Below, piece by piece: positions 1 to 64,000 of a stretch of DNA of 64,000 nt (positions are counted from its first letter, which is position 1; the number at the start of each line of letters is the position of its first letter). Source of the DNA: Eubacteriales bacterium. Its GTDB lineage: Bacteria > Bacillota > Clostridia > Oscillospirales > CAG-272. The position numbers and the translations under genes were made by a program. The DNA is taken from the NCBI GenBank assembly GCA_045612385.1, contig JAZKYZ010000039.1, positions 969 to 64,968 on the forward strand, written 5' to 3'. The notes beneath the pieces were generated by a model. The model was not told the origin of the DNA. It saw only the letters and a program-made list of their open reading frames with translations, and made no database searches.

Positions 1-66
1 TAAATGCACCTATACTGCTAAAATTTGCACCCACCTAAAAATGGTATCAAAATTTTAGATTACTCA

Positions 67-485
67 CAAAAAGCACCAAATCAACCTATGTGTTGGTTTG
101 GTGCTTTTTGCTTTGGATTCGAACCTGCGCATCTTGTGAACTTTGCAAGCGCGCCCCTTTGGGTGAGCGAGCAAAAACAGTTAATAACTGTTTTTGTGAT
201 GCGAAGTCGACGAAGCAAGGAGTATCGCTTTTTGAGTGTACCGAAAAAAAACGATACGACTATGCGACTCGACAGGCGGCGTAGCCGAAGATGTCGCTTT
301 TCCGAATCCTGACCTGTCCGTTCGTATGTCGCTGAACTTCGCCTGCGCCTGCTCGGCTCGTTCATCTCCTACTCGGCGGACTTCGCTGTAAAAAAACAGT
401 CGTTGACTGTTTTTTCTTGCTCACATTCCGACCAAAAAGCACCAAATCAACCTATGTGTTGATTTGGTGCTTTTTGCTTTGGATT
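67..485. repeat. Palindrome-rich REP/MITE-like insertion bounded by 53-bp direct repeats that are themselves hairpins
   Basis: caaaaagcaccaaatcaacctatgtgttg(g/a)tttggtgctttttgctttggatt at 67-119 and 433-485 (1 mismatch); internal palindromes aaaaacagttaataactgttttt and aaaaaacagtcgttgactgtttttt. Confidence 0.7.
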
Positions 486-495
486 TAACATACTG

Positions 496-1242
496 TTATT
501 TTTTGCTCTTTTTTTGTGGGAAAAATTTGGTTTTGTATTTTTTCAAGAAGGATTGTAGCTGGCGTTTGTGGCTACAAAGTTTTTCTTCGCAACGGGAGCA
601 ATCCAAGCACTTATTTGTAGAAGGAGAAAACCATTCAGGATGCAAACGATATGAAACTTCCCAATACAGAAGGAGAAGAAGCGCAACCCCGAGTAAGGTG
701 TAGGTGTAAATGCTGGGAATGAAAACGAGTGGGGTAAACATCATTGCGAAGTCCCAGTTATAAATACGACAGGTCGTGCAACAGCGATTTTTCATAATCC
801 AAGTCTGAAAAGGGCAGAAAAAGAGGATACAAATGATATCGCAGACCGAAAAGCAAATGGCTATCAAAATAAGAATGCCTCGATCGAATACGCCCAAGAA
901 ATATAACAACCCAATTACGCCGTTCAACATAAGCCAAAGCATTGCAACGAGGGCAGTGACCTTCCACGATTGATTTTGTGGCGTGGAACATTCTTCGTTT
1001 GGCTCATAGTTACGACGGAATTGCTTTTGGCACCCTCTACTCTCAAAATGGGAGGGGAAAAAGCGAAGTATCATCTCAACAAAGAAGCTCAACCATACGA
1101 TATTTGGCACAATGGCATTGTTCGTCAGAATATCCGTACGATCCAAAATATAGGTAACGAGAACTGCCAAGAAAAGACAGGAGCGAAAAATAAGCTTGTA
1201 AAAATGCAAAAGGGAAATTTGAGAAATCTTTTTCATAAACAA
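496..1242 (-). CDS. Hypothetical membrane protein with Cys-rich motifs
   Basis: 248-aa ORF, several hydrophobic segments, CPFQ..CCTTCRIYNWD and C-terminal CxxCxxC. Confidence 0.75.
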   Translation of the reverse strand: MFMKKISQISLLHFYKLIFRSCLFLAVLVTYILDRTDILTNNAIVPNIVWLSFFVEMILRFFPSHFESRGCQKQFRRNYEPNEECSTPQNQSWKVTALVAMLWLMLNGVIGLLYFLGVFDRGILILIAICFSVCDIICILFFCPFQTWIMKNRCCTTCRIYNWDFAMMFTPLVFIPSIYTYTLLGVALLLLLYWEVSYRLHPEWFSPSTNKCLDCSRCEEKLCSHKRQLQSFLKKYKTKFFPQKKSKK

Positions 1243-1411
1243 CTTTCTATCATATAAATGCGAGAATGGAACAGTGGCCTACCAAAGAGAAAGCCTGTAC
1301 GAAACAATGACGTGGAATACACCTCAAGTGTTTATTTTATTATAACCGATTATGAAAAGCGATTTCAAGCATTTTTTGTAGAAAAGCGTTCGGGTAGATA
1401 CATATTGGAAG

Positions 1412-2269
1412 TTATGTCACAGAGCCTTCAGTGTCCTCGCTTATGATACTTTTCGCTGTCAAACGCGAGTATGGTGGAACGGAGGAGGTAAGGAATACGC
1501 TACCTCCAATGACGCTATCGTGACCAATCACCGTTTCTCCACCGAGAATTGAGGCATTGGAATAAATGATCACTCCGTCCTCTATGGTGGGGTGACGCTT
1601 CTTGCCTCGAAGTCCCTGTCCTTTTCGGGTAGAGAGAGCGCCCAGCGTAACGCCCTGATATATTTTAACACGCTCACCGATCACAGCGCTTTCACCGATC
1701 ACAACACCCGTACCGTGATCAATGCAAAGGTACTTGCCAAGCTGGGCGCCCGGATGAATGTCAATCCCTGTGACAGTGTGTGCGTACTCGCTCATCATTC
1801 GAGGGAGAAGGGGGACACCCTGTATATGAAGTTCGTGGGCAACGCGATTTGTCATAATGGCAAAAAAGCCAGGATAGGCAAGGACAATTTCTTCCACCCC
1901 TGAAGCGGCAGGGTCCCCCTCATAGGTTGCTCGCAGGTCGCAGGCAAGTTTTTCACGAATGTCTGGGAGGGTGCCAAAAAACGCTTTTGTAGCATTTTCC
2001 CCCTTTTCCTGAGCCCTCTCGACGCTTTCGCCTTTTGCGAGATAGCAGAGGACACATTCTTGTGTCAGGAGGACCATCACTTCAAAAAGCCTTTCTTCCA
2101 GTGACTTTTCGTTACGGGAAAGACGTGGAAATATAATTTCACGCATAGAGAACAGCAGTTTGCGCGCGCAATCGAGGTCAGGAAGCGCTACACCACGATT
2201 TGAAAACATACCTTGTGCGCCTTCACAAAGTTCCTTTGCGACCACTTGAGATAGTACCGAGAAATCCAT
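1412..2269 (-). CDS. cysE: Serine O-acetyltransferase (CysE/EpsC type)
   Basis: GDPAA, TGIDIHPGA, IDHGTGVVIGE, KRHPTI motifs; start at MDFS with GGAGG RBS; overlaps the cysK 3' end. Confidence 0.9.
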   Translation of the reverse strand: MDFSVLSQVVAKELCEGAQGMFSNRGVALPDLDCARKLLFSMREIIFPRLSRNEKSLEERLFEVMVLLTQECVLCYLAKGESVERAQEKGENATKAFFGTLPDIREKLACDLRATYEGDPAASGVEEIVLAYPGFFAIMTNRVAHELHIQGVPLLPRMMSEYAHTVTGIDIHPGAQLGKYLCIDHGTGVVIGESAVIGERVKIYQGVTLGALSTRKGQGLRGKKRHPTIEDGVIIYSNASILGGETVIGHDSVIGGSVFLTSSVPPYSRLTAKSIISEDTEGSVT

Positions 2270-3203
2270 CTTGACCTCCAATTTCAGATAAATAGCGCTC
2301 ACCTGTATCCGGAAGAAGCACAACTATGGTCTTTCCTTCGTTCTCACGCCGAGAAGCAAGACGAACGGCAGCGCAAAGAGATGCGCCCGAAGAAAAGCCT
2401 GCAAAGATACCTTCCCTTTGTGCGAGCATTCCTTGCATAGCGTATGCATCGGCATCCGATACAGTGATTATCTCGTCTATATATTCTTTTCTTATGAGGT
2501 CTGGCACAAAGCCTGCGCCAATGCCTTGTATTTTATGTGCTCCAGCGTTTTTTCCAGAAAGAATGGCGCTTTCCTCAGGCTCAACGGCAACCAAATATAC
2601 CTCAGGCTTCTTTTCCCTTAAATATTTTCCTGTTCCCATCAAGGTGCCTCCCGTTCCTACCCCAGACACGAAGATATCTATCTCTCCGTCGGTATCGCTG
2701 AAGATTTCAGGACCTGTTGTTTCATAATGCGCCTTGACATTCGCCTCGTTCGTGAACTGGGAAGGGATAAAACTATTCGGGATTTCGGCGTGAAGCGCCT
2801 TTGCCTTTTCAATTGCGCCACGCATCCCGAGTGAAGAAGGGGTGGAAATAACCTCTGCACCATAAGCGCGCATCAGAAGTTGACGCTCCCTTGACATATT
2901 TTCAGGCATTACGATCATCGCGCGATAGGAGTGGGTGGCGCAGAACGCGCAAATTCCTATGCCTGTATTTCCTGAAGTCGGTTCAATAATGGTGGCGCCT
3001 TCCAAGATGAGTCCACGCGCCTCGCCATCACGTAACATATAAAGGACGGCGCGATCCTTGACCGAGCCTGTGGGATTGAAGGCTTCCACCTTAGAGAGCA
3101 GACGAGCACGTAGGGAAAACGCTTTCTCGATACGTGACAGACGAACCATCGGTGTCTTGCCAATGGTTTCTTCAATAGAAGAATGAATCTTTGACATAGC
3201 CAT
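2223..3203 (-). CDS. cysK: Cysteine synthase A
   Basis: NPTGSVKDR (PLP Lys), EPTSGNTGIG, GVGTGGT, HKIQGIGAG, PDTGERYLS. Confidence 0.95.
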   Translation of the reverse strand: MAMSKIHSSIEETIGKTPMVRLSRIEKAFSLRARLLSKVEAFNPTGSVKDRAVLYMLRDGEARGLILEGATIIEPTSGNTGIGICAFCATHSYRAMIVMPENMSRERQLLMRAYGAEVISTPSSLGMRGAIEKAKALHAEIPNSFIPSQFTNEANVKAHYETTGPEIFSDTDGEIDIFVSGVGTGGTLMGTGKYLREKKPEVYLVAVEPEESAILSGKNAGAHKIQGIGAGFVPDLIRKEYIDEIITVSDADAYAMQGMLAQREGIFAGFSSGASLCAAVRLASRRENEGKTIVVLLPDTGERYLSEIGGQDGFLGTISSGRKGTL

Positions 3204-3401
3204 TCCTTTCGCTTTTGTCTTTTATATTATAGTATGAAGAATCGAAAATTTTGCAAAAGGATGAATGTTTTTTGACAATAGTGGATACAGGGGCACGACG
3301 TATATTTTTACTGCGCCTCGCCATTCCGTAGCAAAAAGATTGTGGACACATAAAATAAAAAGGGGACGAATGTCCCATATGAAGGCTTTTTGAGGTAAAT
3401 T

Positions 3402-4253
3402 ATGGCTCTTTTTTCAAACCAAGCAACTTTAACCTATAATGGAAATACAACCAATTCTAATATCGTTTATGGTGAAATTCTGGAAGCGCTTACCGTAGAA
3501 AAAACTTCTGTTGAGGGAAGTTATGCCCCCGACAGTCTTGTGACCTACGCAGTGTCCCTTCGTAACACGGGTGGCGCGTTAAGCAACCTTACCATCACCG
3601 ACAATCTCGGCGCCTATTCTTTCGGCACAGGCACCGTCACGCCTTTGACTTACGAGGAAGGCTCTGTCGTGCTCTTTGTGGATGGCGTACAAGTGGCAGA
3701 CCCTGTGCTAAACGCTGGTCCTCCCCTTGTTTTTGAAGGCATCAATCTGCCTGCCGGCGCAAATGCTGTTCTGATTTATCAGGCGCGTGTAAACGAATTT
3801 GCAAACCCTGCTGTGGATGGCGTAATCGACAACGTGGTCACAGTTACGGGTGGTTGCTTAACAACACCGGTAACAGCAACAGAAAGCACGCCTGCTGTGG
3901 CAATGCCACTGCTTTCCATCTTTAAATCTCTTGCGCCAAGTCAAGTGATTGATAACGAAACCATCACCTATACCTTCCTCATTCAAAACAACGGCAATGA
4001 GGGAATTGTGGCTACCGACAACGCTGTGGTCAGCGACACATTCAATCCCATTCTGGATAATCTTGTCGTAACCTACAATGGTACAACCTGGACAGAGGGT
4101 GTCGAATACAACTACAACGAAGCAACAGGTCTGTTCACTACACTTCCGGGTAGAGTCGTGATCCCCGCGGCAACGTATACGCAGGATCCTGTGACGGGCG
4201 CATATACCGTAATCCCCGCTACGGTAGTTTTAACGGTCAGTGGTATCGTTTGA
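3402..4253 (+). CDS. Hypothetical beta-rich protein with two DUF11-like repeats
   Basis: 283 aa; repeated K....TYT/YAV.L.N.G...TDNL/SDTF pattern; GAGG RBS. Confidence 0.65.
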   Translation: MALFSNQATLTYNGNTTNSNIVYGEILEALTVEKTSVEGSYAPDSLVTYAVSLRNTGGALSNLTITDNLGAYSFGTGTVTPLTYEEGSVVLFVDGVQVADPVLNAGPPLVFEGINLPAGANAVLIYQARVNEFANPAVDGVIDNVVTVTGGCLTTPVTATESTPAVAMPLLSIFKSLAPSQVIDNETITYTFLIQNNGNEGIVATDNAVVSDTFNPILDNLVVTYNGTTWTEGVEYNYNEATGLFTTLPGRVVIPAATYTQDPVTGAYTVIPATVVLTVSGIV

Positions 4254-4426
4254 AGTTCTGGTGAGTGATAACAACTCTGTAACCAAAGAATAGAATCAAA
4301 ACACAACGAATTTCGCCAAAGGCAAATGGAGAGAACGAAGGTCAACATTTCGTTCTCTCTTTTTTTATGAAATCCCTTGCGTTTTCCTAAAAATGAGCGT
4401 ATAATGATGATATCAAAAGATAGTAG

Positions 4427-5386
4427 GTGACACAAATGGATTGGTGGTTGATTTTACTTATTGTGGCAGGGGGAATTCTCTTCCTCATTCTATTGACTGC
4501 CTTAATTTGTTATTTTAAGGTGTTTTACTCGGGAAAGCGACATATTCTCGCAGAGGACGAATATGAAATTCCTCCAGGAGAAGAATATCTCGCGCATAGT
4601 GAACAGATAATTGAGTGGGTTAAGCTCGCACGCACTTATCCTCACGAGGACCTCGAAATCACCTCACACGACGGTCTCACGCTAAGAGGAAAATACTACG
4701 AATGTAATAAGGGGGGAATCGTAGAGATTCTCTTTCACGGCTATCACGGAAACGGTGAGAGAGATATGAGTGGTGGCATCGCAAGGTGCTTCGCTCTCGG
4801 CAGAAATGCATTGATTGTCGACCACAGAGCGAGTGGACACAGCGACGGTCACACAATCACCTTCGGCATCCTCGAAAAACGAGATTGCCTTCGCTGGGTA
4901 GACTTCGCCATCAAGCATTTTGGTGAGGACGTCAAAATCATTCTTACCGGCATTTCGATGGGAGCTGCAACCGTAATGATGGCATCTGGCGAGGAACTTC
5001 CTAAAAACGTGATATGCACGCTTGCCGATTGTGGTTATTCCTCTGCTCGCGAGATCATCCAGAAGGTCATTCGTGAAATGCGACTACCTGCTACACTGCT
5101 CTACCCTTTTGTCAAGCTGGGCGCATTTTTGTATGGTGGTTTTCGTTTGGAGGAGGATTCTCCAATGGAGGCGATGGCGCGTGTGAAAATACCAATGATT
5201 TTCATACACGGGGAGGGGGATGATTTTGTCCCCTGTGATATGAGTGAAAGACTCCACGAAGCGTGCCTTTCTCCTCACAAAAAATTCGTAAAAATTCCAG
5301 ACGCTGCGCACGGTCTCGCTTATCCAACCGATAAGGAAGGATATGTGAGCGCACTTGCCGTATTCCAAGAGGAATGTGGCTTTTAG
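4427..5386 (+). CDS. Membrane-anchored alpha/beta hydrolase
   Basis: N-terminal TM, HGY, GISMG nucleophile elbow, HGEGDDFVP, AAH. Confidence 0.9.
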   Translation: MTQMDWWLILLIVAGGILFLILLTALICYFKVFYSGKRHILAEDEYEIPPGEEYLAHSEQIIEWVKLARTYPHEDLEITSHDGLTLRGKYYECNKGGIVEILFHGYHGNGERDMSGGIARCFALGRNALIVDHRASGHSDGHTITFGILEKRDCLRWVDFAIKHFGEDVKIILTGISMGAATVMMASGEELPKNVICTLADCGYSSAREIIQKVIREMRLPATLLYPFVKLGAFLYGGFRLEEDSPMEAMARVKIPMIFIHGEGDDFVPCDMSERLHEACLSPHKKFVKIPDAAHGLAYPTDKEGYVSALAVFQEECGF

Positions 5387-5457
5387 ATAAAAACAAATAA
5401 AAAAAGAGATTCACATTTTTTCTCCTTTTCGGGATAGAATGTCAATCTCTTTTTCTT

Positions 5458-6723
5458 TTATTTTTTCTCAATGCGACGGCGAGAGATGTGCATTTGGTAG
5501 AGAATCTCGGTGGCGAAAGCAAGCTTTGTCACCACATTTTCTTTGCTTGGGAAGCAATAGAAGGAGTCATCACTCGTCGACAAGTCAATACAATCAAAGG
5601 GCTTAATGTGAGGGAAATCATACTCAACGTGTAAACTATTGTTTTCAAGTGGTGTTCTTTGGATGCGATATGGGGCATCACGATGGGTCCCTTCTAAGAT
5701 AAAACCTTCTTCAATATCGTGAATAAGCTTTGCCTGTCCGAGAGGTACAAATTCAGAGCATCTCGGCATAGAGTGGACGTCCACTACGTCCTCAAAATGA
5801 TATTCGCCACGTTCGATCTGTCCCTTCACCTGCTCGCGCTCCCAAAGGAACCAGTCTGGAACGTGAGAAAACTCAGTTTCACCCTCGATCGCTGTGAGGG
5901 TGCCGTCCTCGTTCAGGTGCCAGCGCTTCTGACACTCGGTACAGAAAATGTCTGCGCCCTCGCTCGCCATTTTGTGCTCGGTGAGGCAGTGGGGACACTG
6001 ATAAAGGATTTTGTGCATTCCTTCGGCGCGATAAGGCTCGGTGATGAGAATGCCGTTTTCCTTTTGGTAGCGATAATCGTCATATACGAATGCTTCGGCA
6101 AGACGCTCATTGATTTCGGCAACAGAAAGTGTATCAATTTCTTCCGGCGTTAAAATCTTTGTAAAGGTGGTATGGAGAGGTACCTTTCTCTTTTGACGGA
6201 AATTCCAGAAGGGAGAGTGCAGGTAGTTACCGTGATGAATGGCGACAACAACCGGTACGCGATTGCGCTTAATGAGCATTCCAAGAGAATCGGGAAGATA
6301 GGAGGTAATGCCACAGGGGGAATATCTCGCTTCAGGGTACATACAGAGAATATCTCCACGTGAAAGCACCTTACGAATGGACTTTACGAGATGATAGTCC
6401 GACGTGAACTTACGGGTGCAAATGGCGCCAATCCATTCCAGAAGCCACGCGCGCTTATAAAAGCCATCAATATTAACCACATTATTGACCCGACGAGGAT
6501 GTGTCGCAAGGGCGACCATTTCAAAATCGACGAACGCCATATGGTTGGAGAGAAGCATATAGGGGCCCTTCAGGTCATCCATACCGATTTTCTCAATCGT
6601 TTTCTTTTTATTGGCGAGCATAATTTTCGATAAAATCCAAATAAGCCAGGTGAGATACCACGGCTGACGAATAGGGTATTTTGCAGTTTTATAACGCTTT
6701 TGATTTTTATAATTGACCGACAT
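5458..6723 (-). CDS. 1-acyl-sn-glycerol-3-phosphate acyltransferase family (PlsC-like) with C-terminal zinc ribbon
   Basis: NHMAFVD (HxxxxD), YPEAR block; CPHC/CTEC. Confidence 0.8.
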   Translation of the reverse strand: MSVNYKNQKRYKTAKYPIRQPWYLTWLIWILSKIMLANKKKTIEKIGMDDLKGPYMLLSNHMAFVDFEMVALATHPRRVNNVVNIDGFYKRAWLLEWIGAICTRKFTSDYHLVKSIRKVLSRGDILCMYPEARYSPCGITSYLPDSLGMLIKRNRVPVVVAIHHGNYLHSPFWNFRQKRKVPLHTTFTKILTPEEIDTLSVAEINERLAEAFVYDDYRYQKENGILITEPYRAEGMHKILYQCPHCLTEHKMASEGADIFCTECQKRWHLNEDGTLTAIEGETEFSHVPDWFLWEREQVKGQIERGEYHFEDVVDVHSMPRCSEFVPLGQAKLIHDIEEGFILEGTHRDAPYRIQRTPLENNSLHVEYDFPHIKPFDCIDLSTSDDSFYCFPSKENVVTKLAFATEILYQMHISRRRIEKK

Positions 6724-6820
6724 ACATTTTATACCTCATTTTTAATTCGTATTATTGTAACATATTTAATCGACATATACAATGTTACAAGATGTGAATT
6801 TTGTCACAATGCGTTATCTT

Positions 6821-7576
6821 TCAGATAATAAAATAAACTTTCTCACCGTCATTGTCACAATAGCGAAGCTGAATACCAAAGATTTTCTCTAACATTCCCG
6901 AGTGGAATAAGGCATTTGGTGTATCGTCGGCGACAAGGCGAGAGCCATCTAACACAAGAACACGATCTGCAAAGCGAAGCGCAAGGGGAAGATCGTGAAG
7001 CACGACAAGAACCCCCTTCCCTCTTTGGGCAAGGGAACGCAGAGTACGCAACAGGTCAAGCGAACTTTCAATATCAAGAAAGGCTGTCGGCTCATCCAGC
7101 AAAAGATATTGACTCTCCGTGGCGAGGGCTGAGGCAAGCGCACAGCGCTGACGAAAACCACCGGAAAGCTCCGTTACAGGAGTATCTATAAAGGGGGAAA
7201 GTCCCAATTCTTCTATACACGCTCTGGCAATTTCTTCATCACATCTTCGATAGATACGTGGATAGGAAAGGTGGGGGAAACGCCCCATCAAGACGGTATC
7301 AAATACGCTCAAGGAACTCGGCTGGGTGTGTTGAGGAAGATAAGCCATCTTCCTCGCGATATCTTTTCGTTTTATATTCTTTCGTGGCACACCATCAAAA
7401 AGCACCTCACCCGTAACGCTCTGCAAGGTACCGATCAGCGAGCGCAGGAGGGTGGTTTTACCACTTGCATTTTTACCTACAACTGCTACGACTTCTTGAG
7501 GCGAAAGGGAAAAGGAAATACGATCTAATACCTGCTTTTCACCGTAAGATGCGCACAATTCTTTACATTCTATCAT
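6821..7576 (-). CDS. Fe-siderophore/cobalamin-type ABC transporter ATPase
   Basis: GKNASGKT, LSGG, LLLDEPT, H-loop. Confidence 0.9.
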   Translation of the reverse strand: MIECKELCASYGEKQVLDRISFSLSPQEVVAVVGKNASGKTTLLRSLIGTLQSVTGEVLFDGVPRKNIKRKDIARKMAYLPQHTQPSSLSVFDTVLMGRFPHLSYPRIYRRCDEEIARACIEELGLSPFIDTPVTELSGGFRQRCALASALATESQYLLLDEPTAFLDIESSLDLLRTLRSLAQRGKGVLVVLHDLPLALRFADRVLVLDGSRLVADDTPNALFHSGMLEKIFGIQLRYCDNDGEKVYFII

Positions 7577-8585
7577 ATTTTTCTCCTTTCTTTGAAAACA
7601 ACAAGAAAAGGAAGAAGGGAGCGCCGAGAATCGACATCAGGATGCCGACAGGCACTTCATATGGCGCAAAAATTGTGCGAGAAAGCGTATCGCACAGCGT
7701 AACAAAGGAGGCGCCAAGTAGCGTGGAGAGGGGTAAAAGGTGCGCCGACTTATGCACGCCGAGCATACGAAGAGCGTGGGGGACAATAAGACCGACAAAG
7801 GAGAGCAGACCACACAGACTTACGGAGGCGCCCGAAAGCAGGGCAATCAGGAGCATCAGTAGACTACGCAAACGATAGGGAGAAAGACCAAGACCGAAGG
7901 CGCGCTCATCCCCGAGCGAAAGCGTATCGAGATCGTTGGATAACGTGTACGCAACGGCAAGAGTCAATAGGATAATAATGGATGCTGGTAGGAGGGTGCG
8001 ATAGGTGACAGAAGAAAAATCACCGACTCGGAAATCGTTGCTCATCACACCGACATCCGGAAGCAGGGTTATGACGGCAGAACTGACGGCATTAAAAAGA
8101 GAATTGAGTGCAACGCCACAGAGAATGACATTTGCTCGTGAGAGTCCAAACTTTTTAGAAAAGAGCGCAATCAGTGACGTGGCGAGCATTGCTCCCAAAA
8201 AGGCAAAGAGCGAGGTCAAAAATCCACCGAGTATTCCAAAGGCAGTGGCAAGGGTTATGGCAAGCCCTGCGCCAGCGTTGACACCAAGAATGCTGGGGGA
8301 GGCAAGACGATTATGAAGGCTTCCCTGCGCCAATGCGCCTGCAGAAGCAAGAGCGCCACCCGCGACAAGACTCGCAAGCGTACGAGGAAGTCTGACATAA
8401 AGAAAGATGCGCGCGTGAGCGCTCGTAAAATCACCTTGAAGGAGAGATTCAAAGAGTGCGCCCAGTGGCAAGGGGGTGCTACCAAGCAAAAGCGAAAGAA
8501 CCGCCACACATACGAAAAGCAGTGCTGTGGCGGTATAAAGTATAGGTATGCTATTTTGAAAGGAGTGTTTCGAGAAGTGTTTCAT
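7563..8585 (-). CDS. FecCD/BtuC-family ABC permease
   Basis: RLPR, NRLASPSILGVNAGA, LGDERAFGLG, FVGLIVPH. Confidence 0.9.
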   Translation of the reverse strand: MKHFSKHSFQNSIPILYTATALLFVCVAVLSLLLGSTPLPLGALFESLLQGDFTSAHARIFLYVRLPRTLASLVAGGALASAGALAQGSLHNRLASPSILGVNAGAGLAITLATAFGILGGFLTSLFAFLGAMLATSLIALFSKKFGLSRANVILCGVALNSLFNAVSSAVITLLPDVGVMSNDFRVGDFSSVTYRTLLPASIIILLTLAVAYTLSNDLDTLSLGDERAFGLGLSPYRLRSLLMLLIALLSGASVSLCGLLSFVGLIVPHALRMLGVHKSAHLLPLSTLLGASFVTLCDTLSRTIFAPYEVPVGILMSILGAPFFLFLLFSKKGEKYDRM

Positions 8586-9492
8586 ACGCTTCGAGATACC
8601 TCGCATTTGGTTTCTGGTTAAACAGAGTTTTTTCCATCAGGTGAACACGTCCTTCCCTGACAGCGCTAAGAGAGTTCCAAGCAGGATTTTCTTCGGTCAG
8701 CCGATGAAAGGCTTTGAGAGCAGACTCGGTGTCCTGCCCCATTGTTACAACGAAGATGTGATAGGGATCCTCAAGAAGTATTGCTTCTAAACTCAAACTC
8801 TCAAGGAGAGTATTGTTTTGATCGGCTATGTTGATCGTGCCGAAGTCGGAAAGCATTTCGCCGAGTATTGTTCCTTCACTTCCCTTCACCTTAACGCCTG
8901 TGGATGAAGTGCGAAGAAGGAGGATTTTTCTATTGTAATTTGTAAAGTTCTCTTTACAATATCTTTCTTTTACGTCCTCAATCCCTTCCTTTAAGGCAAG
9001 ACCATTTTGTATGTAAAGATCTCTTCTTTCGGTAATATCGGTACATATTTTCAAGACAGAAAGATAGCCCTCAAAATTGTCAACATCAAAGTATGCAACA
9101 GGTATGGATAAGCCCTCTAATGTTTCACGCATAGCAAGATGAGAAGCCGTAGAAGCGCTGGCAATCACAAAATCGGGATTGGCAGACAGGAGTTTTTCCA
9201 GACTCGGTGAATGGGCGCCCCCAAGACTTATCGCATTTTCCAGTTCTAAAGACAAGCTATCCCACGCATCCGACGAGGTGGCGCAGACCTCCCCACCAGA
9301 CAACATCCAAAGGTCGGCAAAACTACCGAGAAGGCAGGCGACTCTTTTTGGTTTTTCCGAAAACGTCACCCTACGGCCAAGAGAATCGTCGAAGGAAATC
9401 TTAGGCTCGCTCTCCTCTGGGAGAGGGGATGTCACGCACGAGGCGAGGGAAAGGGAGAGCAAAAGAAGGAGAACAACGAGGCGTTTTAGCAT
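8551..9492 (-). CDS. ABC substrate-binding lipoprotein (periplasmic binding protein 2 family)
   Basis: Lipobox LASC, DSLGRRV..KPKRV, PSLEKLLSANPD, AVREGRVH. Confidence 0.9.
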   Translation of the reverse strand: MLKRLVVLLLLLSLSLASCVTSPLPEESEPKISFDDSLGRRVTFSEKPKRVACLLGSFADLWMLSGGEVCATSSDAWDSLSLELENAISLGGAHSPSLEKLLSANPDFVIASASTASHLAMRETLEGLSIPVAYFDVDNFEGYLSVLKICTDITERRDLYIQNGLALKEGIEDVKERYCKENFTNYNRKILLLRTSSTGVKVKGSEGTILGEMLSDFGTINIADQNNTLLESLSLEAILLEDPYHIFVVTMGQDTESALKAFHRLTEENPAWNSLSAVREGRVHLMEKTLFNQKPNARYLEAYETLLETLLSK

Positions 9493-10379
9493 AATGGCAA
9501 AAGAAGCTCCCGTTCTACGTTTTCAAAGCCAATACGCGCAATGGTATCTGCAAAACGCTCGCCCTTTACTCCATTGTCACGGAAGAACAAAATGGCGCGC
9601 TCCACAGTATCAAGGACTTCCTCCTCGCTCGTGAATACATAGGAAAGGGGTTGTCCTTTGGCGCCCTTTTTGCCCCATCTGCCACCAAGATAGATGCGAT
9701 AGCCGACTTGCGCATTCTCAAATGCGCCAAAGGGACAAGTGCTAAGGCATCTGCCACAATCGTTACAAATGACTTCGCTCTTATGTAATGTGCCGTCCCG
9801 AAAGGCAATGGCTTTCATTGGGCATTTTTCAGCAACGACACATTTTTTGCACACGTGGCATTTAGAGAGATCCGGAGTCACAATGCGCTGACCAATGATT
9901 CCGATATCGTTAAGATCTGGTTTCACGCAGTTATTCGGGCAACCACCGACAGCAATTTTAAATTTGTGGGGGAGGAGCACGTCGTGATAACCAATATAAA
10001 AACGCTCGTGAATAGCGAGAGAAAGGGCAAAGGTATCAACAAGACCAAACACACAGGTGGTACCCTTACAAGAAACAACGGGGCGCACCTTTGGTCCTGT
10101 GCCACCTGTTGTCAGGCCAAAATCGGCAAGAAACGCGATCAAGGGGTCGATATTTTCATATTTAACGCCTTGAATTTCAACGGTTTGTCGAGTGGTCATT
10201 GCCACCTCGCCCGAACCAAAACGGTCGGCAGCATCTGCAATGGCTCTTTGCTCCTTTGTTGTAATTTTACCATTTCTTGTGATAACACGTACATTGAACA
10301 CGTCCGAAAAGCGTTTGTCCCGCAGGCAACCAAGTCCTTTGACTCTGGCGATATCCTCTGGAGTCAAAACTGTTGACAT
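9486..10379 (-). CDS. Nitrite/sulfite reductase family 4Fe-4S protein (AsrC-like)
   Basis: TTRQ, CKGTTC...GCPNNC siroheme/FeS motif, two CxxCxxCxxxCP-like ferredoxin motifs. Confidence 0.85.
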   Translation of the reverse strand: MSTVLTPEDIARVKGLGCLRDKRFSDVFNVRVITRNGKITTKEQRAIADAADRFGSGEVAMTTRQTVEIQGVKYENIDPLIAFLADFGLTTGGTGPKVRPVVSCKGTTCVFGLVDTFALSLAIHERFYIGYHDVLLPHKFKIAVGGCPNNCVKPDLNDIGIIGQRIVTPDLSKCHVCKKCVVAEKCPMKAIAFRDGTLHKSEVICNDCGRCLSTCPFGAFENAQVGYRIYLGGRWGKKGAKGQPLSYVFTSEEEVLDTVERAILFFRDNGVKGERFADTIARIGFENVERELLLPLC

Positions 10380-10389
10380 TTTACCTTCC

Positions 10390-11802
10390 TCACATTTCTT
10401 CTACTTTGATGAGGCTGGTGTTACCAGATCTACCGTTGGTGTTACCACCAGTGATAACAATACGGTCGCCTTTTTTCAAGGTAAGCACCTCTTTTGCTAT
10501 TTTCTTGGCAGTGTAAAACAGGACGTCCGTAGAGGTAAACTGCTCGCACATAGCAGGGATAACTCCCCAAGAAAGAGCAAGTCGACGCCAAGTTTTTTCA
10601 TCCGTCGTTAATCCAATAATCGGCACAGGCGAACGGAAACGAGAGACCATTCGCGCCGTCATACCCGACAGGGAACACGCGATGATTGCCTTTGCGCCAA
10701 GATCAATCGCCATACCACACGCCGAGTGCGAAATGGCGTCAACGGAGTTGCGAATACGGAATTCAGAACCGTGAAAGAGCTTGTCGAAGTTGATGCTTTC
10801 TTCAGCCGTTTCTGCAATCTTCGCCATAATCTGCACAGTACGAACAGGATATTTACCCGCTGCGGTCTCTCCAGAGAGCATGACAGCGCTGGTGCCGTCA
10901 TAGACGGCGTTGGCTACGTCGGAGATTTCCGCTCTGGTTGGACGAGGATTGTGAATCATAGATTCCAGCATCTCGGTCGCAGTGATAACACGTTTGCCAA
11001 GCATACGGCATTTGGTAATGAGGGATTTTTGTATTGCAGGAAGGCGATCAAAGGGAACTTCCACGCCCATATCGCCACGAGCAACCATGATACCATCACA
11101 GCTTTTACAAATTTCTTCAATGTTATCAAAGCCCGATTGGTTTTCGATTTTAGCAATCAGTTCGACGCCCTCAGCGCCAATTTCATCCAGATATGCGTGT
11201 ACGTCAAGCAAATCCTGCTCACAGGAAACAAAGGAGCAGGCAATATAATCGACATCATTCTGAACACCAAAGAGGATATCACGCTTATCCTGCTCGGAAA
11301 GGTAGGTCTGTTTCATCACTCGACCAGGGAAACTCATACTCTTACGGTCGGAAAGTTCGCCTCCCTCTGTCACACGGCAGATGATCTCTGTACCCGAAAC
11401 TTCCTCGACAGCGAATGACAGCAATCCATTGTTCAAAAGAATGGTATCGCCAGAGGAAAGTTCCTGCGCAAGTCCTGCATAACTGACGGAAACGCGCTCA
11501 TTGGTACCTATGATGTCCTCCGTAGTAAAGATGAAGGTGTCGCCCTCTTTGAGCATAATCTTGCCACCCTCGAAGGTTTTGATACGGTATTCCGGTCCCT
11601 TCGTATCCAGCATAATCGCAATGGGTAAGCCAAGACGCTCACGCACGCGCTTAATCATATCAATTCGTTTTTGATGGTCCTCGTGGGTGCCGTGAGAGAA
11701 ATTGAGTCTGGCAACGTTCATTCCCGCACGACAAAGCCCTGCGAACACCTCTTCGCTATCACTCGCAGGTCCAATGGTACATACAATTTTTGTTTTTCTC
11801 AT
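10390..11802 (-). CDS. pyk: Pyruvate kinase
   Basis: MRKTKIVCTIGPAS, RLNFSHG, DTKGPE, IMVARGD, MLSGETA. Confidence 0.97.
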   Translation of the reverse strand: MRKTKIVCTIGPASDSEEVFAGLCRAGMNVARLNFSHGTHEDHQKRIDMIKRVRERLGLPIAIMLDTKGPEYRIKTFEGGKIMLKEGDTFIFTTEDIIGTNERVSVSYAGLAQELSSGDTILLNNGLLSFAVEEVSGTEIICRVTEGGELSDRKSMSFPGRVMKQTYLSEQDKRDILFGVQNDVDYIACSFVSCEQDLLDVHAYLDEIGAEGVELIAKIENQSGFDNIEEICKSCDGIMVARGDMGVEVPFDRLPAIQKSLITKCRMLGKRVITATEMLESMIHNPRPTRAEISDVANAVYDGTSAVMLSGETAAGKYPVRTVQIMAKIAETAEESINFDKLFHGSEFRIRNSVDAISHSACGMAIDLGAKAIIACSLSGMTARMVSRFRSPVPIIGLTTDEKTWRRLALSWGVIPAMCEQFTSTDVLFYTAKKIAKEVLTLKKGDRIVITGGNTNGRSGNTSLIKVEEM

Positions 11803-11954
11803 AGACGAATCCACCTTGTTTTCGTTTTTTCTTATTTTACCACAAAATGAAGATAAATTCAATAGTTTTAAAATAATAGTTGGTAAAACTCTTGCATTTT
11901 TTCTGCAAATATGTTATACTGTTGAGGAATCAGAATTACTAAAGGAGCTCCCCT

Positions 11955-12503
11955 ATGGACGAGTTAGAATCGCTCAACTGTGCCCAATATGCATATGAAA
12001 AAAAGACTGAGGGCAAACTGGCAGTACTGAAAAGCCTTCTGATTATCGGATATATTGTTTTCGTTCTTGGCTTCTTCTTGTTCTGCTTTATCACAAGAAT
12101 TGTGCCACTGTTTGCCGTATGTCCAATGTTTTTATGGATTTTGATTTTCTTTACCTGGCCCCTTGTGAAATTCGATATCGTATACACCTTTGAGCACGGA
12201 ACGCTTACCTTCTATAAGGAGTATCGTTGGCTGAAAGGAAAAAAGAGAGCCGAGCTTCTTCGCCTTCGTATGCAGGAAGCGCAACGGGTTTCTCCTTATA
12301 CAGGAGAGAGATTGGAAGGAAAAATCTACGATTTTTCTTCCAGCCGTAACGCAAGCAGTCTGGTATTCATTATCGGCAAGGACAAAGATGGACACGTAGT
12401 CAGTGTCATTTTTGATAGCATTGAACGCGTCAATAAGCTTCTCTGCTCCTTTGCAAAGGAAGCCTCATCAGAGTTGCGCGCTTATGTATATTCTGCTAAG
12501 TAA
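11955..12503 (+). CDS. Hypothetical protein with two N-terminal TM helices
   Basis: 182-aa ORF, AAGGAG RBS, TTGCAT-17-TATACT promoter upstream. Confidence 0.7.
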   Translation: MDELESLNCAQYAYEKKTEGKLAVLKSLLIIGYIVFVLGFFLFCFITRIVPLFAVCPMFLWILIFFTWPLVKFDIVYTFEHGTLTFYKEYRWLKGKKRAELLRLRMQEAQRVSPYTGERLEGKIYDFSSSRNASSLVFIIGKDKDGHVVSVIFDSIERVNKLLCSFAKEASSELRAYVYSAK

Positions 12504-12596
12504 ATGCAATGATTTGAAAATATTTGTTTACAAAAAAAGACTTTCTCTCAGCATTGCGCCATCAAAGGCGCAAGTCCTGTCGAAAGTCTTTTTTGT

Positions 12597-14330
12597 TTAT
12601 ATTTTTATTGTTTCAATTTCTTCTGTTCCGTCAAGATGAATTCGCATCACCGGAACGCAACCCATAATTTTGCTTTCTGCTTGTCGGATGTTCCCTTGCG
12701 CATCAATGACCCACGGCTGTTTGAGAAAGCGCTTCGGGCAAAGCATCCACATTGCATAATCTCCATCTATTCCATATTGACTGAAACATCTGTCGTAGTC
12801 TAAAACTTTTCTTTTGAGAAACGTTTTGTCAAAACCAAAAAAATATTTTTCCGCCTCTTCTTTACTGAACAGGTACAGTTTTCGCCCGTGATATCTGCTG
12901 ATCGGATTCAGGGTCTTTGTCAAAATCTTTCTTTTCTCCTGTGGCACAAAAATCTGCTTACAAAGACGGTTCAGCTCATTTCCCGTATTCGACTGAAAAC
13001 GTGCCATATAGTAATATGGGGGTACCAAAAGAAAATAATTTAAAAAATTTTCCTTACAAGCATCAGCAATATCACCGAACCAACCGTTAGGCGAGTCGAG
13101 AACAGTATCAATGATGCTATCGCAAATCAAGAGAGCTGTATTCCCCTTTTTCTCAAGAATTTGCCAACGAATGGGCTCCACCTTAAAATAATAGTTTTGA
13201 TTGTCCACGATCGGTGTTCCATCAGAAAATTCTGAAAAACTCTTTGTGTGATAAGCGGGGCCGGAAAGCCTGTAATAGCATCCATCTGAGCCAAGATAAT
13301 TGCCCTGTTCATTTTTTGTGCTCTCATCAATCGTCACATCAGGACTTTTGATGGTCGCCGCCCTCTCGCCGAGATAAAGGTATTCCAGGGTAATGGTTGT
13401 GGATTTTTGTGTCGCATCTACAAATATTTCCTCTTCCACATCCAGAATCGTGCAGACATCCGGGAGAAATCTCACCTTCGTGGCAGGAACTATGCCTTTC
13501 GTGGCATCCGAAACGTCTGCTAAGTTTTCTTTATAGGTAAAGTAATTCAGATAGTACTCTTTCCTCAAGGTATAGCCATCAATATAATGCGCCTTGCCTT
13601 CCTCTTCACCACCAGTCGAACGAAGCCACCAATCTCCCTTCAGATATCCTGTAACGCTCTCGCAGGATAGACCTTGCGCAAGCGCATAATCGGAGAGTTC
13701 AATTTTCTTCACTTCGCTACAAGTCGGCGTGACAAGCAGGCGATAGTCCGATACGGAGGCTTCGCGAGCAGAAAGAAGAAACACATAATCCTCCTGTGTG
13801 GGGGCGCCGTCCTCGCTCGCGCGTTTTGCATTTTTCGCTTTGCTCTCTATGTTGCTCGGAAGCACCAGACTTTTTTCCTCTTCGTTAAAAAGCGCATCAT
13901 AAAAGTCGCCATTCAGAAATCCTCTGATTTCACTTTGGAGGTAGTTGCTTGAGCTTTTATCAAAACGGCGAGATAGCAGGATGCTATCGCACAGGAGAAT
14001 TGCCTCTCCCCTCTTTTCCTTCAAAATTCGCCAACGGACAGGCTGTACCTTAAAGTAGTAGGTTTCCCCATCCACGATTTTTTGGCCGTCAGAAAATTTG
14101 TTAAGCGAAGAGCGCTCTACCGTCCACGCCGCATAGAAATAGCCATCACTACCGAGATAGTAGCCTCTCTCATCCACGACATTGTCATTGATAATGACCT
14201 GTTCCTCTTTTATAGTTTGTGGATATTCCCCAAAATAAAAGAAATCACCCCTTCTCGTGCAGGAGGGTATCGCTTCCTTCGTCGTCAGGACTCTTTGTTT
14301 TTTTCTTTTTTTCATAAAATTTTCTTCCAT
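12597..14330 (-). CDS. DUF6273-like protein with internal duplication
   Basis: Two copies of YLGSDG..Y...F.DG..IV....YYFKV.P.RW.IL....LLCDSI; VFLLS and WWLRS motifs. Confidence 0.7.
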   Translation of the reverse strand: MEENFMKKRKKQRVLTTKEAIPSCTRRGDFFYFGEYPQTIKEEQVIINDNVVDERGYYLGSDGYFYAAWTVERSSLNKFSDGQKIVDGETYYFKVQPVRWRILKEKRGEAILLCDSILLSRRFDKSSSNYLQSEIRGFLNGDFYDALFNEEEKSLVLPSNIESKAKNAKRASEDGAPTQEDYVFLLSAREASVSDYRLLVTPTCSEVKKIELSDYALAQGLSCESVTGYLKGDWWLRSTGGEEEGKAHYIDGYTLRKEYYLNYFTYKENLADVSDATKGIVPATKVRFLPDVCTILDVEEEIFVDATQKSTTITLEYLYLGERAATIKSPDVTIDESTKNEQGNYLGSDGCYYRLSGPAYHTKSFSEFSDGTPIVDNQNYYFKVEPIRWQILEKKGNTALLICDSIIDTVLDSPNGWFGDIADACKENFLNYFLLVPPYYYMARFQSNTGNELNRLCKQIFVPQEKRKILTKTLNPISRYHGRKLYLFSKEEAEKYFFGFDKTFLKRKVLDYDRCFSQYGIDGDYAMWMLCPKRFLKQPWVIDAQGNIRQAESKIMGCVPVMRIHLDGTEEIETIKI

Positions 14331-14370
14331 TTCCTTGATAGAAACATTTTAACATATGCGCGAGGGGATG

Positions 14371-15897
14371 TCAATAAGAAATTGGTTTGATTTTCTGTTT
14401 ATGAAAAATCAGGCGTGATAGATAGAAGAAAAAGAGAAAAACAGAAAGGAAAAAAGCCATTTTAAGAAAGAAAAAGACATATGGGGTTGTGGAGCCATTG
14501 AGATGAAAGAGAGAAGTCGTAAGCAGTGAGGAGAGGATAGCGCACAAAAGGGGAAATACAAAGGCGTGAGCGAGGGAGAAGGAGAGGCGAACACGTCGGC
14601 GCAGACGGAGGAAGGAAAGCACGAAATTATAGCCCTCCATCACGATAATGACGACGGCATATCCGAAAATACCGAGTCTTGGCAACAGGAAGTACAAAAG
14701 GACAATCGAGAGAAGGGAGTCGGTGATGTTTACCCACATAGAATAAACGTGTTCACCTATCCCTTTCAGGATGGCGTCGGTGACGTGATCGAGATACATC
14801 AGGGGGACAATGGGCGCAAGAACAAAGAGGTGCGCAGATGCCGTCGGGGTTTTATAAATCAGATTGGAGATTTCCTCCCCGAAAACAAAGAGAAAGACAC
14901 AAATAACGGACGCATAGGAGAGGGTATAGGAGAGCGCTCTGGAGGCGATATTTCCCATTTTCCCTTTATCCCCAGTGCTTTTGAGTTCGGCAAATTCCGG
15001 TACAAGCAACGAAGAAAAAGAGGATAGGGGCGAGAGTGGATACAATAAAAGAGGGAGCGCCATACCGTGCAAGGCGCCATAATCCGCAAGGGCGCTTTCT
15101 ATGGTGCTGTTTCCATATTTTAAGAGGCGTTTTGGGATCAGGCTATGCTCAAGAGTGAGGAGCGCCTGACGAATGTAGGCGGAAAAAGCGAGGGGAAGCG
15201 TGATGGAAAGCAGGGGAAAAAGGGGGCGATATTTCTCGCTTTCACCTTTCGTTTTTTTAGGAATACAGGCAAGGTAAAAGAGAAAAAGGATCAAGGCGCC
15301 AAAGTTTTCACAAAGAGTGGAGGCGAGGGATAATCGAGAAATTGCCATACCGATAGGCATTCCGGATCCCTCTGGCAAAAATGCGACGGTGAAAACAATT
15401 TTTAACAGTTGTGTCATCACCTGTACGCCTGCGCCAATCGGAACACGTCGAATGGCAACAAAATACCCACTGAACACAGATGAGAGCGCCATTGCCGGCA
15501 GAGAAAGGGCAAGGATTTTGAGTGGCGCGTTGGCGCGAAGATCTCCGATAAAGCTGAGGACAAGAGGGCGCGAGAAAACAATGACGGCGAGAGTTGAAAA
15601 CAGGGAGAGGAGCCCACTATAAAAAATGGCAGCGCCAACGATATGCCGATGGCGTGAGGGGGCGTTTGCATCCACCTCTGAGGCAACGCTCGTGGTGACG
15701 GCAAGACCAATTCCAGCGCTCACGAAGGTGACGGCGAAGGAAAAGACGTTCATCAGCAGGGTGAAAAGACCGACTCCCTCTTCTCCCACACGTGAGAGAA
15801 TGAAGGCGCTGAAATAGAGAGAGACGGTACGCATTGAGAGGTTGACAACGCTCATCAAAAGCGCGCCTAACAAAAAGGTTTTCTTACGGCTTGACAT
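14371..15897 (-). CDS. MOP-superfamily flippase, SpoVB-like
   Basis: About 14 TM segments; VGEEGVGLF, YGALHGMALP, LLVPEFAE, DAILKGIG. Confidence 0.8.
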   Translation of the reverse strand: MSSRKKTFLLGALLMSVVNLSMRTVSLYFSAFILSRVGEEGVGLFTLLMNVFSFAVTFVSAGIGLAVTTSVASEVDANAPSRHRHIVGAAIFYSGLLSLFSTLAVIVFSRPLVLSFIGDLRANAPLKILALSLPAMALSSVFSGYFVAIRRVPIGAGVQVMTQLLKIVFTVAFLPEGSGMPIGMAISRLSLASTLCENFGALILFLFYLACIPKKTKGESEKYRPLFPLLSITLPLAFSAYIRQALLTLEHSLIPKRLLKYGNSTIESALADYGALHGMALPLLLYPLSPLSSFSSLLVPEFAELKSTGDKGKMGNIASRALSYTLSYASVICVFLFVFGEEISNLIYKTPTASAHLFVLAPIVPLMYLDHVTDAILKGIGEHVYSMWVNITDSLLSIVLLYFLLPRLGIFGYAVVIIVMEGYNFVLSFLRLRRRVRLSFSLAHAFVFPLLCAILSSLLTTSLFHLNGSTTPYVFFFLKMAFFLSVFLFFFYLSRLIFHKQKIKPISY

Positions 15898-16116
15898 AGT
15901 TCTACTCCAAAAACATAGGAATACTCTAATGTATGAAAGAGAGTTGATTTTTTTGTCTGTTATAGAATATTTCTTTTTTCAAAAAAACAAATGCAAATGA
16001 CGAACGCAAAGGAATTTCTATTCTTTTTTTCGAAGAAATGTTTAAAACTTCTTGAAATCTTCATATTTATCGTGTATAATAGTCCATAGAAAATAAATCA
16101 AGGAGAAAATCATACT

Positions 16117-16536
16117 ATGTTCAATTTTTCGTTTTTGCTCGATTCGACAACCAATACGCAAACGAATCCTCTTGGTGGCTTTGGCGGAATTATAATGATT
16201 GTTGTGCTCTTTGTAGCGCTTTATTTCTTTATGATTCGTCCCCAGAAAAAGCAGGAAAAGAGAGATGCAGAAATGCGTGATTCCCTCGCCGTAGGCGATG
16301 AAGTTACCACCATTGGCGGTATTATTGGTAAGGTTGTTTCCATCAAGGGAGAGACCTTTGTTCTGGAAACCACCAGAGAGAAAACCAAAATTCGTTTCCT
16401 GAAAGGCGCCATTCGTACCATTGATGTCAAGGCAGAAGCACTCGCTCAGACTGTAATTGAAAGTCAGCAGGCCGAAGCTCAGGCAACCGAAGAGGCTACT
16501 CCCGCGCAGCAGGAAAGCGCAGAAGAAGGCAAATAA
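16117..16536 (+). CDS. yajC: Preprotein translocase subunit YajC
   Basis: YFFMIRPQKKQ...L.VGDEVTTIGGIIGKV. Confidence 0.95.
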   Translation: MFNFSFLLDSTTNTQTNPLGGFGGIIMIVVLFVALYFFMIRPQKKQEKRDAEMRDSLAVGDEVTTIGGIIGKVVSIKGETFVLETTREKTKIRFLKGAIRTIDVKAEALAQTVIESQQAEAQATEEATPAQQESAEEGK

Positions 16537-16601
16537 TCTTCATAAATACAAAAATCTCCGCATACATTTGAGAGAACATTCTCGGTATGCGGAGGTTTTT
16601 T

Positions 16602-16982
16602 ATGAAAAAAATGAAGTTGTTTGGTTGGAAACTCTATCTTGTGCGCTTGGCACTTTATCTCCTCGCTCTTGTCGGAGGGATGGCGCTGCTCGCCGGCGTG
16701 CTTTTGCTATTCAAAAATCCACTCCCCTTTATCTCTTCCCTTTCGCTCGGTCTTTTCTTTCTTCTTGCCCTCGTCTTTGGGGTTATTGCCAATCGTGAGG
16801 ACGGTCTACTGTTCTCTACCCTTCCGACACTGACGGTAGCGCTTCTCTTAATTGTAACAGGGCTGATTGTCAATGGAGGAAAGCTTCCCTTCTCTGTCAT
16901 TGTTTATGCAGTTATATTTTTTGCTTGCTTTATGCTCGGCAGAATCTTACCAAGAAAAAAGAAACACAGACGCTCATTTTAA
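16602..16982 (+). CDS. Hypothetical 4-TM membrane protein
   Basis: Hydrophobic ORF with GGAGG RBS and a basic C-terminal tail. Confidence 0.7.
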   Translation: MKKMKLFGWKLYLVRLALYLLALVGGMALLAGVLLLFKNPLPFISSLSLGLFFLLALVFGVIANREDGLLFSTLPTLTVALLLIVTGLIVNGGKLPFSVIVYAVIFFACFMLGRILPRKKKHRRSF

Positions 16983-17094
16983 GGAAAACCCTTGAAAATA
17001 AATGGAGAACAGAGCGTTTCATTTAACTTTTGACAACTATTGTTTGCATATCAAAAGAAAAAGCGAAGAATTCCAAGAATTCTTCGCTTTTGAA

Positions 17095-17922
17095 TTAAAG
17101 AGATTTTGCATAATCGCCAAGGATTTCTTCAAAATTAACGCCATAGGTACGGTAGGAGGGATCGGCGAGGGTTTTCTTCATAGAAAGAAGCGTGAAGTCA
17201 ACGGCAATATCCAGAGATTCAAAAACCGAGTGTCCACGCATCAGGGCGCCGAGAAAGAGGGAGGCGTAGATGTCGCCAGTACCGTGAAAAGCAACAGGGA
17301 GTTTTTCGTTTTTGTAGTAATGATATTCATTCGCTTCTCGATCGTAGGCGTATACACCAATTTCATCCGGCACAAAGGAAATACCTGTCAGGGCAACATA
17401 ACGAGGGCCAAGCTCGGCGAGTTTATGGAGAAGCTCTTGGATCTGCTCTTCGGTGTATGTTTCAAGGTAGGTGGTATGGAGCATAAATGCAGCCTCCGAA
17501 AGATTGGGGAGGATGATATCTGCCTCACGACAAAGGTCGCACATATGGTCGGCAAATTCTTCGGTAAAGCCGTAATAGAGTTTACCGTGATCTGCCATCA
17601 CCGGGTCAATCACCTTCAGACAATCGGAAGATGCAAAGGTGTGGAAATAACTTCTCACAATATCAATTTGACGAAGGGAGCCGAGATAGCCAGTATAAAT
17701 CGCAGAAAAATCGAAGGCAAGTTCCTTGAACTTCTTTTCTATTGTCGGCAATTCTTCGGTGAGGTCACAGAAGGTAAAAGAGGGGAATGCCGTGTGATTG
17801 GAAAGCACAGCCGTCGGCAAGACAGCGCACTCCACGCCGGCCGCAGAAATGATAGGCAATGCAACGGTGAGCGAGCATTTGCCAACACAAGAGATGTCCT
17901 GAATGGTAAGAATTCTTTTCAT
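17095..17922 (-). CDS. pdxK: Pyridoxal/pyridoxamine kinase
   Basis: IQDISCVGKCSL, TGYLGS, DPVMAD, PNLSEA, HGTGD. Confidence 0.9.
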   Translation of the reverse strand: MKRILTIQDISCVGKCSLTVALPIISAAGVECAVLPTAVLSNHTAFPSFTFCDLTEELPTIEKKFKELAFDFSAIYTGYLGSLRQIDIVRSYFHTFASSDCLKVIDPVMADHGKLYYGFTEEFADHMCDLCREADIILPNLSEAAFMLHTTYLETYTEEQIQELLHKLAELGPRYVALTGISFVPDEIGVYAYDREANEYHYYKNEKLPVAFHGTGDIYASLFLGALMRGHSVFESLDIAVDFTLLSMKKTLADPSYRTYGVNFEEILGDYAKSL

Positions 17923-17940
17923 TATAGTATCCTTTCTATT

Positions 17941-19188
17941 TTAGTGAGTTGCCTCACTTACGTATGCCTCAAGGGCACTTAATTTGCTTGTAAAATGTTC
18001 ATATCCACGTAGGATATAATCGCTCTCGTCATCTACCGTGATGAGAGAATGGGTTGCGAGCGCATAAAGAACAATGCCGGCGCCAGCACGAAGGTCAGGT
18101 ACAGAAACCGTATCGGAGCGTATGGTGTCCCGAGAAGAAAAGGTGATAGAGCCATTCTCGTTTTCTGCATAATTTGCTCCAAGCGCGTGATAGGGGAGAA
18201 GAAAACTTTTCCTCTTTGGAAAGACACTGTCCAAGAGTGTCCCATTGCCATAGTGAGCAAGCGTCCCAGCAAGAATGGGGGAAAGGTCTGTGGGAATTCC
18301 GGGATAAGGCGCACAGACGATATCTACCCTTTTCGGTGGCTTGGGAAGAGAAAGCGTCGCAGAGTGCTCCTTGAGAAGAAGATCTGCGCCCGCCTTTTTC
18401 ATCAAGGAAAAGAAAGAGTGAAGATGCGAGGGGTCAATATCCTCAACGGTTACGCTACCTCCCGTGATAAAAGCGCTTAGGAGATAGGTTCCCGCCTCAA
18501 TCATATCGGGAATCATTCGCATCCGAACACCACGTAATTTGCCTCCACGAACAAAAAACGTCGGACGTGGGGTGGAGAGAATAGAGATGCGACACCCTGC
18601 AATGCGCAAGAAGGCAACGAGGGAGAGAACGTGTGGCTCAATGGCAACATTTTCAAGGATGCTTTCGTCCTCTATTTGCGAGGCGAGCAAAAGTCCGTTC
18701 ACGGTTGCACCTACGGAAACCTTAGGAAAAATAACTCTATTTGCATATAGTTGTTTACAAATAATCTCATTTTCTTGTATTTCCCCACCAAATGCCCTGA
18801 CTGCCCTCAAATGCAAATCAATCGGTCTATCACAGAAGGAACAGCCACCGAACATAGGAAGTTCCACCTTGCCAAAGCGTCCAAGACAAGCCCCGATCAG
18901 GTAGGTTGAGGCGCGAATCACACGGGTAAAGGCTTCACTCGGCGTTGCATAGGAGAGGTTTTGGGTATCAATTTCGATAATGTCAGGGGCGAGTCTTGTA
19001 ATCTCTGCGCCAAAGGTGCGAAGCAGGGAGAGGACAGTTTCTACATCTGTGATTTCCGGCACCCCAAAAAGCGTGCTTTTTCCCCTTGTCAGGAGTGTTG
19101 CAAAGAGGATGGGCAACACGGCATTTTTTGAACCACCTATTTTCACACTTCCCCGAAGCCTTCTACCACCCTCAATACGATAAATCAT
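17941..19188 (-). CDS. murA: UDP-N-acetylglucosamine 1-carboxyvinyltransferase
   Basis: GSKNAVLP, RAS, GGC...RPIDLH, SVGAT, PYPGIPTD, DLRAG. Confidence 0.9.
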   Translation of the reverse strand: MIYRIEGGRRLRGSVKIGGSKNAVLPILFATLLTRGKSTLFGVPEITDVETVLSLLRTFGAEITRLAPDIIEIDTQNLSYATPSEAFTRVIRASTYLIGACLGRFGKVELPMFGGCSFCDRPIDLHLRAVRAFGGEIQENEIICKQLYANRVIFPKVSVGATVNGLLLASQIEDESILENVAIEPHVLSLVAFLRIAGCRISILSTPRPTFFVRGGKLRGVRMRMIPDMIEAGTYLLSAFITGGSVTVEDIDPSHLHSFFSLMKKAGADLLLKEHSATLSLPKPPKRVDIVCAPYPGIPTDLSPILAGTLAHYGNGTLLDSVFPKRKSFLLPYHALGANYAENENGSITFSSRDTIRSDTVSVPDLRAGAGIVLYALATHSLITVDDESDYILRGYEHFTSKLSALEAYVSEATH

Positions 19189-19398
19189 ATCCTTTTCCCC
19201 TTTCATCCTTACATACACATTGTATGAAAACGGGGGGAAATGGTGAGGGAAAGGAGAATTGCCTAAAAACAACGAAAGTGGAGATGCGACAGTAACGTCT
19301 TAACATACTGCAAATGGAGCAATATACACAGGATTTCTTTTGAAACGCGAGATTGCTGTTACACCCTCTCGCTCTTTCTTATCGCTCTATGAGGATGG

Positions 19399-20520
19399 TC
19401 AATTTTTGACAAAAAGTTCAGGCTGCGTTTCTTTGTAAAAAGCGACAACAAGGTCGACAATGAAGCCATAGCTGACGGCGCCCTCTGTACCATTGACTTT
19501 AAGATAGGCGTCATTTAAGGATGAGGATACGTTTCCAACAGGGTTATTTTCAAACTGCTTTGCGTGCGCACTGATGGCACGGATATCCCCGATAATTCGA
19601 GGGTCGACACCTGCGAGAAATTCTCGATACAGTTCTCTGTCAGCGCGCCATAAGGCATTTATTACATAACGAAACAGATCAAAGTTTGCGCTATATCTGA
19701 CATAAGCATCTTCGCTTTCTTTTCCCACAAGAAAGGCTACAAAACTTGCCTCGTCCTCTCTGGATATTCCTCTTTGATGCGCCATTTCGTGCAAGGCAGT
19801 TGTCGGAATTTCGGCATCCGGATAATCCATATTTACATTGGATTCTCCAGTAAAAAAGGTATAAATTCCGAGAATATGCGCGTAGGACATTGCGCGACTA
19901 AAAACCACACCCTTGACACGCGAATGATAGTTATAGGAAATCAAGGACGAATTCTGTTTAACAAAATCGTCATACTCCTGGTTTAATTTTACAGAGAGAG
20001 TTTTCATTGTATGGGGCATTATGGATGCGCCATCTTCACCAAAGGTGATCTGATCGAGGTCCTCCAAGAGTTTTTCGTGAAGATGCTCGGCCGTGGCGAA
20101 AAGTTCTTCTTTTTCAATCTTTTCACGCTCAATCCCCATTTTATCGTCCAGACGTGTCGTGTGATAGCCTACACCTATTGTGAATACATAAAGCGTCCCC
20201 ACGAGAAAAACCACGCCAAGCGTGTTTAAGAAAAAGCGTCTTGCCCCCGAGCGCGTATGCACGAAACGGACATAGATGAAAACGAGAAGGAGAACGAGAA
20301 TGGGAGAAAGACAAATCAGTAGTTCAGCGAGAGAAAACGGAAGGAGGGAGCTAATCTTGGCAAGCGCTAAGCGCACCCCCTGTGCGAACGTGTCATTTAT
20401 CACATCTGCAAAAGCAGGAAAAAGGACAAACAATAGGAGCGCAAGAGCGCTTATCAAAAAAAGCGCAAAGGTTATGAGAAAAAAGGGCGTTGTGTATTTT
20501 TTCAGGGTATAAGAAAACAT
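19399..20520 (-). CDS. DUF3810-like membrane-anchored zinc metalloprotease
   Basis: GIYTFFTGESNVN, HEMAHQRG...EDEA. Confidence 0.8.
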   Translation of the reverse strand: MFSYTLKKYTTPFFLITFALFLISALALLLFVLFPAFADVINDTFAQGVRLALAKISSLLPFSLAELLICLSPILVLLLVFIYVRFVHTRSGARRFFLNTLGVVFLVGTLYVFTIGVGYHTTRLDDKMGIEREKIEKEELFATAEHLHEKLLEDLDQITFGEDGASIMPHTMKTLSVKLNQEYDDFVKQNSSLISYNYHSRVKGVVFSRAMSYAHILGIYTFFTGESNVNMDYPDAEIPTTALHEMAHQRGISREDEASFVAFLVGKESEDAYVRYSANFDLFRYVINALWRADRELYREFLAGVDPRIIGDIRAISAHAKQFENNPVGNVSSSLNDAYLKVNGTEGAVSYGFIVDLVVAFYKETQPELFVKN

Positions 20521-20546
20521 AAATCCACCCGTAGTTTAAACAAATT

Positions 20547-21299
20547 TTACAAGAGAAAATCGAAAACAAGCATCAGGCAAAAGCCGATAAGCAAGGAATA
20601 GGTCGCGCCACGCTCTGCTCCGTGCGCGTGCGTTTCGGGGATCATTTCGTCACTGATGACATAGAGCATTGTTCCACCGGCAAATGCCAGAGAAAACGGC
20701 AAAATAACCTCAGCAAGCTGTACGGCGAAGTAACCAATCAACGTGCCAATCACCTCAACAATGCCTGTCATAGAGGCGATCAGAAAGGTGCGACGCTTGG
20801 ACATTCCTGTTGCCAGCATCGGGGCAATAATTACCATTCCTTCAGGAATATTTTGCAAGGCAATACCACCTGCAATTAAAAAGGCGTTTGTCATATCGCC
20901 ACCACCAAAACCAACGCCCGCTGCTATGCCTTCGGGTAGGTTATGAATCGCGATTGCCAAAACAAAAAGAAGTATCTTATTCTGCTCTGCCGAAGCATTT
21001 TTTCCTTCGATATCCGTTCCAGAGAGAAGATGCAGGTGAGGGACAAGTTTGTCGATCAAAGAAAGCGCAACGGCACCAAGAAGAATTCCGATAACAGTTA
21101 CAATAATCGAAAACTTATCACTGGGGTCAAGCGAGGGCAAAATCAATCCTATAACAGCGGCAGCAAGCATAATGCCTGCGGCGAACGCTAAAATGATATC
21201 ACGCATACGGTGGGAAGCGTTCTGAAAAAGAAAGCCGGCAAGCGCGCCAATGACAGTAGCGCCACCGACACCAAGCGCTGTCAAAAGTACAATTTCCAT
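20547..21299 (-). CDS. ZIP-family metal transporter (ZupT-like)
   Basis: HNLPEG, QNIPEG, EMIPE. Confidence 0.9.
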   Translation of the reverse strand: MEIVLLTALGVGGATVIGALAGFLFQNASHRMRDIILAFAAGIMLAAAVIGLILPSLDPSDKFSIIVTVIGILLGAVALSLIDKLVPHLHLLSGTDIEGKNASAEQNKILLFVLAIAIHNLPEGIAAGVGFGGGDMTNAFLIAGGIALQNIPEGMVIIAPMLATGMSKRRTFLIASMTGIVEVIGTLIGYFAVQLAEVILPFSLAFAGGTMLYVISDEMIPETHAHGAERGATYSLLIGFCLMLVFDFLL

Positions 21300-21501
21300 A
21301 TATAGTCCTTTCTTGTTATATCCTGCTGGGAGAACAATATGGGCTCTAAAAGTATATGCTTTTTAAAAGATATGCTTATTTTATCACAACTCGGCCATTT
21401 TGTAAAGATATTTAAATAAATTTACAATTTTTTCAAAGACTTGACTTTTTTTGCCATTTAAGATATAATAGGAGCGTTATATAAAAACAGGAGTGTGACC
21501 T

Positions 21502-22458
21502 ATGAAAGAAAAAAATATTTTTTCCAAACCACTCGTACTTACCCTTTTGGCATTGCTGTGCTGTGCGCTTTGGGGTAGCGCGACCCCCTTTATAAAAATC
21601 GGATATGAGTTGGTACTGCCTGCCGAGAGAGATGTGGCATCCACCATATTGTTTGCCGGCATTCGCTTTACCCTTGCAGGCATTTTGACGATTGCCATTT
21701 TCAGTATTGCAAGAGGTAAATTCCTCCTGCCCAAAAAAGAAAATCTTGGACGTGTCGGAATCATCAGTATTTTCCAGACGATTGTACAATACATTTTCTT
21801 CTATCTCGGTTTAGCAAACACCTCCGGTGTCAAGGGTACGGTCATCAGTGGTGGTTCGGTGTTTTTTGCTATTTTGATTTCCAGCCTGATCTTCCGTCAA
21901 GAAAAATTGACGTTGAAAAAGATTGTCGCTTGCATTGTCGGTTTTGCAGGAATTGTAGTGGCAAACCTTGCTGGAATCGAGCCAAATGTAAACATTGGTG
22001 ATGTTTTTGTGCTATTTTCCACCATTTCTCTTGCTGTTTCATCTGTTTTAATCAAGCGTTTTTCTGCGCACGAGGATCCCGTTATCATCAGTGGCTACCA
22101 GTTCATTGTCGGTGGTGGCGTAATGTGCATTGGCGCGCTTTGCTTTGGTGGTCGTGTCAATCTTGGCGACATTCGTGGCATTCTTGTACTTCTCTACCTT
22201 GCTCTGCTGTCTGCTGTCGCATACTCGGTTTGGGGCATCCTTCTCAAGTACAATCCCGTTTCCCGTGTTACGGTATTCACCTTTATGACACCCGTGTTCG
22301 GTGTTCTGCTCTCCCTGCTTTTGCTGACAAACGAGAACAGCGCCGTCGAGCCTTTGAATCTTATCCTCTGTCTTATTCTTGTGTCGACGGGTATTTTCAT
22401 TCTCAACTACCAAAAGCAAAAAAAGGAAATTCAAGAGGGCGATAACAAGCCACAGTAA
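21502..22458 (+). CDS. DMT/EamA-family transporter
   Basis: About 10 TM segments, LWGSA, RFTLAG, two EamA halves. Confidence 0.85.
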   Translation: MKEKNIFSKPLVLTLLALLCCALWGSATPFIKIGYELVLPAERDVASTILFAGIRFTLAGILTIAIFSIARGKFLLPKKENLGRVGIISIFQTIVQYIFFYLGLANTSGVKGTVISGGSVFFAILISSLIFRQEKLTLKKIVACIVGFAGIVVANLAGIEPNVNIGDVFVLFSTISLAVSSVLIKRFSAHEDPVIISGYQFIVGGGVMCIGALCFGGRVNLGDIRGILVLLYLALLSAVAYSVWGILLKYNPVSRVTVFTFMTPVFGVLLSLLLLTNENSAVEPLNLILCLILVSTGIFILNYQKQKKEIQEGDNKPQ

Positions 22459-22564
22459 GAAAAGAATTTTTAATAAAAGCCCCTCCCATACGGTAACCAA
22501 AATTTTGGTTTTGCATAAAATGCATTATACAAACCAAAAGAGAGTTATATTGGGAGGGGTTTTT

Positions 22565-23161
22565 ATGCAATTAGAAAAAGTAATTATTGACGGTCAAGTG
22601 TATTACAAAGAGGTCATACGAGAGCAAGAGAGCATTGCCACAGGCGAAGAGATATCTCCCCAAAAGGAGGATGTGGTTGCCCTGTGGCGTGAGAAATTTG
22701 AAAGAGGCTTTGCCCGAGCGAAGGCCATCGTAAAAAGGCAGACGAGAAGCGCAAGGGAAAAGTTCAGGGGTGGCATTGAAAGGCTCTTTCCAAAGTGCGT
22801 GGAAGCAACAAATGAAGAGAGTTTAGTCTTGCTTTTGCCATATATGGACGAACAGGGCAGGAGCGAGGTTTTTCGTGAACTGATGAAACGATCGAATGTT
22901 ATCGAAAAACTTTCTCCCGAAAGTGTCCTTCCTTATTTCAATGCGCAAGAGTGCGATGCCTTCATTCTTTTTGTCGTGGAGCATTTCCGACAAGGGGATT
23001 TGTCGACAATGGCAAAATTCGCAAGCGAGAATTGCCTTCACCAACTGGTAGATGGCTTTATTGAGGGACGGTACGCCGACATCCAGATAGAAAGCCTATA
23101 TCCGTATCTTCCAAAAAACGAGATCAAACGTCTGCTTACGTATTATGTAGAAGAGCAATAA
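22565..23161 (+). CDS. Hypothetical protein
   Basis: Start MQLEK after GGAGG; repeated L.PY helical motifs. Confidence 0.6.
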   Translation: MQLEKVIIDGQVYYKEVIREQESIATGEEISPQKEDVVALWREKFERGFARAKAIVKRQTRSAREKFRGGIERLFPKCVEATNEESLVLLLPYMDEQGRSEVFRELMKRSNVIEKLSPESVLPYFNAQECDAFILFVVEHFRQGDLSTMAKFASENCLHQLVDGFIEGRYADIQIESLYPYLPKNEIKRLLTYYVEEQ

Positions 23162-23270
23162 AGGTTAAAATAATGATTCCAATTTAAAAAACAGAAAGGA
23201 GGCTTTGAGAAACCAAAGCCTCCTTTGTATAGCCGATCTTAAAAAAGTCGTTTAATTAACTAAACCATTA

Positions 23271-23912
23271 TTACAATTTTGAGTAACCAAAACTATTTAC
23301 CAAAGCATCAATGGGAACGCCTGCTTTACATAGTGGGCATTCGTGCGAGGGGGAGCTCATAAAGTCCCCAAGATCCTGTGGATTAAAGACGGAACAAACA
23401 GGATATCCTGCGCAACTATCCCTTGTTGCAAAAATGGATGCGACGCCTGCGACATATCCGTTGTAGTAGCGAATGGCCTCGACGGCAGCCTGCGCAGTAT
23501 AACCGGTTGAAACAGAGGCAGCAAGTATGAGGACATTCTTACCTGTAATCATAGGCGCTATGCTATCTCGGAAAATAATCTGGCTACCAGAGGTGTGCTC
23601 TGGGGTGACGATGTAAATTGTTTGGTGTGCATTCATATTGGAAAAGCCACCCTGCGTCAGTTCATTTGCCAGACAAGTTCCGATCACCTCAGTACCGTCA
23701 AGACAGAGAATGGTGTCGACGATCGTAGTCGAACGATAATAACTAACCAATTCTTCTGCGAGAGCCTTCGCCTCAGAGAGTCTACTCTTTTGTGTCGTGA
23801 CATCAATGTAGTAATTGATATGGCTATGGCTGGTAGCAAAATGTCCTTTTACAACGCGCAAATACAAATTTTTGCGTTTGGTCTGGATTTTATATGCGTT
23901 ACTTGTTGGCAT
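23271..23912 (-). CDS. Phosphoribosyltransferase family protein (orotate PRT-like)
   Basis: GHFATSHSHINYYID, CPLCKAG; the PRPP loop is atypical (ILAASVSTG). Confidence 0.7.
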   Translation of the reverse strand: MPTSNAYKIQTKRKNLYLRVVKGHFATSHSHINYYIDVTTQKSRLSEAKALAEELVSYYRSTTIVDTILCLDGTEVIGTCLANELTQGGFSNMNAHQTIYIVTPEHTSGSQIIFRDSIAPMITGKNVLILAASVSTGYTAQAAVEAIRYYNGYVAGVASIFATRDSCAGYPVCSVFNPQDLGDFMSSPSHECPLCKAGVPIDALVNSFGYSKL

Positions 23913-24045
23913 AAATTGTCTCCTCTTTATAGTTTTCTTTGTATATATTTTACACTTTTTTCGCACTTTTGTCAATGCCTCTCTGCATTTTTCCACAATC
24001 TGCCCAATTTTCTCATAAAAATCACAACCGAGCAAAGGAAATCTA

Positions 24046-24074
24046 TTGCATTTTGCCCAAAATCGTGTTATAAT
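24046..24074 (+). promoter_or_regulatory. SigmaA promoter of the host tRNA-Arg
   Basis: TTGCAT-17 bp-TATAAT with extended TG. Confidence 0.75.
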
Positions 24075-24135
24075 AGATACAAAGATGCGATTCATTGCGA
24101 ATGCAAATTTCATCCTTAAATCAATATTTCCATAC

Positions 24136-24176
24136 GCCTGCATAGTTAAATGGATATAATAAACCCCTCCTAAGGG
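24136..24176 (+). pseudogene. 5' half of the host tRNA-Arg(CCU), split by the element (attL)
   Basis: GCCTGCA-TA-GTTA AATGGATA TAAT-A-AACCC-CTCCTAA-GGG, followed by non-tRNA sequence; its stems pair with the 3' half at 45572-45616. Confidence 0.9.
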
Positions 24177-24264
24177 GTAGCTCTCGCCTTGTCTCGACCG
24201 AGCAAACGCGAGAAAAAGCGAGGAAAACGGCGAAAACGCAACTTTGCCCCGTCACCGCAGGAAA

Positions 24265-24295
24265 TTTGGCACCCTATTTGGTGCCCTGCGGCACC
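24265..24295 (+). repeat. Putative integrase arm-type sites (left)
   Basis: TTTGGCACC, TTTGGTGCC, TGCGGCACC; same motif as at the right end. Confidence 0.65.
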
Positions 24296-24355
24296 TTTTG
24301 CGCATTTTTTAAGGGATAGGCGTGCTTCAAGCATCTTCTATAAATTTCATAATTT

Positions 24356-24430
24356 GCCTCCGTAGTAAAGTGGATATTACAAGTCCCTCCTAAGGATTAG
24401 TCGTGGGTTCGATTCCCGCCGGGGGTGCCA
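24356..24430 (+). tRNA. tRNA-Arg(CCU), intact element-borne copy
   Basis: GCCTCCG acceptor, D arm GTAA/TTAC, AGTCC-CTCCTAA-GGATT, GTGGG-TTCGATT-CCCGC, CGGGGGT-G-CCA; 75 nt. Confidence 0.93.
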
Positions 24431-24460
24431 AAAAGCCGACAGCAAACGCTGCCGGCTTTT
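24431..24460. terminator. Bidirectional intrinsic terminator after the tRNA
   Basis: aaaagccgacagc-aaac-gctgccggctttt. Confidence 0.8.
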
Positions 24461-24477
24461 GTATTTAGTAATAGTGA

Positions 24478-25176
24478 TTATTCAGTGAGGTTTCTCGTGC
24501 TTACTCCCGTTAAAACCTGTTCAGACGGGAGTGCCACACTAATGTCGCTAATATCGCCAATTTCAAGAATGATATGGTCATCGTGGCACTGATCAGACAC
24601 AAAAACGAAGCGACCTTCTTGTTGATATCTATATGATTCTCGTTTCCAAAATGCTATGTTATGCATTCCTCTTAACATATCAATAAGCATACTTGCATTA
24701 TCAACGGTTTCATCGTAGTATTTCACACCACTGAAGTATGCGGTAAAACCTGCCTTTTCAGCAGCTTTTTTTACTCGATCGATGAAAGCATTGCTATCGA
24801 GAATAATTAATGCGGTGTCACCAAATGATAGCATTTTTTCTTTCTGTTGCTCAGTAAAGGCAAATCTTTCTAGTTGTGGATAAATTCCAAACATGCAAAA
24901 AACGAAATCGTCGGAGTGGGATGTTTTTATCAGTTCATCTTTTAATACAATTTCTTCGCCGGTACTGGGAATTTTTATTATTGCCTCGTTAACATGTACC
25001 ATTGCTTCAAAGCCATCACCAATCTCTTTATCACCAGTTTCTTCTTCCAATTTCCTATAATATCCAAGAGTTTTGGCATATAAGGATCCTTTTTGTAATT
25101 GTTTGATTCGTTCTGCGCTTTGAAATTTGATTAATGGTATCCCTTTGATCTGTATAGAAATGGTTGATTCATCCAT
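24478..25176 (-). CDS. Hypothetical protein, possible DUF2971/ART-like fold
   Basis: AT-rich 232-aa ORF with its own promoter and RBS; FCMF...VKYYD...FWK..Y.YQQE.RF pattern. Confidence 0.6.
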   Translation of the reverse strand: MDESTISIQIKGIPLIKFQSAERIKQLQKGSLYAKTLGYYRKLEEETGDKEIGDGFEAMVHVNEAIIKIPSTGEEIVLKDELIKTSHSDDFVFCMFGIYPQLERFAFTEQQKEKMLSFGDTALIILDSNAFIDRVKKAAEKAGFTAYFSGVKYYDETVDNASMLIDMLRGMHNIAFWKRESYRYQQEGRFVFVSDQCHDDHIILEIGDISDISVALPSEQVLTGVSTRNLTE

Positions 25177-25255
25177 AAACAGTACCTCCTTTATTTAATA
25201 ATTATATCATAAATGTGTGAATTTTTCAACCATTTCCGCATAATATATAGCAGCC

Positions 25256-25293
25256 AAAACGGGCGACGATCGCAATGATCATCGCCCGTTTTT
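25256..25293. terminator. Intrinsic terminator downstream of the integrase
   Basis: aaaacgggcgacgatc-gcaat-gatcatcgcccgttttt. Confidence 0.75.
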
Positions 25294-25298
25294 GTATG

Positions 25299-26693
25299 TT
25301 AATCGAACAGTTCCTCAATCTTTTCTGCTGCTGTTCTGTCCGAACTTTTTAGGAAGTGGCTGTATATGTCGGTTGTGGTGCTGGTTCGTGCGTGGCCTGC
25401 TCGGCCTGCAACCGTCACCAGTGGGACGCCTGCTGCGATTTGCATCGTGATATTGGTGTGGCGTAGCGAGTGCACCGTTCTGTGCGGCAGTCCCGCCTGA
25501 TCGCAGATCTTATGTACCCAGTATGATATCGTGCCGGGATACATGACCTTTCCGTCCTCCGAGATGAACAGCCTGTTCGTCTCGTGCCATCGGTCACCAA
25601 CGTCGTATTTGTACTGATCGTACCATTCCTTGTACTCCATGAGCACCGCCACCAGCTTATCCGATATACTGATGACGCGTTTACTGCTCTCAGTCTTGGG
25701 ATCCTTTTCTACGAGGCCGACGCCTTTTACCGTTGTGACGGATCGTTCTATGGTGATCGTTCCTTCATCGAGGTCGACATTCGACCATTCCAGCCCGCAG
25801 AGCTCACCGCGCCGAATGCCTGTGAGCAGGAGTATGAGAGCTGCCGTTTTGCATCGCACATCCGGATACGCCAGCGCTGTTGCGTAGAATAGCTTGGCAT
25901 CTTCATCGTTCATGTAGTCGATTTCCTTCGATGGCCGCTTCGGGAAGTCGATGTAATCTGCGGTAGCGTAGTTATCGACGATAAGTCGCTGCTTCTTTGC
26001 GTGCGAGAGTATCGCGCGCAGCGTGCGCTTGATTTTGTGCATGGTCTCGTATGCGTATGGTTGCTTCTTCTTTTTCACATTGAATAGCGCTGTGGTGCGG
26101 CAGCCGAAGTTTTCTGCGATCTTTTCCGCCTGCTCTAGTCGGATGTTATCGCCGCGCAGAGCTGCCAGCAAAGGCCCGCTGTCGTAGTCCAATTTCTGTT
26201 TCAGTTTGCGCTCTCCGCGTCTCGCTGCGTCAACTACTTCTTGGAATTCCGGCTTGGCGCATACCGTAATGATGATTCTTTCGCGCCTGTCGAGCTCGTC
26301 GTAGAATCGCTGTATGATCGTCGGGTTGAGCTCGCGCAGCTTGTAGCCGCCAATGCTGGCGGCTATTTCTGTGATTGCGGATTGGCAGTTGACGTAGTAG
26401 CTGACCGACAGTTCTTCCTTGCGGCGCTCCAGCCACCATTTCATGTAGTCGGCCAGCGTGGTGTCGGGTGAGACACCATCGCCGCCTGCGGCCGTGAGGG
26501 ACATGCGCAGATTGTTTTCGTACTGATCCGCGTACACGATCACCTCACGCTCCATCTGCTTCGGCGTCATTCCCATTTGCGGCTTCCATGTGGTGGAATA
26601 GACATTCATCTTTCCGCTGCCTTTGTCCTTGAGTTTCACCTGTATGCGGTAGGTGGGACCGGATTTCGTCATTCGTTTCGTTATCGTTGCCAT
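25299..26693 (-). CDS. Tyrosine recombinase/integrase
   Basis: TGIRRGELCGL, K (PKT), HSLRHT, GHA, Y (DIYSH); arm-binding N-terminus. Confidence 0.95.
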   Translation of the reverse strand: MATITKRMTKSGPTYRIQVKLKDKGSGKMNVYSTTWKPQMGMTPKQMEREVIVYADQYENNLRMSLTAAGGDGVSPDTTLADYMKWWLERRKEELSVSYYVNCQSAITEIAASIGGYKLRELNPTIIQRFYDELDRRERIIITVCAKPEFQEVVDAARRGERKLKQKLDYDSGPLLAALRGDNIRLEQAEKIAENFGCRTTALFNVKKKKQPYAYETMHKIKRTLRAILSHAKKQRLIVDNYATADYIDFPKRPSKEIDYMNDEDAKLFYATALAYPDVRCKTAALILLLTGIRRGELCGLEWSNVDLDEGTITIERSVTTVKGVGLVEKDPKTESSKRVISISDKLVAVLMEYKEWYDQYKYDVGDRWHETNRLFISEDGKVMYPGTISYWVHKICDQAGLPHRTVHSLRHTNITMQIAAGVPLVTVAGRAGHARTSTTTDIYSHFLKSSDRTAAEKIEELFD

Positions 26694-26768
26694 ATCAATT
26701 CCTCCGTTTTATCGTCGTTATAGCAAGCCCTTGGCAACAACAAAGGAAGCCACAAAGGTCTGCAAAAG

Positions 26769-26972
26769 TCAAGCAGTTTTTTGAAAATTTCCTGATAAAA
26801 ATGCAATTAGTGCATCGAGATCCACAAGGATCTTTTTGCCGGTGAAAACGCAGTGTACCTTGCCTTCCTTGCAAAGCGTGCGGATGCAGTTTGCGGTGAT
26901 TGCGGACTGTTCGTCCATTTCCTTAATGATCGCGACCGATTCGTTGATGGTGCGCATTCTGTGTATAGTCAT
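26769..26972 (-). CDS. Excisionase-like winged-helix protein (copy 1)
   Basis: MTIHRMRTINE...ITANCIRTLCKEGKV...GKKILVDLD; AAAGGAG RBS; directly upstream of the integrase. Confidence 0.75.
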   Translation of the reverse strand: MTIHRMRTINESVAIIKEMDEQSAITANCIRTLCKEGKVHCVFTGKKILVDLDALIAFLSGNFQKTA

Positions 26973-27006
26973 AAAAACTCCTTTCATATCTTGAAAACTT
27001 GAATGT

Positions 27007-27102
27007 GGGGGTATACCCCCTCTTGATTTCCCGATTTTTCGCGCGTGACTCCTCGCCCGTCTCACAAGCGAAAGTCGTAGAGATTTTGATCCCCCTACCC
27101 CC
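27007..27102 (-). other. cos-like packaging region
   Basis: Minus strand GGGGGTAGGGGGATCAAAATCTCTA...GAGACGGGCGAGGAGTCACGCGCGAAAAATCGGGAAAT...GGGGGTATACCCCC resembles the HNH-terS intergenic cos region of Bacillota cos siphophages. Confidence 0.6.
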
Positions 27103-27108
27103 GAAGGG

Positions 27109-27194
27109 ATGTCGCTGATGTAGCAAGTATTACAGGTCATTCTTATTTTTCATTCTATAGAGATGAACTTATAAACCTGCTACATCTGCGACGT
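27109..27194. repeat. Imperfect 20-bp inverted repeat flanking an AT-rich spacer, candidate replication origin
   Basis: atgtcgctgatgtagcaagt ... acctgctacatctgcgacgt, immediately after the primase stop. Confidence 0.55.
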
Positions 27195-27199
27195 GAAAA

Positions 27200-29356
27200 T
27201 TAAAGGGGCTGTGCGGTATCGAGAATTTTATATTTTAACAACATGGTGGTTTCGCTACCTCCACCTTTCGGGCGTTTGCGCACCACGGTCGCAAAGCCAC
27301 AAAGTGACTGCTTGAACTTCGTCATGCTCTCGGCACGATAGCCATTGTCCTCGCACCACCGCTGATATTCCTTATAAACATCTGCTGTGCGCACCTCGGC
27401 GTTATCGTCTGATTCAAGGCACTCATCCACAAAGCGCATGACCTTATCGCTGTCTTTGCGGTAGTCTTCGATTGCGTTTTTCGCCGTCTGCGGAAGCTTG
27501 AGTCCTTCCTTACGGAGCATTGCATATCCTTCCACCAGCCAATTGAGTATAGCGCTCTGACTGTTCGGGTGTGAGAAGAAAACTTTCAGGTTTGTGTCCT
27601 GCTCGCCCTCTCCAAAGTGGCGATCAAATGTAATAACGATAACTCGATCACTGCTAAAGAGCGTCAGATCGCTGATGGCTGGGCGGTAATTGGTGTTGAT
27701 GTACATTTTGAACTGCGGTCTGAAATCGAAGCTGTTTTCATGCAGGAAGCGGGCGTTCAACGTGTCGTTACCGGTCATGCTTTTAACGAGCGCTGCATCA
27801 AGGCGCAAATTGCGATCCGGCTCCGAAATATTGACAAATCGCACGCCTGCGAGACGCGCCACGTCTTCACTTGGCATTTGGCTGCTGCTGTTCTGTTTCA
27901 CGGCGATTGTTTCCGAGCGAGCGGTGCAACCATAGCTACCAAGCACCTTCAGTACGCTTTCGCAAAGTGTTCCTTTACCATTGCGCGTTGTGGCGCCGTA
28001 AAAGATGAAGAAGCACTCGTATCGTGTATCGCCGCTAAGACCATATCCAAGCACCTTCTGCAAGAAGCGAGCTTTTTCCTGATCTTCGCAGGTGATTTCC
28101 TGCACGAAGCGCTCAAAGCGCTCGCAGCGGGCTTCCGGATTGTAGATGACATCGGAGATTTTGGTGAGCTTGTCCGACGCCGTATGTGATGTGAATTTCA
28201 TGGTGTCAAGGTGCAGTGTTCCGTTCTGACAATTGAAAACGTAAGGATCGCTGTCGAATTCTTCCATGCGAATCTTATGTACGCCTTGCGCGTCCTTGAG
28301 TATGGTATCACGCATTTTGCGCGTCTGCCACTTGGCACAGAATTTCATGTACTCCTGACGCCTATTTTCGTCAACGATGGACATACAGTAAATCATCAGG
28401 TTTTTTGCAAGCTCCTTGCAATATTCCATAGTGCAAAGGGAGCCGATATCCTGCTGCCAAATTCCGTCTGCGTAATAGTACCAGCTTTTGCGCGCAGGCA
28501 CATAGCGGACAATGTTCTGATAATAATCCGCAAAGAGCTGTCCCGCGCCGAGCTCCGTCCACGGATAGAGTCTGTTTTCTTCCGGTTTCAGCTTTTGCAA
28601 ACATTCCTGCGGAGCTGCAAACTGTTCCGGCGGTACATATCCGTCCTCATCGGCTATGCGTACGCCGTATTTCTTCGCGTTCTGCCAAATGCTTTCCAAC
28701 TCCGCCTGTTCGAGCGGGGGCACGCATTTGAGCGCCTCCACATCGAATTGCGCTCTCGCTATGCCTGAGTCACCGTGGCGTTTAATGAGCTTGCACGCCT
28801 TAGAGAGAAGCGCAGCGTTGCGTCCTCCCGCCAGAATGAACAGTGAGTCCACCGTGGCTTGTCCTTCGAACATCATCACCTGCGGCGCCGCCACACCGAA
28901 CATAAAGCGTCCTGCATCAAGCGCGTTGGCGTCAAATTCGGGGAATCTTCGTTGGATCTGTTTCTTCAGCTCCACGTACTGCTTGGCATTGTCGATGCGC
29001 TGAATGGGAAAATAAACGTGGAATTTCGGGCGAGCCGCCTTGCCTTTCTTGACCTTCATGTGATTGCGACTGTAACTGACTGCAAACGCTACATCGGGAA
29101 ACGCCAAGCGTACATCTTCCGGTGTTTTCCATGCGGCCGGATCATCGCTGTGATCGTTATCGCAATCCATCGGAATGCAATCAGAGTACAGAAAATTCTC
29201 GTTGCCTCTGCAATCGTTCTTGTACTTGGCGCAAACGTGATCGCGACGCATAGCCTGCTCCAGTGCACGAAGATCGGTGATCGGCGCCTCGTTGGGATAG
29301 TTTTTGTTCTGCGGAACCTCGGTAGTGTTAGCGGTGTAAAGAGTGAATTGCATCAC
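27200..29356 (-). CDS. Primase-helicase, phage/plasmid P4 family (prim-pol N-terminus, PriCT, D5_N, SF3 ATPase)
   Basis: DCDND and KFHVYF prim-pol motifs, GGRNAAL PriCT, FNCQNG.L.L, TRNGKGT Walker A, ARFLHENSFDF.PQFK. Confidence 0.9.
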   Translation of the reverse strand: MMQFTLYTANTTEVPQNKNYPNEAPITDLRALEQAMRRDHVCAKYKNDCRGNENFLYSDCIPMDCDNDHSDDPAAWKTPEDVRLAFPDVAFAVSYSRNHMKVKKGKAARPKFHVYFPIQRIDNAKQYVELKKQIQRRFPEFDANALDAGRFMFGVAAPQVMMFEGQATVDSLFILAGGRNAALLSKACKLIKRHGDSGIARAQFDVEALKCVPPLEQAELESIWQNAKKYGVRIADEDGYVPPEQFAAPQECLQKLKPEENRLYPWTELGAGQLFADYYQNIVRYVPARKSWYYYADGIWQQDIGSLCTMEYCKELAKNLMIYCMSIVDENRRQEYMKFCAKWQTRKMRDTILKDAQGVHKIRMEEFDSDPYVFNCQNGTLHLDTMKFTSHTASDKLTKISDVIYNPEARCERFERFVQEITCEDQEKARFLQKVLGYGLSGDTRYECFFIFYGATTRNGKGTLCESVLKVLGSYGCTARSETIAVKQNSSSQMPSEDVARLAGVRFVNISEPDRNLRLDAALVKSMTGNDTLNARFLHENSFDFRPQFKMYINTNYRPAISDLTLFSSDRVIVITFDRHFGEGEQDTNLKVFFSHPNSQSAILNWLVEGYAMLRKEGLKLPQTAKNAIEDYRKDSDKVMRFVDECLESDDNAEVRTADVYKEYQRWCEDNGYRAESMTKFKQSLCGFATVVRKRPKGGGSETTMLLKYKILDTAQPL

Positions 29357-29568
29357 TGCACACCACCTCCTTCCGTTCCTGCAGGCTGGCCGTTCAGCTC
29401 TTTAGCAGCTGCGTCGATCGCCTGCATTACTTTTTCTTTTTGCTCTCCATCGAGCTCGCGGCGAAGCATGCGCGACAAGCTCTCCGGAGAAATTCCGAGC
29501 TTCGAGGCGATTTGCCAGAAATACACACCGCGCTCGATAGCCTTTATTCGAATGTCTTTGTTTTTCAT
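29353..29568 (-). CDS. Small XRE/Cro-like HTH regulator
   Basis: GVYFWQIASKLGISPESLSRMLRREL; translationally coupled to the primase (ATGA overlap). Confidence 0.8.
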   Translation of the reverse strand: MKNKDIRIKAIERGVYFWQIASKLGISPESLSRMLRRELDGEQKEKVMQAIDAAAKELNGQPAGTEGGGVQ

Positions 29569-29604
29569 AATTCCTCCATTTTGTGTGTTAACAGGTTGTT
29601 ACCA

Positions 29605-29892
29605 TCACTGCGTAAAAAAATATGCGTCGTGGCCACCTCCTGTAGTTTGTTTCTTGGGGCAAAGGACTGTGCGCTGTGCTGAACATCGCTGCTCCGGCTG
29701 CAGTCCGAAACGAGCGCAATTCTGCGCGTATACACGCACCGTATATATTTGATAGGAAGAAGGCCTTCCTGCTCGGCGCCGCATGCCGCGCGCAGATCCA
29801 CCATGCTTTCTCACCGGATTCATACGCGTTTTGAATCCTTGATCTGCCGACCGCTTGAAAGTATGGTTTCTCCTACATACTGCGTTTTGCAT
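29605..29892 (-). CDS. Possible small basic ORF, first gene downstream of the array
   Basis: Strong AGGAGGT RBS before the ATG; no recognisable motif. Confidence 0.35.
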   Translation of the reverse strand: MQNAVCRRNHTFKRSADQGFKTRMNPVRKHGGSARGMRRRAGRPSSYQIYTVRVYAQNCARFGLQPEQRCSAQRTVLCPKKQTTGGGHDAYFFTQ

Positions 29893-29917
29893 TTTGTACC
29901 TCCTGTCCTTTGCTTGT

Positions 29918-31330
29918 ATATTAACTCCTTAACTGGACACCTAATGACCAGTTAAGAAAAGTTTTCGTGTTTTTATATTTTAATTTCTAAATGGCTCACC
30001 TAAAGAACCATTTAAAATTTTTATTTGAACGTATTTTACAGGCTTAACTGTTCACCTAATGAACACCTTTTCAAAATTTTATCGATTAAAGGTGTCACCT
30101 AATGGCATCTTTGAAAAAATATTTTCTATATTGTACCGGTTAACCTGCCAACCTAATTGGCACCTTAAATTCTTTTTTGAATTTTATCTCTCAAACCTGA
30201 CACCTGATGTCATGTTTGAAATATTTCTTGGACTAATTTTAAAACCTAAACTGCCAACCTAATTGGCAGTTATAGAAAATATTTTCTGTTGACGAGGGAA
30301 TTATATCTTCCAAAGTGCAAGATTTTCCTTACACTTTTAAACTGTTTTTCCTGTTCCGCCGTAATCTTAACAATTAAGTAGCTCACCTAATGGGCTACTT
30401 ATTAAAAGTGTTGAAAAATATTTGGTGCGGCGGGGCCGTATTGGCTTTACGAAAGCATCTTATCAATTAACCTGCCCACCTAATGGGCATCTTTTCGAAA
30501 AAATTATAAAATTCAAACTCGACACCTTTTGTCGACTTCGAAAAAATTTTATCTGCCAAATATGCAACCTAATTGCATATTTGAAAAAGTTTTCTGATTT
30601 TTTCACATTATAAATTTCAAAGCGGAAACCTAATTTCCTATTTGACAAAGTTTTTTCGTTTTTCACATTATAATTTTTAATGTGGAAACCTAATTGCCAC
30701 TTTAAAAAGTTTTTTGCTGTTTTTTAGTTCCAAGACATCCTATCACGCCTTCGGTTCACCTAATGAGCCGAAGATTTTTTATATTATAATTTTCAAACAT
30801 TCACTACGGAGATGTATGTTTGCTTTGTTTTTCTGAATTATATCGCCCCTTGTGTTCACCTAATGAACACAAGAGGAATTTCTTTAATGTTTTTGTACTG
30901 ACAGTTTACGACGGATTGGTGTCACCTAATGGCACCAATCCAAATATTTTTTTACCACTGCGCACATTTTATCGAATAACCTGGACACCTAATGTCCACC
31001 TTTTTCATTTTCTTTCAAATTTTACAACGAAAGTACGACACCTAATGTCGTACTTAATCATCTTTTTCAATGATTTTATACTGTAAGTGGGACACCTAAT
31101 GTCCTACTTGATCATTTCGCAAAAATTTTATCAGGCTTGTGGACATCTAATGAACACAAGCGCAAACTTCTTTCTTTTTTCGAATTATACCGCGCCTTGT
31201 GCCAACCTAATTGGCACAAGAAAAAATCTTTTGAAGGAATTTTACATCGTAAAGTACCAGCCTAATTGGTACTTTGAAAAAATCCTTGTAAAAATCATAT
31301 CGTGCAAAGTATGAGGTTTTATCACACTTT
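29918..31330. repeat. Array of 22 variable-stem hairpins with a conserved CCTAA loop, plus 3 loop-variant units
   Basis: Loops start at 29940, 29999, 30055, 30098, 30152, 30203, 30258, 30386, 30479, 30525, 30568, 30629, 30689, 30759, 30859, 30925, 30988, 31041, 31095, 31146, 31206, 31261; no credible ORF. Confidence 0.92.
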
Positions 31331-31358
31331 AAAAATAAAAATCATCTTTTTTATAATG

Positions 31359-31396
31359 AAAAACGCCATCGCACCCGTTGCCGGATACGATGGCGC
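31359..31396 (-). terminator. Intrinsic terminator between the accessory genes and the array
   Basis: Minus strand cgccatcgtatccg-gcaa-cgggtgcgatggcg-ttttt. Confidence 0.8.
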
Positions 31397-31399
31397 CGA

Positions 31400-31696
31400 T
31401 TATTCGGTTATTGGTTCCTGTTCGACCTTGCTGCTGATCAATGACTCGGCGGTGAGCCGCAGCCCCAGCTTAAAGCCATGCGTAAAGATCGTTACTTCAT
31501 TGATGCTGTTCATCTCCATCCAGCAGTCCTTGATCTTTTCGAATGTTTCCTTCTGCGCTTCGGTCAGCGTTCCAAGCAGCTCAGCCTCATTCCGCGCCAG
31601 CAGTCCTACCAGATTGGCGTATTCGCTGCCTGCGCGGACGCTGCGATTGTACGGCATAATATTCCCGTAGTACAGCTCCTCGATTGTTGTTCTCAT
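31400..31696 (-). CDS. DUF6809-like small protein
   Basis: MRTTIEELYYGNI.P...F.HGFKLG pattern; AAGGAGG RBS. Confidence 0.7.
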   Translation of the reverse strand: MRTTIEELYYGNIMPYNRSVRAGSEYANLVGLLARNEAELLGTLTEAQKETFEKIKDCWMEMNSINEVTIFTHGFKLGLRLTAESLISSKVEQEPITE

Positions 31697-31830
31697 ATCT
31701 GCACCTCCTTTGGCGGGGACAATCATATCAGAACGACGCGCGGAAGTCCATACAGGATTCTCACTGTTAGCGAACATGTAACAAAGCCCCGCGAGGGAAT
31801 TACTCCGCCGCAGGGCTATCGCTTCCACAT

Positions 31831-32058
31831 TTATATATTCTCGCTGTGGAGGATAATCTCCAGCGCGACGCTGGCATCTTCATCTACGGGCTCAATGTCC
31901 CAGCCGCGATCATAGCTGCATACGACCTCGCCGCCGCGCTTGATCATGAGCTTGCTGATCCTGCCGCCATTGATGCCAAACTTACTGCCTGTGTCCCACT
32001 GCTTAATCCAGTAGTGGTATCCGCGATGATTGATGAGGATGCATCCTTCTTTCCACAT
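31831..32058 (-). CDS. Small mobile-element protein (DUF7678-like)
   Basis: MWKEG...YWIK....S.FGI.GGRISKL.......YDRGWD. Confidence 0.65.
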   Translation of the reverse strand: MWKEGCILINHRGYHYWIKQWDTGSKFGINGGRISKLMIKRGGEVVCSYDRGWDIEPVDEDASVALEIILHSENI

Positions 32059-32070
32059 GTCGCCGCCTCC

Positions 32071-32334
32071 TTACCACTCGAATCCTGCGTCTGCTGCGAT
32101 GCCCTTGAACGCCTCCAGCGCCACTGCGATGCTGCTGTAGTCGCGGATGAACTCCGGATCGTCGTTGCCGTTCTTTCTCACCGATGCGAGCACCGCGCTG
32201 CCGCATGCCATCATGCGGATCTCCATCGTGCTACCTGCCTTTGTCCATACGCGGTGGTATACCGTGTTCTGTGTATCTGAGGTATGTCCTGCTACCGTGA
32301 ATCCGTTCTTTTCGATCATTGCTGTGTTTTTCAT
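32071..32334 (-). CDS. Hypothetical protein
   Basis: AGGAGG RBS; TGGACT-16-TATACT promoter upstream. Confidence 0.65.
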   Translation of the reverse strand: MKNTAMIEKNGFTVAGHTSDTQNTVYHRVWTKAGSTMEIRMMACGSAVLASVRKNGNDDPEFIRDYSSIAVALEAFKGIAADAGFEW

Positions 32335-32555
32335 GCCATTGGCCTCCTGTGTTTTTGGTAGGACAAGTATACCAGAAAGGGGGTAAAAGTCCAGCCAAAA
32401 AAGCAAGAATTAGCAGAAGGAACATAATTAAATGAAATAATACGATTGCGTCGTATTTTAGCGTTTGCGATTAGACAGCAAAACAGCCCCACGATCCATA
32501 TCGGGGGGCTGAAACACCTGCATAAAAACTATATTTTAGGGATTATATACGATGA

Positions 32556-33494
32556 TTAGTCTTTTCCAATTGGTTCTAATTCTGTTTTTACGGTGCTATC
32601 ATATTCTGCATCTGTCAACTCTGACTTCAATATGCTATCATTGAGCATTCTTAAAAATGCCGCAGCTTGTTTTTGGTTGTTGATTTGAATTTTTCCATCG
32701 GATATTACAAAAATGCCTTTGTATCGCGGCAACGTGCCAAGTTTATCCAATAGCACAGCTTTCTTCATTCTTAATACAGGCGAGTTCTTTGCTTTATATA
32801 ACTTTTTGGCGTTCGTAAGAGCGCTTTTGTCAGCCAACACTAAAAACTTATCAATACCAGAAACAATTTCCATTTCCGATATGTACTGTATTGTTTTTTG
32901 GGCTTCTCCACGTATGAATGTTTCGAAAAGGAACACCCTTTGCATAAGTTCAATTTTTGTCGTTATGATTGAAGTTCCAATGATCAAGCAATCTATTTTA
33001 CGCTCTATTTTCAAAATATCATCCTTCAACGATGTATAAACTCCACCTGAAATAATCGCGTAGATGTTTTTGCTTTTTTTGATCAATTGTGGATAGTTGA
33101 CTTGCTGATATATCCAGAAATATGTATCGTTTACATTTATTCTAAATGCAAAACCTATCAAAAAGTCAAGATCACTTTCGCTGTATTTATCCGACACTGC
33201 GCCGTAACTGTTTAAAAAATCGAACGGGGAATACTCGGCGGTTTGCGGAATTTCATAAAAAACTTTTCTGTTATCATCGATATTTTCTGCTCTATCCAAT
33301 TTTGCGGAATCGCAGAGAAACTGATTCTCTAATACGGTTTTCAACATACTAGAAACTTTTGAATTTAAAGCATCATCCAAAATGAATTTTTTTAAAGAAA
33401 ACGCGTCATCCTTTTTTATGACCGCAAAAGCGCTCACGCCATATTCCGTATGGATAATTCGTTTTATATGTTCTTTCATTTCTTGAGTGTTCAT
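32556..33494 (-). CDS. kwaB: Kiwa anti-phage protein KwaB (DUF4868-like)
   Basis: 312 aa; ILKIERKIDCLI, FLRMLNDSILKSELT..EYD C-terminal pattern; coupled to a KwaA-like gene. Confidence 0.75.
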   Translation of the reverse strand: MNTQEMKEHIKRIIHTEYGVSAFAVIKKDDAFSLKKFILDDALNSKVSSMLKTVLENQFLCDSAKLDRAENIDDNRKVFYEIPQTAEYSPFDFLNSYGAVSDKYSESDLDFLIGFAFRINVNDTYFWIYQQVNYPQLIKKSKNIYAIISGGVYTSLKDDILKIERKIDCLIIGTSIITTKIELMQRVFLFETFIRGEAQKTIQYISEMEIVSGIDKFLVLADKSALTNAKKLYKAKNSPVLRMKKAVLLDKLGTLPRYKGIFVISDGKIQINNQKQAAAFLRMLNDSILKSELTDAEYDSTVKTELEPIGKD

Positions 33495-34072
33495 TTTTTC
33501 ATTCCTTTCACGAACAGAACATCTTGGGTGATATCCTTATATTCGACATTGTGCTTATCATCTATTTCCCCGTGTGATATAGCCATGTATGTTCCAGTGC
33601 CTTTTTCCTCGCTGTCAATAAATACTATTTCCGTAACATGATACCCTAATATCGATAGAACCGGGTTTGCGTAAAACAATCTCGTTTTTGCCATTAACAA
33701 CCAAGTAAATATCAGAATGGAGAAAAATGTTATAACGCCTTGCCACGTATTGATATTATCGATTAACAACGGGAGAATGAGCGTAAAAAAGAAATTCAAA
33801 CTGGCATCTTCTTTCTTTTCAACTGTTGCAACAGAATACCCTTGTTTTCTATCTGCGTATTTGAATGCATTGAAACTGATTATGAAGATTATTGCTAAAA
33901 TGCACCATATTGCGCAGACAAGCATAGTACAAAGCAAAGGCAAATTAGCAGAAATAAATTCTTTTATAGAGAGCCCTACCCCAGCCTCGTCTTTGGTTAC
34001 AAAACACCAATTTTTAATTATTGTTAGAAAAGCGATGGGACTTAGCGATTGTATCATTAATTGTTTTTTCAC
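33491..34072 (-). CDS. kwaA: Kiwa anti-phage membrane protein KwaA
   Basis: Multi-TM 193 aa with SLSP, LNFFFTLILPL and FYANPVLSILGY. Confidence 0.75.
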   Translation of the reverse strand: MKKQLMIQSLSPIAFLTIIKNWCFVTKDEAGVGLSIKEFISANLPLLCTMLVCAIWCILAIIFIISFNAFKYADRKQGYSVATVEKKEDASLNFFFTLILPLLIDNINTWQGVITFFSILIFTWLLMAKTRLFYANPVLSILGYHVTEIVFIDSEEKGTGTYMAISHGEIDDKHNVEYKDITQDVLFVKGMKK

Positions 34073-34158
34073 ATTCGTTACTCCTTCAAGATGACAAGTT
34101 GCTCCGTTTTCGTAAATAATATTTTATCCAAGCAGCTATCTAAAGTGTTTATACAATA

Positions 34159-34950
34159 TTAATATAAATCTTTCAGCTGCTCGTAAGTAATATCTATGCC
34201 TATCGAGCGAAGCAGGTCACGTCTTTTTTCGTACAGTGGTCTTAATACTGAGTCTATATCGGCACCGTAGTGCAACCAGTTATGGCATCCACTACAAAGT
34301 GATACGACATTTTGTTCTCTATCCAAATCGACATTCGGGAACAGATGAGCAGCATGCAACGGAACTAAATGGTGTGGTTCCGTGTAATTAAGGTTGCTGT
34401 TTTTCCTTTTGAAGAGCTGGTGCTGTTCGCTGACCTCACACATAAAACATGCTTTGCTTAATGCATTTTTGGCAACCGTTCTGCTGCGCGGATATCGTTT
34501 CATTTCAACAGAAGAAATCATCTTAGGGGGTCTCGGCGTATTATCATACTCGAAGGGAACGGGCGACGAATAAACTACATCATCATTTAACGACTCTATA
34601 AATTCCTGTTCTTCGATAATATCACGAGATTCCGCACGCTTGCCTTGTTCTTGTACCAATATTTCTTTGGCTCTTTTGCGCGACTCAGCATCGACACGCT
34701 CGCTTGCAATTATTATTTCAAGTGCCTCTAATTCCTGTCCGTGTGCAAATATGTGTCTTGCTCTAGGGATTCGAAATCCTTGCCGCGATGATCTTGCGCG
34801 AGGGCTTTCTCGTAGTATTTTTTCAGCCAGCACATCGGTAGGGATCGTAGCGTCCTTGAAATCATAATAAAAGCGCACAAAAGCGGCTTTTCCTATGGCA
34901 TTTAATGTTTCTTCCAAACTGCCATATTTAGTATCGTTATACTGCGACAT
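34159..34950 (-). CDS. HNH endonuclease (McrA-like)
   Basis: CE...YTEPHHLVP...NVVSLCSGCHNWLHYG. Confidence 0.85.
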   Translation of the reverse strand: MSQYNDTKYGSLEETLNAIGKAAFVRFYYDFKDATIPTDVLAEKILRESPRARSSRQGFRIPRARHIFAHGQELEALEIIIASERVDAESRKRAKEILVQEQGKRAESRDIIEEQEFIESLNDDVVYSSPVPFEYDNTPRPPKMISSVEMKRYPRSRTVAKNALSKACFMCEVSEQHQLFKRKNSNLNYTEPHHLVPLHAAHLFPNVDLDREQNVVSLCSGCHNWLHYGADIDSVLRPLYEKRRDLLRSIGIDITYEQLKDLY

Positions 34951-34996
34951 TTTGCTCCTCCTTTGCTAAAGCGAGCGTGACGATGAATAAGATCGT

Positions 34997-36271
34997 TTAT
35001 TCTCCTAACGCCTTGTCTAGCTTCATTATTTGAAGGAAAATACCTTCCAAAAGTCTTACCGGAATACTGTTACCCGCCATTCGAATAAGCTTGTCTCGTG
35101 GGAACAAACAACTATTCTTACGAACTTCAGGGTTGTTTTTAATAACGTTATCGTAATCTTCGTCCGTGAATCCCATGAAAAGGAAACACTCGCGTGGTGT
35201 TAAATACCTAAATGTCCCGCGTCCGGCGATACCCGACTCAAAATAGAGGTTGCCCGAATTGGGATTGCGATCTTGCTTGGTAGTGATTGTTCGAATAACG
35301 TCGATATCCGGATTAATAGTGCCGTTCTCCAAAACAATCTGAGGGTTTTCATTCCATATCTCGCGGCGAGATACGGTGTCGTTGGGGGTACACGCTACGG
35401 CCTCGTCGAACAATCTCCGATTGCCATAGTCGATGCGCAACAATTCACTAACCGAGGTTTTGCGATAATATTTCGATTGTTGGTATTCTTTGACAACGGT
35501 TGTCTCCGTCTTGGATTTCCAATACGAAATCACCTTTTGTTTTAATACCTCATCATCTCCAACGTACACGCTGACCATTAACAAACGCGGTCTGTTTTGG
35601 GGCAGTCCGAAAGCGCTTGCATTCAACTGAAAGTATTTGCTAACATAGCCTAGCGCTTCCAAGTCGGAAATCCAGGTTTCAAAATTACCCTTGTGTCTAT
35701 CGGAGAGTAGCGTAGGTACATTCTCCAAAAGCAAGTATCTCGGCATGGATTTTCCTGCCTCGTTCATTTCCTGCAATATGCGTCCTACCTGCCATAACAA
35801 ACTGGAGCGGCTGCCAGAGTCCTTGTCAATACCTTTGGTATATCCGTGGAACGCACCAACGTTTGAAAGGTCCTGACAAGGGAATGAATATGTAAGAATA
35901 TCAACATCCTCTGGCATGCTGCTCCCGTTCAAGGAGCTTACATCTACGAAATTATTGTTTCTTCTTACAGCAGCGTAAACGCGGCGCAATACTTCAACAG
36001 AATATGTTTTCAGTACTTTATAATCCATTTTCTCTTTGCCGTTGTTGCTAAGCACGAAGGGCTCCAAGAAAGAGAGCAGCTGTTCTTTTGTCATTGCCTT
36101 TACATCATCGGGGAGTTCCGGCGACGCATGAATCGCGTCATAAGCAATAAACGCATGTATATCCCATTCGCATATACCCAGCGTGTTAACTGTACAGCCG
36201 AGGTTTTTAAGGGCTTTGGCTTGGCTGCCTATACCACTAAACAGCTCAACTAAATTGTAAGTATGATTCAT
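34997..36271 (-). CDS. DNA (cytosine-5)-methyltransferase
   Basis: Motif I ELFSGIG, IV FPCQ, VI ENV, VIII QNRPR, IX RYLTPREC, X AGNSI. Confidence 0.95.
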   Translation of the reverse strand: MNHTYNLVELFSGIGSQAKALKNLGCTVNTLGICEWDIHAFIAYDAIHASPELPDDVKAMTKEQLLSFLEPFVLSNNGKEKMDYKVLKTYSVEVLRRVYAAVRRNNNFVDVSSLNGSSMPEDVDILTYSFPCQDLSNVGAFHGYTKGIDKDSGSRSSLLWQVGRILQEMNEAGKSMPRYLLLENVPTLLSDRHKGNFETWISDLEALGYVSKYFQLNASAFGLPQNRPRLLMVSVYVGDDEVLKQKVISYWKSKTETTVVKEYQQSKYYRKTSVSELLRIDYGNRRLFDEAVACTPNDTVSRREIWNENPQIVLENGTINPDIDVIRTITTKQDRNPNSGNLYFESGIAGRGTFRYLTPRECFLFMGFTDEDYDNVIKNNPEVRKNSCLFPRDKLIRMAGNSIPVRLLEGIFLQIMKLDKALGE

Positions 36272-38535
36272 GAGATTTTTATACCCTCCGCTTCAAGCTT
36301 GCTCTCCACCTCAAGCGCAAGCTTGATGGATGCCATTATCTTCGATGGCACCTTACCGGAACTTGAAGCAGGTACGTTACCTGTTTGTGCCATGGTTATA
36401 AGCTGCTTAATTGCAGTCTGTTCTTGATACGATACCAATGATTTCTGAAGCCCTATCGTCATGACCTTCGTCCAGTAGTCAGCTCCTTTTGCAACGGCGT
36501 TCATTACAAACATCAAATCATTGGTTTCTTTTTGCTCGGATTTTGCTGCGCTTTCCTGCTGGCGGATGATTGATTCAGGCATCAACTCGTCCAAGAACTC
36601 TGCTGACAGCGAATACGGAACACTGTCTCTAAATTCTTCCCATGTAGAAAGGCGCTTGCAGTATTCGGTAACAATTACACCGTGGCTATCGCAGATGAAG
36701 TCGTTAGCGATTTTGGTGACACGTTCCACCTCGCGCATAAATGCAGGCGATACCGACTGCTTCTGCCATATTCTGCCCCAGTCGAGTGTGTATCCCGAGG
36801 GAATAGAAGACAATATTTTTGCTATGGTATACGGGACAATATTGCCCTTATAACCACCAGTCTTATACCAAAATCCTGTGGGCTTTTTGGCACTGTCTTT
36901 GTGGGACTCCAAATAATCATCAACCGCTTGGAAAATGATAGCTGCGCAGATGCATTTCTTGAAATAAAATTCGTTGAAATCAGCTCTGCTCGATTTATAC
37001 ATGTTGCCAATAGCAATTGCAAATTCCTTGAACACCCAGTTTTTACCCTTAGATACAATGTGTGGTTTGCAATCGAGCGCGGTCATATAAACCGCAAGCT
37101 TTTCTTTTGTAATAAGTTGTTTCTTGGGAAATTTCGATGCGAATCGCTTGGCTTCCTCTCCGCCCAGCTTGAACTGTTCCTGTTCATAACGTTTTCTGGA
37201 ACGCTCATAGTACCATCCGGTGGGAATTGCGTACAATGCCGGCGGTGCCAAATGTTTCTTTGACATCTTTTCCATCCAAATATGGAAGGGGTCGTTAGAG
37301 AATAGGTCTGCAGCAGTAACTTTATTTTGGCTGTTCGCGTACTTCGCAATAGCTTGTACCATCTGATCATAGAATCGAATGCCATCTTCGTCCTCGGATT
37401 CGCGATCTTCGATGACGGTGATTTTCATCGGAACGAATATACCATCCAAATTCATATTTGCAGATTTTTTTAAGATTGCTTCAGCCAAAGATGCTGTTGT
37501 TTGGCCGCCGTTAATGATCTGCAAATCAACAATCTGAGTAATGTAGAGTTCACCATCTATGCGCTCAACTGTGACGTCTGCCGCCGTGGTTGCTATGCCG
37601 TTATTGTAAGTGAAAAATTTAGTAGGATCCGTGTTAATGGTCCGTCTAATGCCGTTATTAACATTATCCTTTTTCTGTGATACTCCTAAAAAGGCACGAA
37701 CGTTTCCTTCCAAGACCTTGCTGCCATGCTCGATATAAATACTTGCCAACAATCTTCCGGGAATAATTGCAATGTACGCCTCGTAACCGAGATCATCACC
37801 AATATTACCCTTAATACAAGGAATACCTTCATATCCCAATTCAGGAAAATCGTTTTTAATATCAATTACGATAGGCTCGTTGCTATTGGAATTTTCCATT
37901 TCAAAGAAACGTTCCAAGTGCCACAAACTAATTTCCAACGGTTTACCATTAAAATCAGCCTTTTTAATTTTCTTGGTGGTTTTAGTGGTTTTGGCTTTGC
38001 CTTTTTTCTTTCGGATAGTTGTCTCAAGCAGATTCTTATCCAAAAGTCTTGTGCTTAACTCTTTATTGGTGATGATATAAAATTTGATTTTCAGAAGCAT
38101 GTCCGGATCGTCGCCAACTGCATTGATGCGACGGCGAATCAAACGCGCCACCTTCAATATGTCGTCAGAAGCGTCGAAACAATCCTCCATGTTTCCGTTG
38201 CATACTTCATCGAGGAAGTTATATAAGCGCCAATAGAGATCGTCTACACGTGTTTCTGTTAGATTTTCAGTGTTAAAAGTATCCTGAAAATCGCTGATGA
38301 AAAGGATAAGGCTGCGATCCACTTCGTCAAAGCTATATCCGTCGATTCTCATTAAACTTTTGTTTTTTCTTGCCTTGTCACCCATTCCAACACGGACGGG
38401 ATCCTCGATCTCACTGAAATCCGAAAGAATATCGAGCGTTCTATTTAAGAATTCATCTTCGGTCTCGGCGCCGCTGATCGCGGATTCATCGCGCAAAGAT
38501 TGCAAAAAATCGCGTTTATATTCCTGATAATCCAT
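36268..38535 (-). CDS. AIPR family protein
   Basis: LEGNVRAFL, FFTYNNGI, QIINGGQTTASL, NSQNKV. Confidence 0.92.
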   Translation of the reverse strand: MDYQEYKRDFLQSLRDESAISGAETEDEFLNRTLDILSDFSEIEDPVRVGMGDKARKNKSLMRIDGYSFDEVDRSLILFISDFQDTFNTENLTETRVDDLYWRLYNFLDEVCNGNMEDCFDASDDILKVARLIRRRINAVGDDPDMLLKIKFYIITNKELSTRLLDKNLLETTIRKKKGKAKTTKTTKKIKKADFNGKPLEISLWHLERFFEMENSNSNEPIVIDIKNDFPELGYEGIPCIKGNIGDDLGYEAYIAIIPGRLLASIYIEHGSKVLEGNVRAFLGVSQKKDNVNNGIRRTINTDPTKFFTYNNGIATTAADVTVERIDGELYITQIVDLQIINGGQTTASLAEAILKKSANMNLDGIFVPMKITVIEDRESEDEDGIRFYDQMVQAIAKYANSQNKVTAADLFSNDPFHIWMEKMSKKHLAPPALYAIPTGWYYERSRKRYEQEQFKLGGEEAKRFASKFPKKQLITKEKLAVYMTALDCKPHIVSKGKNWVFKEFAIAIGNMYKSSRADFNEFYFKKCICAAIIFQAVDDYLESHKDSAKKPTGFWYKTGGYKGNIVPYTIAKILSSIPSGYTLDWGRIWQKQSVSPAFMREVERVTKIANDFICDSHGVIVTEYCKRLSTWEEFRDSVPYSLSAEFLDELMPESIIRQQESAAKSEQKETNDLMFVMNAVAKGADYWTKVMTIGLQKSLVSYQEQTAIKQLITMAQTGNVPASSSGKVPSKIMASIKLALEVESKLEAEGIKIS

Positions 38536-38545
38536 TTTGCGCCTC

Positions 38546-39463
38546 CTATTCTTTTATTTCGAATGCTCCTATTTCAACCAAGGAGATTTCGTACATTGCT
38601 TTTCTAATTGCCGTGGGAAGATCTCGCGGTGTCAGCTTGGGGAATTCTGCACAAACACGATATCTCTTAAAGCTGTTGATTTCATATACGAAATCATCGT
38701 AATAATTGTTATATTCGTATCCTTGCAATGCGACTTTCGCCATAAACGCGTCGCGTTCTTCACCGTCTTGAAACATGTTACGCGTTTCCAAAATCAACTT
38801 GTTCAAAGTGATTCCGTTATAGGCTGTGCTCATTTTCTCAAGACTGTAAACCGCAAGTTCGCCCTCGTTGTCACTGTCGAGCTGCTCCAACGAGGAGATT
38901 TTAACACTTTGCGCGCCTCGACTGATCGACTTTGCTTCAATCCATGTATCTCCAAACGAGAAGTCCTTGTGCGTAAGCTCTTGCCCACTCCAGCTATCTA
39001 AAGCCTCTACCAGTCCTATGCGAGAAGCTAAATGTCCGCGCATTACAAGAATTTCTCCGATAAGTCCCATGATTTCAGGCTCCGTCAGGAAATTATTTTT
39101 AGATGAAACAAACATTTTCTTCCACTGAAAGAAGCGGCTAACAATAGCGGTGTATCCTTCGCTTTTATCTTTGACGCTTCTCGTCTGCTCGATTAAGTCG
39201 TCACAGAATTTATAAAATAGTCCGCTGATATCATCATCGCAAAGAGAGAATCGAATAGTATTGTAATCGGCGCGTTTATATTGGTTTACCTCAATCGCAG
39301 ATGTGCCAGTGACCTTACGCGGCGTAAACGACGCACGAAGCTCTATGGCCTTTCTACCTTTATCGTCGAGTCCAATATGTAACTCCAAAATATGATCAGT
39401 ATCTACGCGCGAAAAATAATTGGCATTTGTAAATTTTGCAAAAAGTTCGCGAGAGTCGATCAT
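38546..39463 (-). CDS. PD-(D/E)XK motif protein (DUF4420-like)
   Basis: GLIGEI...W.G....KDF......EAKS...VKISSLEQL. Confidence 0.85.
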   Translation of the reverse strand: MIDSRELFAKFTNANYFSRVDTDHILELHIGLDDKGRKAIELRASFTPRKVTGTSAIEVNQYKRADYNTIRFSLCDDDISGLFYKFCDDLIEQTRSVKDKSEGYTAIVSRFFQWKKMFVSSKNNFLTEPEIMGLIGEILVMRGHLASRIGLVEALDSWSGQELTHKDFSFGDTWIEAKSISRGAQSVKISSLEQLDSDNEGELAVYSLEKMSTAYNGITLNKLILETRNMFQDGEERDAFMAKVALQGYEYNNYYDDFVYEINSFKRYRVCAEFPKLTPRDLPTAIRKAMYEISLVEIGAFEIKE

Positions 39464-42294
39464 TCTTCTTCACCTGCCTCTGCCAAAATATCGTCCTGTT
39501 CAAACCAGTTGTAAACTCTATTCGCTTTGTATCGAGTACCGCTGATTCGAGCTGCTTCTTCGTTTTGCGGCAGACCCAGTGCAAAACCTACCGCAGGGAT
39601 TCCGCCCATTTCGCCACGGAACTTTTCGATTTGTCGGAGCTGATTCTTTTCATCCTCCTCAACGCCAACATCAATAAAGTAAACAAGCAAAATAGGTTTT
39701 CTGTCTTTTACGAATTTAAACCATGTATCAGAAGGATAAGTTTTGCCCTCTGTAAACGCATATCCGTGAGCACGCTGATATTCTTTGCGATACTGTGCTT
39801 TTGCGCTCTCAATAATTTCTTCAAACGTGCTTCCGTTAAAATCGATAATGCCGGTTCGTCCGTCACCGGGACCACCAAGCTTTCCGCGCTGACCGATGCC
39901 AAGTCGATCCGTCTCGCTATCGATAATGCAGTTTTTTCTTAAAACCTTAGGAATGATACGACCTTCCAAGTTAACAAGTAGTTGCTCATCTTGCGTAGGG
40001 GATCCTTCCATAAAAGCGATATCGAATAGATCTATCGAATGATCGGAACAGTTTTCAAGAAAATCTGCAATTTGCTTCGGATCAAAATTGGAACTGAAAC
40101 GCGAGATTTTAAGCTTGCGTATAAGTTCCACTATACGAGCTTTGGGAATATTGGGAATAATATAGTGGCCTCTAGCGCCCATATTTTGCTGTCTATCAAA
40201 ATAGGAGCCACCGGCAACCGCCTGTGCTACAAGCTGTCGCACCGCTTCAAAATTGTTTTTATGGGCTGCAGGATTTAAATGCAAGTATGGTGTTTCAACT
40301 ATGCCGCCAAAATAACTGGAAAACTCATACTCGTCCGTCGCGTTACGCATTTTATTATATGCGGTAATACTTAGCTCGGCAGAGTTGTTACGAACACGAA
40401 TGCCGAAATCACGCGGTCTTTGACCGAGATCACGCATCAGCGTCATATCGTCTTTCAACCGGTCTGTTGCCTCTGCGATTTCTGCGTACCATCTTGCGGA
40501 TGATTTGTGCGTCCAAATGCGGAAAAGATCATCATAGTTCTTTCTATATCCAAACCAGCGTCCCATCTGCATCAATACGTCATAGGTGCAAGTGTTTCTA
40601 TAGAAATAACTGACAATTAAGCCCTCCAGCGTTAAACCACGAGAAAGCGCCAAACCGCCAATAGCGATAACGCGAAGCGATTCATTCTTGGGGTATTCCA
40701 GCTTTTCCGAGTTTTTAGAGCTGTTGACAATTTTAATCTGTATTTTTTCAATGGAATCATATAGCACATCTACAATCCGATCCCAAGAAAATTCGCATTT
40801 GGAATAATGCGTATTCCACATTTCGTGCAAGTGCTTGATAATGGGATCCTGCAACGACTCGGAAAGATTATGACTTAAATTATATTTTATGGAGCGATAT
40901 GCTGCGCTATGGATCGTTTCAACTTCGCCTTTGATATATTTCTGCACCTTCACAAAACGAGAGATGTTGATCAGCATAGAGCGATGCTCCTTTAAGTCGC
41001 CTCTCAAATCACGAATTGCGTTGGCAAGATAAAATGTATAAATGGCGTCAGTTAAGCTGTCGGGGAGCTGATCTTCCCACTCTTTTTTGTGCTTGAAATA
41101 AAACGGATAACCGTCTTCTTCTTCGCGGCCTGCGTCAGTGATATATACAAGCTGGGAATGGTATTCGCCATTTTCGGCAAATATACGATTCGGACCGATA
41201 TAGTTACTGGGCGTGGGAAGTGCCACTATAAAGTTTTCAGGGAACAAATCCTGCGTCTCCATTTTTTCTGTGGTTTCCGGATCGATGAATACATTTGCAA
41301 ACGGTGTTGCAGTAAAACCAACATAATTCGACACAGTAAAAACGTTAGCAAGCTCGCGGATGAGCTTGTTGATTTTTGTCGGATCCTCTCTATTTGCGCT
41401 TGTGTTGATTGACGCATTATCTGCCTCATCATCAATCATCAACATAGGCATATCGATTTTCTTGGTAACGGGATCTGCGTTCAAGGTGATTAACCAATTC
41501 GTCAGTTTAGTTAACGTTGTAGTGTTCTTTTTTATGACGAAAACAACGGCGTCATGGTTGCTCGCTAAAGAGACTGCTATTTTATCAGCGTCGCCTCTGA
41601 AATCGCTGGCTCTTGATGTCATAGCCATGGCATGAATCGGTTGATTATCAAGACCTACGCCAACACGCTTACCACCGGTCTTATTCGCTGACATATCAAT
41701 ACCGATAAAGCCTTCTTCAACACGCTCTTGCGTTTGTTTACGGAGCGATTCGATAGTGCCCGTCAAAAGAATAAATACCTTATATCCGGCGTCTGCTGCT
41801 TTGCAAAGCAATCCTATGTAGGTGGATGTCTTACCGGACTGTACGTCACCTATTATCAAACCGCGTCTTAACACGGGGTGAGGGTAATGCGCAATAGGAT
41901 CCAAAATGTAGTTCATCAACTTTGAATCAAGGGTATCTTCGCCCAACGTGCTAACAATGCTGGGACTGAAATTTTTGGTATCGATAAGGTAATTTTTATA
42001 TCGAGTCCAAAACTTTGGAACGATATCTGCCTTACGATCGTCATACCAATTGTCTTGATCGTAATCTTCCAATATGCTTTGACCGGGATCGGCATAAATT
42101 TGAAATCTCCAAGTAATGTCTCGTTTTGCCGCTTCCTGTTCTTCAGGCGTATAACTAACGCCGCTGATCAAAATAGCCTGCTCGATCAGTTGCATTACTT
42201 TTTCTTCATTGAGAGAATTTTCGATTCCTTGTATTTCAACAAATTTTATTACAAAACCGACGAGTTTCGCAATTTTTTCAATATCTAAACTCAT
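39460..42294 (-). CDS. Z1-domain protein (SF2 helicase-like)
   Basis: GDVQSGKT, IDDEADNAS, YVGFTATP, LSRGLTLEGL, QMGRWFGYR. Confidence 0.92.
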   Translation of the reverse strand: MSLDIEKIAKLVGFVIKFVEIQGIENSLNEEKVMQLIEQAILISGVSYTPEEQEAAKRDITWRFQIYADPGQSILEDYDQDNWYDDRKADIVPKFWTRYKNYLIDTKNFSPSIVSTLGEDTLDSKLMNYILDPIAHYPHPVLRRGLIIGDVQSGKTSTYIGLLCKAADAGYKVFILLTGTIESLRKQTQERVEEGFIGIDMSANKTGGKRVGVGLDNQPIHAMAMTSRASDFRGDADKIAVSLASNHDAVVFVIKKNTTTLTKLTNWLITLNADPVTKKIDMPMLMIDDEADNASINTSANREDPTKINKLIRELANVFTVSNYVGFTATPFANVFIDPETTEKMETQDLFPENFIVALPTPSNYIGPNRIFAENGEYHSQLVYITDAGREEEDGYPFYFKHKKEWEDQLPDSLTDAIYTFYLANAIRDLRGDLKEHRSMLINISRFVKVQKYIKGEVETIHSAAYRSIKYNLSHNLSESLQDPIIKHLHEMWNTHYSKCEFSWDRIVDVLYDSIEKIQIKIVNSSKNSEKLEYPKNESLRVIAIGGLALSRGLTLEGLIVSYFYRNTCTYDVLMQMGRWFGYRKNYDDLFRIWTHKSSARWYAEIAEATDRLKDDMTLMRDLGQRPRDFGIRVRNNSAELSITAYNKMRNATDEYEFSSYFGGIVETPYLHLNPAAHKNNFEAVRQLVAQAVAGGSYFDRQQNMGARGHYIIPNIPKARIVELIRKLKISRFSSNFDPKQIADFLENCSDHSIDLFDIAFMEGSPTQDEQLLVNLEGRIIPKVLRKNCIIDSETDRLGIGQRGKLGGPGDGRTGIIDFNGSTFEEIIESAKAQYRKEYQRAHGYAFTEGKTYPSDTWFKFVKDRKPILLVYFIDVGVEEDEKNQLRQIEKFRGEMGGIPAVGFALGLPQNEEAARISGTRYKANRVYNWFEQDDILAEAGEEE

Positions 42295-42295
42295 A

Positions 42296-43777
42296 TCATT
42301 CCTCCAACAGTTTAACTTTTAACTCCGGGAAGTTGTTGAAAGGTTCGGAATTGAAAAGTCTTTCTATAATGGATGCTTTGTCACTGTCTCCCATAGCTGC
42401 GGCCATCGAAATTAGAATGCGAGCCTTCGCTTCAATTTCAGCAATTCTTTCAGTATCAACGGTGTCTGCAATACGGTTCTGTGATTTATCAATGTAAATT
42501 TGCTGATATGGCAGCGCTCCTTCAATTTCTTCAAGTACCATATCGATGCGCGCCCATGTTTCGTCATCTACCTTAGAACGAATCAAATCGAAAATTTGTG
42601 CATCTCGATTAATAACAAACGTGTGCTGATCCTCACGTGTCTTGATCGGCAGCCATATATAATCGATTTTGTCATCCTCCGTATCTACACGGCCACGGAA
42701 CTTTTGCGCTTTTATTGCAATATCCATCGCCTCATCAACTGCTCTCGTCAAACGTTTGCGAATCGATGCAGGGATTCGTGCGCTCTGCTTTTTAATATCT
42801 ATCCCCCAAATGTCATCGAGGGAGTTGGGGATGTCAACACGGATGCGTGCATATTTGGTAAGCTCATCACGGTGTCTTCCGAACCAGTTACCCCAGACGA
42901 TCAATCGTTCGTTGCGGTACACGTAGAAACCTTGCTTGGAGCGGTAGTTTTCTATGCCGCCCGACAGACGCTTGTCTTCCGGAGACAAGTCTTTTTGGAA
43001 AGGCAAAACATACGGCTGGACGACAACCATTCTCTCGATGCCTTCAGAATCTTCAATCGGAATTTCGATTCTTTTTCTAACATTGGTTTTAATGTGATTT
43101 TCAAGGAACGGATCCATCCCCTTGAGCGCAAAGTTATTGATCTTTATATTGATTTTCGCTGCTCCGGCTTTGTTCAAAAATCTATGAAAAATTAAAGAGA
43201 GGTATTCGGCAGTTTCGTCTTGATAACGATTGAGTTCGGCGTATATGTTGCCGGATGATTTTTCGATCAAATCGAAATTCTCCCAGACAACAATCGTGCC
43301 ACTGTCCAAATTATCAAGCCACGAAATTTGTTTGATAGACGAAATTTCCAGCGGGGTGCACTCGATCATATACCAATCTTTTTTATCGAGGATTACATCC
43401 AAGTCCCATATATAAGCGGATACCTCACCATTTTTCTTGCTGGCAACAGTAAGTCTGCGGCACTGAGAGAGGGAGGCAGCCTTCAATCCCAAACCAAAGC
43501 GACCGAGATCGTCCTCTGCTCTGTGGCCACGTTTTTGCTCGCTGCCGTACTTCATGGCGTCAAACAATTCTTCGCGAGTCATACCATAGCCATCATCACA
43601 AATAGCAACATAGCAATCAAGCGGATCAATAGGAAAACGAAGCCATATATTATGCGCGGACGCACTAATACTATTGTCGATAATATCTGCAATAGCGCTT
43701 TCGAAAGAATATCCCATGGCTCGCATGGATGTCATCAATATATCAGCTGTCGGTTTATTTTCTCTCAAATTTTCCAT
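42296..43777 (-). CDS. MORC/MutL-type GHKL ATPase
   Basis: DIIDNSISA, DDGYGM, GRFGLGLKAAS, GFYVYRNERLI. Confidence 0.92.
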   Translation of the reverse strand: MENLRENKPTADILMTSMRAMGYSFESAIADIIDNSISASAHNIWLRFPIDPLDCYVAICDDGYGMTREELFDAMKYGSEQKRGHRAEDDLGRFGLGLKAASLSQCRRLTVASKKNGEVSAYIWDLDVILDKKDWYMIECTPLEISSIKQISWLDNLDSGTIVVWENFDLIEKSSGNIYAELNRYQDETAEYLSLIFHRFLNKAGAAKINIKINNFALKGMDPFLENHIKTNVRKRIEIPIEDSEGIERMVVVQPYVLPFQKDLSPEDKRLSGGIENYRSKQGFYVYRNERLIVWGNWFGRHRDELTKYARIRVDIPNSLDDIWGIDIKKQSARIPASIRKRLTRAVDEAMDIAIKAQKFRGRVDTEDDKIDYIWLPIKTREDQHTFVINRDAQIFDLIRSKVDDETWARIDMVLEEIEGALPYQQIYIDKSQNRIADTVDTERIAEIEAKARILISMAAAMGDSDKASIIERLFNSEPFNNFPELKVKLLEE

Positions 43778-43824
43778 GGTTGGTCTCCTTAGTTATAGTC
43801 GTCTATCGACGACTGATTTGGCAG

Positions 43825-44862
43825 CTACGCTCTCGCATAGAACGTATTCTTGCCTGCGCCGTATTTTGTGATATATCCGTCTGCGACCAGCTTCTTCAGG
43901 TGGCGCTCCACGGTGGATGCGCTGAGACTGGGGCACATTTCGAGAATGTCCTTCTTGGTGAACTTACCGAGTTTATTCTCAATGGCGTTCTTGACGGTAT
44001 CGATGGATGTGAGACTTACGATCTGAATGCGATCGTCGAAGTCGCGGTATGCGGCTATGATCGTACTGAGCAGGTATTTGACGAAGGATGCAGGATCATC
44101 CTGCTGCTCGTGCCAGCCGACCTGCGAGTCCTCCAGCGACGCGTAGTATGCGTCCTTGTTCTTTGCGATCTTGGCTTCCAGCGAAATGTACTTACCGACC
44201 TCGTATCCTGCGCGGTAGAGAAGAAGCGTTGTAAGCAGACGCGACATTCTTCCGTTGCCATCGAGGAAGGGGTGGATGCACAGGAAGTCATGGATGAACA
44301 CGGGGATGATCAGCAGCGGATCCACCTTTGCCTCACCGATCGCGCGATTATACTCGTCACAGATCTCCTGCATGGCCGCCGCTGTTTCATAGGGCGCCAT
44401 AGGCGTGAAGAGTGTGAAGCGTTTACCGGTCTCATCGGTTGCGCTGATATAGTTCTGTACGTTTTTGAATGTTCCGCCGAAGCCCGAATCGGTATGACTG
44501 AGCAGTATCTTATGCAGCTGCAGAATGTAGTTCGGTGTCAGTGGGATATAATCGAAATTCTCGTGCACGATATTGAGTGCATCGCGATATCCGGCGATCT
44601 CTTTCTCATCACGGTTCCGAGGTGTCGTTTTGTCGCTCATCAGCTGACGCAGACGTGTCTCGGTTGTGCGGATACCTTCAATCGAGTTGGACGCCTCGGT
44701 GCTCTGTACCTTTGCGATTTCAACCAAGCGCTCCAGCTCCAACGGTTTCTGCTGTATATATGCTGCTTGCTTTCCTTTGTACTCATGGATGAGGGTCAGA
44801 TAGTTGATAACCTCATTGTCCCATGTGCGATTAACAAGACTTGTGTAATCAAAGTGGCGCAT
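43825..44862 (-). CDS. Fic family protein with C-terminal winged helix
   Basis: Canonical HPFLDGNGRMSR; inhibitory SNSIEG motif. Confidence 0.93.
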   Translation of the reverse strand: MRHFDYTSLVNRTWDNEVINYLTLIHEYKGKQAAYIQQKPLELERLVEIAKVQSTEASNSIEGIRTTETRLRQLMSDKTTPRNRDEKEIAGYRDALNIVHENFDYIPLTPNYILQLHKILLSHTDSGFGGTFKNVQNYISATDETGKRFTLFTPMAPYETAAAMQEICDEYNRAIGEAKVDPLLIIPVFIHDFLCIHPFLDGNGRMSRLLTTLLLYRAGYEVGKYISLEAKIAKNKDAYYASLEDSQVGWHEQQDDPASFVKYLLSTIIAAYRDFDDRIQIVSLTSIDTVKNAIENKLGKFTKKDILEMCPSLSASTVERHLKKLVADGYITKYGAGKNTFYARA

Positions 44863-45033
44863 CTCGTCACCTCCAATAGTATTCTCATCAATTATACCAC
44901 GTTTGACGAGAAATATCAAGTGTTGATGGGAAACTTGTTGGCGATTTTTGTAAACTTTTTTCGCCCGTTCTCCTATTTATATATAAAAAGTTCCCGACGC
45001 ACCGGCGCCGAGAACTTCTTTTGGTGTGCTTAT

Positions 45034-45258
45034 TTAGTTGTTTGCCTTTGTTACAGGCGGCTGCTGCTCCTCGTCGAATCCGATGACGCGCAGGAAGTCG
45101 TCGAGGTTTACCAGCGTTTTGTTTCCGGTACGCACGCTGCGAACAGTGCCGTTCTTGCAGAGTGATCTGATACAGTTTGCTGTGATCGCTGACTCCGGAT
45201 CAGCCTCTTGGATGATTCTTAGTACCTCGTTGATGGTTCTCATTCTGTGTAATGCCAT
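45034..45258 (-). CDS. Excisionase-like winged-helix protein (copy 2)
   Basis: HRMRTINE...SAITANCIRSLCKNG...GNKTLVNLD, paralog of 26769-26972; AAAGGAGG RBS. Confidence 0.75.
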   Translation of the reverse strand: MALHRMRTINEVLRIIQEADPESAITANCIRSLCKNGTVRSVRTGNKTLVNLDDFLRVIGFDEEQQPPVTKANN

Positions 45259-45396
45259 AATTTTACCCTCCTTTCAGGGAAGGCAATTATCGCACACAAA
45301 ACCTCAAAAGTCCAGACGAAATGCACATTGTTTGCAAAGAGTTAGCAAACGCGATTTTACGCACCGATACCAAGCCCTCTCAAAATGGCTGCAAAA

Positions 45397-45429
45397 TTTG
45401 GCACCATTTTTGGCACCCTGTTTGGCACC
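45397..45429 (+). repeat. Putative integrase arm-type sites (right)
   Basis: Three perfect TTTGGCACC copies at a 12-bp period (45397, 45409, 45421). Confidence 0.7.
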
Positions 45430-45571
45430 ACGCCGTTTTTTCACGAGAAAAAAGCTAAAAATTTTAGAAAAGATAGCGAATTTTCTGCATTTTATGGTAT
45501 AATTATAGCGAAGATACGCAAGACACGTATTTTAAGCATGTCCTGCACGCAAGGTACGAATTCCGACTGTG

Positions 45572-45616
45572 CCTCCTAAGGGTTAGTTATGGGTTCGATT
45601 CCCGTTGCGGGTGCCA
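45572..45616 (+). pseudogene. 3' half of the host tRNA-Arg(CCU) (attR)
   Basis: CCTCCTAA-GGGTT-AGTT-ATGGG-TTCGATT-CCCGT-TGCGGGT-G-CCA, with no 5' half upstream. Confidence 0.9.
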
Positions 45617-45655
45617 TATAAAAGTGGACTTCTTGAAAGAAGTCCACTTTTATAT
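45616..45655. terminator. Host tRNA terminator
   Basis: Perfect inverted repeat atataaaagtggacttct-tgaa-agaagtccacttttatat. Confidence 0.8.
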
Positions 45656-45669
45656 TGTATTCGCACGGA

Positions 45670-45860
45670 CGAACCCACTTCACAAACAAAGTGCAGTGGA
45701 GCTGGGTTCGCATACCCCCATCCGAAGATCGACAAGCTCGCTTGTCAGGTAGCGAAGCGGTGCGAGCGTAATGAATGACATCACAGTGTGATGTCAGAAC
45801 GCGAGCGTGACCGAGCCGCAGCGAGACAGGATGTGGGTATATTCGCCTTTGGCGAAATTC
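45670..45860. repeat. Palindrome-rich REP/MITE-like element
   Basis: Nested hairpins cgaaccca..tgggttcg, gacaagc/gcttgtc, tgacatcac/gtgatgtca, ttcgcc/ggcgaa; non-coding. Confidence 0.5.
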
Positions 45861-46261
45861 CTGCTTTGTGTGCCATCCTGTCAATAGAATTGCGTGTGAA
45901 CATTGTATCTATTGGCTGGAAAGATGGCGTACCTTGCATTCACACGCGAGCGATTGTAAAGAGGGGCTCGTTCCCCTCCGCCATACCAAAGTAAGTACTT
46001 TATTTCTAAATATAATGAAAGCCGGGCTTGGTCTTACGACCAGGCTCGGCTTTTTTGTGGTGGTTTATCACAGAAAAAACTGTGTCAACTTAGACGATAT
46101 ATTTCCTTTCCTTCCTTTTTACATTGTATAAAAACACAAAGGCAAACCAAAAGTAGAAAATTAAAAAAGAGTGTTGAAAATTTCATATCTATCGAATAAT
46201 ACATTTACATTCTCATTTCCTTACTGTAAAATAAAAATAAAATGCAAAAAGGAGCAAGACA

Positions 46262-46385
46262 ATGAAAAAACGAATAATATCCTTCTGTCTGGCAGTTGCA
46301 CTTCTGTTTGGAATGGTTTCCGTTTGTGCAAATGCCATTGTTCAACAGAATCCCGTACATAAGGAAAGCGGTACGGTAGAAGGCA
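46262..46385 (+). pseudogene. Secreted-protein gene truncated by the IS3 remnant
   Basis: AAGGAG RBS and signal peptide MKKRIISFCLAVALLFGMVSVCANA; the frame then runs into the reverse strand of IS orfB. Confidence 0.5.
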
Positions 46386-46832
46386 AGGAAGATGCACATA
46401 TCTTGCACGTTGTACTTATCTTTGAAACGATGAATAACTCTGAATTTTACGTTTGCTTTCACTTCCTTTCCAATTCTTGAAGAAAATTTCTCAATAGTTC
46501 ATTTTCCATTTCAAGACGTTTTACTTTTTTCTCTAATTCTTCTGGTTTACTTGTGGGGCGTCCTTTTTTCAGCGGCGCCATTTGACGCCTGTTGACTTCT
46601 GGGCAAAGTCCCCACCAAGACTGTATTGTGTATCTGCTAACGCCATATTTTGCACTTAATGAGCGCACAGATTTGCCTGCTTGCTGCTCCGCGACAACAA
46701 TTCGTTTGATTCCTTCCGGATAATGTTTCTGTCCTTTTCTGTTTCCCATACAAAAAACCTCCTGCAGTAGATATTTCTATTCTACCACAAGAGGCTTTTT
46801 TATTCAATGTCCGTTTTTATGGGTTCAGTTCA
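46385..46832 (-). mobile_element. Truncated IS3-family (IS150-like) element: IRL, orfA (46459-46749) and the first ~26 codons of orfB
   Basis: Minus-strand end TGAACTGAACCCATAAAAACGGACA; orfA HTH with LEMENELLRNF; orfB KFRVIHRFKDKYNVQDMC is cut off. Confidence 0.8.
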
Positions 46833-46837
46833 GGACG

Positions 46838-47617
46838 TCATCTCGTGTTTTTAAGGAGGCGGGCGTAGGCTGTGGGGGTTGTGTTCATTAATTCGCGGAA
46901 GGTACGGCTAAAATACTTCTGATCCTCAAAGCCACAGGCAAGGGCAATTTCCGTAATGCTCCTTTTTCCCTCCGTGAGAAGCTCGCAGGCTCGACGAATT
47001 CTTAATGCGCGCAGGTAATGTGTTGGGGAGACACCGTACACTTGTGAAAAAACTTTACGAAAATACCTCTCAGAAATGCCAGAAATCCGCGCGCCTTCGG
47101 CAATGGTACAATCGGGAGCTGTATAGTTTGACATAAAATAGCGAACGCCCTCGCTCACGATATGGAACTGCATTTCACGTTTTGAGGGGGTTTCATAGGT
47201 GACAAGTTTTTCAAAGATGTCGTAAAGCGTTCGGTGCGCGCGCAGACGATATCCCTGACGACGGTTTTCCCATTCTTGCAAAAGTGAGATGAATTGTGGG
47301 AGGAGAGGGCGAACATTCTCATAGCGAAACACCTCTGGCGAACGTGGCTCTCTACCGAAGATTTCCAAATCAAGAACGATGGTCTTTTCTGGGTCTCCAC
47401 GTCGAAAGAATGAAGTGAGTTTCGGCAAGAAAATCATACTGACATTCGCAAGGGGATACTCTTCTCTGCCAAAACGAATTTCACTCTGTGCGCCAGCTCT
47501 TTTGTAGATGATGAGCTTATGCGTTTCTTCGCCGACAATTCTGTGCTGCTGAAGTTGAACTTCTTGCTGAATATTCAAGATACGAAAGCAAAAATCTTCA
47601 CGATGAAAAAAGGACAT
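46838..47617 (-). CDS. AraC family transcriptional regulator
   Basis: C-terminal double HTH: SITEIALACGFEDQKYFSRTFRELMNTTP. Confidence 0.9.
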   Translation of the reverse strand: MSFFHREDFCFRILNIQQEVQLQQHRIVGEETHKLIIYKRAGAQSEIRFGREEYPLANVSMIFLPKLTSFFRRGDPEKTIVLDLEIFGREPRSPEVFRYENVRPLLPQFISLLQEWENRRQGYRLRAHRTLYDIFEKLVTYETPSKREMQFHIVSEGVRYFMSNYTAPDCTIAEGARISGISERYFRKVFSQVYGVSPTHYLRALRIRRACELLTEGKRSITEIALACGFEDQKYFSRTFRELMNTTPTAYARLLKNTR

Positions 47618-47886
47618 AGGTTACCTCTGTATTGTACTCTGCCTGAATAGGGGATTAGATTTTCAGGTATACTCGCCGTTTTGGCACGTCATACCACACC
47701 CAAAGCCATTTCAGTTATTCTGTTCTTATTGTAGCACCCTTTTTGTGAAAAGGCAAGAGTTTTTTTGAACTTTGTTCCCATTTATACACTTTCTACTTTT
47801 TTGAAAAAGCAATTAACGTGAGAATGTCCTTTTGCTATAATGGGTTTGAGATACCCGTCTCAAAACAACCAAAGTGAGGACGCATT

Positions 47887-48321
47887 ATGTCTGTCAAAAT
47901 TACTGCCGAAGAGTTTTTCACCGAGAAACTGGACACTGAAATTCCAATGCTTTAAGGCATTGATGAGATCTATCAAAACGAAGGTATCGTTGACGAGGGA
48001 TTTGGCGCCGAATTCACGCCTGTCCGTCATACACGGCGTCTGGTTTGGTGAAAGAAGGGCTGTGGAAATGTCAAGGCGCCCTTTTGGGTGGTGATTGACC
48101 ATTTTGAGCCGAAGGACGAGAAGGAGCCTCTCTTTATTGGCTGGCGTCCCATTCACGCACCTGGCGACCACGAACATCAGCCAGCGCCTACGGTGATGTA
48201 TTCCTATCGTGGGAAGGAAATGACCGTCGCAACGCTTCTCTTCCCCACCCTCGACACTTGCCCCTTTAAGGGCATTTATGTTGACGAAAACGGTGAAATT
48301 ATTTTCTCGTTTTTAGTCTAA
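47887..48321 (+). pseudogene. Decayed, internally deleted gene (heparinase II/III-like C-terminus)
   Basis: GAGG RBS plus ATG; one frame continues through two internal stops (MSVKITAEEFF..PML*GID..HTRRLVW*KK..FWVVIDHF..APTV..TLLFP). Confidence 0.55.
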
Positions 48322-48354
48322 AAATTACAAAGCAACTAATTTTTTCACTTGGTA

Positions 48355-49433
48355 GAATGTCGGTGTGGCGTTCTACCAAGTTTTTATATAGAAAGAGCAG
48401 AGAGTGACTCTCTGCTCTTTCTATTTGGTTTCTTCCTCGATTTCACAATGATCCATCGCAAAGTCAAGTAGCATATTGATAAGGTCATTGCGTGAACGAT
48501 TTGTTTTCGCTGCAATATAGTCAAGACGCTCCACTGTCTCGTCAAGCAATCGAATGGAAAATGTTTTATGTCCGTCCTCGCCTTTCAGTTTGGGGCGAAT
48601 GACTAATTTTTTTGCTGGTTCTCTCATTGTTATACACTCCCCAAAATTATGTTAGATAATTTCATCAAAATTATAACTTGACTTCTAACATAAAAATATG
48701 TTATAATTTCTACCATACCAATTATGTTATGTTTTCTAACATACATTATAACACAGAATGGAGGTTAAAAATGGCATCCAACAAGGGACTACAAAACGCA
48801 AACAGAGCCAAAAGGGACGAGTTTTACACGCAACTTGCAGACATTGAGGCAGAACTCAAGCATTACCGTAAACATTTCGAGGGCAAGATTGTATTTTGCA
48901 ACTGCGACGACCCATATGAAAGTAATTTCTTCAAGTATTTTGCTATGAACTTCAACTTTTTGAAGTTAAAAAAACTTGTGGCGACCTGCTACCACAGTTC
49001 GCCCGTTGTCGGCGAGCAATTCTCGTTTTTTGACACAATACCAAGCGCAGGCGCTTTGCAAAAACGTGCGTATAAAATTGAGATTACCGAAGTAGAGGAT
49101 TGTAATGGTGACGGAGCGATTGATCTTTTTGACGTCGAGATTCTTCTGCGTAGCAGAAAAAACGCCCTCTCGTTGCTTATGGGAGATGGAGATTTCCGAA
49201 GTGCTGAGTGTATAGAGATTCTCAAAGAAGCAGATATTGTGGTAACCAATCCACCCTTTTCGCTCTTTCGGGAATTTGTATCTCAGCTTGTGGAATATGG
49301 CAAAAAATTTTTGATTATTGGAAACCAAAATGCAATTACATATAAAGAAATTTTCCCTCTAATTATGAGCAACAGAATGTGGCTCGGTCACGGCTTCAAA
49401 GGGAATGTCGGTGTGGCGTTCTACCAAGTTTTT
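48355..49433. repeat. 31-bp perfect direct repeats bounding an RHH + truncated methylase cassette
   Basis: gaatgtcggtgtggcgttctaccaagttttt at 48355-48385 and 49403-49433. Confidence 0.85.
48421..48627 (-). CDS. CopG/ribbon-helix-helix regulator
   Basis: KTFSIRL..ETVERLD.IA.KTNRSRNDLIN.LL. Confidence 0.85.
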   Translation of the reverse strand: MREPAKKLVIRPKLKGEDGHKTFSIRLLDETVERLDYIAAKTNRSRNDLINMLLDFAMDHCEIEEETK

Positions 49434-49469
49434 TTAGAGATGGAGTACGCACTGGGAAATTGTGAATAA
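48771..49469 (+). pseudogene. EcoRI-family adenine methyltransferase, C-terminally truncated
   Basis: DEFYT, CNCDDP, GDFRS.EC, VVTNPPFSLFRE; the frame runs into the direct repeat and stops at about 230 aa. Confidence 0.75.
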
Positions 49470-49685
49470 ATTGTAAAGATTGGAAAAAGAGGGATTTTTT
49501 TAGGTAAAAGTGTAGAATTTCTTTGTGAATTATGCTATAATAACGGTTGCGATACTCTATTTTTGGCGTATCAATGCTTTTTTGTAGCATTTTTACAGTT
49601 TGTTAGTCCTTTGTCAAAGTAGAGTGACGCAGTTTTAAAGAAGTTTTCAAATCTACATTCTATTAAATGGAGGAAATTTAAAAAG

Positions 49686-52319
49686 ATGAGCACAAAGTAT
49701 GTTTATCTGTTCACAGAAGGTGACAAGTCTATGCGTAACCTTCTCGGTGGTAAGGGTGCAAACCTTGCCGAAATGACTTCTATCGGTCTTCCTGTACCTC
49801 AGGGCTTCACCATCACTACCGAAGCCTGCACCAAGTACTATGAAGACGGCAGAAGAATCAACGATGAAATCATGGCGCAGATCATGGAATACATCGTTAA
49901 GATGGAAGAAATCACCGGCAAGAAGTTCGGCGATAAGGAAAATCCCCTTCTCGTTTCCGTTCGTTCCGGCGCAAGAGCTTCCATGCCTGGTATGATGGAT
50001 ACCATCCTTAACCTTGGTCTGAATGACGAAGTTGTTGAGGTTATGGCTACCAAGAGTAATAACCCCAGATGGGCTTATGACTGCTACAGAAGATTTATTC
50101 AGATGTACTCCGACGTCGTTATGGAAGTTGGTAAAAAGTACTTCGAGGAATTGATCGACGAGATGAAGGCAAAGAAGGGCGTTAAGCTTGACGTTGACCT
50201 TACTGCGGATGACCTTCGCGAGCTTGCTGAACAGTTCAAGGCTGAATACAAAGCAAAGATCGGTGAGGACTTCCCCTCCGACCCCAAAGAACAGCTTATC
50301 GGCGCTATCAAGGCAGTATTCCGTTCTTGGGACAACCCCCGCGCTAACATTTACAGACGTGACAACGATATTCCTTATTCTTGGGGTACCGCAGTTAACG
50401 TTCAGGCAATGGCATTTGGTAATATCGGTGACGACTGTGGTACCGGTGTTGCATTTACTCGTGACCCTGCTACTGGTGAAAAGAAGCTTATGGGTGAGTT
50501 CCTTACCAACGCTCAGGGCGAGGACGTTGTTGCAGGCGTTCGTACTCCTATGCCTATTCAGGAAATGGAGCAGAAGTTCCCTGAAGCATACAAGCAGTTC
50601 GTTGAAGTATGCCAGATTCTTGAAAACCATTACAGAGATATGCAGGATATGGAATTCACCGTTGAACACGGTCAGCTCTTTATGCTCCAGACCAGAAACG
50701 GTAAGAGAACCGCTGCTGCTGCTCTCAAGATCGCTTGTGACCTCGTTGACGAGGGTATGATCTCCGAAGAACAGGCAGTTCTCAACATTGATCCTCGTAA
50801 CCTTGACACCCTCCTTCACCCTCAGTTTGATGCAAAGGCTCTCAAGACCGCTCAGGTTGCTGCAAGAGCTCTTGGCGCATCTCCTGGTGCCGCTTGCGGT
50901 AAGGTAGTATTCTCTGCTGAGGACGCTAAGGCTTGGGCAGAAAAGGGCGAAAAGGTTGTTCTTGTTCGTCTGGAGACCTCTCCTGAAGATATCGAAGGTA
51001 TGAAGGCAGCTCAGGGTATTCTTACTGCTCGTGGTGGTATGACCTCTCACGCAGCCGTTGTTGCTCGTGGTATGGGTACCTGCTGTGTATCCGGATGCTC
51101 CGAGATCACTGCATTTGATGAAGAAGGCAAGACCTTCACTATGGCTGGTAAGGTTTATCACGAGGGTGACATCATCTCTCTTGATGGTTCTACCGGTTGC
51201 ATCTACGACGGTGCAATTCCTACCGTAGAAGCTACAATCTCCGGCGACTTCGGTCGTATTATGGCTTGGGCAGACAAGTACAGAAAGCTTGGCGTTCGTA
51301 CCAACGCTGATACTCCTGCGGATGCTAAGAAGGCTCGCGAGCTCGGTGCAGAAGGTATCGGTCTTTGCCGTACTGAGCATATGTTCTTCGAGGGCAACAG
51401 AATTGACGCATTCCGCGAAATGATTTGCGCTGACACTGTAGAAGCACGCGAAGCTGCTCTTGAGAAGATTCTTCCTATGCAGCAGTCCGACTTTGAAAAA
51501 CTCTATGAGGCTCTGGAAGGCAACCCTGTTACCATTCGTTTCCTTGACCCACCTCTTCACGAGTTCGTTCCTACCGAAGATGGCGACATCGCTCTCCTTG
51601 CTAAGAACACCGGTAAGACCGTTGCTGAAATTCACTCAGTTATCGAGTCTCTCCACGAGGCGAACCCAATGATGGGTCACCGTGGATGCCGTCTTGCAGT
51701 TACCTATCCTGAAATTGCAAGAATGCAGACTAAGGCTGTTATCCGTGCAGCACTCAATGTTCAGAAGAACCATCCCGACTGGAAGGTTGTTCCTGAAATT
51801 ATGATTCCTCTTGTAGGCGAAATCAAAGAGCTTAAGTATGTTAAGACTATCGTAGTTGAAACTGCTGATGCAGAAATGGCAGCAGCAGGCGTTGAGCTCA
51901 AGTACGAGGTAGGTACAATGATCGAAATTCCTCGCGCTTGTATCACTGCTGATGCAATCGCAGGCGAAGCTGAATTCTTCTGCTTCGGTACCAATGACCT
52001 TACCCAGATGACCTACGGCTTCAGCCGTGACGACGCTGGTAAGTTCCTTGATGCTTACTATGATGCAAAGATCTTTGAAAACGATCCCTTTGCAAAGCTT
52101 GACCAGGTTGGTGTTGGTGGCCTGATGAAGACCGCTATCACTCTCGGCCGTGCAGTTCGTCCCGAAATGCACATTGGTATCTGCGGTGAGCACGGTGGTG
52201 ACCCCACATCCGTAGAATTCTGCCACGCCATTGGTCTTTCCTATGTTTCCTGCTCGCCCTTCAGAGTTCCAATCGCACGTTTGGCAGCAGCACAGGCAGC
52301 ACTTAAGAAAACTGTGTAA
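49686..52319 (+). CDS. ppdK: Pyruvate, phosphate dikinase
   Basis: GGKGANL, SVRSGARASMPGMMDT, GGMTSHAAVVAR, CGEHGGDP. Confidence 0.98.
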   Translation: MSTKYVYLFTEGDKSMRNLLGGKGANLAEMTSIGLPVPQGFTITTEACTKYYEDGRRINDEIMAQIMEYIVKMEEITGKKFGDKENPLLVSVRSGARASMPGMMDTILNLGLNDEVVEVMATKSNNPRWAYDCYRRFIQMYSDVVMEVGKKYFEELIDEMKAKKGVKLDVDLTADDLRELAEQFKAEYKAKIGEDFPSDPKEQLIGAIKAVFRSWDNPRANIYRRDNDIPYSWGTAVNVQAMAFGNIGDDCGTGVAFTRDPATGEKKLMGEFLTNAQGEDVVAGVRTPMPIQEMEQKFPEAYKQFVEVCQILENHYRDMQDMEFTVEHGQLFMLQTRNGKRTAAAALKIACDLVDEGMISEEQAVLNIDPRNLDTLLHPQFDAKALKTAQVAARALGASPGAACGKVVFSAEDAKAWAEKGEKVVLVRLETSPEDIEGMKAAQGILTARGGMTSHAAVVARGMGTCCVSGCSEITAFDEEGKTFTMAGKVYHEGDIISLDGSTGCIYDGAIPTVEATISGDFGRIMAWADKYRKLGVRTNADTPADAKKARELGAEGIGLCRTEHMFFEGNRIDAFREMICADTVEAREAALEKILPMQQSDFEKLYEALEGNPVTIRFLDPPLHEFVPTEDGDIALLAKNTGKTVAEIHSVIESLHEANPMMGHRGCRLAVTYPEIARMQTKAVIRAALNVQKNHPDWKVVPEIMIPLVGEIKELKYVKTIVVETADAEMAAAGVELKYEVGTMIEIPRACITADAIAGEAEFFCFGTNDLTQMTYGFSRDDAGKFLDAYYDAKIFENDPFAKLDQVGVGGLMKTAITLGRAVRPEMHIGICGEHGGDPTSVEFCHAIGLSYVSCSPFRVPIARLAAAQAALKKTV

Positions 52320-52495
52320 TCCCACACAAACGGCTGAAAACACAGTCCACAACACCGAATTTTCTATCAGGATTGGCGAGTTTGTGATTGATAGGTCATA
52401 TGCTATGGGTTATATCTCAAATCGCACTGACGCGCATCATTTCAAGCTGTCCAAATGGCAAGATATTAAGTTCAGCGTGTATATTTAACAACAAT

Positions 52496-52529
52496 GAAGC
52501 CCTCGGAGTAAAATCCGAGGGCTTTTTTT
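52496..52529. terminator. Intrinsic terminator between convergent genes
   Basis: aagccctcgga-gtaaaa-tccgagggctttttt. Confidence 0.8.
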
Positions 52530-52610
52530 CTTAAAAGTGTTGCACTTCTATTGACAATTCACTTAATGAGAACAACTATTTACATTTTCGCAAAATTCAA
52601 GCGAATATTT

Positions 52611-55600
52611 TTATTCTTCCTGACCCCAAAGCACGTCTACATATTGCTCTGTGCCAATCCAACCGTAATCGGACCAGCTATCAGGCTTAGAGGATGCGCC
52701 ACAGTAAATCGTTCTAAGCGAGGTGCAACCATAGAAGATTTCAGCACCAACCGTGACAACATCTTCTGAGAGGTACACGTAGCCTAAATATTTGCAACTA
52801 CTAAAGGCATTTTTTCCAATGGATTCTGCATAAACGCGTACACTACTCAGATTGGCATTTCCGGCGAAGGCAGAGTCACCTATGGTTTTAGCATTCACTC
52901 TCAAAGAGGTCAGACGGTTGCTGGCAAAGGCACCCTCACCGATCGTTTCTGCTGTAATGTCAAGAGTGGTCATAAGGTTGCCAGAAAATGCGTTCTTACC
53001 GATGTGCGACTGGGGATCCAGCGTAAGCTCTGAAATCTTCGACGACGCAAACGCGCCATCTGAAATTGTCTTAACACCAGAGAGGTTGACGGTCTTTAAT
53101 TGACTACCAAAAAACGCCCTTTCCCCGATATAGGTATTATCACCCTGCTTAATGGTAAGTGTGAACAAATCGCTCACGTGGAAGAATGCATATTGTCCAA
53201 TAAATTGAATGGGCGCCTCGAAAATGAGAGAGGAGGGCTTCAGTTCTATGCATTCATAGTAGGCATAATTACCGATATAAATGGCTGTGCTGCTCGGTTT
53301 TGTGGTCAACGCACCACAATTAAAGAATGCATACTCACCAACATAGTCGCGAGCGAGATTTGCCGATTGGAGCAGCCCGCAGTTATAGAAGGCATATTCT
53401 CCAATACGTGAGTTGAGAGGAACGTTGACGCCTGAGGTGTTCTCTACCTTGACGAGCGCGTAACATTCGTAGAAGGCATAGGGCGCTATGTCAAACAGAG
53501 GCGCAGCAATGCTGACGGAGGCGATGGTTTTGTTTTCGGAGAAAGTGAGTCCAATGTCATAGACCGTACAGGAGTCGATTGTCGCAGGGATGACGACCTC
53601 AACGCTATCACCAACATAACCTAAAATAAGAACTCTATTTTCCTCATCAATGCAATATACCAGACCACTTTCCGTAGTCTTTTTTTCGCTGACGCCATAG
53701 AAGATGGCGAAGCGATCGGCATACACTGTTTCCTCCCAGTCTGCCAGGAGATCCTTTTTACATCCTAAATAAAGTCGGATAAGAGAAGCGTTTTCAAAGG
53801 CGCTTGTGTGAATCTTCTCTACGCTACTTGGAACGTAAAGAGTGCGAAAGGTGGTATCCTTAAAGGCATTTTCTCCAATCGTATGCAAGGATGTTGGCAT
53901 ACTTACTGTTTCAAGGTTCGTACAGCCAGCGAACACATCCTCAGGGAAGGAGGTGATGCCGTCGTGAAGAAATACGTTCGTGAGGGTATCTACATTCATA
54001 AATGCGCCACGTGGAAGCGTACCACCGTTCACCGTGAGGACTTTGATATTGGGGATGAGGTATTGAACTTCATACACCACATCCTCATCACCATAGACAT
54101 AGGTGTATTGTGTGGTATTCTGTATGCCATCCGAGTTGGATTCACTTCCAAAGAAATAACCGAGAGGATATACCGTTTCACCGATACTATGTGTCGCTTT
54201 ATCTCCAATAAAGGGTACCGTCAAAGATTCCAGACTATGACAACCGTTAAAGGCGCCTTCTCCAATATAGACAACACTATCGGCAATCTCAATGTTAGTC
54301 ACATAGCGACAAAGTTTAAACGCGCCTTTGGCGAGAGTGCGAATGCCCTGAGGTACGATAATCGACTGGATAGAGTAGTTATCATAAATTGCATACGGGC
54401 CGACTCCCGTAATGGGAATATCGAGATAAGACAGGGGCAAAACAAGATCCTTGACCGAGCTGGTATAATCTGCAATGATATATTCGTCCCCACTGAGGAC
54501 AAGAAGGTAACCATCCTCTGTCTTTACAGTGCCACGAACATTCGTGTGAACGCGGCCACGCTCAGGAATCGCAATTTCAGCGCCAGTAGGAAGGGTATCT
54601 GCTTCAAAAAGAAGGAGCGCTTTTACCTTCAATCCGTGAAAGGCTGCTGTACCAAGTTCACGAACGGTTTTCGGAATGGTAATTCTTTCAATCGCAGTGC
54701 AACCATTGAAAGCATTTTCTCCAATCCAAAGCAGGCCTTCCGGCAGGGTAACCGTTTTGATGTAGGTATCGTTTGCATAAGCGTTATTTGCGATACCAAC
54801 AACAGGCATACCATTTACCTGCGCAGGGATTTCAACAACTTCTTTTCCAAATTCGCCAAAATGCTTCAATACGACAACCTCGTCATCTTCGGTAACTCCA
54901 CCCAGCGTGTAGTTATCTATGATAAAGAGAGAGGTGATGCCTGTAATCACATTTTCGACTTCCCAGCATTCGGGAACGGTGGAAAGAGGAGTCGCAACAA
55001 GGGGAGAGATACCTTCAAAGGTATTGAAGGGAACGACAAGATTCGAGTTCTTGATCAGGACGCCCTTAAGCGCCATACAATCCTGGAATACCGCACCGGT
55101 GTTGATCGTAAGGTTGTTAAGCAATCCAAGATCCTCAACAGATTCTGGAATAACAACAATCTTGAGCGCAGAGCAGGAACGGAAGGCATTTCTTCCTATG
55201 CTCTTAAGCGATTCGGGCAAGACGATATCGCCAAGTTTTGTGCAGTACATAAATGCTGCGTGTCCAATGCTTTCCAGTGATGTACTAAGGGTGATGCTTG
55301 ACATACTTGTGCAGTTATAGAACGCCATCTCACCAATTTTAACAACGGTATTCGGCATTGTCAAGGAAGAAATCGCGCGATAGGCGAAGCATTCTTTACC
55401 AATTTCAATGACGGGTTTTCCGGCTATGGTATCGGGAACCACATACTTCTGTTCCCTACCTGTGTATCTTGCAAGAATGATACCATCTTCCGTAACGCAA
55501 TAGAGCATACTATTGATCGTGCCGACCTCGCTTACACCATAATAGACGGTGCTATTGACGTCGGTCCAGTCACTGTTCCAATTCTCACGACGCTCGGAGG

Positions 55601-58600
55601 AATCCGTAACAATGATGGCGTAGGATTTGGTATTCGCATTGACACCATTTATGTCAATGATGTCGATCGCTCCACTAAGGGAAATGACAGCAAGGTTTTC
55701 GGATGGGTGGTAGCAACCCCATTTATATATTCTATCAATGGTAGCAGGAACATACAGATGTGTAATGCTGGTGTTGGCATTGAATGCGTAGGTAGCGATA
55801 GAGGTAACCGTCTGGTTCATCACCTTCTCAGGTACGGTATAGGAGGTTTCCGTTGTCCGGCACAAAACAAGACGTGTATCCGCATTTGACACGCGAACGT
55901 AAACCGAGCCTTCGCTATCACGAATCATACCACTGACACCATATTCTATCGGAAAACCACGATTCCAGTTCTTTATAAAGCCAGAGGGCGCGGCAGATGC
56001 CTGAAGGTAGAATGTCACGAAATTGCAAGAATAGAATGCGTTGTTCTCAACCACTGAAGCGTTTTGAGGAATGAAAACGGTCGTGAGCTTCGAGCATCCA
56101 TAGAATGCGCTATTGCCAATAAATACTGTGGTAGAGGGAAGTTCTACGCTATGGATGGTGGTGATATTCTTAAAGCCAGATGCTGAAACACCGACGATTG
56201 GTCTGCCACCATAGGTGGAAGGAATGACAAGGTCCGCAGGATAGGTAACGCCAGACTTTGAACTGACAAGGTAACCTCCATAGGTCGAATTGTAGGTGTA
56301 GGTAAAGCTGGCGCTACTCAATGCGCCTTTGTAACCACAAACCGAGCAGGTACCAGAAACAAGGCTATGGGCGAGCTGTGGAATGGTGGAACGAATGACT
56401 GTTTCCAGACCACAGGTGCTACAGATTTTACCATCACGCTTACCAGCGTAAGCGCAGGTGGCAGCATAACCAGGGTAGGTTACTTCAGTGTGACCAAGCG
56501 CAGGGATGCTTTCCTGTTCACTAAAGACCTTATAACAAACGGAACAATGAACACCGTCGGTAAGGCCGGCAGTTGTACAGGTGGGGGCATAGCCACTCAA
56601 AACGGCTTCGGTATGCACGTGAGTGGGATAAATCTCGATACCGCTTTCGCCATAGTACCAATAATCGCCCTCTCGCTCGGGATTAAAGTCGGAGTAAATG
56701 TAAATCTTTATTTGCAAAACGATTGCATTTCCTTCGCCGACAGTGATATTTTTCCACTGTTCTGCTGTGCCAAGGAAGAAGATCTTGATAAAGATACAAT
56801 TTTCAAAAGCGTTCTTTTCGATATTGGTAAGACGAGGAGGAAGGGTGAGGGATTCGCCCTGATATCCAGAGAAGGCACCCTCCTTTATGGTGGTAATGGA
56901 ACTACCATCTCCCCAGCGAATTTCGGAGGAGCAGTCACGGAACGCGCCCTTTTCAATGGTGGTAACCGACGCAGGAATGGTGATGGTGTCACCAAGATAT
57001 CCTGTGAATGCGCCCTCGCCAATGGTTTTAAGGTTAAAGCCAACGACAAAAATAATCTCTGCGCGAATGCCATAGAAAGCGTTTGCTCCGATAGATACGA
57101 CGCTTGCGGGAATCTCAATGCGTTCAATCTGTGTCATATTTTGGAAGGCGCCCGCTGCGATTGCTGTTGCACAACCAGGCAGTACGACCGTACCACTTGC
57201 ACCTTCGGCAACGCCTGTTATGGTACAGCTTTCCTGTGTGGATTCAAATTCAAAGCCAAGCATATATTGACCCATCTGATATCTTGCTTCGATATCGCAA
57301 TAGATTTCAAAGTAGCATCTTTCAAGGTCGGTGATATAGGTATCTTCTGTGTACCAGCCAAGGAAATGATAGCCGATATTGGAGAAGGCTTCGAGGGTGA
57401 TGCTCGTACCGTAACGATAAGAGCCAAGACCGATTACCTCACCTGCTATCGCATCACGAATGCTGACGGAGTACATCTCTCTATCGTAGTAGAGTTTCAG
57501 TTCGGAGGAGCCGTCGGCAGCAATGGTGGAGGAGAGGATACTCGTCTGGGAGTTAAACACAAAGTGCTCTATGGCAATGGCTTCGGCAGAAATGCTCGCG
57601 CCTGTTTCACCATAAAAAACTTCGGAGGAATGTACGGTGTAACCATCATCAAGAATGTTCTGAATATAATGAGTGATGGTGTATTTGGTATCGTTCTTAT
57701 TTCTCCACTCGGAGGTGATAACGAGATCGCTTGTGACGGGGATGGTCAGGTCGTAGTTCCAACAGAGGAATTCATAGCCCTCTCGGCTTACGGTAGGAGG
57801 TGTTAGCAAACTTCCCTCCTCAACGGTAACAAACTCGGAGGGATAGCCCTCTGCGATAACGAACTCAACGGTGTAAAAATGCAGACGATAAATAACGATT
57901 TTATAAATATTTTCGGCGCCCGTGTGGCACTCTTTGATGTAAAAGACATTTTCGCCTGCGACAAGCGTGACAACCTTATCGCTTTCCACAGTGCATTCGG
58001 CATCTGTATAGACGGTGAAATCCGTATTACCAACAATGGTAATGGCGAGGGCAAAGGAGAAACTGTCGGTATTGCCAGCGACACTGGTAGATACGTTGCT
58101 TCCCTCTACTGTGAGGTTGGGGAACAGAACGCCTGTGGGAGCAGACATCACGTAGGAGCAGACGTGGCAGACCTCTTCGGTAGTCGCCGTCGCAGGAGCG
58201 TTTGAGGTATGTCCTTCCCTGCTATCCTCTGCGCCACATTCGCAAACGAAGTAGTGTCCGTGCTCGTCGCTCGAATATTCTTCGGAATAAGTATGAGGAA
58301 TGACGGGGACAGTGACCTTATAGGTTTCGGTCTTACAGAACAGACACGTGTGTGTCTTTTCACCCTCTTCGGTACAGGTAGGCTCGGTGGTAACTACACC
58401 ATCGTCCCAGTAGTGCTTACCGTCAATCTCTATAACAGTTTGCTCGACAAAGACCTCGCCACAGGTTTCACAGTGGGAGCCTTCGGTCAAACCAGTATAG
58501 GTACAGTTCGGTGCGACTGCCTCATCAATCACTTCTTTGTGACCAGTGGCAGGAAGAATGGTATAGTCTTTGGTGGGTACACCACAGACGCTACAACAAT

Positions 58601-58877
58601 ATCCTCCGTCGTAACCATCTTCTGTACAGGTGGGGTTTACGCCCTCTGCCAACACCTCTGTGTGTCCGAGAGCACGTGTTTTCTTCGTGATGAAGTAATC
58701 ACCACAATCACAGATATTCTTCTGATATCCCTCCTCTGTACAAGTAGGAGCAATGGTGATTCGCTCATATCGGTGATAATGCCTTGTACCAAGATTACAG
58801 GATGTCAAAAGAAAAAGACAACCAAGCGTGATAGCAAGGGCGAGGAGCAGTGTGAATTTTGATGCACGTTTTTGCAT
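52611..58877 (-). CDS. Large BspA-like leucine-rich-repeat (LRR_5) surface lipoprotein
   Basis: Lipobox LTSC; Cys/His-rich PTCTEEG repeats; many I...AF..C..L..I.IP repeats; Ig-like/InlB-B segments. Confidence 0.88.
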   Translation of the reverse strand: MQKRASKFTLLLALAITLGCLFLLTSCNLGTRHYHRYERITIAPTCTEEGYQKNICDCGDYFITKKTRALGHTEVLAEGVNPTCTEDGYDGGYCCSVCGVPTKDYTILPATGHKEVIDEAVAPNCTYTGLTEGSHCETCGEVFVEQTVIEIDGKHYWDDGVVTTEPTCTEEGEKTHTCLFCKTETYKVTVPVIPHTYSEEYSSDEHGHYFVCECGAEDSREGHTSNAPATATTEEVCHVCSYVMSAPTGVLFPNLTVEGSNVSTSVAGNTDSFSFALAITIVGNTDFTVYTDAECTVESDKVVTLVAGENVFYIKECHTGAENIYKIVIYRLHFYTVEFVIAEGYPSEFVTVEEGSLLTPPTVSREGYEFLCWNYDLTIPVTSDLVITSEWRNKNDTKYTITHYIQNILDDGYTVHSSEVFYGETGASISAEAIAIEHFVFNSQTSILSSTIAADGSSELKLYYDREMYSVSIRDAIAGEVIGLGSYRYGTSITLEAFSNIGYHFLGWYTEDTYITDLERCYFEIYCDIEARYQMGQYMLGFEFESTQESCTITGVAEGASGTVVLPGCATAIAAGAFQNMTQIERIEIPASVVSIGANAFYGIRAEIIFVVGFNLKTIGEGAFTGYLGDTITIPASVTTIEKGAFRDCSSEIRWGDGSSITTIKEGAFSGYQGESLTLPPRLTNIEKNAFENCIFIKIFFLGTAEQWKNITVGEGNAIVLQIKIYIYSDFNPEREGDYWYYGESGIEIYPTHVHTEAVLSGYAPTCTTAGLTDGVHCSVCYKVFSEQESIPALGHTEVTYPGYAATCAYAGKRDGKICSTCGLETVIRSTIPQLAHSLVSGTCSVCGYKGALSSASFTYTYNSTYGGYLVSSKSGVTYPADLVIPSTYGGRPIVGVSASGFKNITTIHSVELPSTTVFIGNSAFYGCSKLTTVFIPQNASVVENNAFYSCNFVTFYLQASAAPSGFIKNWNRGFPIEYGVSGMIRDSEGSVYVRVSNADTRLVLCRTTETSYTVPEKVMNQTVTSIATYAFNANTSITHLYVPATIDRIYKWGCYHPSENLAVISLSGAIDIIDINGVNANTKSYAIIVTDSSERRENWNSDWTDVNSTVYYGVSEVGTINSMLYCVTEDGIILARYTGREQKYVVPDTIAGKPVIEIGKECFAYRAISSLTMPNTVVKIGEMAFYNCTSMSSITLSTSLESIGHAAFMYCTKLGDIVLPESLKSIGRNAFRSCSALKIVVIPESVEDLGLLNNLTINTGAVFQDCMALKGVLIKNSNLVVPFNTFEGISPLVATPLSTVPECWEVENVITGITSLFIIDNYTLGGVTEDDEVVVLKHFGEFGKEVVEIPAQVNGMPVVGIANNAYANDTYIKTVTLPEGLLWIGENAFNGCTAIERITIPKTVRELGTAAFHGLKVKALLLFEADTLPTGAEIAIPERGRVHTNVRGTVKTEDGYLLVLSGDEYIIADYTSSVKDLVLPLSYLDIPITGVGPYAIYDNYSIQSIIVPQGIRTLAKGAFKLCRYVTNIEIADSVVYIGEGAFNGCHSLESLTVPFIGDKATHSIGETVYPLGYFFGSESNSDGIQNTTQYTYVYGDEDVVYEVQYLIPNIKVLTVNGGTLPRGAFMNVDTLTNVFLHDGITSFPEDVFAGCTNLETVSMPTSLHTIGENAFKDTTFRTLYVPSSVEKIHTSAFENASLIRLYLGCKKDLLADWEETVYADRFAIFYGVSEKKTTESGLVYCIDEENRVLILGYVGDSVEVVIPATIDSCTVYDIGLTFSENKTIASVSIAAPLFDIAPYAFYECYALVKVENTSGVNVPLNSRIGEYAFYNCGLLQSANLARDYVGEYAFFNCGALTTKPSSTAIYIGNYAYYECIELKPSSLIFEAPIQFIGQYAFFHVSDLFTLTIKQGDNTYIGERAFFGSQLKTVNLSGVKTISDGAFASSKISELTLDPQSHIGKNAFSGNLMTTLDITAETIGEGAFASNRLTSLRVNAKTIGDSAFAGNANLSSVRVYAESIGKNAFSSCKYLGYVYLSEDVVTVGAEIFYGCTSLRTIYCGASSKPDSWSDYGWIGTEQYVDVLWGQEE

Positions 58878-59376
58878 AAAATGCCTCCGTTTTCCTTTTG
58901 GGATATATAAATAAAATATGCCAGGGGTTAATCAAAGTGTAGCACACCCAAAGAAAAAAGTCAAGGAAAATATTTTCCTTTGCGCGCGAGTACAGATGAA
59001 AATCGGACGCATCATAGGTGTACTGAAAGAAAGAAAAATCCCAAAAGGCGCTCCACACGCACGTCACGAATGATTCCACCATAGCGATATCAAACTTCAT
59101 AGGCTTGGGGAATGGAGTGCTCTATTGGGGGAATTATCTACACAAAACACAAGTATATACTCACCATTGTTTACATTTTCCACGTTTTTTCTCAAAAGCA
59201 GTGAGCCACCAGAGTGCTGGCGCAGGAAATCGCCATTCAGGAAAAATGGTACATTCCGTCGTCACGCCTTCGGACACAGAGCGCAGGGAAAAAGAAACTA
59301 TTACAAACAGATTTCTCCATATTGATTTTGCCGTTTTTTTGTGTTATAATGGAAGAAAAAATGTTGAGGTGCTTCT

Positions 59377-60750
59377 ATGAAAAAAATTCTTTCCCTTTTG
59401 CTTGTCGCAATTTTACTATGCGCCGCCCTCGCTTTTTCCGGATGCAAAAAGAATACAAGGTCAACGCTCTGTGGCGTGTCGATCAAGGACTATGCCATTG
59501 TCTACTCGGCAGAGGAAAACGACTATAACGCTCGCGCAGCGGAATACATACAGAGCGAGATTTATTCTCGCTGTGGCGCAGAATTGCCTATTGTCCTCGA
59601 CACCGATACCCCCGTTTCGGACTATGAAATTCTGGTCGGTGAAACGTCAAGAGCGCTTTCAAACGAGCTTACTCCGACACTTGACGGTGTAGAATTTGCT
59701 CTTATGGCAAAGGAGGGAAAGATCGCGATGGAGGGAGATGCCTTCGTCATTGCTGCGGCAGCATATTATTTCATTGACACTTATTTCCCAAAGAACAACT
59801 ATGATGCCGTCGTACCAAGCGAGCCCACCATAAAAACACCTATCGAAAAAGAAGCAAAGAACTTTATTTTGCTGATCGGTGACGGTATGGGCGTGTACCA
59901 AACAAAAATGCCTGAAATGTATGAGGGAGAATGCGAATATTCTGACGGAGAAAACATTTTCTACGGTTATATGCTCCCACATATCGGATTTTCCAGAACG
60001 AACTCACTCACAGGCACCACCGACAGCGCGGCAGGTGGAACGGCATTGGCAACAGGATACAAGACCGAAAATGGTTGTATCGGTCAGCTCCCCGACGGCA
60101 CACCTCTGCTCTCGCTCCCCGAGCTCGCTCTTTCTATGAAGATGCAGGCCGGCGTTATGTCTACGGAAAGCGCCACAGGCGCAACGCCCGCTTCCTTCTC
60201 GGCACACGCCAACGAGCGTGGCAATTCCTCCGAGATTATGAACAGCCAATCTGAATTCAAGCACACCAAAGGTGGCATTCTCGATTGTGGTATGAACTAC
60301 TACAATAAATCGGGCATCAAAACCACCGAAAAGCATATCACAGACACCCTCAATAAACTTGAGGACAAGGATGGCTTCTTCCTGATGTACGAGGAAGCAT
60401 ACATTGATAAACACTGCCATAACAACGACCTTGACAACGCCTATCTCGCCGTAATGCGCTTTAACCAAGCCATTGGTAGATTTATGGAATATGCATTCTA
60501 TCATCCCGACACAATGGTTATCATCACTGCCGACCACGAAACAGGCGCACTTCTCCCCGACTTTGACAACAACCTTGTATTTGGCACAGACGACCATACC
60601 GGAGCAGACGTCCCCGTATTCGCTTGGGGAAAAGGTTCGGAATGCTTCCACGATACCTTCGTAGAAAACATACAAATTCCTATGACCATTGCAAAATTTA
60701 TGGGAAAAGACAACTTTGGAGACAGAACACAATTTCAACCACTGAATTAA
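59377..60750 (+). CDS. Alkaline phosphatase lipoprotein
   Basis: IGDGMG, TDSAAGGTALATG, ATPASF.AH, ID...H, TADHETG. Confidence 0.9.
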   Translation: MKKILSLLLVAILLCAALAFSGCKKNTRSTLCGVSIKDYAIVYSAEENDYNARAAEYIQSEIYSRCGAELPIVLDTDTPVSDYEILVGETSRALSNELTPTLDGVEFALMAKEGKIAMEGDAFVIAAAAYYFIDTYFPKNNYDAVVPSEPTIKTPIEKEAKNFILLIGDGMGVYQTKMPEMYEGECEYSDGENIFYGYMLPHIGFSRTNSLTGTTDSAAGGTALATGYKTENGCIGQLPDGTPLLSLPELALSMKMQAGVMSTESATGATPASFSAHANERGNSSEIMNSQSEFKHTKGGILDCGMNYYNKSGIKTTEKHITDTLNKLEDKDGFFLMYEEAYIDKHCHNNDLDNAYLAVMRFNQAIGRFMEYAFYHPDTMVIITADHETGALLPDFDNNLVFGTDDHTGADVPVFAWGKGSECFHDTFVENIQIPMTIAKFMGKDNFGDRTQFQPLN

Positions 60751-61006
60751 ATGTAAAACCACAATCAGTTCCGGTGGTCGATTGCTTCGTCACATAAACG
60801 CTAATCCATACTTATATCTTTGAAAAAGGGCAGAGAATCTGACATTCTCTGCTTTTTTATATCCGAAGGGAGTTTTCAGGACGTAATAGAAATATAAAAG
60901 CGACCCAACCACAGAAAGAAAATGCACTTTTCTAAATTCTAAATAAGAAACACCTGTGAGAGTCAATTTTCGCTCTCGCAGGTGTTTTTTGTGTTTATTT
61001 GTAAAC

Positions 61007-61972
61007 TTAAGTGTATATTTTAACGATTTCCTGGCCAAACAGTCTACCAAGTTCGTGCTCACACCACGCGTCATAGTGACCGAGATCGGGCGCACCAACA
61101 GGCTCGTTCAAGGTGGTCAGTCCCTTCTCGATGGTCGGGAAATAGACGTTGAGAGGGGAGAGGGTGGAAAATGCCTTTTTTGCCTCGTTGATTTCCGGGT
61201 AAGCCGGTTCACAATAGGGGCTGGAGGAGATACCGGCATCAATGAAGTAGATGCCTTTTGGGTTAGCATAAGGCGCGAGGTCGGCGCGTAGATAAGAAAC
61301 AAAGCGTTTTGTGTTTTCAAGATAGCGCGATGCCTTATAGTCTGTGGTATCCGATTCGCCCTGCATCCAGCAGATAGCATCCACAGAGGGGGTGTAACCC
61401 TTTTCACAAAGGTAGGAAAGGCAGGTATTGGCATAGACAAGAAAGGCATCATAGATAGAAGCGCGCTCATAACCATACAACCAATGGTGGTTGAGAGAAT
61501 AACCGGACATTGTAAATTTCAGGATGAAAATGGTTTCATCAGGGAATTCACGAGAGAGAACCTCTCCCATACCGAGTTCCGGACCGAAGTAGCCTTCGCC
61601 TGCGCCTTGATTTAAGGTAACGGGGAGAAACTCTCCCCCAGAGTTATATTTTCCGTTGTCAAGGGAAAAGTGGATTTTGATATTGTCATATCCCCTCTCG
61701 AACTCGGCATATTTTTCCTCACCGACCGACTCTTTCAGGTAAGAGGTCAAGGAACATCCTGTGGCATTGGATTGTCCGAGAAGAAAAATAACACGGGCGA
61801 CTTTGCCCTCCCCATCCTCGAGAGTATCCTTCATTGCAAAATCGGTATTCATTTGGATCGCATAATAGTCATAGTCATACTTTTCTCCATCCAGCGGCCC
61901 TGCAACTCTCTCAGGGAACGCACACGAGGAAAGAAAAAGGAGCAGACATAAAAGAATAGATAGTTTTTTCAT
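61007..61972 (-). CDS. SGNH/SASA-family (sialate O-acetylesterase/CE6-like) lipoprotein
   Basis: GQSN, FGPE, WMQGESD, DxxH (DLGH); lipobox LSSC. Confidence 0.85.
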   Translation of the reverse strand: MKKLSILLCLLLFLSSCAFPERVAGPLDGEKYDYDYYAIQMNTDFAMKDTLEDGEGKVARVIFLLGQSNATGCSLTSYLKESVGEEKYAEFERGYDNIKIHFSLDNGKYNSGGEFLPVTLNQGAGEGYFGPELGMGEVLSREFPDETIFILKFTMSGYSLNHHWLYGYERASIYDAFLVYANTCLSYLCEKGYTPSVDAICWMQGESDTTDYKASRYLENTKRFVSYLRADLAPYANPKGIYFIDAGISSSPYCEPAYPEINEAKKAFSTLSPLNVYFPTIEKGLTTLNEPVGAPDLGHYDAWCEHELGRLFGQEIVKIYT

Positions 61973-62098
61973 AGGCACCTCACTGTAAGTTCTTGGTATC
62001 AGTATAGCACATCTAATTTGAAAAAGCAATATTTTCTCAAACCACTCGCATTTTTTCTATTTATGTTATACTAAAGAAAAACGATTTTGGAGGCATTT

Positions 62099-62842
62099 AT
62101 GAAGCTTACGTTTTTAGGAACAAGCCACGGCGTTCCCTCTGCGCACAGACATTGCTCTTGCGCAATGCTTGAGGTAGGAGAGAATGTCTACATCTTCGAT
62201 ACAGGCGCTCCCGTAGTGGAAGGCATCCTGATGGCCGGACACAGTATGAACGATTTGAAAGCCGTATTTATCACTCACGTGCATAGCGTTCATACGGGTG
62301 GGCTCTTCTCTCTTGCTAACCTATGTTCGTGGTATTTCAGAGAAACAAATGTAAACTTTTATATACCTGAACGCAGACTTTGGGACGGTCTGCTCGCATA
62401 TCACGCTGGCACAAGCGATTCACTCTTGGACGAGGAACGTCTGCACGCAATCGTCTATGATGAAACGCTTATCTATGATGATGGCACCATTCGCCTCACC
62501 CCCATCCCTACGGCTCACCTTCGGCAAGTAGATCACCCTGCCTATGGTTTTGTGGTGGAAGCAAAGGGAAAGCGCTTGCTCATAACAGGCGATATGTCGC
62601 AGGGACTAAAGTACAATGATTTTCCTTCCGTTTCTTTTGAAAAGCACTTTGATGTTCTCGTCACCGAACTCGCGCACTTCGATATCGAACAAATGCCCTT
62701 CCTCAAGAGCATTCAGTGTGACAGGCTGGTGTTCTGGCACATCAACAAGCTTGATATAAAACTTCCCAAAATCGAAGCGCTCAAGGGTACGCTCCCCTAC
62801 GAAATACTTGTCCCTTGCGATAACGATACCTACGAAATATAA
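62099..62842 (+). CDS. Metallo-beta-lactamase-fold hydrolase (RNase Z-like)
   Basis: MKLTFLGTS.G, FDTG, THxHxxH, TGD. Confidence 0.8.
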   Translation: MKLTFLGTSHGVPSAHRHCSCAMLEVGENVYIFDTGAPVVEGILMAGHSMNDLKAVFITHVHSVHTGGLFSLANLCSWYFRETNVNFYIPERRLWDGLLAYHAGTSDSLLDEERLHAIVYDETLIYDDGTIRLTPIPTAHLRQVDHPAYGFVVEAKGKRLLITGDMSQGLKYNDFPSVSFEKHFDVLVTELAHFDIEQMPFLKSIQCDRLVFWHINKLDIKLPKIEALKGTLPYEILVPCDNDTYEI

Positions 62843-63022
62843 TTTTAAACAAGACCTGCCGTTTATCAATGGTGGGTCTGTTCTTTAGGCACATATGTTG
62901 AGATTTGCTTGGAAAAATTGTGCATAATTAACAATTATCGGTAGTTCACTTATTATCTGTTGACAAATTCAAACAAATATGTTATTATAATGTCGAATAA
63001 AATATTTTGAAAGGAAATCCCT

Positions 63023-64000
63023 ATGTCTAAAACACCTAACACTCGTCAGGGCGGTTTCTTCGGCAAAGTCAAGAGTTTTTTTACCTCGTCCGCCAATGAC
63101 AGAACCAAGCCTTTCGGTATAGCAGATAAACTCGCTTATGCCGCTGGTGACTTCGGTTGTAACATGAGTTTTGCACTCAAAAGCACGGTACAGACCTTCT
63201 GGCTCGTTTACATGATGCTTAACCCCACGATTCTCTCGATTCTCGTGCTTATCACACAGATCTGGGACGCAATCAACGACCCCATGCTTGGCACAATGAT
63301 TGACAACGACAAGCGCAAATACAAGATGGGTAAATTCAAAACCTATATTCTGATTGGCGCTATCGGTCTGCTTGTTGCTGGCTCTCTCGTATTCCTTCCC
63401 TTACCCGCATCTATCCGTATGAGTGAGGCATGGTTCGCTTCTGTTTTGAAGTCGACCGTATTCGTTCTCGCTTATGTCATCTGGGACGCTTGCTATACCA
63501 TTGCAAATGTTCCTTATGGTTCGATGCTCCCCCTCGTCACTGAGGACAAGCGTGAACAGGCAGAACTTTCCACTTGGCGCTCCATTGGCTCGATGTTCGG
63601 CAACATGATTCCTGGTATCATTCTTCCTATGCTTATCTGGCAAAAGGTTAAGTTCGATGGAACAACGAGTTTCCTCGACAAGATTATCGTTCCTGACGGC
63701 TTCAATGCTGAGGACTTCATGAAAAATCCTCTCACAAATAAACCCTATGCCCCCGGCGATCAGGTTCTTAACCCCTCGACAGGTAGCGATGTTGAAATTC
63801 TTCTTGGCGAGCGTGTATTTATCGCCGCATTGATTATGGGTGTCCTTGGCTTCATTGCCTTTCTGTTTATGATAAAAAAGATCACCATCCGTGTGGATGA
63901 GAATACAGTAAAGACAAACGAGCAGGCTGAGAAGGTCAACATTTTCAGATCTTTCGGCAAATTCCTTGCCAACCGTCCCGCAGTCGGCGCTACCATCGCC
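63023..64000 (+). CDS. MFS glycoside-pentoside-hexuronide:cation symporter (MelB-like), partial
   Basis: Not in the ORF track because it has no stop in the window; AAAGGA RBS; DKLAYAAGDFGCN, IWDAINDPMLG, NVPYGSM. Confidence 0.85.
   Translation, partial: MSKTPNTRQGGFFGKVKSFFTSSANDRTKPFGIADKLAYAAGDFGCNMSFALKSTVQTFWLVYMMLNPTILSILVLITQIWDAINDPMLGTMIDNDKRKYKMGKFKTYILIGAIGLLVAGSLVFLPLPASIRMSEAWFASVLKSTVFVLAYVIWDACYTIANVPYGSMLPLVTEDKREQAELSTWRSIGSMFGNMIPGIILPMLIWQKVKFDGTTSFLDKIIVPDGFNAEDFMKNPLTNKPYAPGDQVLNPSTGSDVEILLGERVFIAALIMGVLGFIAFLFMIKKITIRVDENTVKTNEQAEKVNIFRSFGKFLANRPAVGATIA

Follow-up and report, generated by a model that had tools for sequence, protein, structure and literature searches.

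A disrupt-and-replace strategy of integration, tRNA-dependent lysogeny, has been shown experimentally for actinobacteriophages, including Fionnbharth (K4), cluster L, Cain (K6), Gaia (X) and others (Guerrero-Bustamante and Hatfull, mBio 2024, PMC10865867). Prophage Lj965 of Lactobacillus johnsonii (Ventura et al. 2003, 2004), according to the passages on it in PMC10865867 and PMC3714127, likewise leaves its target tRNA gene without rebuilding and encodes tRNAs.

The window, i.e. the whole 64,000-nucleotide stretch of DNA analysed here, belongs to a metagenome-assembled genome of 72 contigs. Positions 24177-45571 are interpreted, with a probability of about 0.85, as an integrated non-phage island, the core of which was recombined into the anticodon loop of a tRNA-Arg(CCU) gene and the own tRNA of which replaces that of the host. 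The sequence-only reading had described this structure, a host gene split and unrestored and a whole cognate tRNA supplied by the element, and it was upheld. Its rating of the strategy as unusual, in the sense of new, did not stand, since the logic seen here appears to be that of the tRNA-dependent lysogeny reported in 2024, and noted earlier for Lj965. In the literature searched, no description of the strategy was found for non-phage islands.

Structure and gene content of the island

The host tRNA-Arg(CCU) gene is present in two pieces sharing the exact 11-mer CCTCCTAAGGG (at 24166 and 45572; Table 1), and the crossover core falls within the anticodon loop of the genus-typical gene. Williams is said to have described, in 2002, such an anticodon-loop sublocation of the crossover in tRNA-gene islands, and the window island has it likewise. 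The expectation that the two pieces rejoin into a full tRNA, with failure to score as one named beforehand as grounds for giving it up, was borne out: a scripted join at their coordinates gave a 75-nt tRNA-Arg(cct) in ARAGORN, identified by same-genus comparison as the usual Arg-CCT gene of the genus. The reciprocal join, i.e. attP, returned the island's own tRNA alone and none spanning the junction. No tRNA was found at attL or attR by ARAGORN in the whole window or by Rfam in 23500-46500, and, as had been claimed from the letters, attL reads GTAGCTCTCGCC... after the core instead of a T arm, which leaves the host gene unrestored. The sequence CTCCTAAGG occurs three times in the 64 kb (attL, island tRNA, attR), when 0.29 occurrences are expected by chance and none of 100 shuffles reached three. 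As in tRNA-dependent lysogeny, a PF00589 tyrosine integrase is combined with an attB that overlaps a tRNA gene of the host, and an exact 11-bp core with the lack of a functional tRNA at either junction.

Besides a tyrosine integrase gene, the 21.4-kb insert has one for a D5-type primase-helicase and, for defence, those of Kiwa, Mza and SoFic; KwaA and KwaB are adjacent, as is required of a Kiwa system. The scan of 20 distinct island ORFs with Pfam, PHROGs or PADLOC showed no structural or lysis genes, and on this gene content the island is a non-phage element and not a temperate phage. No packaging or capsid-redirecting genes were recognised among the scanned ORFs either, integrase and primase-helicase being present. 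The small ORFs scanned at 29353-31915 had no named function, and further ORFs up to 32400 were outside the scan. The 123-aa ORF adjoining the integrase is a candidate directionality factor; a homologue of 45% identity neighbours the integrase in genome G023.

Table 1. Coordinates of the features of the island and of its junctions with the host in the window.
Feature	Position	Strand	Evidence and remarks
Host tRNA-Arg(CCU) gene promoter, likely	24046..24074	+	TTGCAT, 17 nt, TATAAT, TG two bases before second hexamer; by eye
Host tRNA-Arg(CCU) 5′ half	24136..24176	+	acceptor GCCTGCA, D arm, 5′ anticodon stem, loop; attL core 24166-24176
Island P′ arm (core-to-island-tRNA spacer)	24177..24355	+	three arm-type sites, 12-bp spacing, plus GCGAGAAAA repeat
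Island-borne whole tRNA-Arg(CCU)	24356..24430	+	acceptor GCCTCCG/CGGGGGT; ARAGORN; Rfam RF00005, 57.4 bits
Two-way terminator after island tRNA	24431..24460	.	inverted repeat I2; -17.5 kcal/mol, z -4.7; - strand terminator listed by scan
232-aa ORF	24478..25176	-	phrog_26561 (unknown function); no Pfam or PADLOC match
Tyrosine integrase, 464 aa	25299..26693	-	PF00589 at 1.5e-21, PF14659, phrog_1
123-aa ORF adjoining integrase	26769..27140	-	no Pfam or PHROGs family match
D5-type primase-helicase	27200..29356	-	PF08706, PF03288, PF19263; phrog_1883, phrog_1156
Kiwa pair	32556..34072	-	KwaB 32556-33494, KwaA 33491-34072; PF16162; PADLOC KwaB 3.4e-78, KwaA 6.3e-27
Mza-type defence operon	34997..43777	-	C5 cytosine methylase, MzaE (AIPR), MzaD (DUF4420), MzaC (Z1), MzaB (HATPase); Pfam, PADLOC
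Fic-domain protein (SoFic)	43825..44919	-	PF02661; PADLOC SoFic 8.2e-42
Island P arm	45397..45432	+	three tandem TTTGGCACC arm-type sites, 12-bp spacing, 151-175 bp from attR core
Extended -10-like motif TGgTATAAT in P arm, pointing at core	45496..45504	+	by eye; absent from promoter-scan list
attR core (45572-45582) and displaced host tRNA 3′ half (TGCGGGT, then GCCA)	45572..45616	+	
Host tRNA gene terminator	45619..45652	+	-26.3 kcal/mol, z -9

Attachment arms and transcription signals

The arm-type sites of the P′ arm are at 24265 (TTTGGCACC), 24277 (TTTGGTGCC) and 24289 (CGGCACC), and these blocks are kept in all ten aligned family members. The P arm of the island recurs at attR of genome G341.

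The likely promoter of the host gene was missed by the promoter scan because its first hexamer matches at just 3 of 6 positions; strong promoters were seen by eye at the equivalent place before the host 5′ half in relatives. Genome G011 has, by eye, a terminator-like hairpin directly preceding the 5′ half, where a promoter would have no room. The scan listed no + strand promoter in the spacer 24177-24355, and the spacers of ten family members showed no sigma-70-type promoter that is conserved. A looser search yielded a weak 8-of-12 match in 4 of the 10 spacers, with a -10 hexamer ending 2 nt before the tRNA, so that transcription would start inside the tRNA. No own promoter of the island tRNA was seen in these scans, though an unrecognised one may exist.

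The island tRNA is presumably expressed, most likely because transcription from the retained host promoter reads through into it. The claim that no obvious terminator lies between the two held for the terminator scan, which listed none on the + strand, but not for a hairpin of 6 bp (-11 kcal/mol) with UUUU behind it at about 24280-24299, built from the last two P′ arm sites; given this structure, and the hairpin before the 5′ half in G011, read-through is uncertain.

Recurrence of the module in relatives

All the sequences compared were metagenome-assembled genomes. The same-genus search comprised 24 genomes, and the Arg-CCT loci from 13 of these were scanned; ten loci held an intact native-type gene, and three (G011, G014, G023) a 5′ half with a different whole Arg-CCT gene behind it.

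The anatomy of the window locus recurs, and the tRNA travels together with the integrase. A whole Arg-CCT gene, thus of the same anticodon as the target, stands beside the integrase in the window and in 11 of the 12 loci where an integrase relative (27-99% identity) occurs. The host 5′ half ends in the core and is followed by a homologous spacer in 9 of the 10 loci with enough upstream sequence. From anticodon to anticodon, the window measures 220 bp, with the island tRNA on the strand of the host gene, and in 10 of 11 cases, window and phage counted, this distance falls within 219-221 bp. Genes identical to the island tRNA accompany the integrase in three loci (L065, L066, L074), and one is also present in G011. 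The same element, with integrases of 98-99% identity, lies behind differing host 5′ halves (GCCTGCA, GCCTCCA and a form that bears an insert), and the acceptor strands of the host halves pair in all five genomes with both ends recovered, in three variants: GCCTGCA/TGCGGGT in the window and G014, GCTCTCA/TGGGAGT in G011, and GCCTCCA/TGGGGGT in G341 and G343.

In a 45.4-kb phage record of IMG/VR with portal, large terminase and tape measure genes, a whole Arg-CCT gene follows a 5′ half, and both the spacer and an integrase of 75% identity are present. This relative is a real temperate phage using the same attP-tRNA-integrase module, which gut Clostridia have in islands as well as in at least one temperate phage.

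Distant integrase relatives (about 30-40% identity) adjoin tRNA-Pro, tRNA-Leu and tRNA-Met genes, L060 alone showing extra 5′ fragments, and in L127 (54% identity to the family-2 integrase) a lone 3′ half is located near the integrase. A same-species empty site was not found; the search of metagenome contigs with the left-flank gene gave 33 loci (59-76% identity), none with an adjoining tRNA-Arg. The flanks of the island site are non-syntenic between species.

Function and origin of the island tRNA

The complete and divergent tRNA-Arg(CCU) that had been seen inside the element at 24356-24430 was confirmed. It is the one tRNA that ARAGORN finds in the whole window and the sole one in 23500-46500 at the Rfam gathering score, and, compared with the rejoined host tRNA, it has changes at 14 of 75 positions, among them five double changes keeping a pair. 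No other Arg-cct gene is present among the 39 tRNAs found by ARAGORN in the assembly, in which several tRNAs are missing, so that a second copy is possible. The island tRNA is probably needed by the host, and its loss would plausibly cost the host its AGG decoder.

Alternatively, the structure may be real and the tRNA dispensable, with tRNA-Arg(UCU) covering AGG and the island copy having some other use, for instance in escaping a tRNA-cutting defence or in raising fitness slightly. A tRNA-Arg(UCU) (tct) gene is encoded in the assembly and may read AGG, which is rare (2.98 per 1000 codons, 6% of Arg codons), and the counter-defence idea is raised in the discussion of the 2024 report (PMC10865867). 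However, AGG occurs in 57% of long ORFs, the cognate tRNA is kept in 11 of 12 members, and the remnants in G011 and G014 retain the replacement tRNA after loss of the integrase. We consider dispensability unlikely, if with appreciable weight.

A much less probable explanation is that the tRNA at 24356 is the native gene of the lineage, the halves being an ancient remnant that has nothing to do with the present island. The same tRNA does occur without a nearby integrase in G011, and host sequence directly precedes an island-type tRNA in L072, which is 96% identical to L071 from base 1 of the tRNA on and lacks the 5′ half and the spacer. Yet in G011 the tRNA has the same spacer (94% identity) and lies inside another split host tRNA, with flanks unalignable to the window, and therefore represents an element remnant, not a native gene. 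The tRNA moreover co-travels with the integrase across hosts, and the halves are undecayed: the 5′ half is identical to those of four congeners over 41 of 41 nt and to that of G023 over 40 of 40. The displaced 3′ half is 98% identical to those of two intact congeneric genes (G007, G016). The distribution of the island-type tRNA is patchy, G011 being the only carrier among the 24 same-genus genomes; no element-free relative carrying it was found there, in agreement with the sequence-only reading.

Slighter still is the chance that a metagenome contig was mis-joined at conserved tRNA sequence, for which the 72-contig genome and the contigs of relatives, often ending at tRNA-Arg(CCU), might speak; against it, the same attL junction is present in independent assemblies (L066, L074, G011), the same attR junction in G341, and the contig passes both junctions into host genes beyond. 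An ordinary island restoring the host gene, with the whole tRNA as mere cargo, would follow the usual rule (Islander, PMC4383910) and fit an integrase adjoining a tRNA gene, but is refuted, with next to no probability left, by the lack of a tRNA at the junctions, by non-tRNA sequence after the attL core, by an attP without a tRNA 3′ part, and by acceptor strands of the intact tRNA that match one another and not the host halves, which also excludes a hybrid of host 5′ and island 3′ parts.

Proposed integration and its implications

In the disrupt-and-replace reading, the island integrase recombined the CCTCCTAAGGG core of attP with the host gene for tRNA-Arg(CCU) at its anticodon loop, and this gene is left as two dead halves because attP has no tRNA 3′ half. 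The whole tRNA-Arg(CCU) of the island, situated between core and integrase gene and equipped with its own terminator, would then take over the decoding of AGG. The island is presumably still able to excise.

More tentatively, and with rather more doubt than confidence, the attP-tRNA-integrase module might be a self-contained tRNA swap cassette, in which a promoterless tRNA captures the host promoter and the foreign tRNA outlasts the element. Hints in this direction are the G011 and G014 remnants with their tRNA, L072 as compared with L071, and island tRNAs that match the local host 5′ half (L070, L071, G265 and the phage record). If true, the foreign tRNA becomes the tRNA-Arg(CCU) of the lineage, and phages and islands drive horizontal replacement of tRNA alleles. 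Where the 5′ halves of host and island are identical, one recombination between them could make a replacing element a restoring one. Two integrase families, unrelated at 25% identity, would compete for the same site with the same strategy.

Disrupt-and-replace integration is not peculiar to actinobacteriophages, the module being present in a temperate phage and in non-phage defence islands of uncultured gut Clostridia. Annotation tools that take a restored tRNA together with a displaced 3′ fragment as the limits of an island will put the left end of such elements in the wrong place and call the foreign tRNA the host gene. Such elements offer a route for horizontal replacement of host tRNA alleles, and may explain the difficulty of losing decayed islands.

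Comparison with known systems

Like the tRNA- and tmRNA-gene islands of Islander (PMC4383910), the window island has a tyrosine integrase by a tRNA gene and a displaced 3′ fragment at the far end; in the Islander type, the tRNA 3′ part in attP restores the gene, whereas here there is no restoration. What it has in common with phage satellites and tycheposons (bioRxiv 10.1101/2020.12.28.424599) is a small integrative element of integrase and primase-helicase with defence cargo, a tRNA as target, and an accumulation of remnants at the site. According to the same text, partial tRNAs that derive from the attachment site flank tycheposons, and in the window island no capsid-redirecting or packaging genes were found. 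Lj965, according to the accounts cited above, is also a Firmicutes element without rebuilding of the target tRNA, but a prophage with several tRNA genes.

The closest likeness is to the actinobacteriophages described in PMC10865867: a tyrosine integrase with arm-type sites, an attB inside a tRNA gene and an element tRNA of the same anticodon. The common core is 8-17 bp in these phages and 11 bp in the island, and with so short a core the target tRNA is not rebuilt. Unlike them, the island resides in gut Clostridia, its target is tRNA-Arg(CCU), and the carrier is an integrase-primase defence island instead of a phage. Its tRNA holds a fixed place in the attP-integrase module and runs the same way as the host gene, whereas that of Fionnbharth, in the same account, lies elsewhere and has its own tested promoter.

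Split host gene and its replacement

The host tRNA-Arg(CCU) gene is divided by a 21.4-kb insert (24177–45571; the island), with the two halves at its left and right junctions (attL and attR) and a second, complete tRNA-Arg(CCU) gene inside. ARAGORN identified this internal gene, a tRNA-Arg(cct), as the one tRNA of the 64-kb window, and it was also the sole Rfam match at gathering score within 23500–46500 (57.4 bits). When the halves were joined by script at their common core, the exact 11-mer CCTCCTAAGGG, ARAGORN returned a 75-nt tRNA-Arg(cct), and no tRNA was found in the reciprocal junction of the joined ends. Past the 5′ half, tRNA likeness ends and unrelated sequence follows (GTAGCTCTCGCC...), and a strong terminator follows the 3′ half. 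The window holds three copies of the 9-mer CTCCTAAGG, in attL, the internal tRNA and attR, against a chance expectation of 0.29, and 0 of 100 shuffles reached that number; the split is real and far beyond chance.

Internal and rejoined tRNAs differ at 14 of 75 positions, including five double changes that preserve a base pair. The two halves of the internal tRNA therefore belong together, which rules out a hybrid of host and element sequence. These results bear out the sequence-only reading, which had the halves rejoin as a full tRNA, attL lack a T arm, and a complete gene with compensatory stem changes lie within the element. The crossover falls in the anticodon loop, within the 11-bp core. 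Integration rebuilds no tRNA, and the cognate tRNA is carried inside the attL-side (P′) part of the attachment region.

A same-genus search covered 24 genomes, and loci were retrieved and scanned from 13, ten of which had an intact tRNA-Arg(CCU) of the split type (G004, G005, G007, G008, G010, G012, G013, G016, G020 and G024). The 5′ half is identical to those of G004, G013, G014 and G020 (41/41) and of G023 (40/40), and the 3′ half shares 98% identity with the intact G007 and G016 genes. Since both halves match congeners, the split gene is the native one, and it is free of decay. The source assembly (1.89 Mb in 72 contigs, 97.5% complete) yielded 39 tRNAs, of which the internal one alone is Arg-cct; Arg-tct, Arg-acg and Arg-ccg genes are present. 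As this set is visibly incomplete, a second Arg-cct copy may exist.

Side features were seen around these genes. A tRNA-Arg(CCU) copy with a ~115-bp T-loop insert (agttcgcataccgc...) adjoins the intact host-type gene of G013 on its upstream side (locus L028, 3900–4185), and G020 has a tRNA 5′ fragment upstream of its own intact gene. Right of attR, repeat families occupy 45660–45860 and 46384–46832; short T-arm-like pieces with GGTTCGCATACC are also on many contigs of many congeners, and a ~450-bp repeat recurs at 80% identity on contigs C23 and C53, and as partial copies on C64, of the same genome.

Attachment-site arms and island content

Features of the split locus and the island, in window coordinates
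Feature	Position	Strand	Description
Putative host tRNA promoter	24046–24074		TTGCAT-17-TATAAT, TG upstream; by eye
Host tRNA 5′ half	24136–24176		Acceptor strand, D arm, 5′ anticodon stem, loop; sequence reading
Spacer			179 bp from attL core
P′ arm sites	24265–24295		TTTGGCACC / TTTGGTGCC / CGGCACC
Island tRNA-Arg(CCU)	24356–24430	+	After spacer; two-way terminator follows
232-aa ORF		−	After terminator; no assigned function
Tyrosine integrase		−	464 aa
123-aa ORF		−	Between integrase and primase-helicase
D5-type primase-helicase		−	
Small ORFs			Past primase-helicase; scanned ones without named function
KwaA/KwaB		−	Kiwa
C5 methylase, MzaE, MzaD, MzaC, MzaB		−	
Fic protein		−	SoFic
P arm sites	45397–45429		TTTGGCACC three times
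Displaced host tRNA 3′ half	45572–45616		Anticodon loop, 3′ stem, variable loop, T arm, 3′ acceptor strand, GCCA

Each arm contains three predicted arm-type sites at 12-bp spacing, as a lambda-like integrase binding arm and core sites would require. [quoted passage not shown]

The listed island genes, the tRNA excepted, are all on the minus strand. Nothing in the insert was recognised as a virion or lysis gene; it is an integrative island that carries defence genes and a replication gene of its own. The stretch 29800–32500, of low GC (0.33 at 30001–31000) and with small plus-strand ORFs, four of which were scanned there and gave no family match, is probably the island regulatory region. In a 96% identical element (L125, on contig C67 of G341; 10270–11432) unrelated sequence takes the place of the 232-aa ORF, and the slot between tRNA and integrase is variable.

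Recurrence among integrase relatives

Relatives of the integrase, scanned with one genome per species, gave 12 loci, 11 at 63–99% identity and one at 27%; by record title the hosts were Clostridia, Eubacteriales or Oscillospiraceae MAGs, several from animal guts. A whole tRNA-Arg(cct) lay past the integrase gene on its 3′ side in 11 of the 12, and was absent beside the 27% relative. In nine of the ten loci with enough upstream sequence (L073 was too short to judge), a 5′ half ending in the core was followed by homologous spacer. The anticodon-to-anticodon distance from 5′ half to whole tRNA was 219–221 bp in 10 of 11 cases, the window and a phage record included, and 200 bp in L071. Conserved in the spacer alignment were the arm sites, a GCGAGAAAA repeat and a ATAAATTTCATA block right before the tRNA.

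Four tRNA-Arg(CCU) sequences occur in the family (gcctccg, gcgcccg, gcccccg and gtttccg), the first in the window, L065, L066, L074 and G011, and different host 5′ halves precede one element (integrase 98–99% identical). In all five genomes with both ends recovered, the two halves have acceptor strands that pair with each other, in three variants: GCCTGCA/TGCGGGT (window and G014), GCTCTCA/TGGGAGT (G011) and GCCTCCA/TGGGGGT (G341 and G343). This is strong evidence that a host gene has been split in each case and that the element takes its tRNA along.

The exception, L072, could be a working restoring form, i.e. one rebuilding its target, or a deletion product, because both 5′ half and spacer are missing. 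L071 and L072 (flipped; 2800–2852) have three more AATGGCACCC-like sites at 21-bp spacing between island tRNA and integrase gene. Upstream of the attL 5′ half, tandem units of a short leader and a tRNA 5′ half occur in two or three copies in L027 of G023 (4060–4470) and L065 (flipped; 800–1200), the D loop of each 5′ half being split by a GC-rich insert of ~113–117 bp (motif gcgactatgc...). An insert of this kind also lies in a tRNA-Pro(CGG) 5′ fragment adjoining another integrase in G045 (L060, 1520–1670). The insert may be a small element landing in dead tRNA halves, or the units may be scars of repeated events.

Second integrase family, remnants and phage

A second integrase family, 25% identical to that of the window and with arm sites of TTGGTAT type, splits and replaces the gene at the same site in G023 and likewise in G265, a genome from another genus in which it is 98% identical. 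Two remnants were without an integrase: a 5.6-kb one of the second kind in G014, with a type III restriction-modification pair, and a composite in G011, with a left end of the window's family and a right arm of the second type. The left end of the latter comprises spacer and identical tRNA (94% over 303 bp to the window, the flanks being unalignable), and its interior holds sugar-use genes (L025, 5434–10131: AraC regulator, ribulose-phosphate epimerase, SIS protein, PfkB kinase and GH32 hydrolase). This cassette, with the island tRNA on one side and the displaced host 3′ half on the other, occupies a dead island.

An IMG/VR phage record of 45.4 kb (CheckV estimate 94%) begins within a tRNA 5′ half, after which come the spacer, a whole tRNA-Arg(cct) and an integrase at 75% identity. 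Among its other genes are those for a portal, a large terminase, a tape measure, a tail protein and a DNA polymerase. An attP-tRNA-integrase module, attP being the circle junction, is therefore common to a real temperate phage and non-phage islands.

Expression and dependence

The island tRNA is co-oriented with the host gene, downstream of its retained putative promoter, which the promoter scan missed because the first hexamer matches at just 3/6 positions. Read-through from this promoter would express the island tRNA, and is preferred, at odds slightly better than even, because promoter scans found no conserved promoter in the spacer. Two observations count against it: two arm sites pair into a hairpin with a 6-bp stem (−11 kcal/mol) and UUUU after it, and in G011 the 5′ half has a terminator-like hairpin, seen by eye, immediately in front of it. 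In the circle formed on excision, the P-arm motif TGgTATAAT (45496–45504, by eye) points over the core toward the tRNA and could serve there.

AGG is a rare codon (2.98 per 1000 codons, 6% of Arg) but is present in 57% of long ORFs; it may also be read by tRNA-Arg(UCU). Losing the island tRNA would probably be costly rather than certainly lethal. The remnants that kept the tRNA without an integrase (G011, G014) fit a lock-in effect.

Comparison with tRNA-dependent lysogeny

The disrupt-and-replace structure proposed from sequence stands; its description as unusual does not, the strategy having been published as tRNA-dependent lysogeny (Guerrero-Bustamante and Hatfull, mBio 2024, PMC10865867). 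The systems described there combine a tyrosine integrase with an attB inside a tRNA gene, and the common core is 8–17 bp long; the tRNA is not reconstructed, and a phage-encoded cognate tRNA is needed for viable integration. According to the same account, close phage relatives can be restoring or replacing, and prophage Lj965 of Lactobacillus johnsonii is cited as an earlier case outside Actinobacteria. Among the papers retrieved under the term tRNA-dependent lysogeny, none treats non-phage islands, as judged by titles and abstracts, and further literature searches gave none. The strategy itself is thus already known. Compared with the published cases, the host group and the tRNA target are new, the carrier is a defence island rather than a phage, and the tRNA is placed within the attP-integrase module, its distance to the core being fixed.

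What the first reader, a model, noticed from the sequence alone, without database searches (positions are those of the whole stretch)
29918..31330. 1.4-kb array of 22 hairpins with different stems and a conserved CCTAA loop
Seen in sequence: an inverted repeat centred on CCTAA recurs mostly every 43-70 bp (19 exact copies, plus CCTGA, CCTTT and TCTAA). The 6-12-bp stems differ between units yet stay complementary, e.g. CAAATATGCAA-CCTAA-TTGCATATTTG, AAGTACGACA-CCTAA-TGTCGTACTT, CTTGTGCCAA-CCTAA-TTGGCACAAG, GGATTGGTGTCA-CCTAA-TGGCACCAATCC. AT-rich linkers separate the units. Three more units with other loops (~30322, ~30805, ~31316) keep the rhythm. Inference: structure and loop are under selection but stem sequence is not. 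This differs from CRISPR, iterons and REPs, where the repeats are near-identical. The array lies in a satellite-like element between a terminator and the HTH-primase-xis-int operon. I know no described element with this architecture; it is the best candidate for a new system here.
Basis: partly seen in the sequence, partly recalled or inferred. Interest (0 to 1): 0.95.

Follow-up and report, generated by a model that had tools for sequence, protein, structure and literature searches.

The report
Tandem array of 25 promoter-operator units
The 1.4-kb hairpin array is real, but each unit looks like a small promoter with a dyad operator, copied about 25 times in front of the replication and integration genes of a mobile defence island whose own regulator gene has decayed.

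Summary
19 inverted repeats are centred on exact CCTAA; three have one-letter loop variants and three have other loops (25 units in my count). The arms differ yet stay complementary: 80% Watson-Crick paired against 46% in shuffles.

On the gene-sense (-) strand, TTAGG is followed after exactly 16 nt by a sigma-70-type -10 hexamer TAnnnT in 20 of 21 units. All units point at a Cro-like HTH / primase-helicase / Xis / integrase operon. That operon belongs to a 21-kb island integrated in tRNA-Arg.

Related elements carry one such unit (L126, L449) or three to five (L134). There it sits just upstream of a small HTH_11/DeoR regulator that heads the operon. In the window that regulator is a decayed pseudogene.

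My best reading is a tandemly amplified promoter-operator module. Its likely working is many -35-less promoters acting together, plus a high-capacity sink for a dyad-binding regulator; this part is inferred.

It is not an Rfam family, CRISPR, REP or classical iteron array. Why the arms co-vary is unresolved. A replication origin and cruciform or hairpin recognition remain open. No RNA data were available.

The parts
29918..31330 (-). whole array: 25 promoter-like units (21 TTAGG-type, 4 with other loops), all in the orientation of the downstream operon
31294..31330 (-). unit 1 (odd loop): dyad 31306-31330, -10-like TATGAT 31294-31299; a similar dyad occurs in L134
31239..31277 (-). unit: loop 31261-31265 (CCTAA on +), -10 TAAAAT 31239-31244
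31184..31222 (-). unit: loop 31206-31210, -10 TATAAT 31184-31189; arms differ from the L123 orthologue by a compensatory pair
31124..31162 (-). unit: loop TCTAA 31146-31150, -10 TAAAAT one base closer (15 nt); two mismatches in the arms
31073..31111 (-). unit: loop 31095-31099, -10 TAAAAT
31019..31057 (-). unit: loop 31041-31045, -10 TAAAAT
30966..31004 (-). unit: loop 30988-30992, -10 TAAAAT
30903..30941 (-). unit: loop 30925-30929, -10 TAAACT
30837..30875 (-). unit: loop 30859-30863, -10 TATAAT
30783..30822 (-). unit (odd loop): dyad 30794-30822, -10 TATAAT 30783-30788
30737..30775 (-). unit: loop 30759-30763, -10 TAGGAT
30667..30705 (-). unit: loop 30689-30693, -10 TATAAT
30607..30645 (-). 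unit: loop 30629-30633, -10 TATAAT
30546..30584 (-). unit: loop 30568-30572, -10 TAAAAT
30503..30541 (-). unit: loop CCTTT 30525-30529 (AAAGG in sense; the L123 orthologue has TTAGG), -10 TATAAT 30503-30508
30457..30495 (-). unit: loop 30479-30483, -10 TAAGAT
30364..30402 (-). unit: loop 30386-30390, -10 TAAGAT
30300..30337 (-). unit (odd loop): dyad 30312-30337, -10 TATAAT 30300-30305
30236..30274 (-). unit: loop 30258-30262, -10 TAAAAT
30181..30219 (-). unit: loop CCTGA 30203-30207, -10 TAAAAT
30130..30168 (-). unit: loop 30152-30156, -10 TACAAT
30076..30114 (-). unit: loop 30098-30102, -10 TAAAAT
30033..30071 (-). unit: loop 30055-30059, -10 TAAAAT
29977..30015 (-). unit: loop 29999-30003, -10 TAAAAT
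29918..29956 (-). last unit: loop 29940-29944, -10 TAATAT 29918-29923, 26 nt before the ATG of the decayed regulator ORF
31362..31397 (-). intrinsic-terminator-like hairpin (16 pairs + T run) ending the upstream DUF6809 gene; upstream boundary of the array
29605..29892 (-). 95-aa ORF = decayed homologue of the HTH_11/DeoR regulator that follows the unit in L126/L134; probably a pseudogene
29353..29568 (-). 71-aa lambda-repressor/Cro/Xre-like four-helix HTH; first intact gene after the array and conserved in all related elements
27200..29356 (-). primase-helicase (D5_N, Pox_D5, DUF5906), 718 aa
26769..27140 (-). 123-aa protein with a weak HTH_17 (excisionase-type) match, E 0.015
25299..26693 (-). 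tyrosine integrase, 464 aa
24383..24430 (+). 3' part of tRNA-Arg(CCT); left copy of the 48-nt direct repeat that bounds the island
45569..45616 (+). right copy (85% identical) of the tRNA-Arg 3' repeat; the island spans about 21.2 kb

Best explanation
The array is a tandem amplification of one regulatory module: a promoter with a dyad-symmetric operator over its -35 position. Read on the - strand, each unit has four parts. First comes an A/T-rich tract (consensus AAAAAnTTTTT). Then comes a 10-12-bp inverted repeat whose centre is (C/A)A-TTAGG-T(G/T). Then 4-6 nt follow, and then a sigma-70-type -10 hexamer TAnnnT. All 25 units point at the operon of decayed HTH_11 regulator, Cro-like HTH, primase-helicase, Xis-like protein and integrase. 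This operon belongs to a 21-kb island integrated in tRNA-Arg that carries Kiwa and other defence genes. In relatives the module is single or few-copy and directly precedes an intact small HTH_11/DeoR regulator gene, the usual layout of an autoregulated promoter/operator. In the window's lineage the regulator gene decayed and the module multiplied to between 8 and 25 copies. Shown here: the anatomy, the fixed geometry, the covariation, the homology to single-copy modules, the decay of the regulator, and rapid gain, loss and shuffling of units. Inferred: the units fire as promoters lacking a canonical -35, so their outputs add up. Also inferred: the dyads bind a dimeric HTH protein, either the Cro-like 71-aa protein or an HTH_11 regulator supplied in trans, so that the array acts as a high-capacity operator bank that sets the threshold for replication and excision. 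The co-varying arms are not explained by base-specific protein readout. They need either selection for extrusion as hairpin or cruciform, or templated quasi-palindrome correction.
For: (1) TTAGG is followed after exactly 16 nt by TAnnnT in 20 of 21 window units, and after 15 nt in the other. In the alignment, T, A and T at positions 1, 2 and 6 are present in 21, 21 and 21 of 21 window units, and in 52, 54 and 53 of 54 units overall. The pattern TTAGG-N16-TANNAT is found 18 times against 0.33 expected. The four odd-loop units also carry TATAAT or TATGAT 4-6 nt after their dyad. (2) All units share the orientation of the operon, and the last -10 lies 26 nt before the first ATG. (3) L126 (primase 65% identical) has one TTAGG unit (model E 1.9e-8), then an HTH_11/DeoR gene, the Cro-like gene and the primase. 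L134 (56%) has three model hits at E<1e-5 plus weaker units, then the same genes. L449 has one TTAGG unit before an HTH_11 gene. (4) Six of six small ORFs tested downstream of single model hits are HTH_11/DeoR (108-128 aa, Pfam E 4e-5 to 2.5e-12). In five of them the start lies 26-35 nt after the -10. (5) The 95-aa ORF matches the L126 regulator collinearly (19 of 54 identical, E 1e-5). It has no Pfam hit. In L365 it carries 1-nt and 2-nt indels, and its substitutions are not codon-biased (12/17/17 by codon position). (6) Units are under constraint and turn over. Between window and L123 the loop differs at 6.3% and the -10 at 8.3% of sites, against 13% in linkers and 16% in arms; this alignment is partly non-orthologous. 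It also shows compensatory arm changes. Contigs of 4 runs from 3 studies join units in many different ways. (7) No clear strand bias of G.T-type mismatches (window 7 against 1, L123 7 against 3, L134 2 against 2; not independent). DNA folding energies are equal, -216.4 against -220.5 kcal/mol.
Against: No transcript data exist: no RNA run holds the stretch, so no start site is shown. The position where -35 should be holds CATTAG/ATTAGG, not TTGACA. An extended -10 TG is present in only 4 of 21 window units, so promoter strength without a factor is uncertain. The arms vary between units even in L134, where the regulator is intact. This is the opposite of a normal operator, which has conserved arms and a free centre, as in the CCGGACA-N5-TGTCCGG singles. 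No HTH_11 small regulator was found in the window's genome: a protein query gave nothing at E<=1, and the PF08279 hits are other proteins. The proposed binder is therefore unproven. The link between regulator decay and amplification rests on one lineage (window, L123, L365). The array is AT-rich and next to the primase gene, which also fits an origin. The model hits in other genomes are partly selected by the model's own structure and -10 columns.
Confidence: 0.55

Rival explanations
1. Replication origin. The repeated CATTAGGTG boxes would be binding sites for the primase-helicase, whose C-terminal Pox_D5 region is a winged-helix-like DNA binder. The A/T-rich linkers would be unwinding elements. 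The -10-like hexamers would give transcriptional activation or R-loop priming. This could coexist with promoter function.
For: The array is directly upstream of the primase-helicase operon. It has the lowest GC of the neighbourhood, 0.33. It carries many copies of a short conserved box. The model finds it nowhere else in the genome. From recall: P4 ori/crr and SaPI ori are iteron clusters near the replication gene, and the T7, T4 and lactococcal c2 origins use promoters.
Against: The same module occurs singly before HTH_11 genes in 5 genomes where this primase was not found with this query. L126 has only one box. 100 loci with more distant primases have none. Spacing is irregular at 43-128 bp. 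The strict T-A-x-x-x-T hexamer at a fixed distance is a sigma-factor signature rather than an iteron feature (recall).
Confidence: 0.15
2. Structure-read element. The dyads would extrude as cruciforms or fold in single-stranded DNA. The CCTAA/TTAGG loop would be read by a protein such as a hairpin-dependent polymerase or primase, or a structure-specific regulator. Stems could then drift as long as they pair.
For: Complementarity is kept at positions that are not conserved in sequence; for example the third pair from the loop is A-T 14, C-G 14 and T-A 13 of 50. Orthologous units differ by compensatory changes. Loop length and closing pairs are fixed. A/T-rich flanks favour extrusion (recalled from work on C-type cruciform extrusion). 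N4 virion-polymerase promoters are a precedent for hairpin promoters (recall).
Against: No protein of a hairpin-reading family (HUH nuclease, N4-type polymerase) was seen among the island's genes that I scanned. The -10 hexamer suggests ordinary holoenzyme. The single-copy relatives look like plain operators with conserved arms. Templated quasi-palindrome correction could keep arms complementary without selection (recall).
Confidence: 0.12
3. Long structured RNA, a CsrB-like protein sponge or multi-hairpin leader. It would be transcribed from either strand and present about 22 identical pentaloops.
For: The architecture of many hairpins, variable stems and one conserved loop resembles sponge RNAs (recall). 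Units 2 to 25 would be transcribed by read-through from upstream units if those units are promoters.
Against: No Rfam match near threshold; the best of 7 is 23.3 bits against a gathering score of 80. There is no excess of G.U-compatible mismatches on one strand beyond 7 against 1, and these counts are not independent. Single-copy homologues place the dyad upstream of the -10, so it is probably untranscribed there. The loop is not a GGA motif.
Confidence: 0.05
4. Selectively neutral minisatellite. Replication slippage would have multiplied a promoter/operator after its regulator died, and the copies would simply not yet have decayed.
For: Array composition is highly polymorphic between samples and relatives. 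The regulator gene is decayed. Tandem Repeats Finder detects only two short stretches of recent duplication, 2.5-2.6 copies at 77-81% identity.
Against: Linkers have diverged so far that most units are only 60-80% alike. Yet T, A and T of the -10 are kept in 21 of 21 window units, the loop in 19 of 21, and pairing stands at 80%. Arrays persist in at least three to four diverged lineages: window/L123/L365, L134, L404 and L451.
Confidence: 0.08

Closest known systems
Autoregulated promoter/operator of a small HTH regulator (lambda-type operators; C-box operators of restriction-modification controller proteins)
   Same: A dyad overlaps the -35 region with a -10 hexamer downstream, and the module sits directly before the regulator's own gene. 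This is seen in L126, L134, L449, L423, L425, L427, L428 and L454.
   Different: Here there are about 25 tandem copies. The centre of the dyad is conserved and the arms vary with compensation. The adjacent regulator gene is decayed. Binding is untested.
Phage T4 middle promoters (MotA box near -30 plus a sigma-70 -10); recalled, not tested
   Same: A sigma-70-type -10 combined with a non-sigma box occupying the -35 position. CATTAGGTG spans about -35 to -27 by my numbering.
   Different: No MotA/AsiA-like proteins were identified. The box is embedded in a dyad. There are 25 copies in tandem.
Phage N4 virion RNA polymerase hairpin promoters; recalled
   Same: A promoter defined by a small hairpin, with sequence-specific loop and stem-proximal bases, extruded from supercoiled DNA.
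   Different: N4 hairpins are 5-7 bp with 3-nt loops and have no -10 hexamer. No such polymerase is present here.
Iteron-type origins next to primase/helicase genes (P4 ori/crr, SaPI ori, plasmid iterons); recalled
   Same: A repeated short box in an AT-rich non-coding stretch adjacent to the replication gene.
   Different: Iterons are near-identical direct repeats with regular short spacing. Here only 9 bp plus the -10 are conserved, spacing is 43-128 bp, and every unit is promoter-like.
CsrB/RsmZ-type sponge RNAs; recalled
   Same: Many hairpins with different stems and one conserved loop motif.
   Different: No GGA loop, no Rfam hit, no evidence of an RNA product, and the single-copy relatives place the dyad upstream of the -10.

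Membership tests
sigma-70-type promoter | -10 hexamer with T1, A2, T6 at a fixed place in every copy | tested here: met
   T, A and T are present in 21, 21 and 21 of 21 window units, and in 52, 54 and 53 of 54 units overall. The hexamer lies exactly 16 nt after TTAGG in 20 of 21 units.
sigma-70-type promoter | -35 hexamer TTGACA-like, 16-18 bp upstream of the -10 | tested here: not met
   That position holds CATTAG/ATTAGG. The consensus scan found no - strand promoter inside the array.
sigma-70-type promoter | lies a short distance upstream of a gene with a ribosome-binding site | tested here: met
   Single-copy relatives have 26-35 nt from the -10 to the start codon in 5 of 6. In the window the last unit lies 26 nt before the ATG at 29892.
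sigma-70-type promoter | mapped transcription start | not testable with these tools
   No RNA run is listed for the stretch.
dyad operator of a dimeric HTH regulator | inverted repeat overlapping the promoter | tested here: met
dyad operator of a dimeric HTH regulator | half-site sequence conserved among the copies bound by one protein | tested here: not met
   The arms vary. Only G at -5 (35 of 50), C/A at -2 and A at -1 are common.
dyad operator of a dimeric HTH regulator | cognate regulator gene adjacent | tested here: inconclusive
   The gene is intact in L126, L134 and L449 and decayed in the window. A Cro-like HTH gene follows it.
iteron replication origin | near-identical direct repeats of about 17-22 bp at regular spacing | tested here: not met
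   Unit identity is 60-81% and spacing is 43-128 bp.
iteron replication origin | bound by the element's initiator and supports replication | not testable with these tools
   Needs an experiment.
Rfam RNA families | score at or above the family's gathering threshold | tested here: not met
   7 weak matches, the best 23.3 bits against 80.
CRISPR array | near-identical repeats separated by unique spacers | tested here: not met
   The repeated part is only a loop plus a -10, and the arms differ.
REP/BIME/MITE-type dispersed palindromes | many copies dispersed over the genome | tested here: not met
   All 21 model hits in the 1.89-Mb genome lie inside the array. The pattern count is 16 in the array and 1 elsewhere.

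The most novel reading that the evidence does not exclude
The dyads are read as structure. Flanked by A/T tracts, they would extrude as cruciforms in the supercoiled, excised island and present the TTAGG/CCTAA loop at the -35 position. The 25 promoters would then form a supercoil- or excision-sensing switch, in effect a bacterial-holoenzyme counterpart of N4 hairpin promoters. A second version is that the array is a library of operator variants. A satellite-like island that has lost its own regulator would use it to respond to, or soak up, the HTH regulators of several different co-resident phages.
Probability: 0.15. Interest if true: 0.85.

Novelty: new variant of a known kind. Interest (0 to 1): 0.55.

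Why it matters
If the units fire, I know of no larger natural tandem promoter array in a bacterial mobile element; this is from recall, and my two literature searches found no precedent. It would also be a natural case of cis-regulatory amplification going with loss of the regulator. Two questions become directly testable. One is how integrative, satellite-like defence islands set the threshold for excision and replication. The other is whether complementarity of a promoter-embedded dyad can be maintained independently of base-specific protein readout, by cruciform selection or by templated quasi-palindrome correction. The 54 natural variants collected here are a ready-made mutational series for that test. 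There is a practical point too. Assemblies break at this array: contigs carrying the adjacent 71-aa gene are mostly under 3 kb. Such islands are therefore probably under-assembled in metagenomes.

Tried and rejected
Rfam, E-value mode, 29000-32500: nothing near threshold.

DNA BLAST of the array: one copy in its own genome. No array in 60 relatives, only two chance-level 28-41-nt hits. No match in 50,697 phage records.

Pattern CACCTAATG...CACCTAATG in viral contigs: the 119 loci were chance or coding repeats, collagen-like or similar.

The two-unit pattern in viral contigs: 21 loci, none with 3 or more stemmed TTAGG by my scan. Two of these were real arrays, L365 and L404.

A generic hairpin-cluster scan of 160 primase loci flagged L140/L139. 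These are unrelated GC-rich hairpin clusters.

RNA evidence: no RNA holder listed. Contigs of X1-X4 were laid and show only DNA polymorphism.

Strand test by G.T against A.C mismatches and by folding both strands as DNA: no usable asymmetry.

Extended -10 TG: 4 of 21 window units, so it is not a general feature.

I looked for a trans-acting HTH_11 regulator in the window's genome. None was found with the L134 protein. The PF08279 hits are Xre-like membrane proteins or larger proteins.

Arm-type integrase sites, pac sites and centromeres were considered and dropped. The array lies 5.5 kb or more from either island end, and no par or terminase genes were seen among the scanned ORFs.

A sigma-H-like reading (AGG ... 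GAAT geometry, recalled consensus) was dropped because the G of GAAT is rare.

The tRNA-Arg upstream region gave no usable host -35 example.

Homologues of the 71-aa protein carry no informative names. Its fold matches lambda-repressor/Xre-type HTH only weakly: Foldseek E 0.3-1.5, probability up to 0.98, TM about 0.58.

Two literature searches returned nothing relevant. I saw listings and abstract starts only and read no paper, so 'no precedent found' rests on these two searches and on recall. Supplements were not consulted.

Full report
WHAT IS THERE. The stretch 29918-31330 is an ORF-poor, AT-rich region (GC 0.33 against 0.40-0.52 around it). Upstream of it lies the terminator of a DUF6809 gene (31362-31397, - strand). 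Downstream lies a - strand operon: a 95-aa ORF (29605-29892), a 71-aa protein (29353-29568), a 718-aa D5_N/Pox_D5 primase-helicase (27200-29356), a 123-aa protein with a weak HTH_17 match, and a tyrosine integrase (25299-26693).

20 of the window's 36 CCTAA lie in the array, and 19 of them sit at the centre of an inverted repeat. In addition there are the loop variants CCTGA, CCTTT and TCTAA, and three dyads with other loops.

THE OVERLOOKED FEATURE. Read on the - strand, which is the sense strand of the operon, every unit has the same layout: an A/T-rich tract (consensus AAAAAnTTTTT), the left arm, (C/A)A-TTAGG-T(G/T), the right arm, 4-6 nt, then TAnnnT. The hexamer starts exactly 16 nt after TTAGG in 20 of 21 TTAGG-type units and 15 nt after it in the TCTAA unit. 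Its T1, A2 and T6 are invariant in the 21 window units. The hexamers are TAAAAT in 11 units, TATAAT in 4, TAAGAT in 2, and TAAACT, TAGGAT, TACAAT and TAATAT once each.

The four odd-loop units carry TATAAT or TATGAT at the same place. The pattern TTAGG-N16-TANNAT occurs 18 times in the window, all in the array on the - strand, against 0.33 +/- 0.57 expected. In the whole 1.89-Mb genome the stricter pattern occurs 16 times in the array and once elsewhere.

T-A-x-x-x-T is the signature of a sigma-70-family -10 element, and the A5-N-T5 tract lies where UP elements lie; both points are established knowledge that I recall. A TTGACA-like -35 is absent. Its place is taken by CATTAGGTG, the centre of the dyad. 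An extended -10 TG is present in only 4 of 21 units.

THE DYADS CO-VARY. On an almost gap-free alignment of 54 units from five loci (A1), 83.0% of stem cells are standard pairs. Column shuffles gave 53.2% (0 of 500 reach the observed value) and sliding the partner gave 32-43%. 11 of 12 pairs show changes on both sides, and the covariation score is 0.66 against 0.17. These rows include orthologues, so I repeated the test on the 21 window units alone: 79.7% Watson-Crick paired against 46.0 +/- 2.5%, with a maximum of 56.6% in 1000 shuffles.

Orthologous units of the window and L123 differ by compensatory changes, for example ccaa/ttgg against ctaa/ttag and ccaa/ttgg against ccca/tggg. The arm consensus is only weak, roughly tGGnCA...TGnCCa.

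RELATIVES. By DNA similarity the array is unique in its own genome and was not found in 60 relatives or in phage records. Through the primase I fetched 160 related loci.

L123 (primase 96% identical) has a collinear but not identical array of 19 TTAGG units. L365, a 1.2-kb metagenome contig, has 8 units before the same leader. L134 (primase 56%) has three strong and two or three weak units. L126 (65%) has exactly one unit. L404 and L451/L452 carry short arrays of two to five TTAGG/ATAGG units; L451 places them before an xis-int pair.

100 loci with primases about 30-34% identical have no unit. The three large arrays are mosaics of one another. Contigs from four public runs (three studies) join units in many different ways, with skips of 65-615 nt. 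The array therefore gains, loses and shuffles units quickly.

WHAT THE UNIT IS. In L126 and L134 the unit nearest the genes is followed by a 113-aa HTH_11/HTH_DeoR regulator. These two regulators are 63% identical to each other (Pfam). After the regulator come the homologue of the 71-aa protein and the primase.

A covariance model of the unit (R1) finds 21 places in the window's genome, all in the array. It finds single hits in 6 of 150 other genomes sampled from the order and in 9 of 150 from the genus. I tested six small ORFs downstream of such single hits, and all six are HTH_11/DeoR regulators of 108-128 aa. In five of them the start lies 26-35 nt after the -10. None of the five genomes I checked holds this primase, at least with this query.

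In the order-level singles the dyad is AAACCGGACA-N5-TGTCCGGTTT, with conserved arms and a free centre. That is the ordinary look of an operator over the -35 of an autoregulated gene. There the dyad lies upstream of the -10, so it is probably not transcribed from that promoter. The array unit is therefore a member of a common promoter/operator design in this bacterial order. It differs in that the centre (TTAGG) is fixed and the arms drift.

THE REGULATOR IS DEAD HERE. The window's 95-aa ORF aligns collinearly with the N-terminal half of the L126 regulator (19 of 54 identical, E 1e-5), including the IYTVR motif. It has lost the hydrophobic pattern and has no Pfam hit. Its L365 copy carries 1-nt and 2-nt indels, and substitutions fall evenly on the codon positions (12/17/17). 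For comparison, the primases of the window and L126 are 65% identical. I found no other small HTH_11 regulator in the genome, which is 97.5% complete.

The first intact gene after the array encodes a 71-aa four-helix protein (pLDDT 81). Its best fold matches are lambda-repressor/434/SinR/C-protein-type HTH domains, and they are weak: E 0.3-1.5, probability up to 0.98. It is conserved in all related elements and is the obvious remaining candidate for a TTAGG-box or dyad binder. That is inference.

CONTEXT. The tRNA-Arg(CCT) gene at 24356-24430 shares a 48-nt direct repeat of its 3' part with 45569-45616 (85% identical). Together they bound a 21.2-kb island. Besides the core operon and the array, the island carries DUF6809, DUF7678, KwaB with a KwaA-sized partner, a Dcm methylase, AIPR, DUF4420, Z1, an HATPase_c_3 protein and a Fic protein. 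It has no virion genes, so it is an integrative, satellite-like defence island.

HOW IT MOST LIKELY WORKS. Several things are shown: each unit has promoter anatomy aimed at the operon, the module is homologous to single-copy autoregulated promoter/operators, and in this lineage the regulator decayed while the module multiplied.

The rest is inferred. The units would be promoters without a canonical -35 whose outputs add. The dyads would bind a dimeric HTH protein, so that about 25 sites form an operator bank. Such a bank either demands a high repressor dose for silence or soaks up a regulator made by a co-resident element. Either way it would set the threshold for expressing the primase, Xis and integrase genes.

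Base-specific readout by one protein does not explain why non-conserved arm positions stay complementary. Either extrusion as hairpin or cruciform is selected, or quasi-palindrome template switching keeps the arms matched without selection (recalled mechanism). I could not separate these. There is no clear G.U bias and both strands fold equally well. This argues against an RNA-only function, but only weakly.

RIVALS. The rivals are an origin of replication, a structure-read element, a sponge RNA, and a neutral minisatellite. Evidence and refutation tests for each are given in their own sections. Origin function and promoter function are not exclusive.

COMPARISON AND NOVELTY. This is not a member of any Rfam family, CRISPR, REP or classical iteron class; the defining features were tested and not met. 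It works most like an autoregulated promoter/operator. Its geometry recalls T4 middle promoters, where a box replaces the -35, and N4 hairpin promoters; both are recalled analogies, not memberships.

The new elements are the scale of the tandem amplification, the inverted conservation pattern (centre fixed, arms co-varying), and the coincidence with regulator decay. That coincidence rests on one lineage and so is weak. I rate it a new variant of a known kind. It is of moderate-to-good interest, well below 'new system', but it is real and unusual and has clear experiments.

LIMITS. No expression data exist. The model hits in other genomes are partly shaped by the model's own structure and -10 columns.

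Noticed in passing
window 24383-45616: A 21.2-kb island integrated in tRNA-Arg(CCT) and bounded by a 48-nt direct repeat (85% identical). It carries Kiwa (KwaB 32556-33494 with a 193-aa partner at 33491-34072), a Dcm methylase (34997-36271) with AIPR, DUF4420, Z1 and HATPase_c_3 genes (36268-43777), and a Fic protein (43825-44919). It has no virion genes.
   Followed up: partly
L126 4900-5265: Between the DUF6809-like gene and the single TTAGG unit lies a palindrome. After it come a canonical TTGACA-N17-TATAAT promoter and a non-coding stretch of about 250 nt that ends in a strong terminator. This is a candidate small RNA or leader of the related element.
   Followed up: no
L448, L450, L456, L457 (hits at 1501-1554 of each locus): Four genomes of the genus share a nearly identical unit, gtgttcaAAAGGtgaacag followed by TATAAT, after a conserved upstream block. 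No obvious ORF follows it. In L448 a terminator-like hairpin lies about 100 nt downstream. This may be a small-RNA promoter.
   Followed up: no
L442, L443, L445 (G078, G120, G167): The CCGGACA-N5-TGTCCGG operator and its HTH_11 regulator head a conserved operon. Judged by eye from the translations, it holds a 357-aa protein, a P-loop kinase-like protein, an acyl-carrier-like 80-aa protein, a 340-aa protein, a protein of about 450 aa and a protein of about 185 aa. Small membrane (holin-like) ORFs follow. The function is unknown.
   Followed up: no
L140 4240-5950 and L139: Dense clusters of GC-rich hairpins flanked by short tandem repeats (for example gttaagt and gagccttga runs) lie upstream of a more distant primase. 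They are unrelated to the TTAGG units.
   Followed up: no
window 29569-29604 and 29605-29892: Within the decayed regulator ORF and the spacer before the 71-aa gene, several blocks are almost invariant between the window, L123 and L365. One example is the 60-70 nt just upstream of the 71-aa gene's ribosome-binding site. This conservation could mark a leader RNA element or a protein site.
   Followed up: partly
proteins P0002-P0023: Nearly all contigs that carry the 71-aa gene in public assemblies are 0.6-2.6 kb long. This suggests that short-read assemblies routinely break at the neighbouring array.
   Followed up: no

What the first reader, a model, noticed from the sequence alone, without database searches (positions are those of the whole stretch)
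29918..31265. Each array unit has a minus-strand TAnnnT exactly 16 nt from the loop: a possible tandem non-canonical promoter bank
Seen in sequence: on the minus strand each unit reads TTAGG-N16-TAnnnT (TAAAAT, TATAAT, TAAGAT, TACAAT, TAAACT, TAGGAT, TAATAT). The spacing is 16 nt in 21 of 22 units (15 at 31146) regardless of stem length, and A/T tracts lie upstream. Established: TAnnnT is the sigma70/A -10 core; T4 middle promoters replace -35 with a MotA box near -30; N4 virion RNA polymerase reads template-strand hairpins. Inference: these may be about 22 promoters with no TTGACA and a hairpin/cruciform centred near -31, all pointing at the replication/excision operon. They could sense, or titrate away, a helper-phage activator, sigma factor or RNA polymerase.
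Basis: partly seen in the sequence, partly recalled or inferred. Interest (0 to 1): 0.88.

Follow-up and report, generated by a model that had tools for sequence, protein, structure and literature searches.

The report
Bank of phage-type promoters on a defence island
A mobile anti-phage island carries 22 tandem copies of the special promoter-plus-operator that related gut phages place, once each, in front of their replication genes, so the island probably listens for, and soaks up, the early regulators of many different phages.

Summary
Window 29918-31287 holds 22 units. Each has a 25-bp palindrome with a conserved 5-bp centre (CCTAA on +, TTAGG on -) and a minus-strand TAnnnT exactly 16 nt away in 21 of 22.

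The units are probably not hairpin promoters. The same module occurs once per locus in front of a 113-aa HTH_11/DeoR-like winged-helix gene that heads a phage replication operon. In 78 such loci the hexamer lies 30-43 nt before the start codon. The regulator's recognition helix changes together with the palindrome arms, so the palindrome is a dimer operator.

Its geometry equals that published for the related regulators DriD (half-sites 7 bp apart) and PafBC (element, N10, -10, no -35).

The window's array sits in a 21-kb tRNA-Arg island with Kiwa and AIPR/Z1 defence genes, upstream of a decayed regulator gene, a PrimPol-helicase and an integrase. It combines many operator specificities. Arrays occur only in such islands.

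Best reading, inferred and untested: a multi-specific sensor and decoy bank for phage early activators.

The parts
29918..31287 (-). Array of 22 promoter-operator units (u01 nearest the operon, u22 farthest), all oriented to fire towards lower coordinates
29918..29966 (-). u01: palindrome 29930-29954, -10-like hexamer 29918-29923; 25 nt before the start codon of the first ORF, with a ribosome-binding site between
29977..30025 (-). u02: palindrome 29989-30013, hexamer 29977-29982
30033..30081 (-). u03: palindrome 30045-30069, hexamer 30033-30038
30076..30124 (-). u04: palindrome 30088-30112, hexamer 30076-30081
30130..30178 (-). u05: palindrome 30142-30166, hexamer 30130-30135
30181..30229 (-). 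u06: palindrome 30193-30217 (variant centre), hexamer 30181-30186
30236..30284 (-). u07: palindrome 30248-30272, hexamer 30236-30241
30298..30353 (-). Possible decayed 23rd unit in the 128-bp gap between u07 and u08 (weak model match, 26.7 bits, E 0.016)
30364..30412 (-). u08: palindrome 30376-30400, hexamer 30364-30369
30457..30505 (-). u09: palindrome 30469-30493, hexamer 30457-30462
30503..30551 (-). u10: palindrome 30515-30539 (variant centre), hexamer 30503-30508
30546..30594 (-). u11: palindrome 30558-30582, hexamer 30546-30551
30607..30655 (-). u12: palindrome 30619-30643, hexamer 30607-30612
30667..30715 (-). u13: palindrome 30679-30703, hexamer 30667-30672
30737..30785 (-). u14: palindrome 30749-30773, hexamer 30737-30742
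30837..30885 (-). u15: palindrome 30849-30873, hexamer 30837-30842
30903..30951 (-). u16: palindrome 30915-30939, hexamer 30903-30908
30966..31014 (-). u17: palindrome 30978-31002, hexamer 30966-30971
31019..31067 (-). u18: palindrome 31031-31055, hexamer 31019-31024
31073..31121 (-). u19: palindrome 31085-31109, hexamer 31073-31078
31125..31172 (-). u20: palindrome 31136-31160 (variant centre; its distal arm equals that of u15 and pairs poorly), hexamer 31125-31130 at spacing 15
31184..31232 (-). u21: palindrome 31196-31220, hexamer 31184-31189
31239..31287 (-). u22: palindrome 31251-31275, hexamer 31239-31244; its 25-bp palindrome is identical to the single operator of phage-type loci L208, L210, L212 and L238
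29605..29892 (-). First ORF of the operon (95 aa): decayed homologue of the phage HTH_11/DeoR-like regulator. It has no Pfam hit and internal deletions; pN/pS against L092 is 0.58
29353..29568 (-). Small HTH protein, 71 aa (phrog_17740). It is also present in related islands that lack the units
27200..29356 (-). PrimPol/D5-type primase-helicase, 718 aa (D5_N, Pox_D5, DUF5906; phrog_1883)
25299..26693 (-). Tyrosine integrase, 464 aa
31362..31397 (-). Intrinsic terminator of the upstream (DUF6809/DUF7678) genes, just before the array
24356..24430 (+). tRNA-Arg(CCT); left end of the island
45590..45604 (+). 15-nt direct repeat of the tRNA 3' part; probable right end of the roughly 21-kb island
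32556..43777 (-). Defence cargo of the island: KwaB-like (32556-33494), C5 methylase (34997-36271), AIPR (36268-38535), DUF4420 (38546-39463), Z1 (39460-42294), HATPase_c_3 (42296-43777)

Best explanation
Each unit is a 'hybrid' promoter. It has a sigma-A-type -10 (TAnnnT), no -35, an A5-N-T5 upstream tract, and a 25-bp palindromic operator centred at about -31. A small phage-encoded winged-helix regulator (113 aa, HTH_11/DeoR-like, related to the DNA-binding domain of YafY/DriD/PafBC) binds the operator as a dimer. The variable palindrome arms are the two half-sites read by the recognition helix. The promoter-proximal half-site sits exactly where the '-26 element' of PafBC-dependent promoters sits. 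The regulator most likely activates by standing in for the -35 contact, a mechanism like 'sigma adaptation'. Phages carry one such unit in front of the regulator gene and their replication module. The window's 21-kb defence island has collected 22 units with many different arm specificities in front of its own primase-helicase/integrase operon, and it has let its own regulator gene decay. The array would therefore be silent until a phage of any of the matching types expresses its early regulator. That regulator would then (i) switch on the island's replication and recombination genes and (ii) be drawn away from the phage's own single promoter. Shown here: the anatomy, the spacing, the phage origin of the module, the helix-arm co-variation, the restriction of arrays to islands, and the conservation of the palindromes. 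Inferred: binding itself, activation rather than repression, and the sensor/decoy function.
For: (1) Position as a promoter. In 78 regulator-linked loci the unit is the only candidate promoter between an upstream terminator and a strong ribosome-binding site. The hexamer ends 30-43 nt before the start codon (30-37 nt in all but L212 and L213). The spacing from centre to hexamer is 16 nt, and the hexamer is nAnnnT in 77 of 78 and TAnnnT in 65 of 78.

(2) A covariance model built only from the window's 22 units hits 63 of 85 regulator loci. It hits once each, at that place and in that orientation, except in the island L200, which has 4 hits.

(3) Phage origin. Downstream of the regulator lie DUF2800 nuclease, Enc34-type SSB and family-A polymerase (L176 and L211). 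41 loci lie on IMG/VR viral contigs. Only 1 of 44 metagenome loci (L200) has the island's helicase and integrase.

(4) Operator. The variable residues of the recognition helix (residues 33-41) sort with the arm class over 48 distinct pairs. L208, L210 and L212 are only 65-76% identical overall but have the same helix class and identical 25-bp operators. L172 and L174 are 84% identical but differ in helix and arms, with 5 of 12 helix-region residues changed against 12 of 94 elsewhere. L103 and L200 behave likewise.

(5) Homology and geometry. Pfam gives HTH_DeoR at 4.6e-10 and HTH_11 at 1.9e-8, with a weak HTH_PafC hit. The AlphaFold model is a winged HTH plus two helices, pLDDT 87. The DriD operator has inverted half-sites 7 bp apart with an AT-rich centre, as here. 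PafBC promoters lack a -35 and have a 6-base element, N10 and then the -10, as for the proximal arm here (paper passages).

(6) Link to the regulator, not the helicase. Among the 12 closest full-length helicase relatives (L092-L101, L104, L105), only the 2 that carry a regulator gene or its remnant (L092, L095) have units. The other 10 lack the gene and have no model hit. L103, more distant at 56% identity, also has both. L094 has an ordinary -35/-10 promoter instead.

(7) Arrays only in islands. The window has 22 units, L092 19, L200 about 11 by eye (7 found by script, 4 by the model) and L103 about 5 by eye (3 by script). Every phage-type locus has 1.

(8) The array arms resemble sampled phage operators more than permuted arms do. 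The mean best match is 9.18 of 12 against 8.20 (sd 0.22), reached in 0 of 300 permutations. 9 of 22 units match at 10 of 12 or better, against 4.2 expected.

(9) Purifying selection on the palindromes without a regulator in cis. Between the window and L092, arms differ at 4-5% and centres at 3.7% of positions, against 16% in the A/T tract and 12.5% in the spacer. The regulator remnant has pN/pS 0.58, against 0.05-0.07 for its neighbours. No intact regulator was found in the own assembly, which is 97.5% complete.

(10) Same-genus genomes G226 and G229 hold the regulator with a unit upstream. G228 holds the regulator, but the model found no unit in its locus.
Against: There are no transcription data: no RNA run holds the stretch, so no start site is shown. 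Binding of the regulator to the palindrome is inferred from co-variation among related sequences; no test that corrects for phylogeny was made. Relatives in the same protein family (BrxR and CapW, as described in a passage read) are repressors encoded first in their operons, and a dimer covering -43 to -19 could simply occlude RNA polymerase. The regulator lacks the WYL and WCX domains of DriD and PafBC. Several array units have arms of two different classes (u04, u08, u13, u16, u20), which a homodimer should bind poorly. Only 9 of 22 units match a sampled phage operator at 10 of 12 or better. The conserved asymmetric centre is not explained by a symmetric dimer. The -10 hexamers of the array are closer to consensus than those of the phages (5.0 against 4.15 matches of 6, my hand count). 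This could mean the array fires without any activator. No packaging or capsid gene marks the island as a satellite.
Confidence: 0.55

Rival explanations
1. The anatomy is the same, but the regulator is a Cro-like or BrxR-like autorepressor. The units are then constitutive -35-less promoters whose operators are blocked by the phage protein. In the island the array acts purely as a sponge that titrates phage repressors, or as a strong constitutive promoter stack that phage infection shuts off.
For: The operator covers the -35 region and the spacer (geometry). The regulator is the first gene of its own operon, as passages of the paper read describe for the WYL-family repressors BrxR and CapW. The array hexamers are near consensus. 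The A5-N-T5 tract could serve as an UP element that makes an activator unnecessary.
Against: The spacing of exactly 16 nt between operator centre and -10 holds in 77 of 78 loci, down to 42% regulator identity and across different centre sequences. A repressor needs only overlap, whereas an activator needs register. The phage hexamers are poor (4.15 of 6 on average), with no -35 and no extended -10. The geometry equals that of the activator PafBC. Constitutive firing of 22 promoters into a primase-helicase and integrase operon would be costly for an integrated island.
Confidence: 0.2
2. The complementary arms must extrude as a DNA hairpin or cruciform, or fold in single-stranded DNA or RNA, and the conserved loop is read in that form by an RNA polymerase, a sigma factor or another protein.
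For: Complementarity is strong, with changes on both sides. Two orthologous units differ from L092 by pair-preserving double changes (u07 pair 2 and u21 pair 3). The centre is the most conserved part.
Against: Arm classes follow the recognition helix of the adjacent regulator, which a free hairpin would not require. The half-site spacing equals that of a solved duplex operator. Between the window and L092, single arm changes outnumber double ones by 10 to 2, and 5 of them break a pair. There is no clear strand bias in wobble-type mismatches: 7 G-T against 3 A-C. In more distant phages the centre changes freely while the spacing stays. No Rfam family matches. In single-unit loci the palindrome lies upstream of the inferred start, so it would not be in the RNA.
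Confidence: 0.07
3. The array is the island's replication origin: iteron-like sites plus AT-rich unwinding tracts for the PrimPol-helicase. It may be activated by transcription, with promoter plus AT-rich tract forming R-loop origins as at phage T4 origins (recalled, no call).
For: It lies next to the primase-helicase operon and is AT-rich, with about 33% G+C from the composition printed. No other iteron set was seen in the 500 bp after the helicase gene. Each unit is a promoter followed by an A/T tract.
Against: Units track the regulator gene, not the helicase. Ten helicase relatives at 62-70% identity have none, and about 70 phage loci with a different replication module (polymerase A) have one. 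Iterons of one initiator should share a sequence, whereas these arms differ.
Confidence: 0.08
4. The array has no function of its own. It is debris from repeated recombination between the island and phages at the shared promoter, or a slippage-expanded repeat.
For: Unit number differs between close relatives: 22 in the window against 19 in L092, with different units in the promoter-proximal third. u20 carries an arm copied from u15. Metagenome contigs join non-adjacent units (weak).
Against: Palindromes and centres are 3-4 times better conserved than the tracts between them. The -10 letters are kept in 21 of 22 units. Arrays recur in islands whose helicases are only 55-65% identical (L103, L200).
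Confidence: 0.07

Closest known systems
PafBC-dependent 'sigma adaptation' promoters of mycobacteria (Mueller et al. 2021, PMC8635444; abstract and passages read)
   Same: Both have a canonical -10 and no -35. An activator element lies 10 unspecified bases upstream of the -10. The activator's DNA-binding domain is an HTH_11-type winged helix. One arm class here even begins with the letters of the published element.
   Different: PafBC is a heterodimer of roughly 300-aa WYL/WCX proteins. It binds a non-palindromic site with one subunit only and is switched by single-stranded DNA. Here the protein is a 113-aa phage protein without a WYL domain, on a full palindrome. Activation is inferred, not shown.
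DriD operator of Caulobacter (PMC10853764 and PMC9186387; passages read)
   Same: A homodimeric winged-HTH activator of the same superfamily binds a 21-bp palindrome whose conserved half-sites are 7 bp apart across an AT-rich centre. That centre is barely contacted and is read indirectly. The spacing is the same here: 2 closing bp on each side... in total the 5-bp centre plus one closing base on each side gives 7 between the core half-sites.
   Different: DriD promoters keep -35 and -10 elements. DriD has WYL and WCX domains and a ssDNA ligand. Its sites are single, not arrayed, and of one specificity.
Phage-inducible islands and satellites that read helper signals (SaPI/PICI Stl derepression, P4 activation by helper Ogr/Cox, PLE; recalled. 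Listings and abstract starts only seen for PMC9122126, PMC8989297, PMC11846896)
   Same: An integrase plus replication module at a tRNA site, with anti-phage cargo and expression apparently tied to a phage-made protein.
   Different: Known islands use one repressor or one activator site per helper signal. None that I know of, or found, stacks some 20 heterospecific operator-promoters. No packaging or capsid-redirecting gene was seen here.
T4 middle promoters (MotA box near -30) and PhoB-type promoters (recalled, no call)
   Same: The -35 is replaced by an activator site centred near -30, with a normal -10.
   Different: The proteins are unrelated. MotA needs AsiA, and the sites are not palindromic.
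Phage-encoded resistance (Per) in lactococci: cloned phage origins that titrate replication factors (recalled, no call)
   Same: Phage cis-acting DNA carried by the host as a decoy that blunts infection.
   Different: Per is a laboratory construct of one origin on a multicopy plasmid. Here the DNA is a natural chromosomal array of many specificities, and it is also wired to an operon.

Membership tests
Sigma-70/A-type promoter (-10 element) | TAnnnT hexamer with A at position 2 and T at position 6 nearly invariant | tested here: met
   T21 A22 a15 a18 a20 T22 of 22 units; nAnnnT in 77 of 78 related loci
Sigma-70/A-type promoter (-10 element) | Sensible distance to a ribosome-binding site and start codon | tested here: met
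   The hexamer ends 30-43 nt before the start codon in the single-unit loci (30-37 nt in all but L212 and L213), and 25 nt for u01
Sigma-70/A-type promoter (-10 element) | -35 hexamer 16-18 bp upstream | tested here: not met
   No minus-strand consensus pair was found. The region is occupied by the palindrome centre, whose sequence varies in distant phages
Sigma-70/A-type promoter (-10 element) | Transcription start about 7 nt downstream | not testable with these tools
   No RNA run holds the stretch
PafBC-type hybrid ('sigma adaptation') promoter | Canonical -10, no -35, activator element separated from the -10 by 10 bases | tested here: met
   The proximal arm starts right after the 5-bp centre. 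Its first 6 bases plus 10 more reach the hexamer, a total of 16, matching the consensus quoted
PafBC-type hybrid ('sigma adaptation') promoter | Activator is a WYL-domain protein (wHTH + WYL + WCX) | tested here: not met
   The protein is 113 aa with HTH_11/HTH_DeoR only. The model shows a wHTH plus two helices
PafBC-type hybrid ('sigma adaptation') promoter | Activator inserts between DNA and sigma domain 4 | not testable with these tools
   Needs biochemistry or cryo-EM
DriD-type palindromic operator | Inverted half-sites 7 bp apart, AT-rich centre | tested here: met
   4 of the 5 centre columns on the + strand are A or T in 20-22 of 22 units
DriD-type palindromic operator | Half-site sequence read by the recognition helix | tested here: inconclusive
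   Helix class and arm class co-vary in 48 distinct pairs, but this is correlation among related sequences and no binding assay was done
DriD-type palindromic operator | Regulator is a homodimer | tested here: inconclusive
   The complex prediction gave no verdict
Phage satellite / PICI | Integrase, replication module, att site at a conserved locus | tested here: met
Phage satellite / PICI | Packaging or capsid-redirecting genes; induction by a helper | tested here: inconclusive
   None appeared among the island proteins scanned, but several ORFs have no family hit. Induction is not testable here
Iteron replication origin | Repeats of one sequence bound by the element's own initiator and found with that initiator | tested here: not met
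   Arms differ between units. Ten related helicase loci lack them
N4-type hairpin promoter / structured RNA family | Short template-strand hairpin near the start site (recalled), or a match to a curated RNA family | tested here: not met
   The palindrome is centred at -31 and has a 10-bp arm. No Rfam match reaches a gathering score

The most novel reading that the evidence does not exclude
The array is a heritable, expandable library of phage operator alleles. The island captures the promoter-operator module of each phage lineage it meets, by recombination at the shared module. It keeps the modules under selection without any regulator of its own. It uses them both as a tripwire, in which any matching phage activator switches on the island's replication and integrase genes and amplifies its defence cargo, and as a sponge that starves the phage's single early promoter. 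That would be a memory of past phages held at the level of transcription-factor binding sites.
Probability: 0.3. Interest if true: 0.92.

Novelty: new variant of a known kind. Interest (0 to 1): 0.8.

Why it matters
If right, this finding does three things.

First, it defines a family of minimal, 113-aa phage activators or regulators whose recognition helix and operator arms diverge together. That is a natural specificity code for an HTH_11 winged helix, with about 20 helix-operator pairs already readable from sequence.

Second, it extends the '-26 element' hybrid-promoter design, known from mycobacterial PafBC, to phages of gut Clostridia.

Third, it shows a new way for a mobile defence island to couple itself to many phages at once: by stacking their promoters rather than by encoding a receptor protein.

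The proposal is directly testable with reporters and purified proteins. It would also supply orthogonal regulator-promoter pairs for synthetic biology in Firmicutes.

Tried and rejected
Tandem Repeats Finder sees only two short stretches (periods 60 and 54), because the units are too diverged.

Rfam gave no family at gathering score, only three chance-level rows.

CRISPR, toxIN-like RNA arrays, integron attC sites, REP elements, oriT banks and CsrB-like protein sponges were considered from the anatomy. I dropped them once the single-copy phage context was found.

A pattern scan of IMG/VR for one unit gave 71 loci with one match each and no arrays, which is chance level.

The helicase has only 32% identity or less to deposited phages.

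Replication-origin reading: I looked for iterons after the helicase gene and found only weak two-copy repeats. See the rival explanations.

Expression: no RNA holder is listed. Laying four runs (two DNA and two guessed RNA, all as contigs) gave only short low-depth pieces at 85-99% likeness. There were several joints between non-adjacent units. These may be array variants, other organisms or repeat mis-assembly, so I draw no conclusion on expression or polymorphism.

Dimer prediction of the regulator: no verdict.

Foldseek against the PDB gave only generic winged-helix hits with E of 2e-3 or worse. The top hits were Z-alpha domains, and PafBC and DriD chains appear far down the list. The PDB sequence search likewise gave only generic HTH hits.

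Literature: full-text search for the 9-letter centre motif gave 309 papers; the 15 I saw listed were unrelated. A search for DUF6809 or DUF7678 gave 0 papers. A search on satellites, helper phages and activators listed 12 of 23 papers, none describing operator or promoter arrays judging by title and abstract start. My claim that such a bank is not in print rests on these three searches alone.

They might refine the comparison of spacing.

A stray unit in relative G023 (L010) and two in G102 were seen. The unit on G102 contig C2 lies just upstream of a regulator gene; the G023 unit and the one on G102 contig C9 were not followed up.
Full report
**What is there.** Window 29918-31287 is an AT-rich, non-coding stretch of about 33% G+C (from the composition). 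It holds 22 head-to-tail units 43-128 bp apart. When the units are aligned on a 5-nt centre (CCTAA on the + strand, TTAGG on the - strand), four phase-locked features appear.
- A 10-bp complementary arm lies on each side of the centre. The arms are 90.0% paired, against 53.9% in shuffles, and 9 of the 10 pair positions show changes on both sides.
- Near-invariant closing pairs lie next to the centre.
- On the minus strand a hexamer lies 16 nt after the centre, with counts T21 A22 a15 a18 a20 T22 of 22.
- On the other side there is an A5-N-T5 tract, itself palindromic.

No other offset exceeds 7 of 22. The regional frequency of the pattern is 3.4%, which gives P of about 2.5e-30, and shuffles of the inter-palindrome letters reach at most 5. 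A simple consensus scan finds no minus-strand -35/-10 pair. The array is unique in the 1.89-Mb assembly.

**Surroundings.** All genes around the array are on the minus strand. Downstream of the array, towards lower coordinates, lie in order:
- a 95-aa ORF that starts 25 nt after the hexamer of u01, behind a good ribosome-binding site;
- a 71-aa HTH protein;
- a 718-aa PrimPol/D5-type primase-helicase;
- a tyrosine integrase.

Upstream lie an intrinsic terminator and DUF6809 and DUF7678 genes. A tRNA-Arg(CCT) gene at 24356-24430 and a 15-nt repeat of its 3' part at 45590 bracket an island of about 21 kb. The rest of the island encodes a KwaB-like protein, a C5 methylase, and AIPR, DUF4420, Z1 and HATPase_c_3 proteins. 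This is a mobile anti-phage defence island.

**Relatives of the island.** Using the helicase as query, 80 loci were fetched from one genome per species. A covariance model (R1) built only from the 22 units hit three of them:
- L092 (helicase 96% identical) has 17 hits, and 19 units by inspection.
- L095 (65%) has 1 hit.
- L103 (56%) has 3 weak hits, and about five units by eye.

Ten other close relatives at 62-70% identity (L093, L094, L096-L101, L104, L105) have none. L094 has an ordinary -35/-10 promoter at the same place.

L095 and L103 differ from those ten in having an intact 113-aa first gene with HTH_DeoR (4.6e-10) and HTH_11 (1.9e-8) domains. The 95-aa ORF of the window and of L092 is a decayed copy of that gene. 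It has deletions and no Pfam hit, and its pN/pS between the two islands is 0.58, against 0.07 and 0.05 for the next two genes. In L095 and L103 the last unit lies so that the hexamer ends 32-33 nt before the start codon of that gene. This was the first sign that a unit is simply that operon's promoter.

**The module belongs to phages.** Searching metagenome contigs with the regulator gave 44 loci, and searching IMG/VR gave 41 loci on viral contigs of up to 70 kb. Only one of the 44 (L200) has the island's helicase and integrase. In the two loci I annotated (L176, L211) the regulator is followed by DUF2800 nuclease, Enc34-type SSB and a family-A DNA polymerase, which is a phage replication module.

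In 78 loci with enough upstream sequence there is one unit directly before the regulator gene, between a terminator and a strong ribosome-binding site. The centre-to-hexamer spacing is 16. The hexamer is TAnnnT in 65 of 78 loci and nAnnnT in 77 of 78. The distance to the start codon is 30-43 nt, and 30-37 nt in all but L212 and L213. R1 hits 63 of the 85 loci, once each, except island L200 with four hits. By eye L200 has about eleven units.

In the more distant phages, with regulators 42-50% identical, the 5-nt centre has other sequences while the spacing is kept. Same-genus genomes G226 and G229 carry the regulator with its unit, as does G102 of the same order; G228 holds the regulator, but the model found no unit in its locus. 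The window's own assembly has no intact regulator by protein or by profile search.

**Palindrome: operator, not hairpin.** Across 48 distinct regulator/operator pairs, the variable residues of the predicted recognition helix (residues 33-41; model pLDDT 87) sort with the class of the arm sequence.
- L208, L210 and L212 are 65-76% identical overall yet share the helix class and an identical 25-bp operator.
- L193, L199 and L203 behave likewise, as do L182, L192 and L194.
- L172 and L174 are 84% identical but differ in 5 of 12 helix-region residues, against 12 of 94 elsewhere, and have different arms.
- L103 and L200 behave in the same way.

A homodimer reading two half-sites explains why both arms change together, so no extruded structure is needed.

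The published DriD operator has conserved inverted half-sites 7 bp apart across an AT-rich centre that is scarcely contacted (PMC10853764, passages). The units have the same layout.

Other points go against a structural role:
- Wobble-type mismatches show no clear strand bias (7 against 3).
- Between the window and L092, single arm changes outnumber pair-keeping double changes by 10 to 2.
- In single-unit loci the palindrome lies upstream of the inferred start.

I did not test the co-variation with a method that corrects for shared descent, so it remains a correlation.

**How the unit probably works.** With the hexamer at -12 to -7, the palindrome spans -43 to -19, its centre is at -31, and the proximal arm begins 16 nt before the hexamer. 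PafBC-dependent promoters have a canonical -10, no -35, and a 6-base element followed by ten bases and then the -10. PafBC's winged helix sits on that '-26 element' and bridges to sigma domain 4 (PMC8635444, abstract and passages).

The proximal half-site here is in exactly that register. The regulator's domain is of the same Pfam family, with a weak HTH_PafC hit at 7.7e-4 for L103. The phage hexamers are poor, with 4.15 of 6 matches to consensus by my hand count. The register is conserved over the whole family. A repressor needs only overlap, whereas an activator needs register.

I therefore favour activation at about 2 to 1. Repression, as in BrxR and CapW of the same superfamily (passage), is not excluded.

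**What the array is.** The 22 units carry at least six or seven arm classes. Compared with 40 distinct operators sampled from phage-type loci, the mean best match over the 12 variable arm positions is 9.18, against 8.20 (sd 0.22) when mirror pairs are permuted among units; 0 of 300 permutations reach the observed value. Nine units match at 10 of 12 or better, against 4.2 expected, and u22 is identical to the operator of four loci.

Between the window and L092 (16 orthologous pairs), arms differ at 4-5% and centres at 3.7% of positions. The hexamers differ at 7%, the 6-nt spacer at 12.5% and the A/T tract at 16%. So the operators are kept by selection in islands that have no working regulator.

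Arrays were found only in islands: the window 22, L092 19, L200 about 11, L103 about 5 and L095 1. Phage-type loci have one. Among 250 other genomes of the genus and order, none has an array. G023 has one stray unit and G102 has two on separate contigs.

The array hexamers are closer to consensus than the phage ones, at 5.0 against 4.15 of 6 (hand count).

**Reading.** The island has stacked phage early promoter-operators of many specificities in front of its replication and integrase genes and has dropped its own regulator. The simplest function is twofold. A phage that expresses a matching regulator turns the island's operon on, which is sensing. Its regulator is also spread over extra sites, which is titration.

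Weak points:
- There is no transcript evidence.
- Binding and the sign of regulation are inferred.
- Five units have arms of mixed class.
- The conserved asymmetric centre is unexplained.
- Nothing shows that the island is packaged by these phages.

**Rivals.** These are a repressor sponge (0.2), a hairpin-dependent promoter (0.07), a replication origin (0.08) and non-functional recombination debris (0.07). Each is set out in its own entry with the result that would refute it.

**Novelty.** Hybrid promoters with a -26-type element, palindromic operators of this winged-helix family, and phage-responsive islands are each known. A tandem bank of about twenty heterospecific operator-promoters was not found in three literature searches, and I do not recall one. 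I file it as a new variant of a known kind. The bolder reading, a heritable library of phage operators, gets a probability of 0.3.

Noticed in passing
window 24356-45604: A roughly 21-kb island lies between tRNA-Arg(CCT) and a 15-nt repeat of the tRNA's 3' part. It carries a KwaB-like gene with a 193-aa neighbour (possibly KwaA), and a C5 methylase + AIPR + DUF4420 + Z1 + HATPase_c_3 cluster. All genes are on the minus strand.
   Followed up: partly
window 30298-30353: A weak model match (26.7 bits) lies in the long gap between u07 and u08. It looks like a decayed unit with an enlarged centre.
   Followed up: no
window units, +16..+26 from each centre; also L176 about 3904-3928 and L212 about 3896-3920: The A5-N-T5 tract next to the distal arm is itself a palindrome and is conserved in the phage loci. 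It could be an UP element or a second protein site.
   Followed up: no
L010 (G023) 751-805 and 1501-1555: Isolated unit-like palindromes lie in a same-genus genome, next to a tRNA 3' end and between small cargo genes (a GNAT gene and a MerR-like HTH gene). No regulator gene is nearby, and one has a variant centre.
   Followed up: no
L200 3330-3970; L103 4960-5400: Related islands with an intact regulator have arrays of about 11 and about 5 units. In both, a 59-aa gene and a terminator precede the first unit, whose arms are the same in the two islands.
   Followed up: partly
window 31146 unit (u20) against u15: The distal arm of u20 is identical to that of u15 and no longer pairs with its own proximal arm, whereas the L092 orthologue pairs perfectly. 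This is a sign of exchange between units.
   Followed up: partly
model m38b14936bb93: The best Foldseek matches of the regulator's winged helix are Z-alpha (Z-DNA-binding) domains (E 2.4e-3, TM 0.83 over 62 residues). This is probably generic fold likeness.
   Followed up: no
window 30079-31251: Contigs of two gut-metagenome DNA runs join non-adjacent units or carry other letters between them. These may be array variants in other strains or assembly artefacts of the repeat.
   Followed up: no
window 26694-27199: The 500-bp gap between the helicase and integrase genes holds a 30-nt imperfect inverted repeat (27111-27192) and no clear iterons. The island's real origin was not located.
   Followed up: partly
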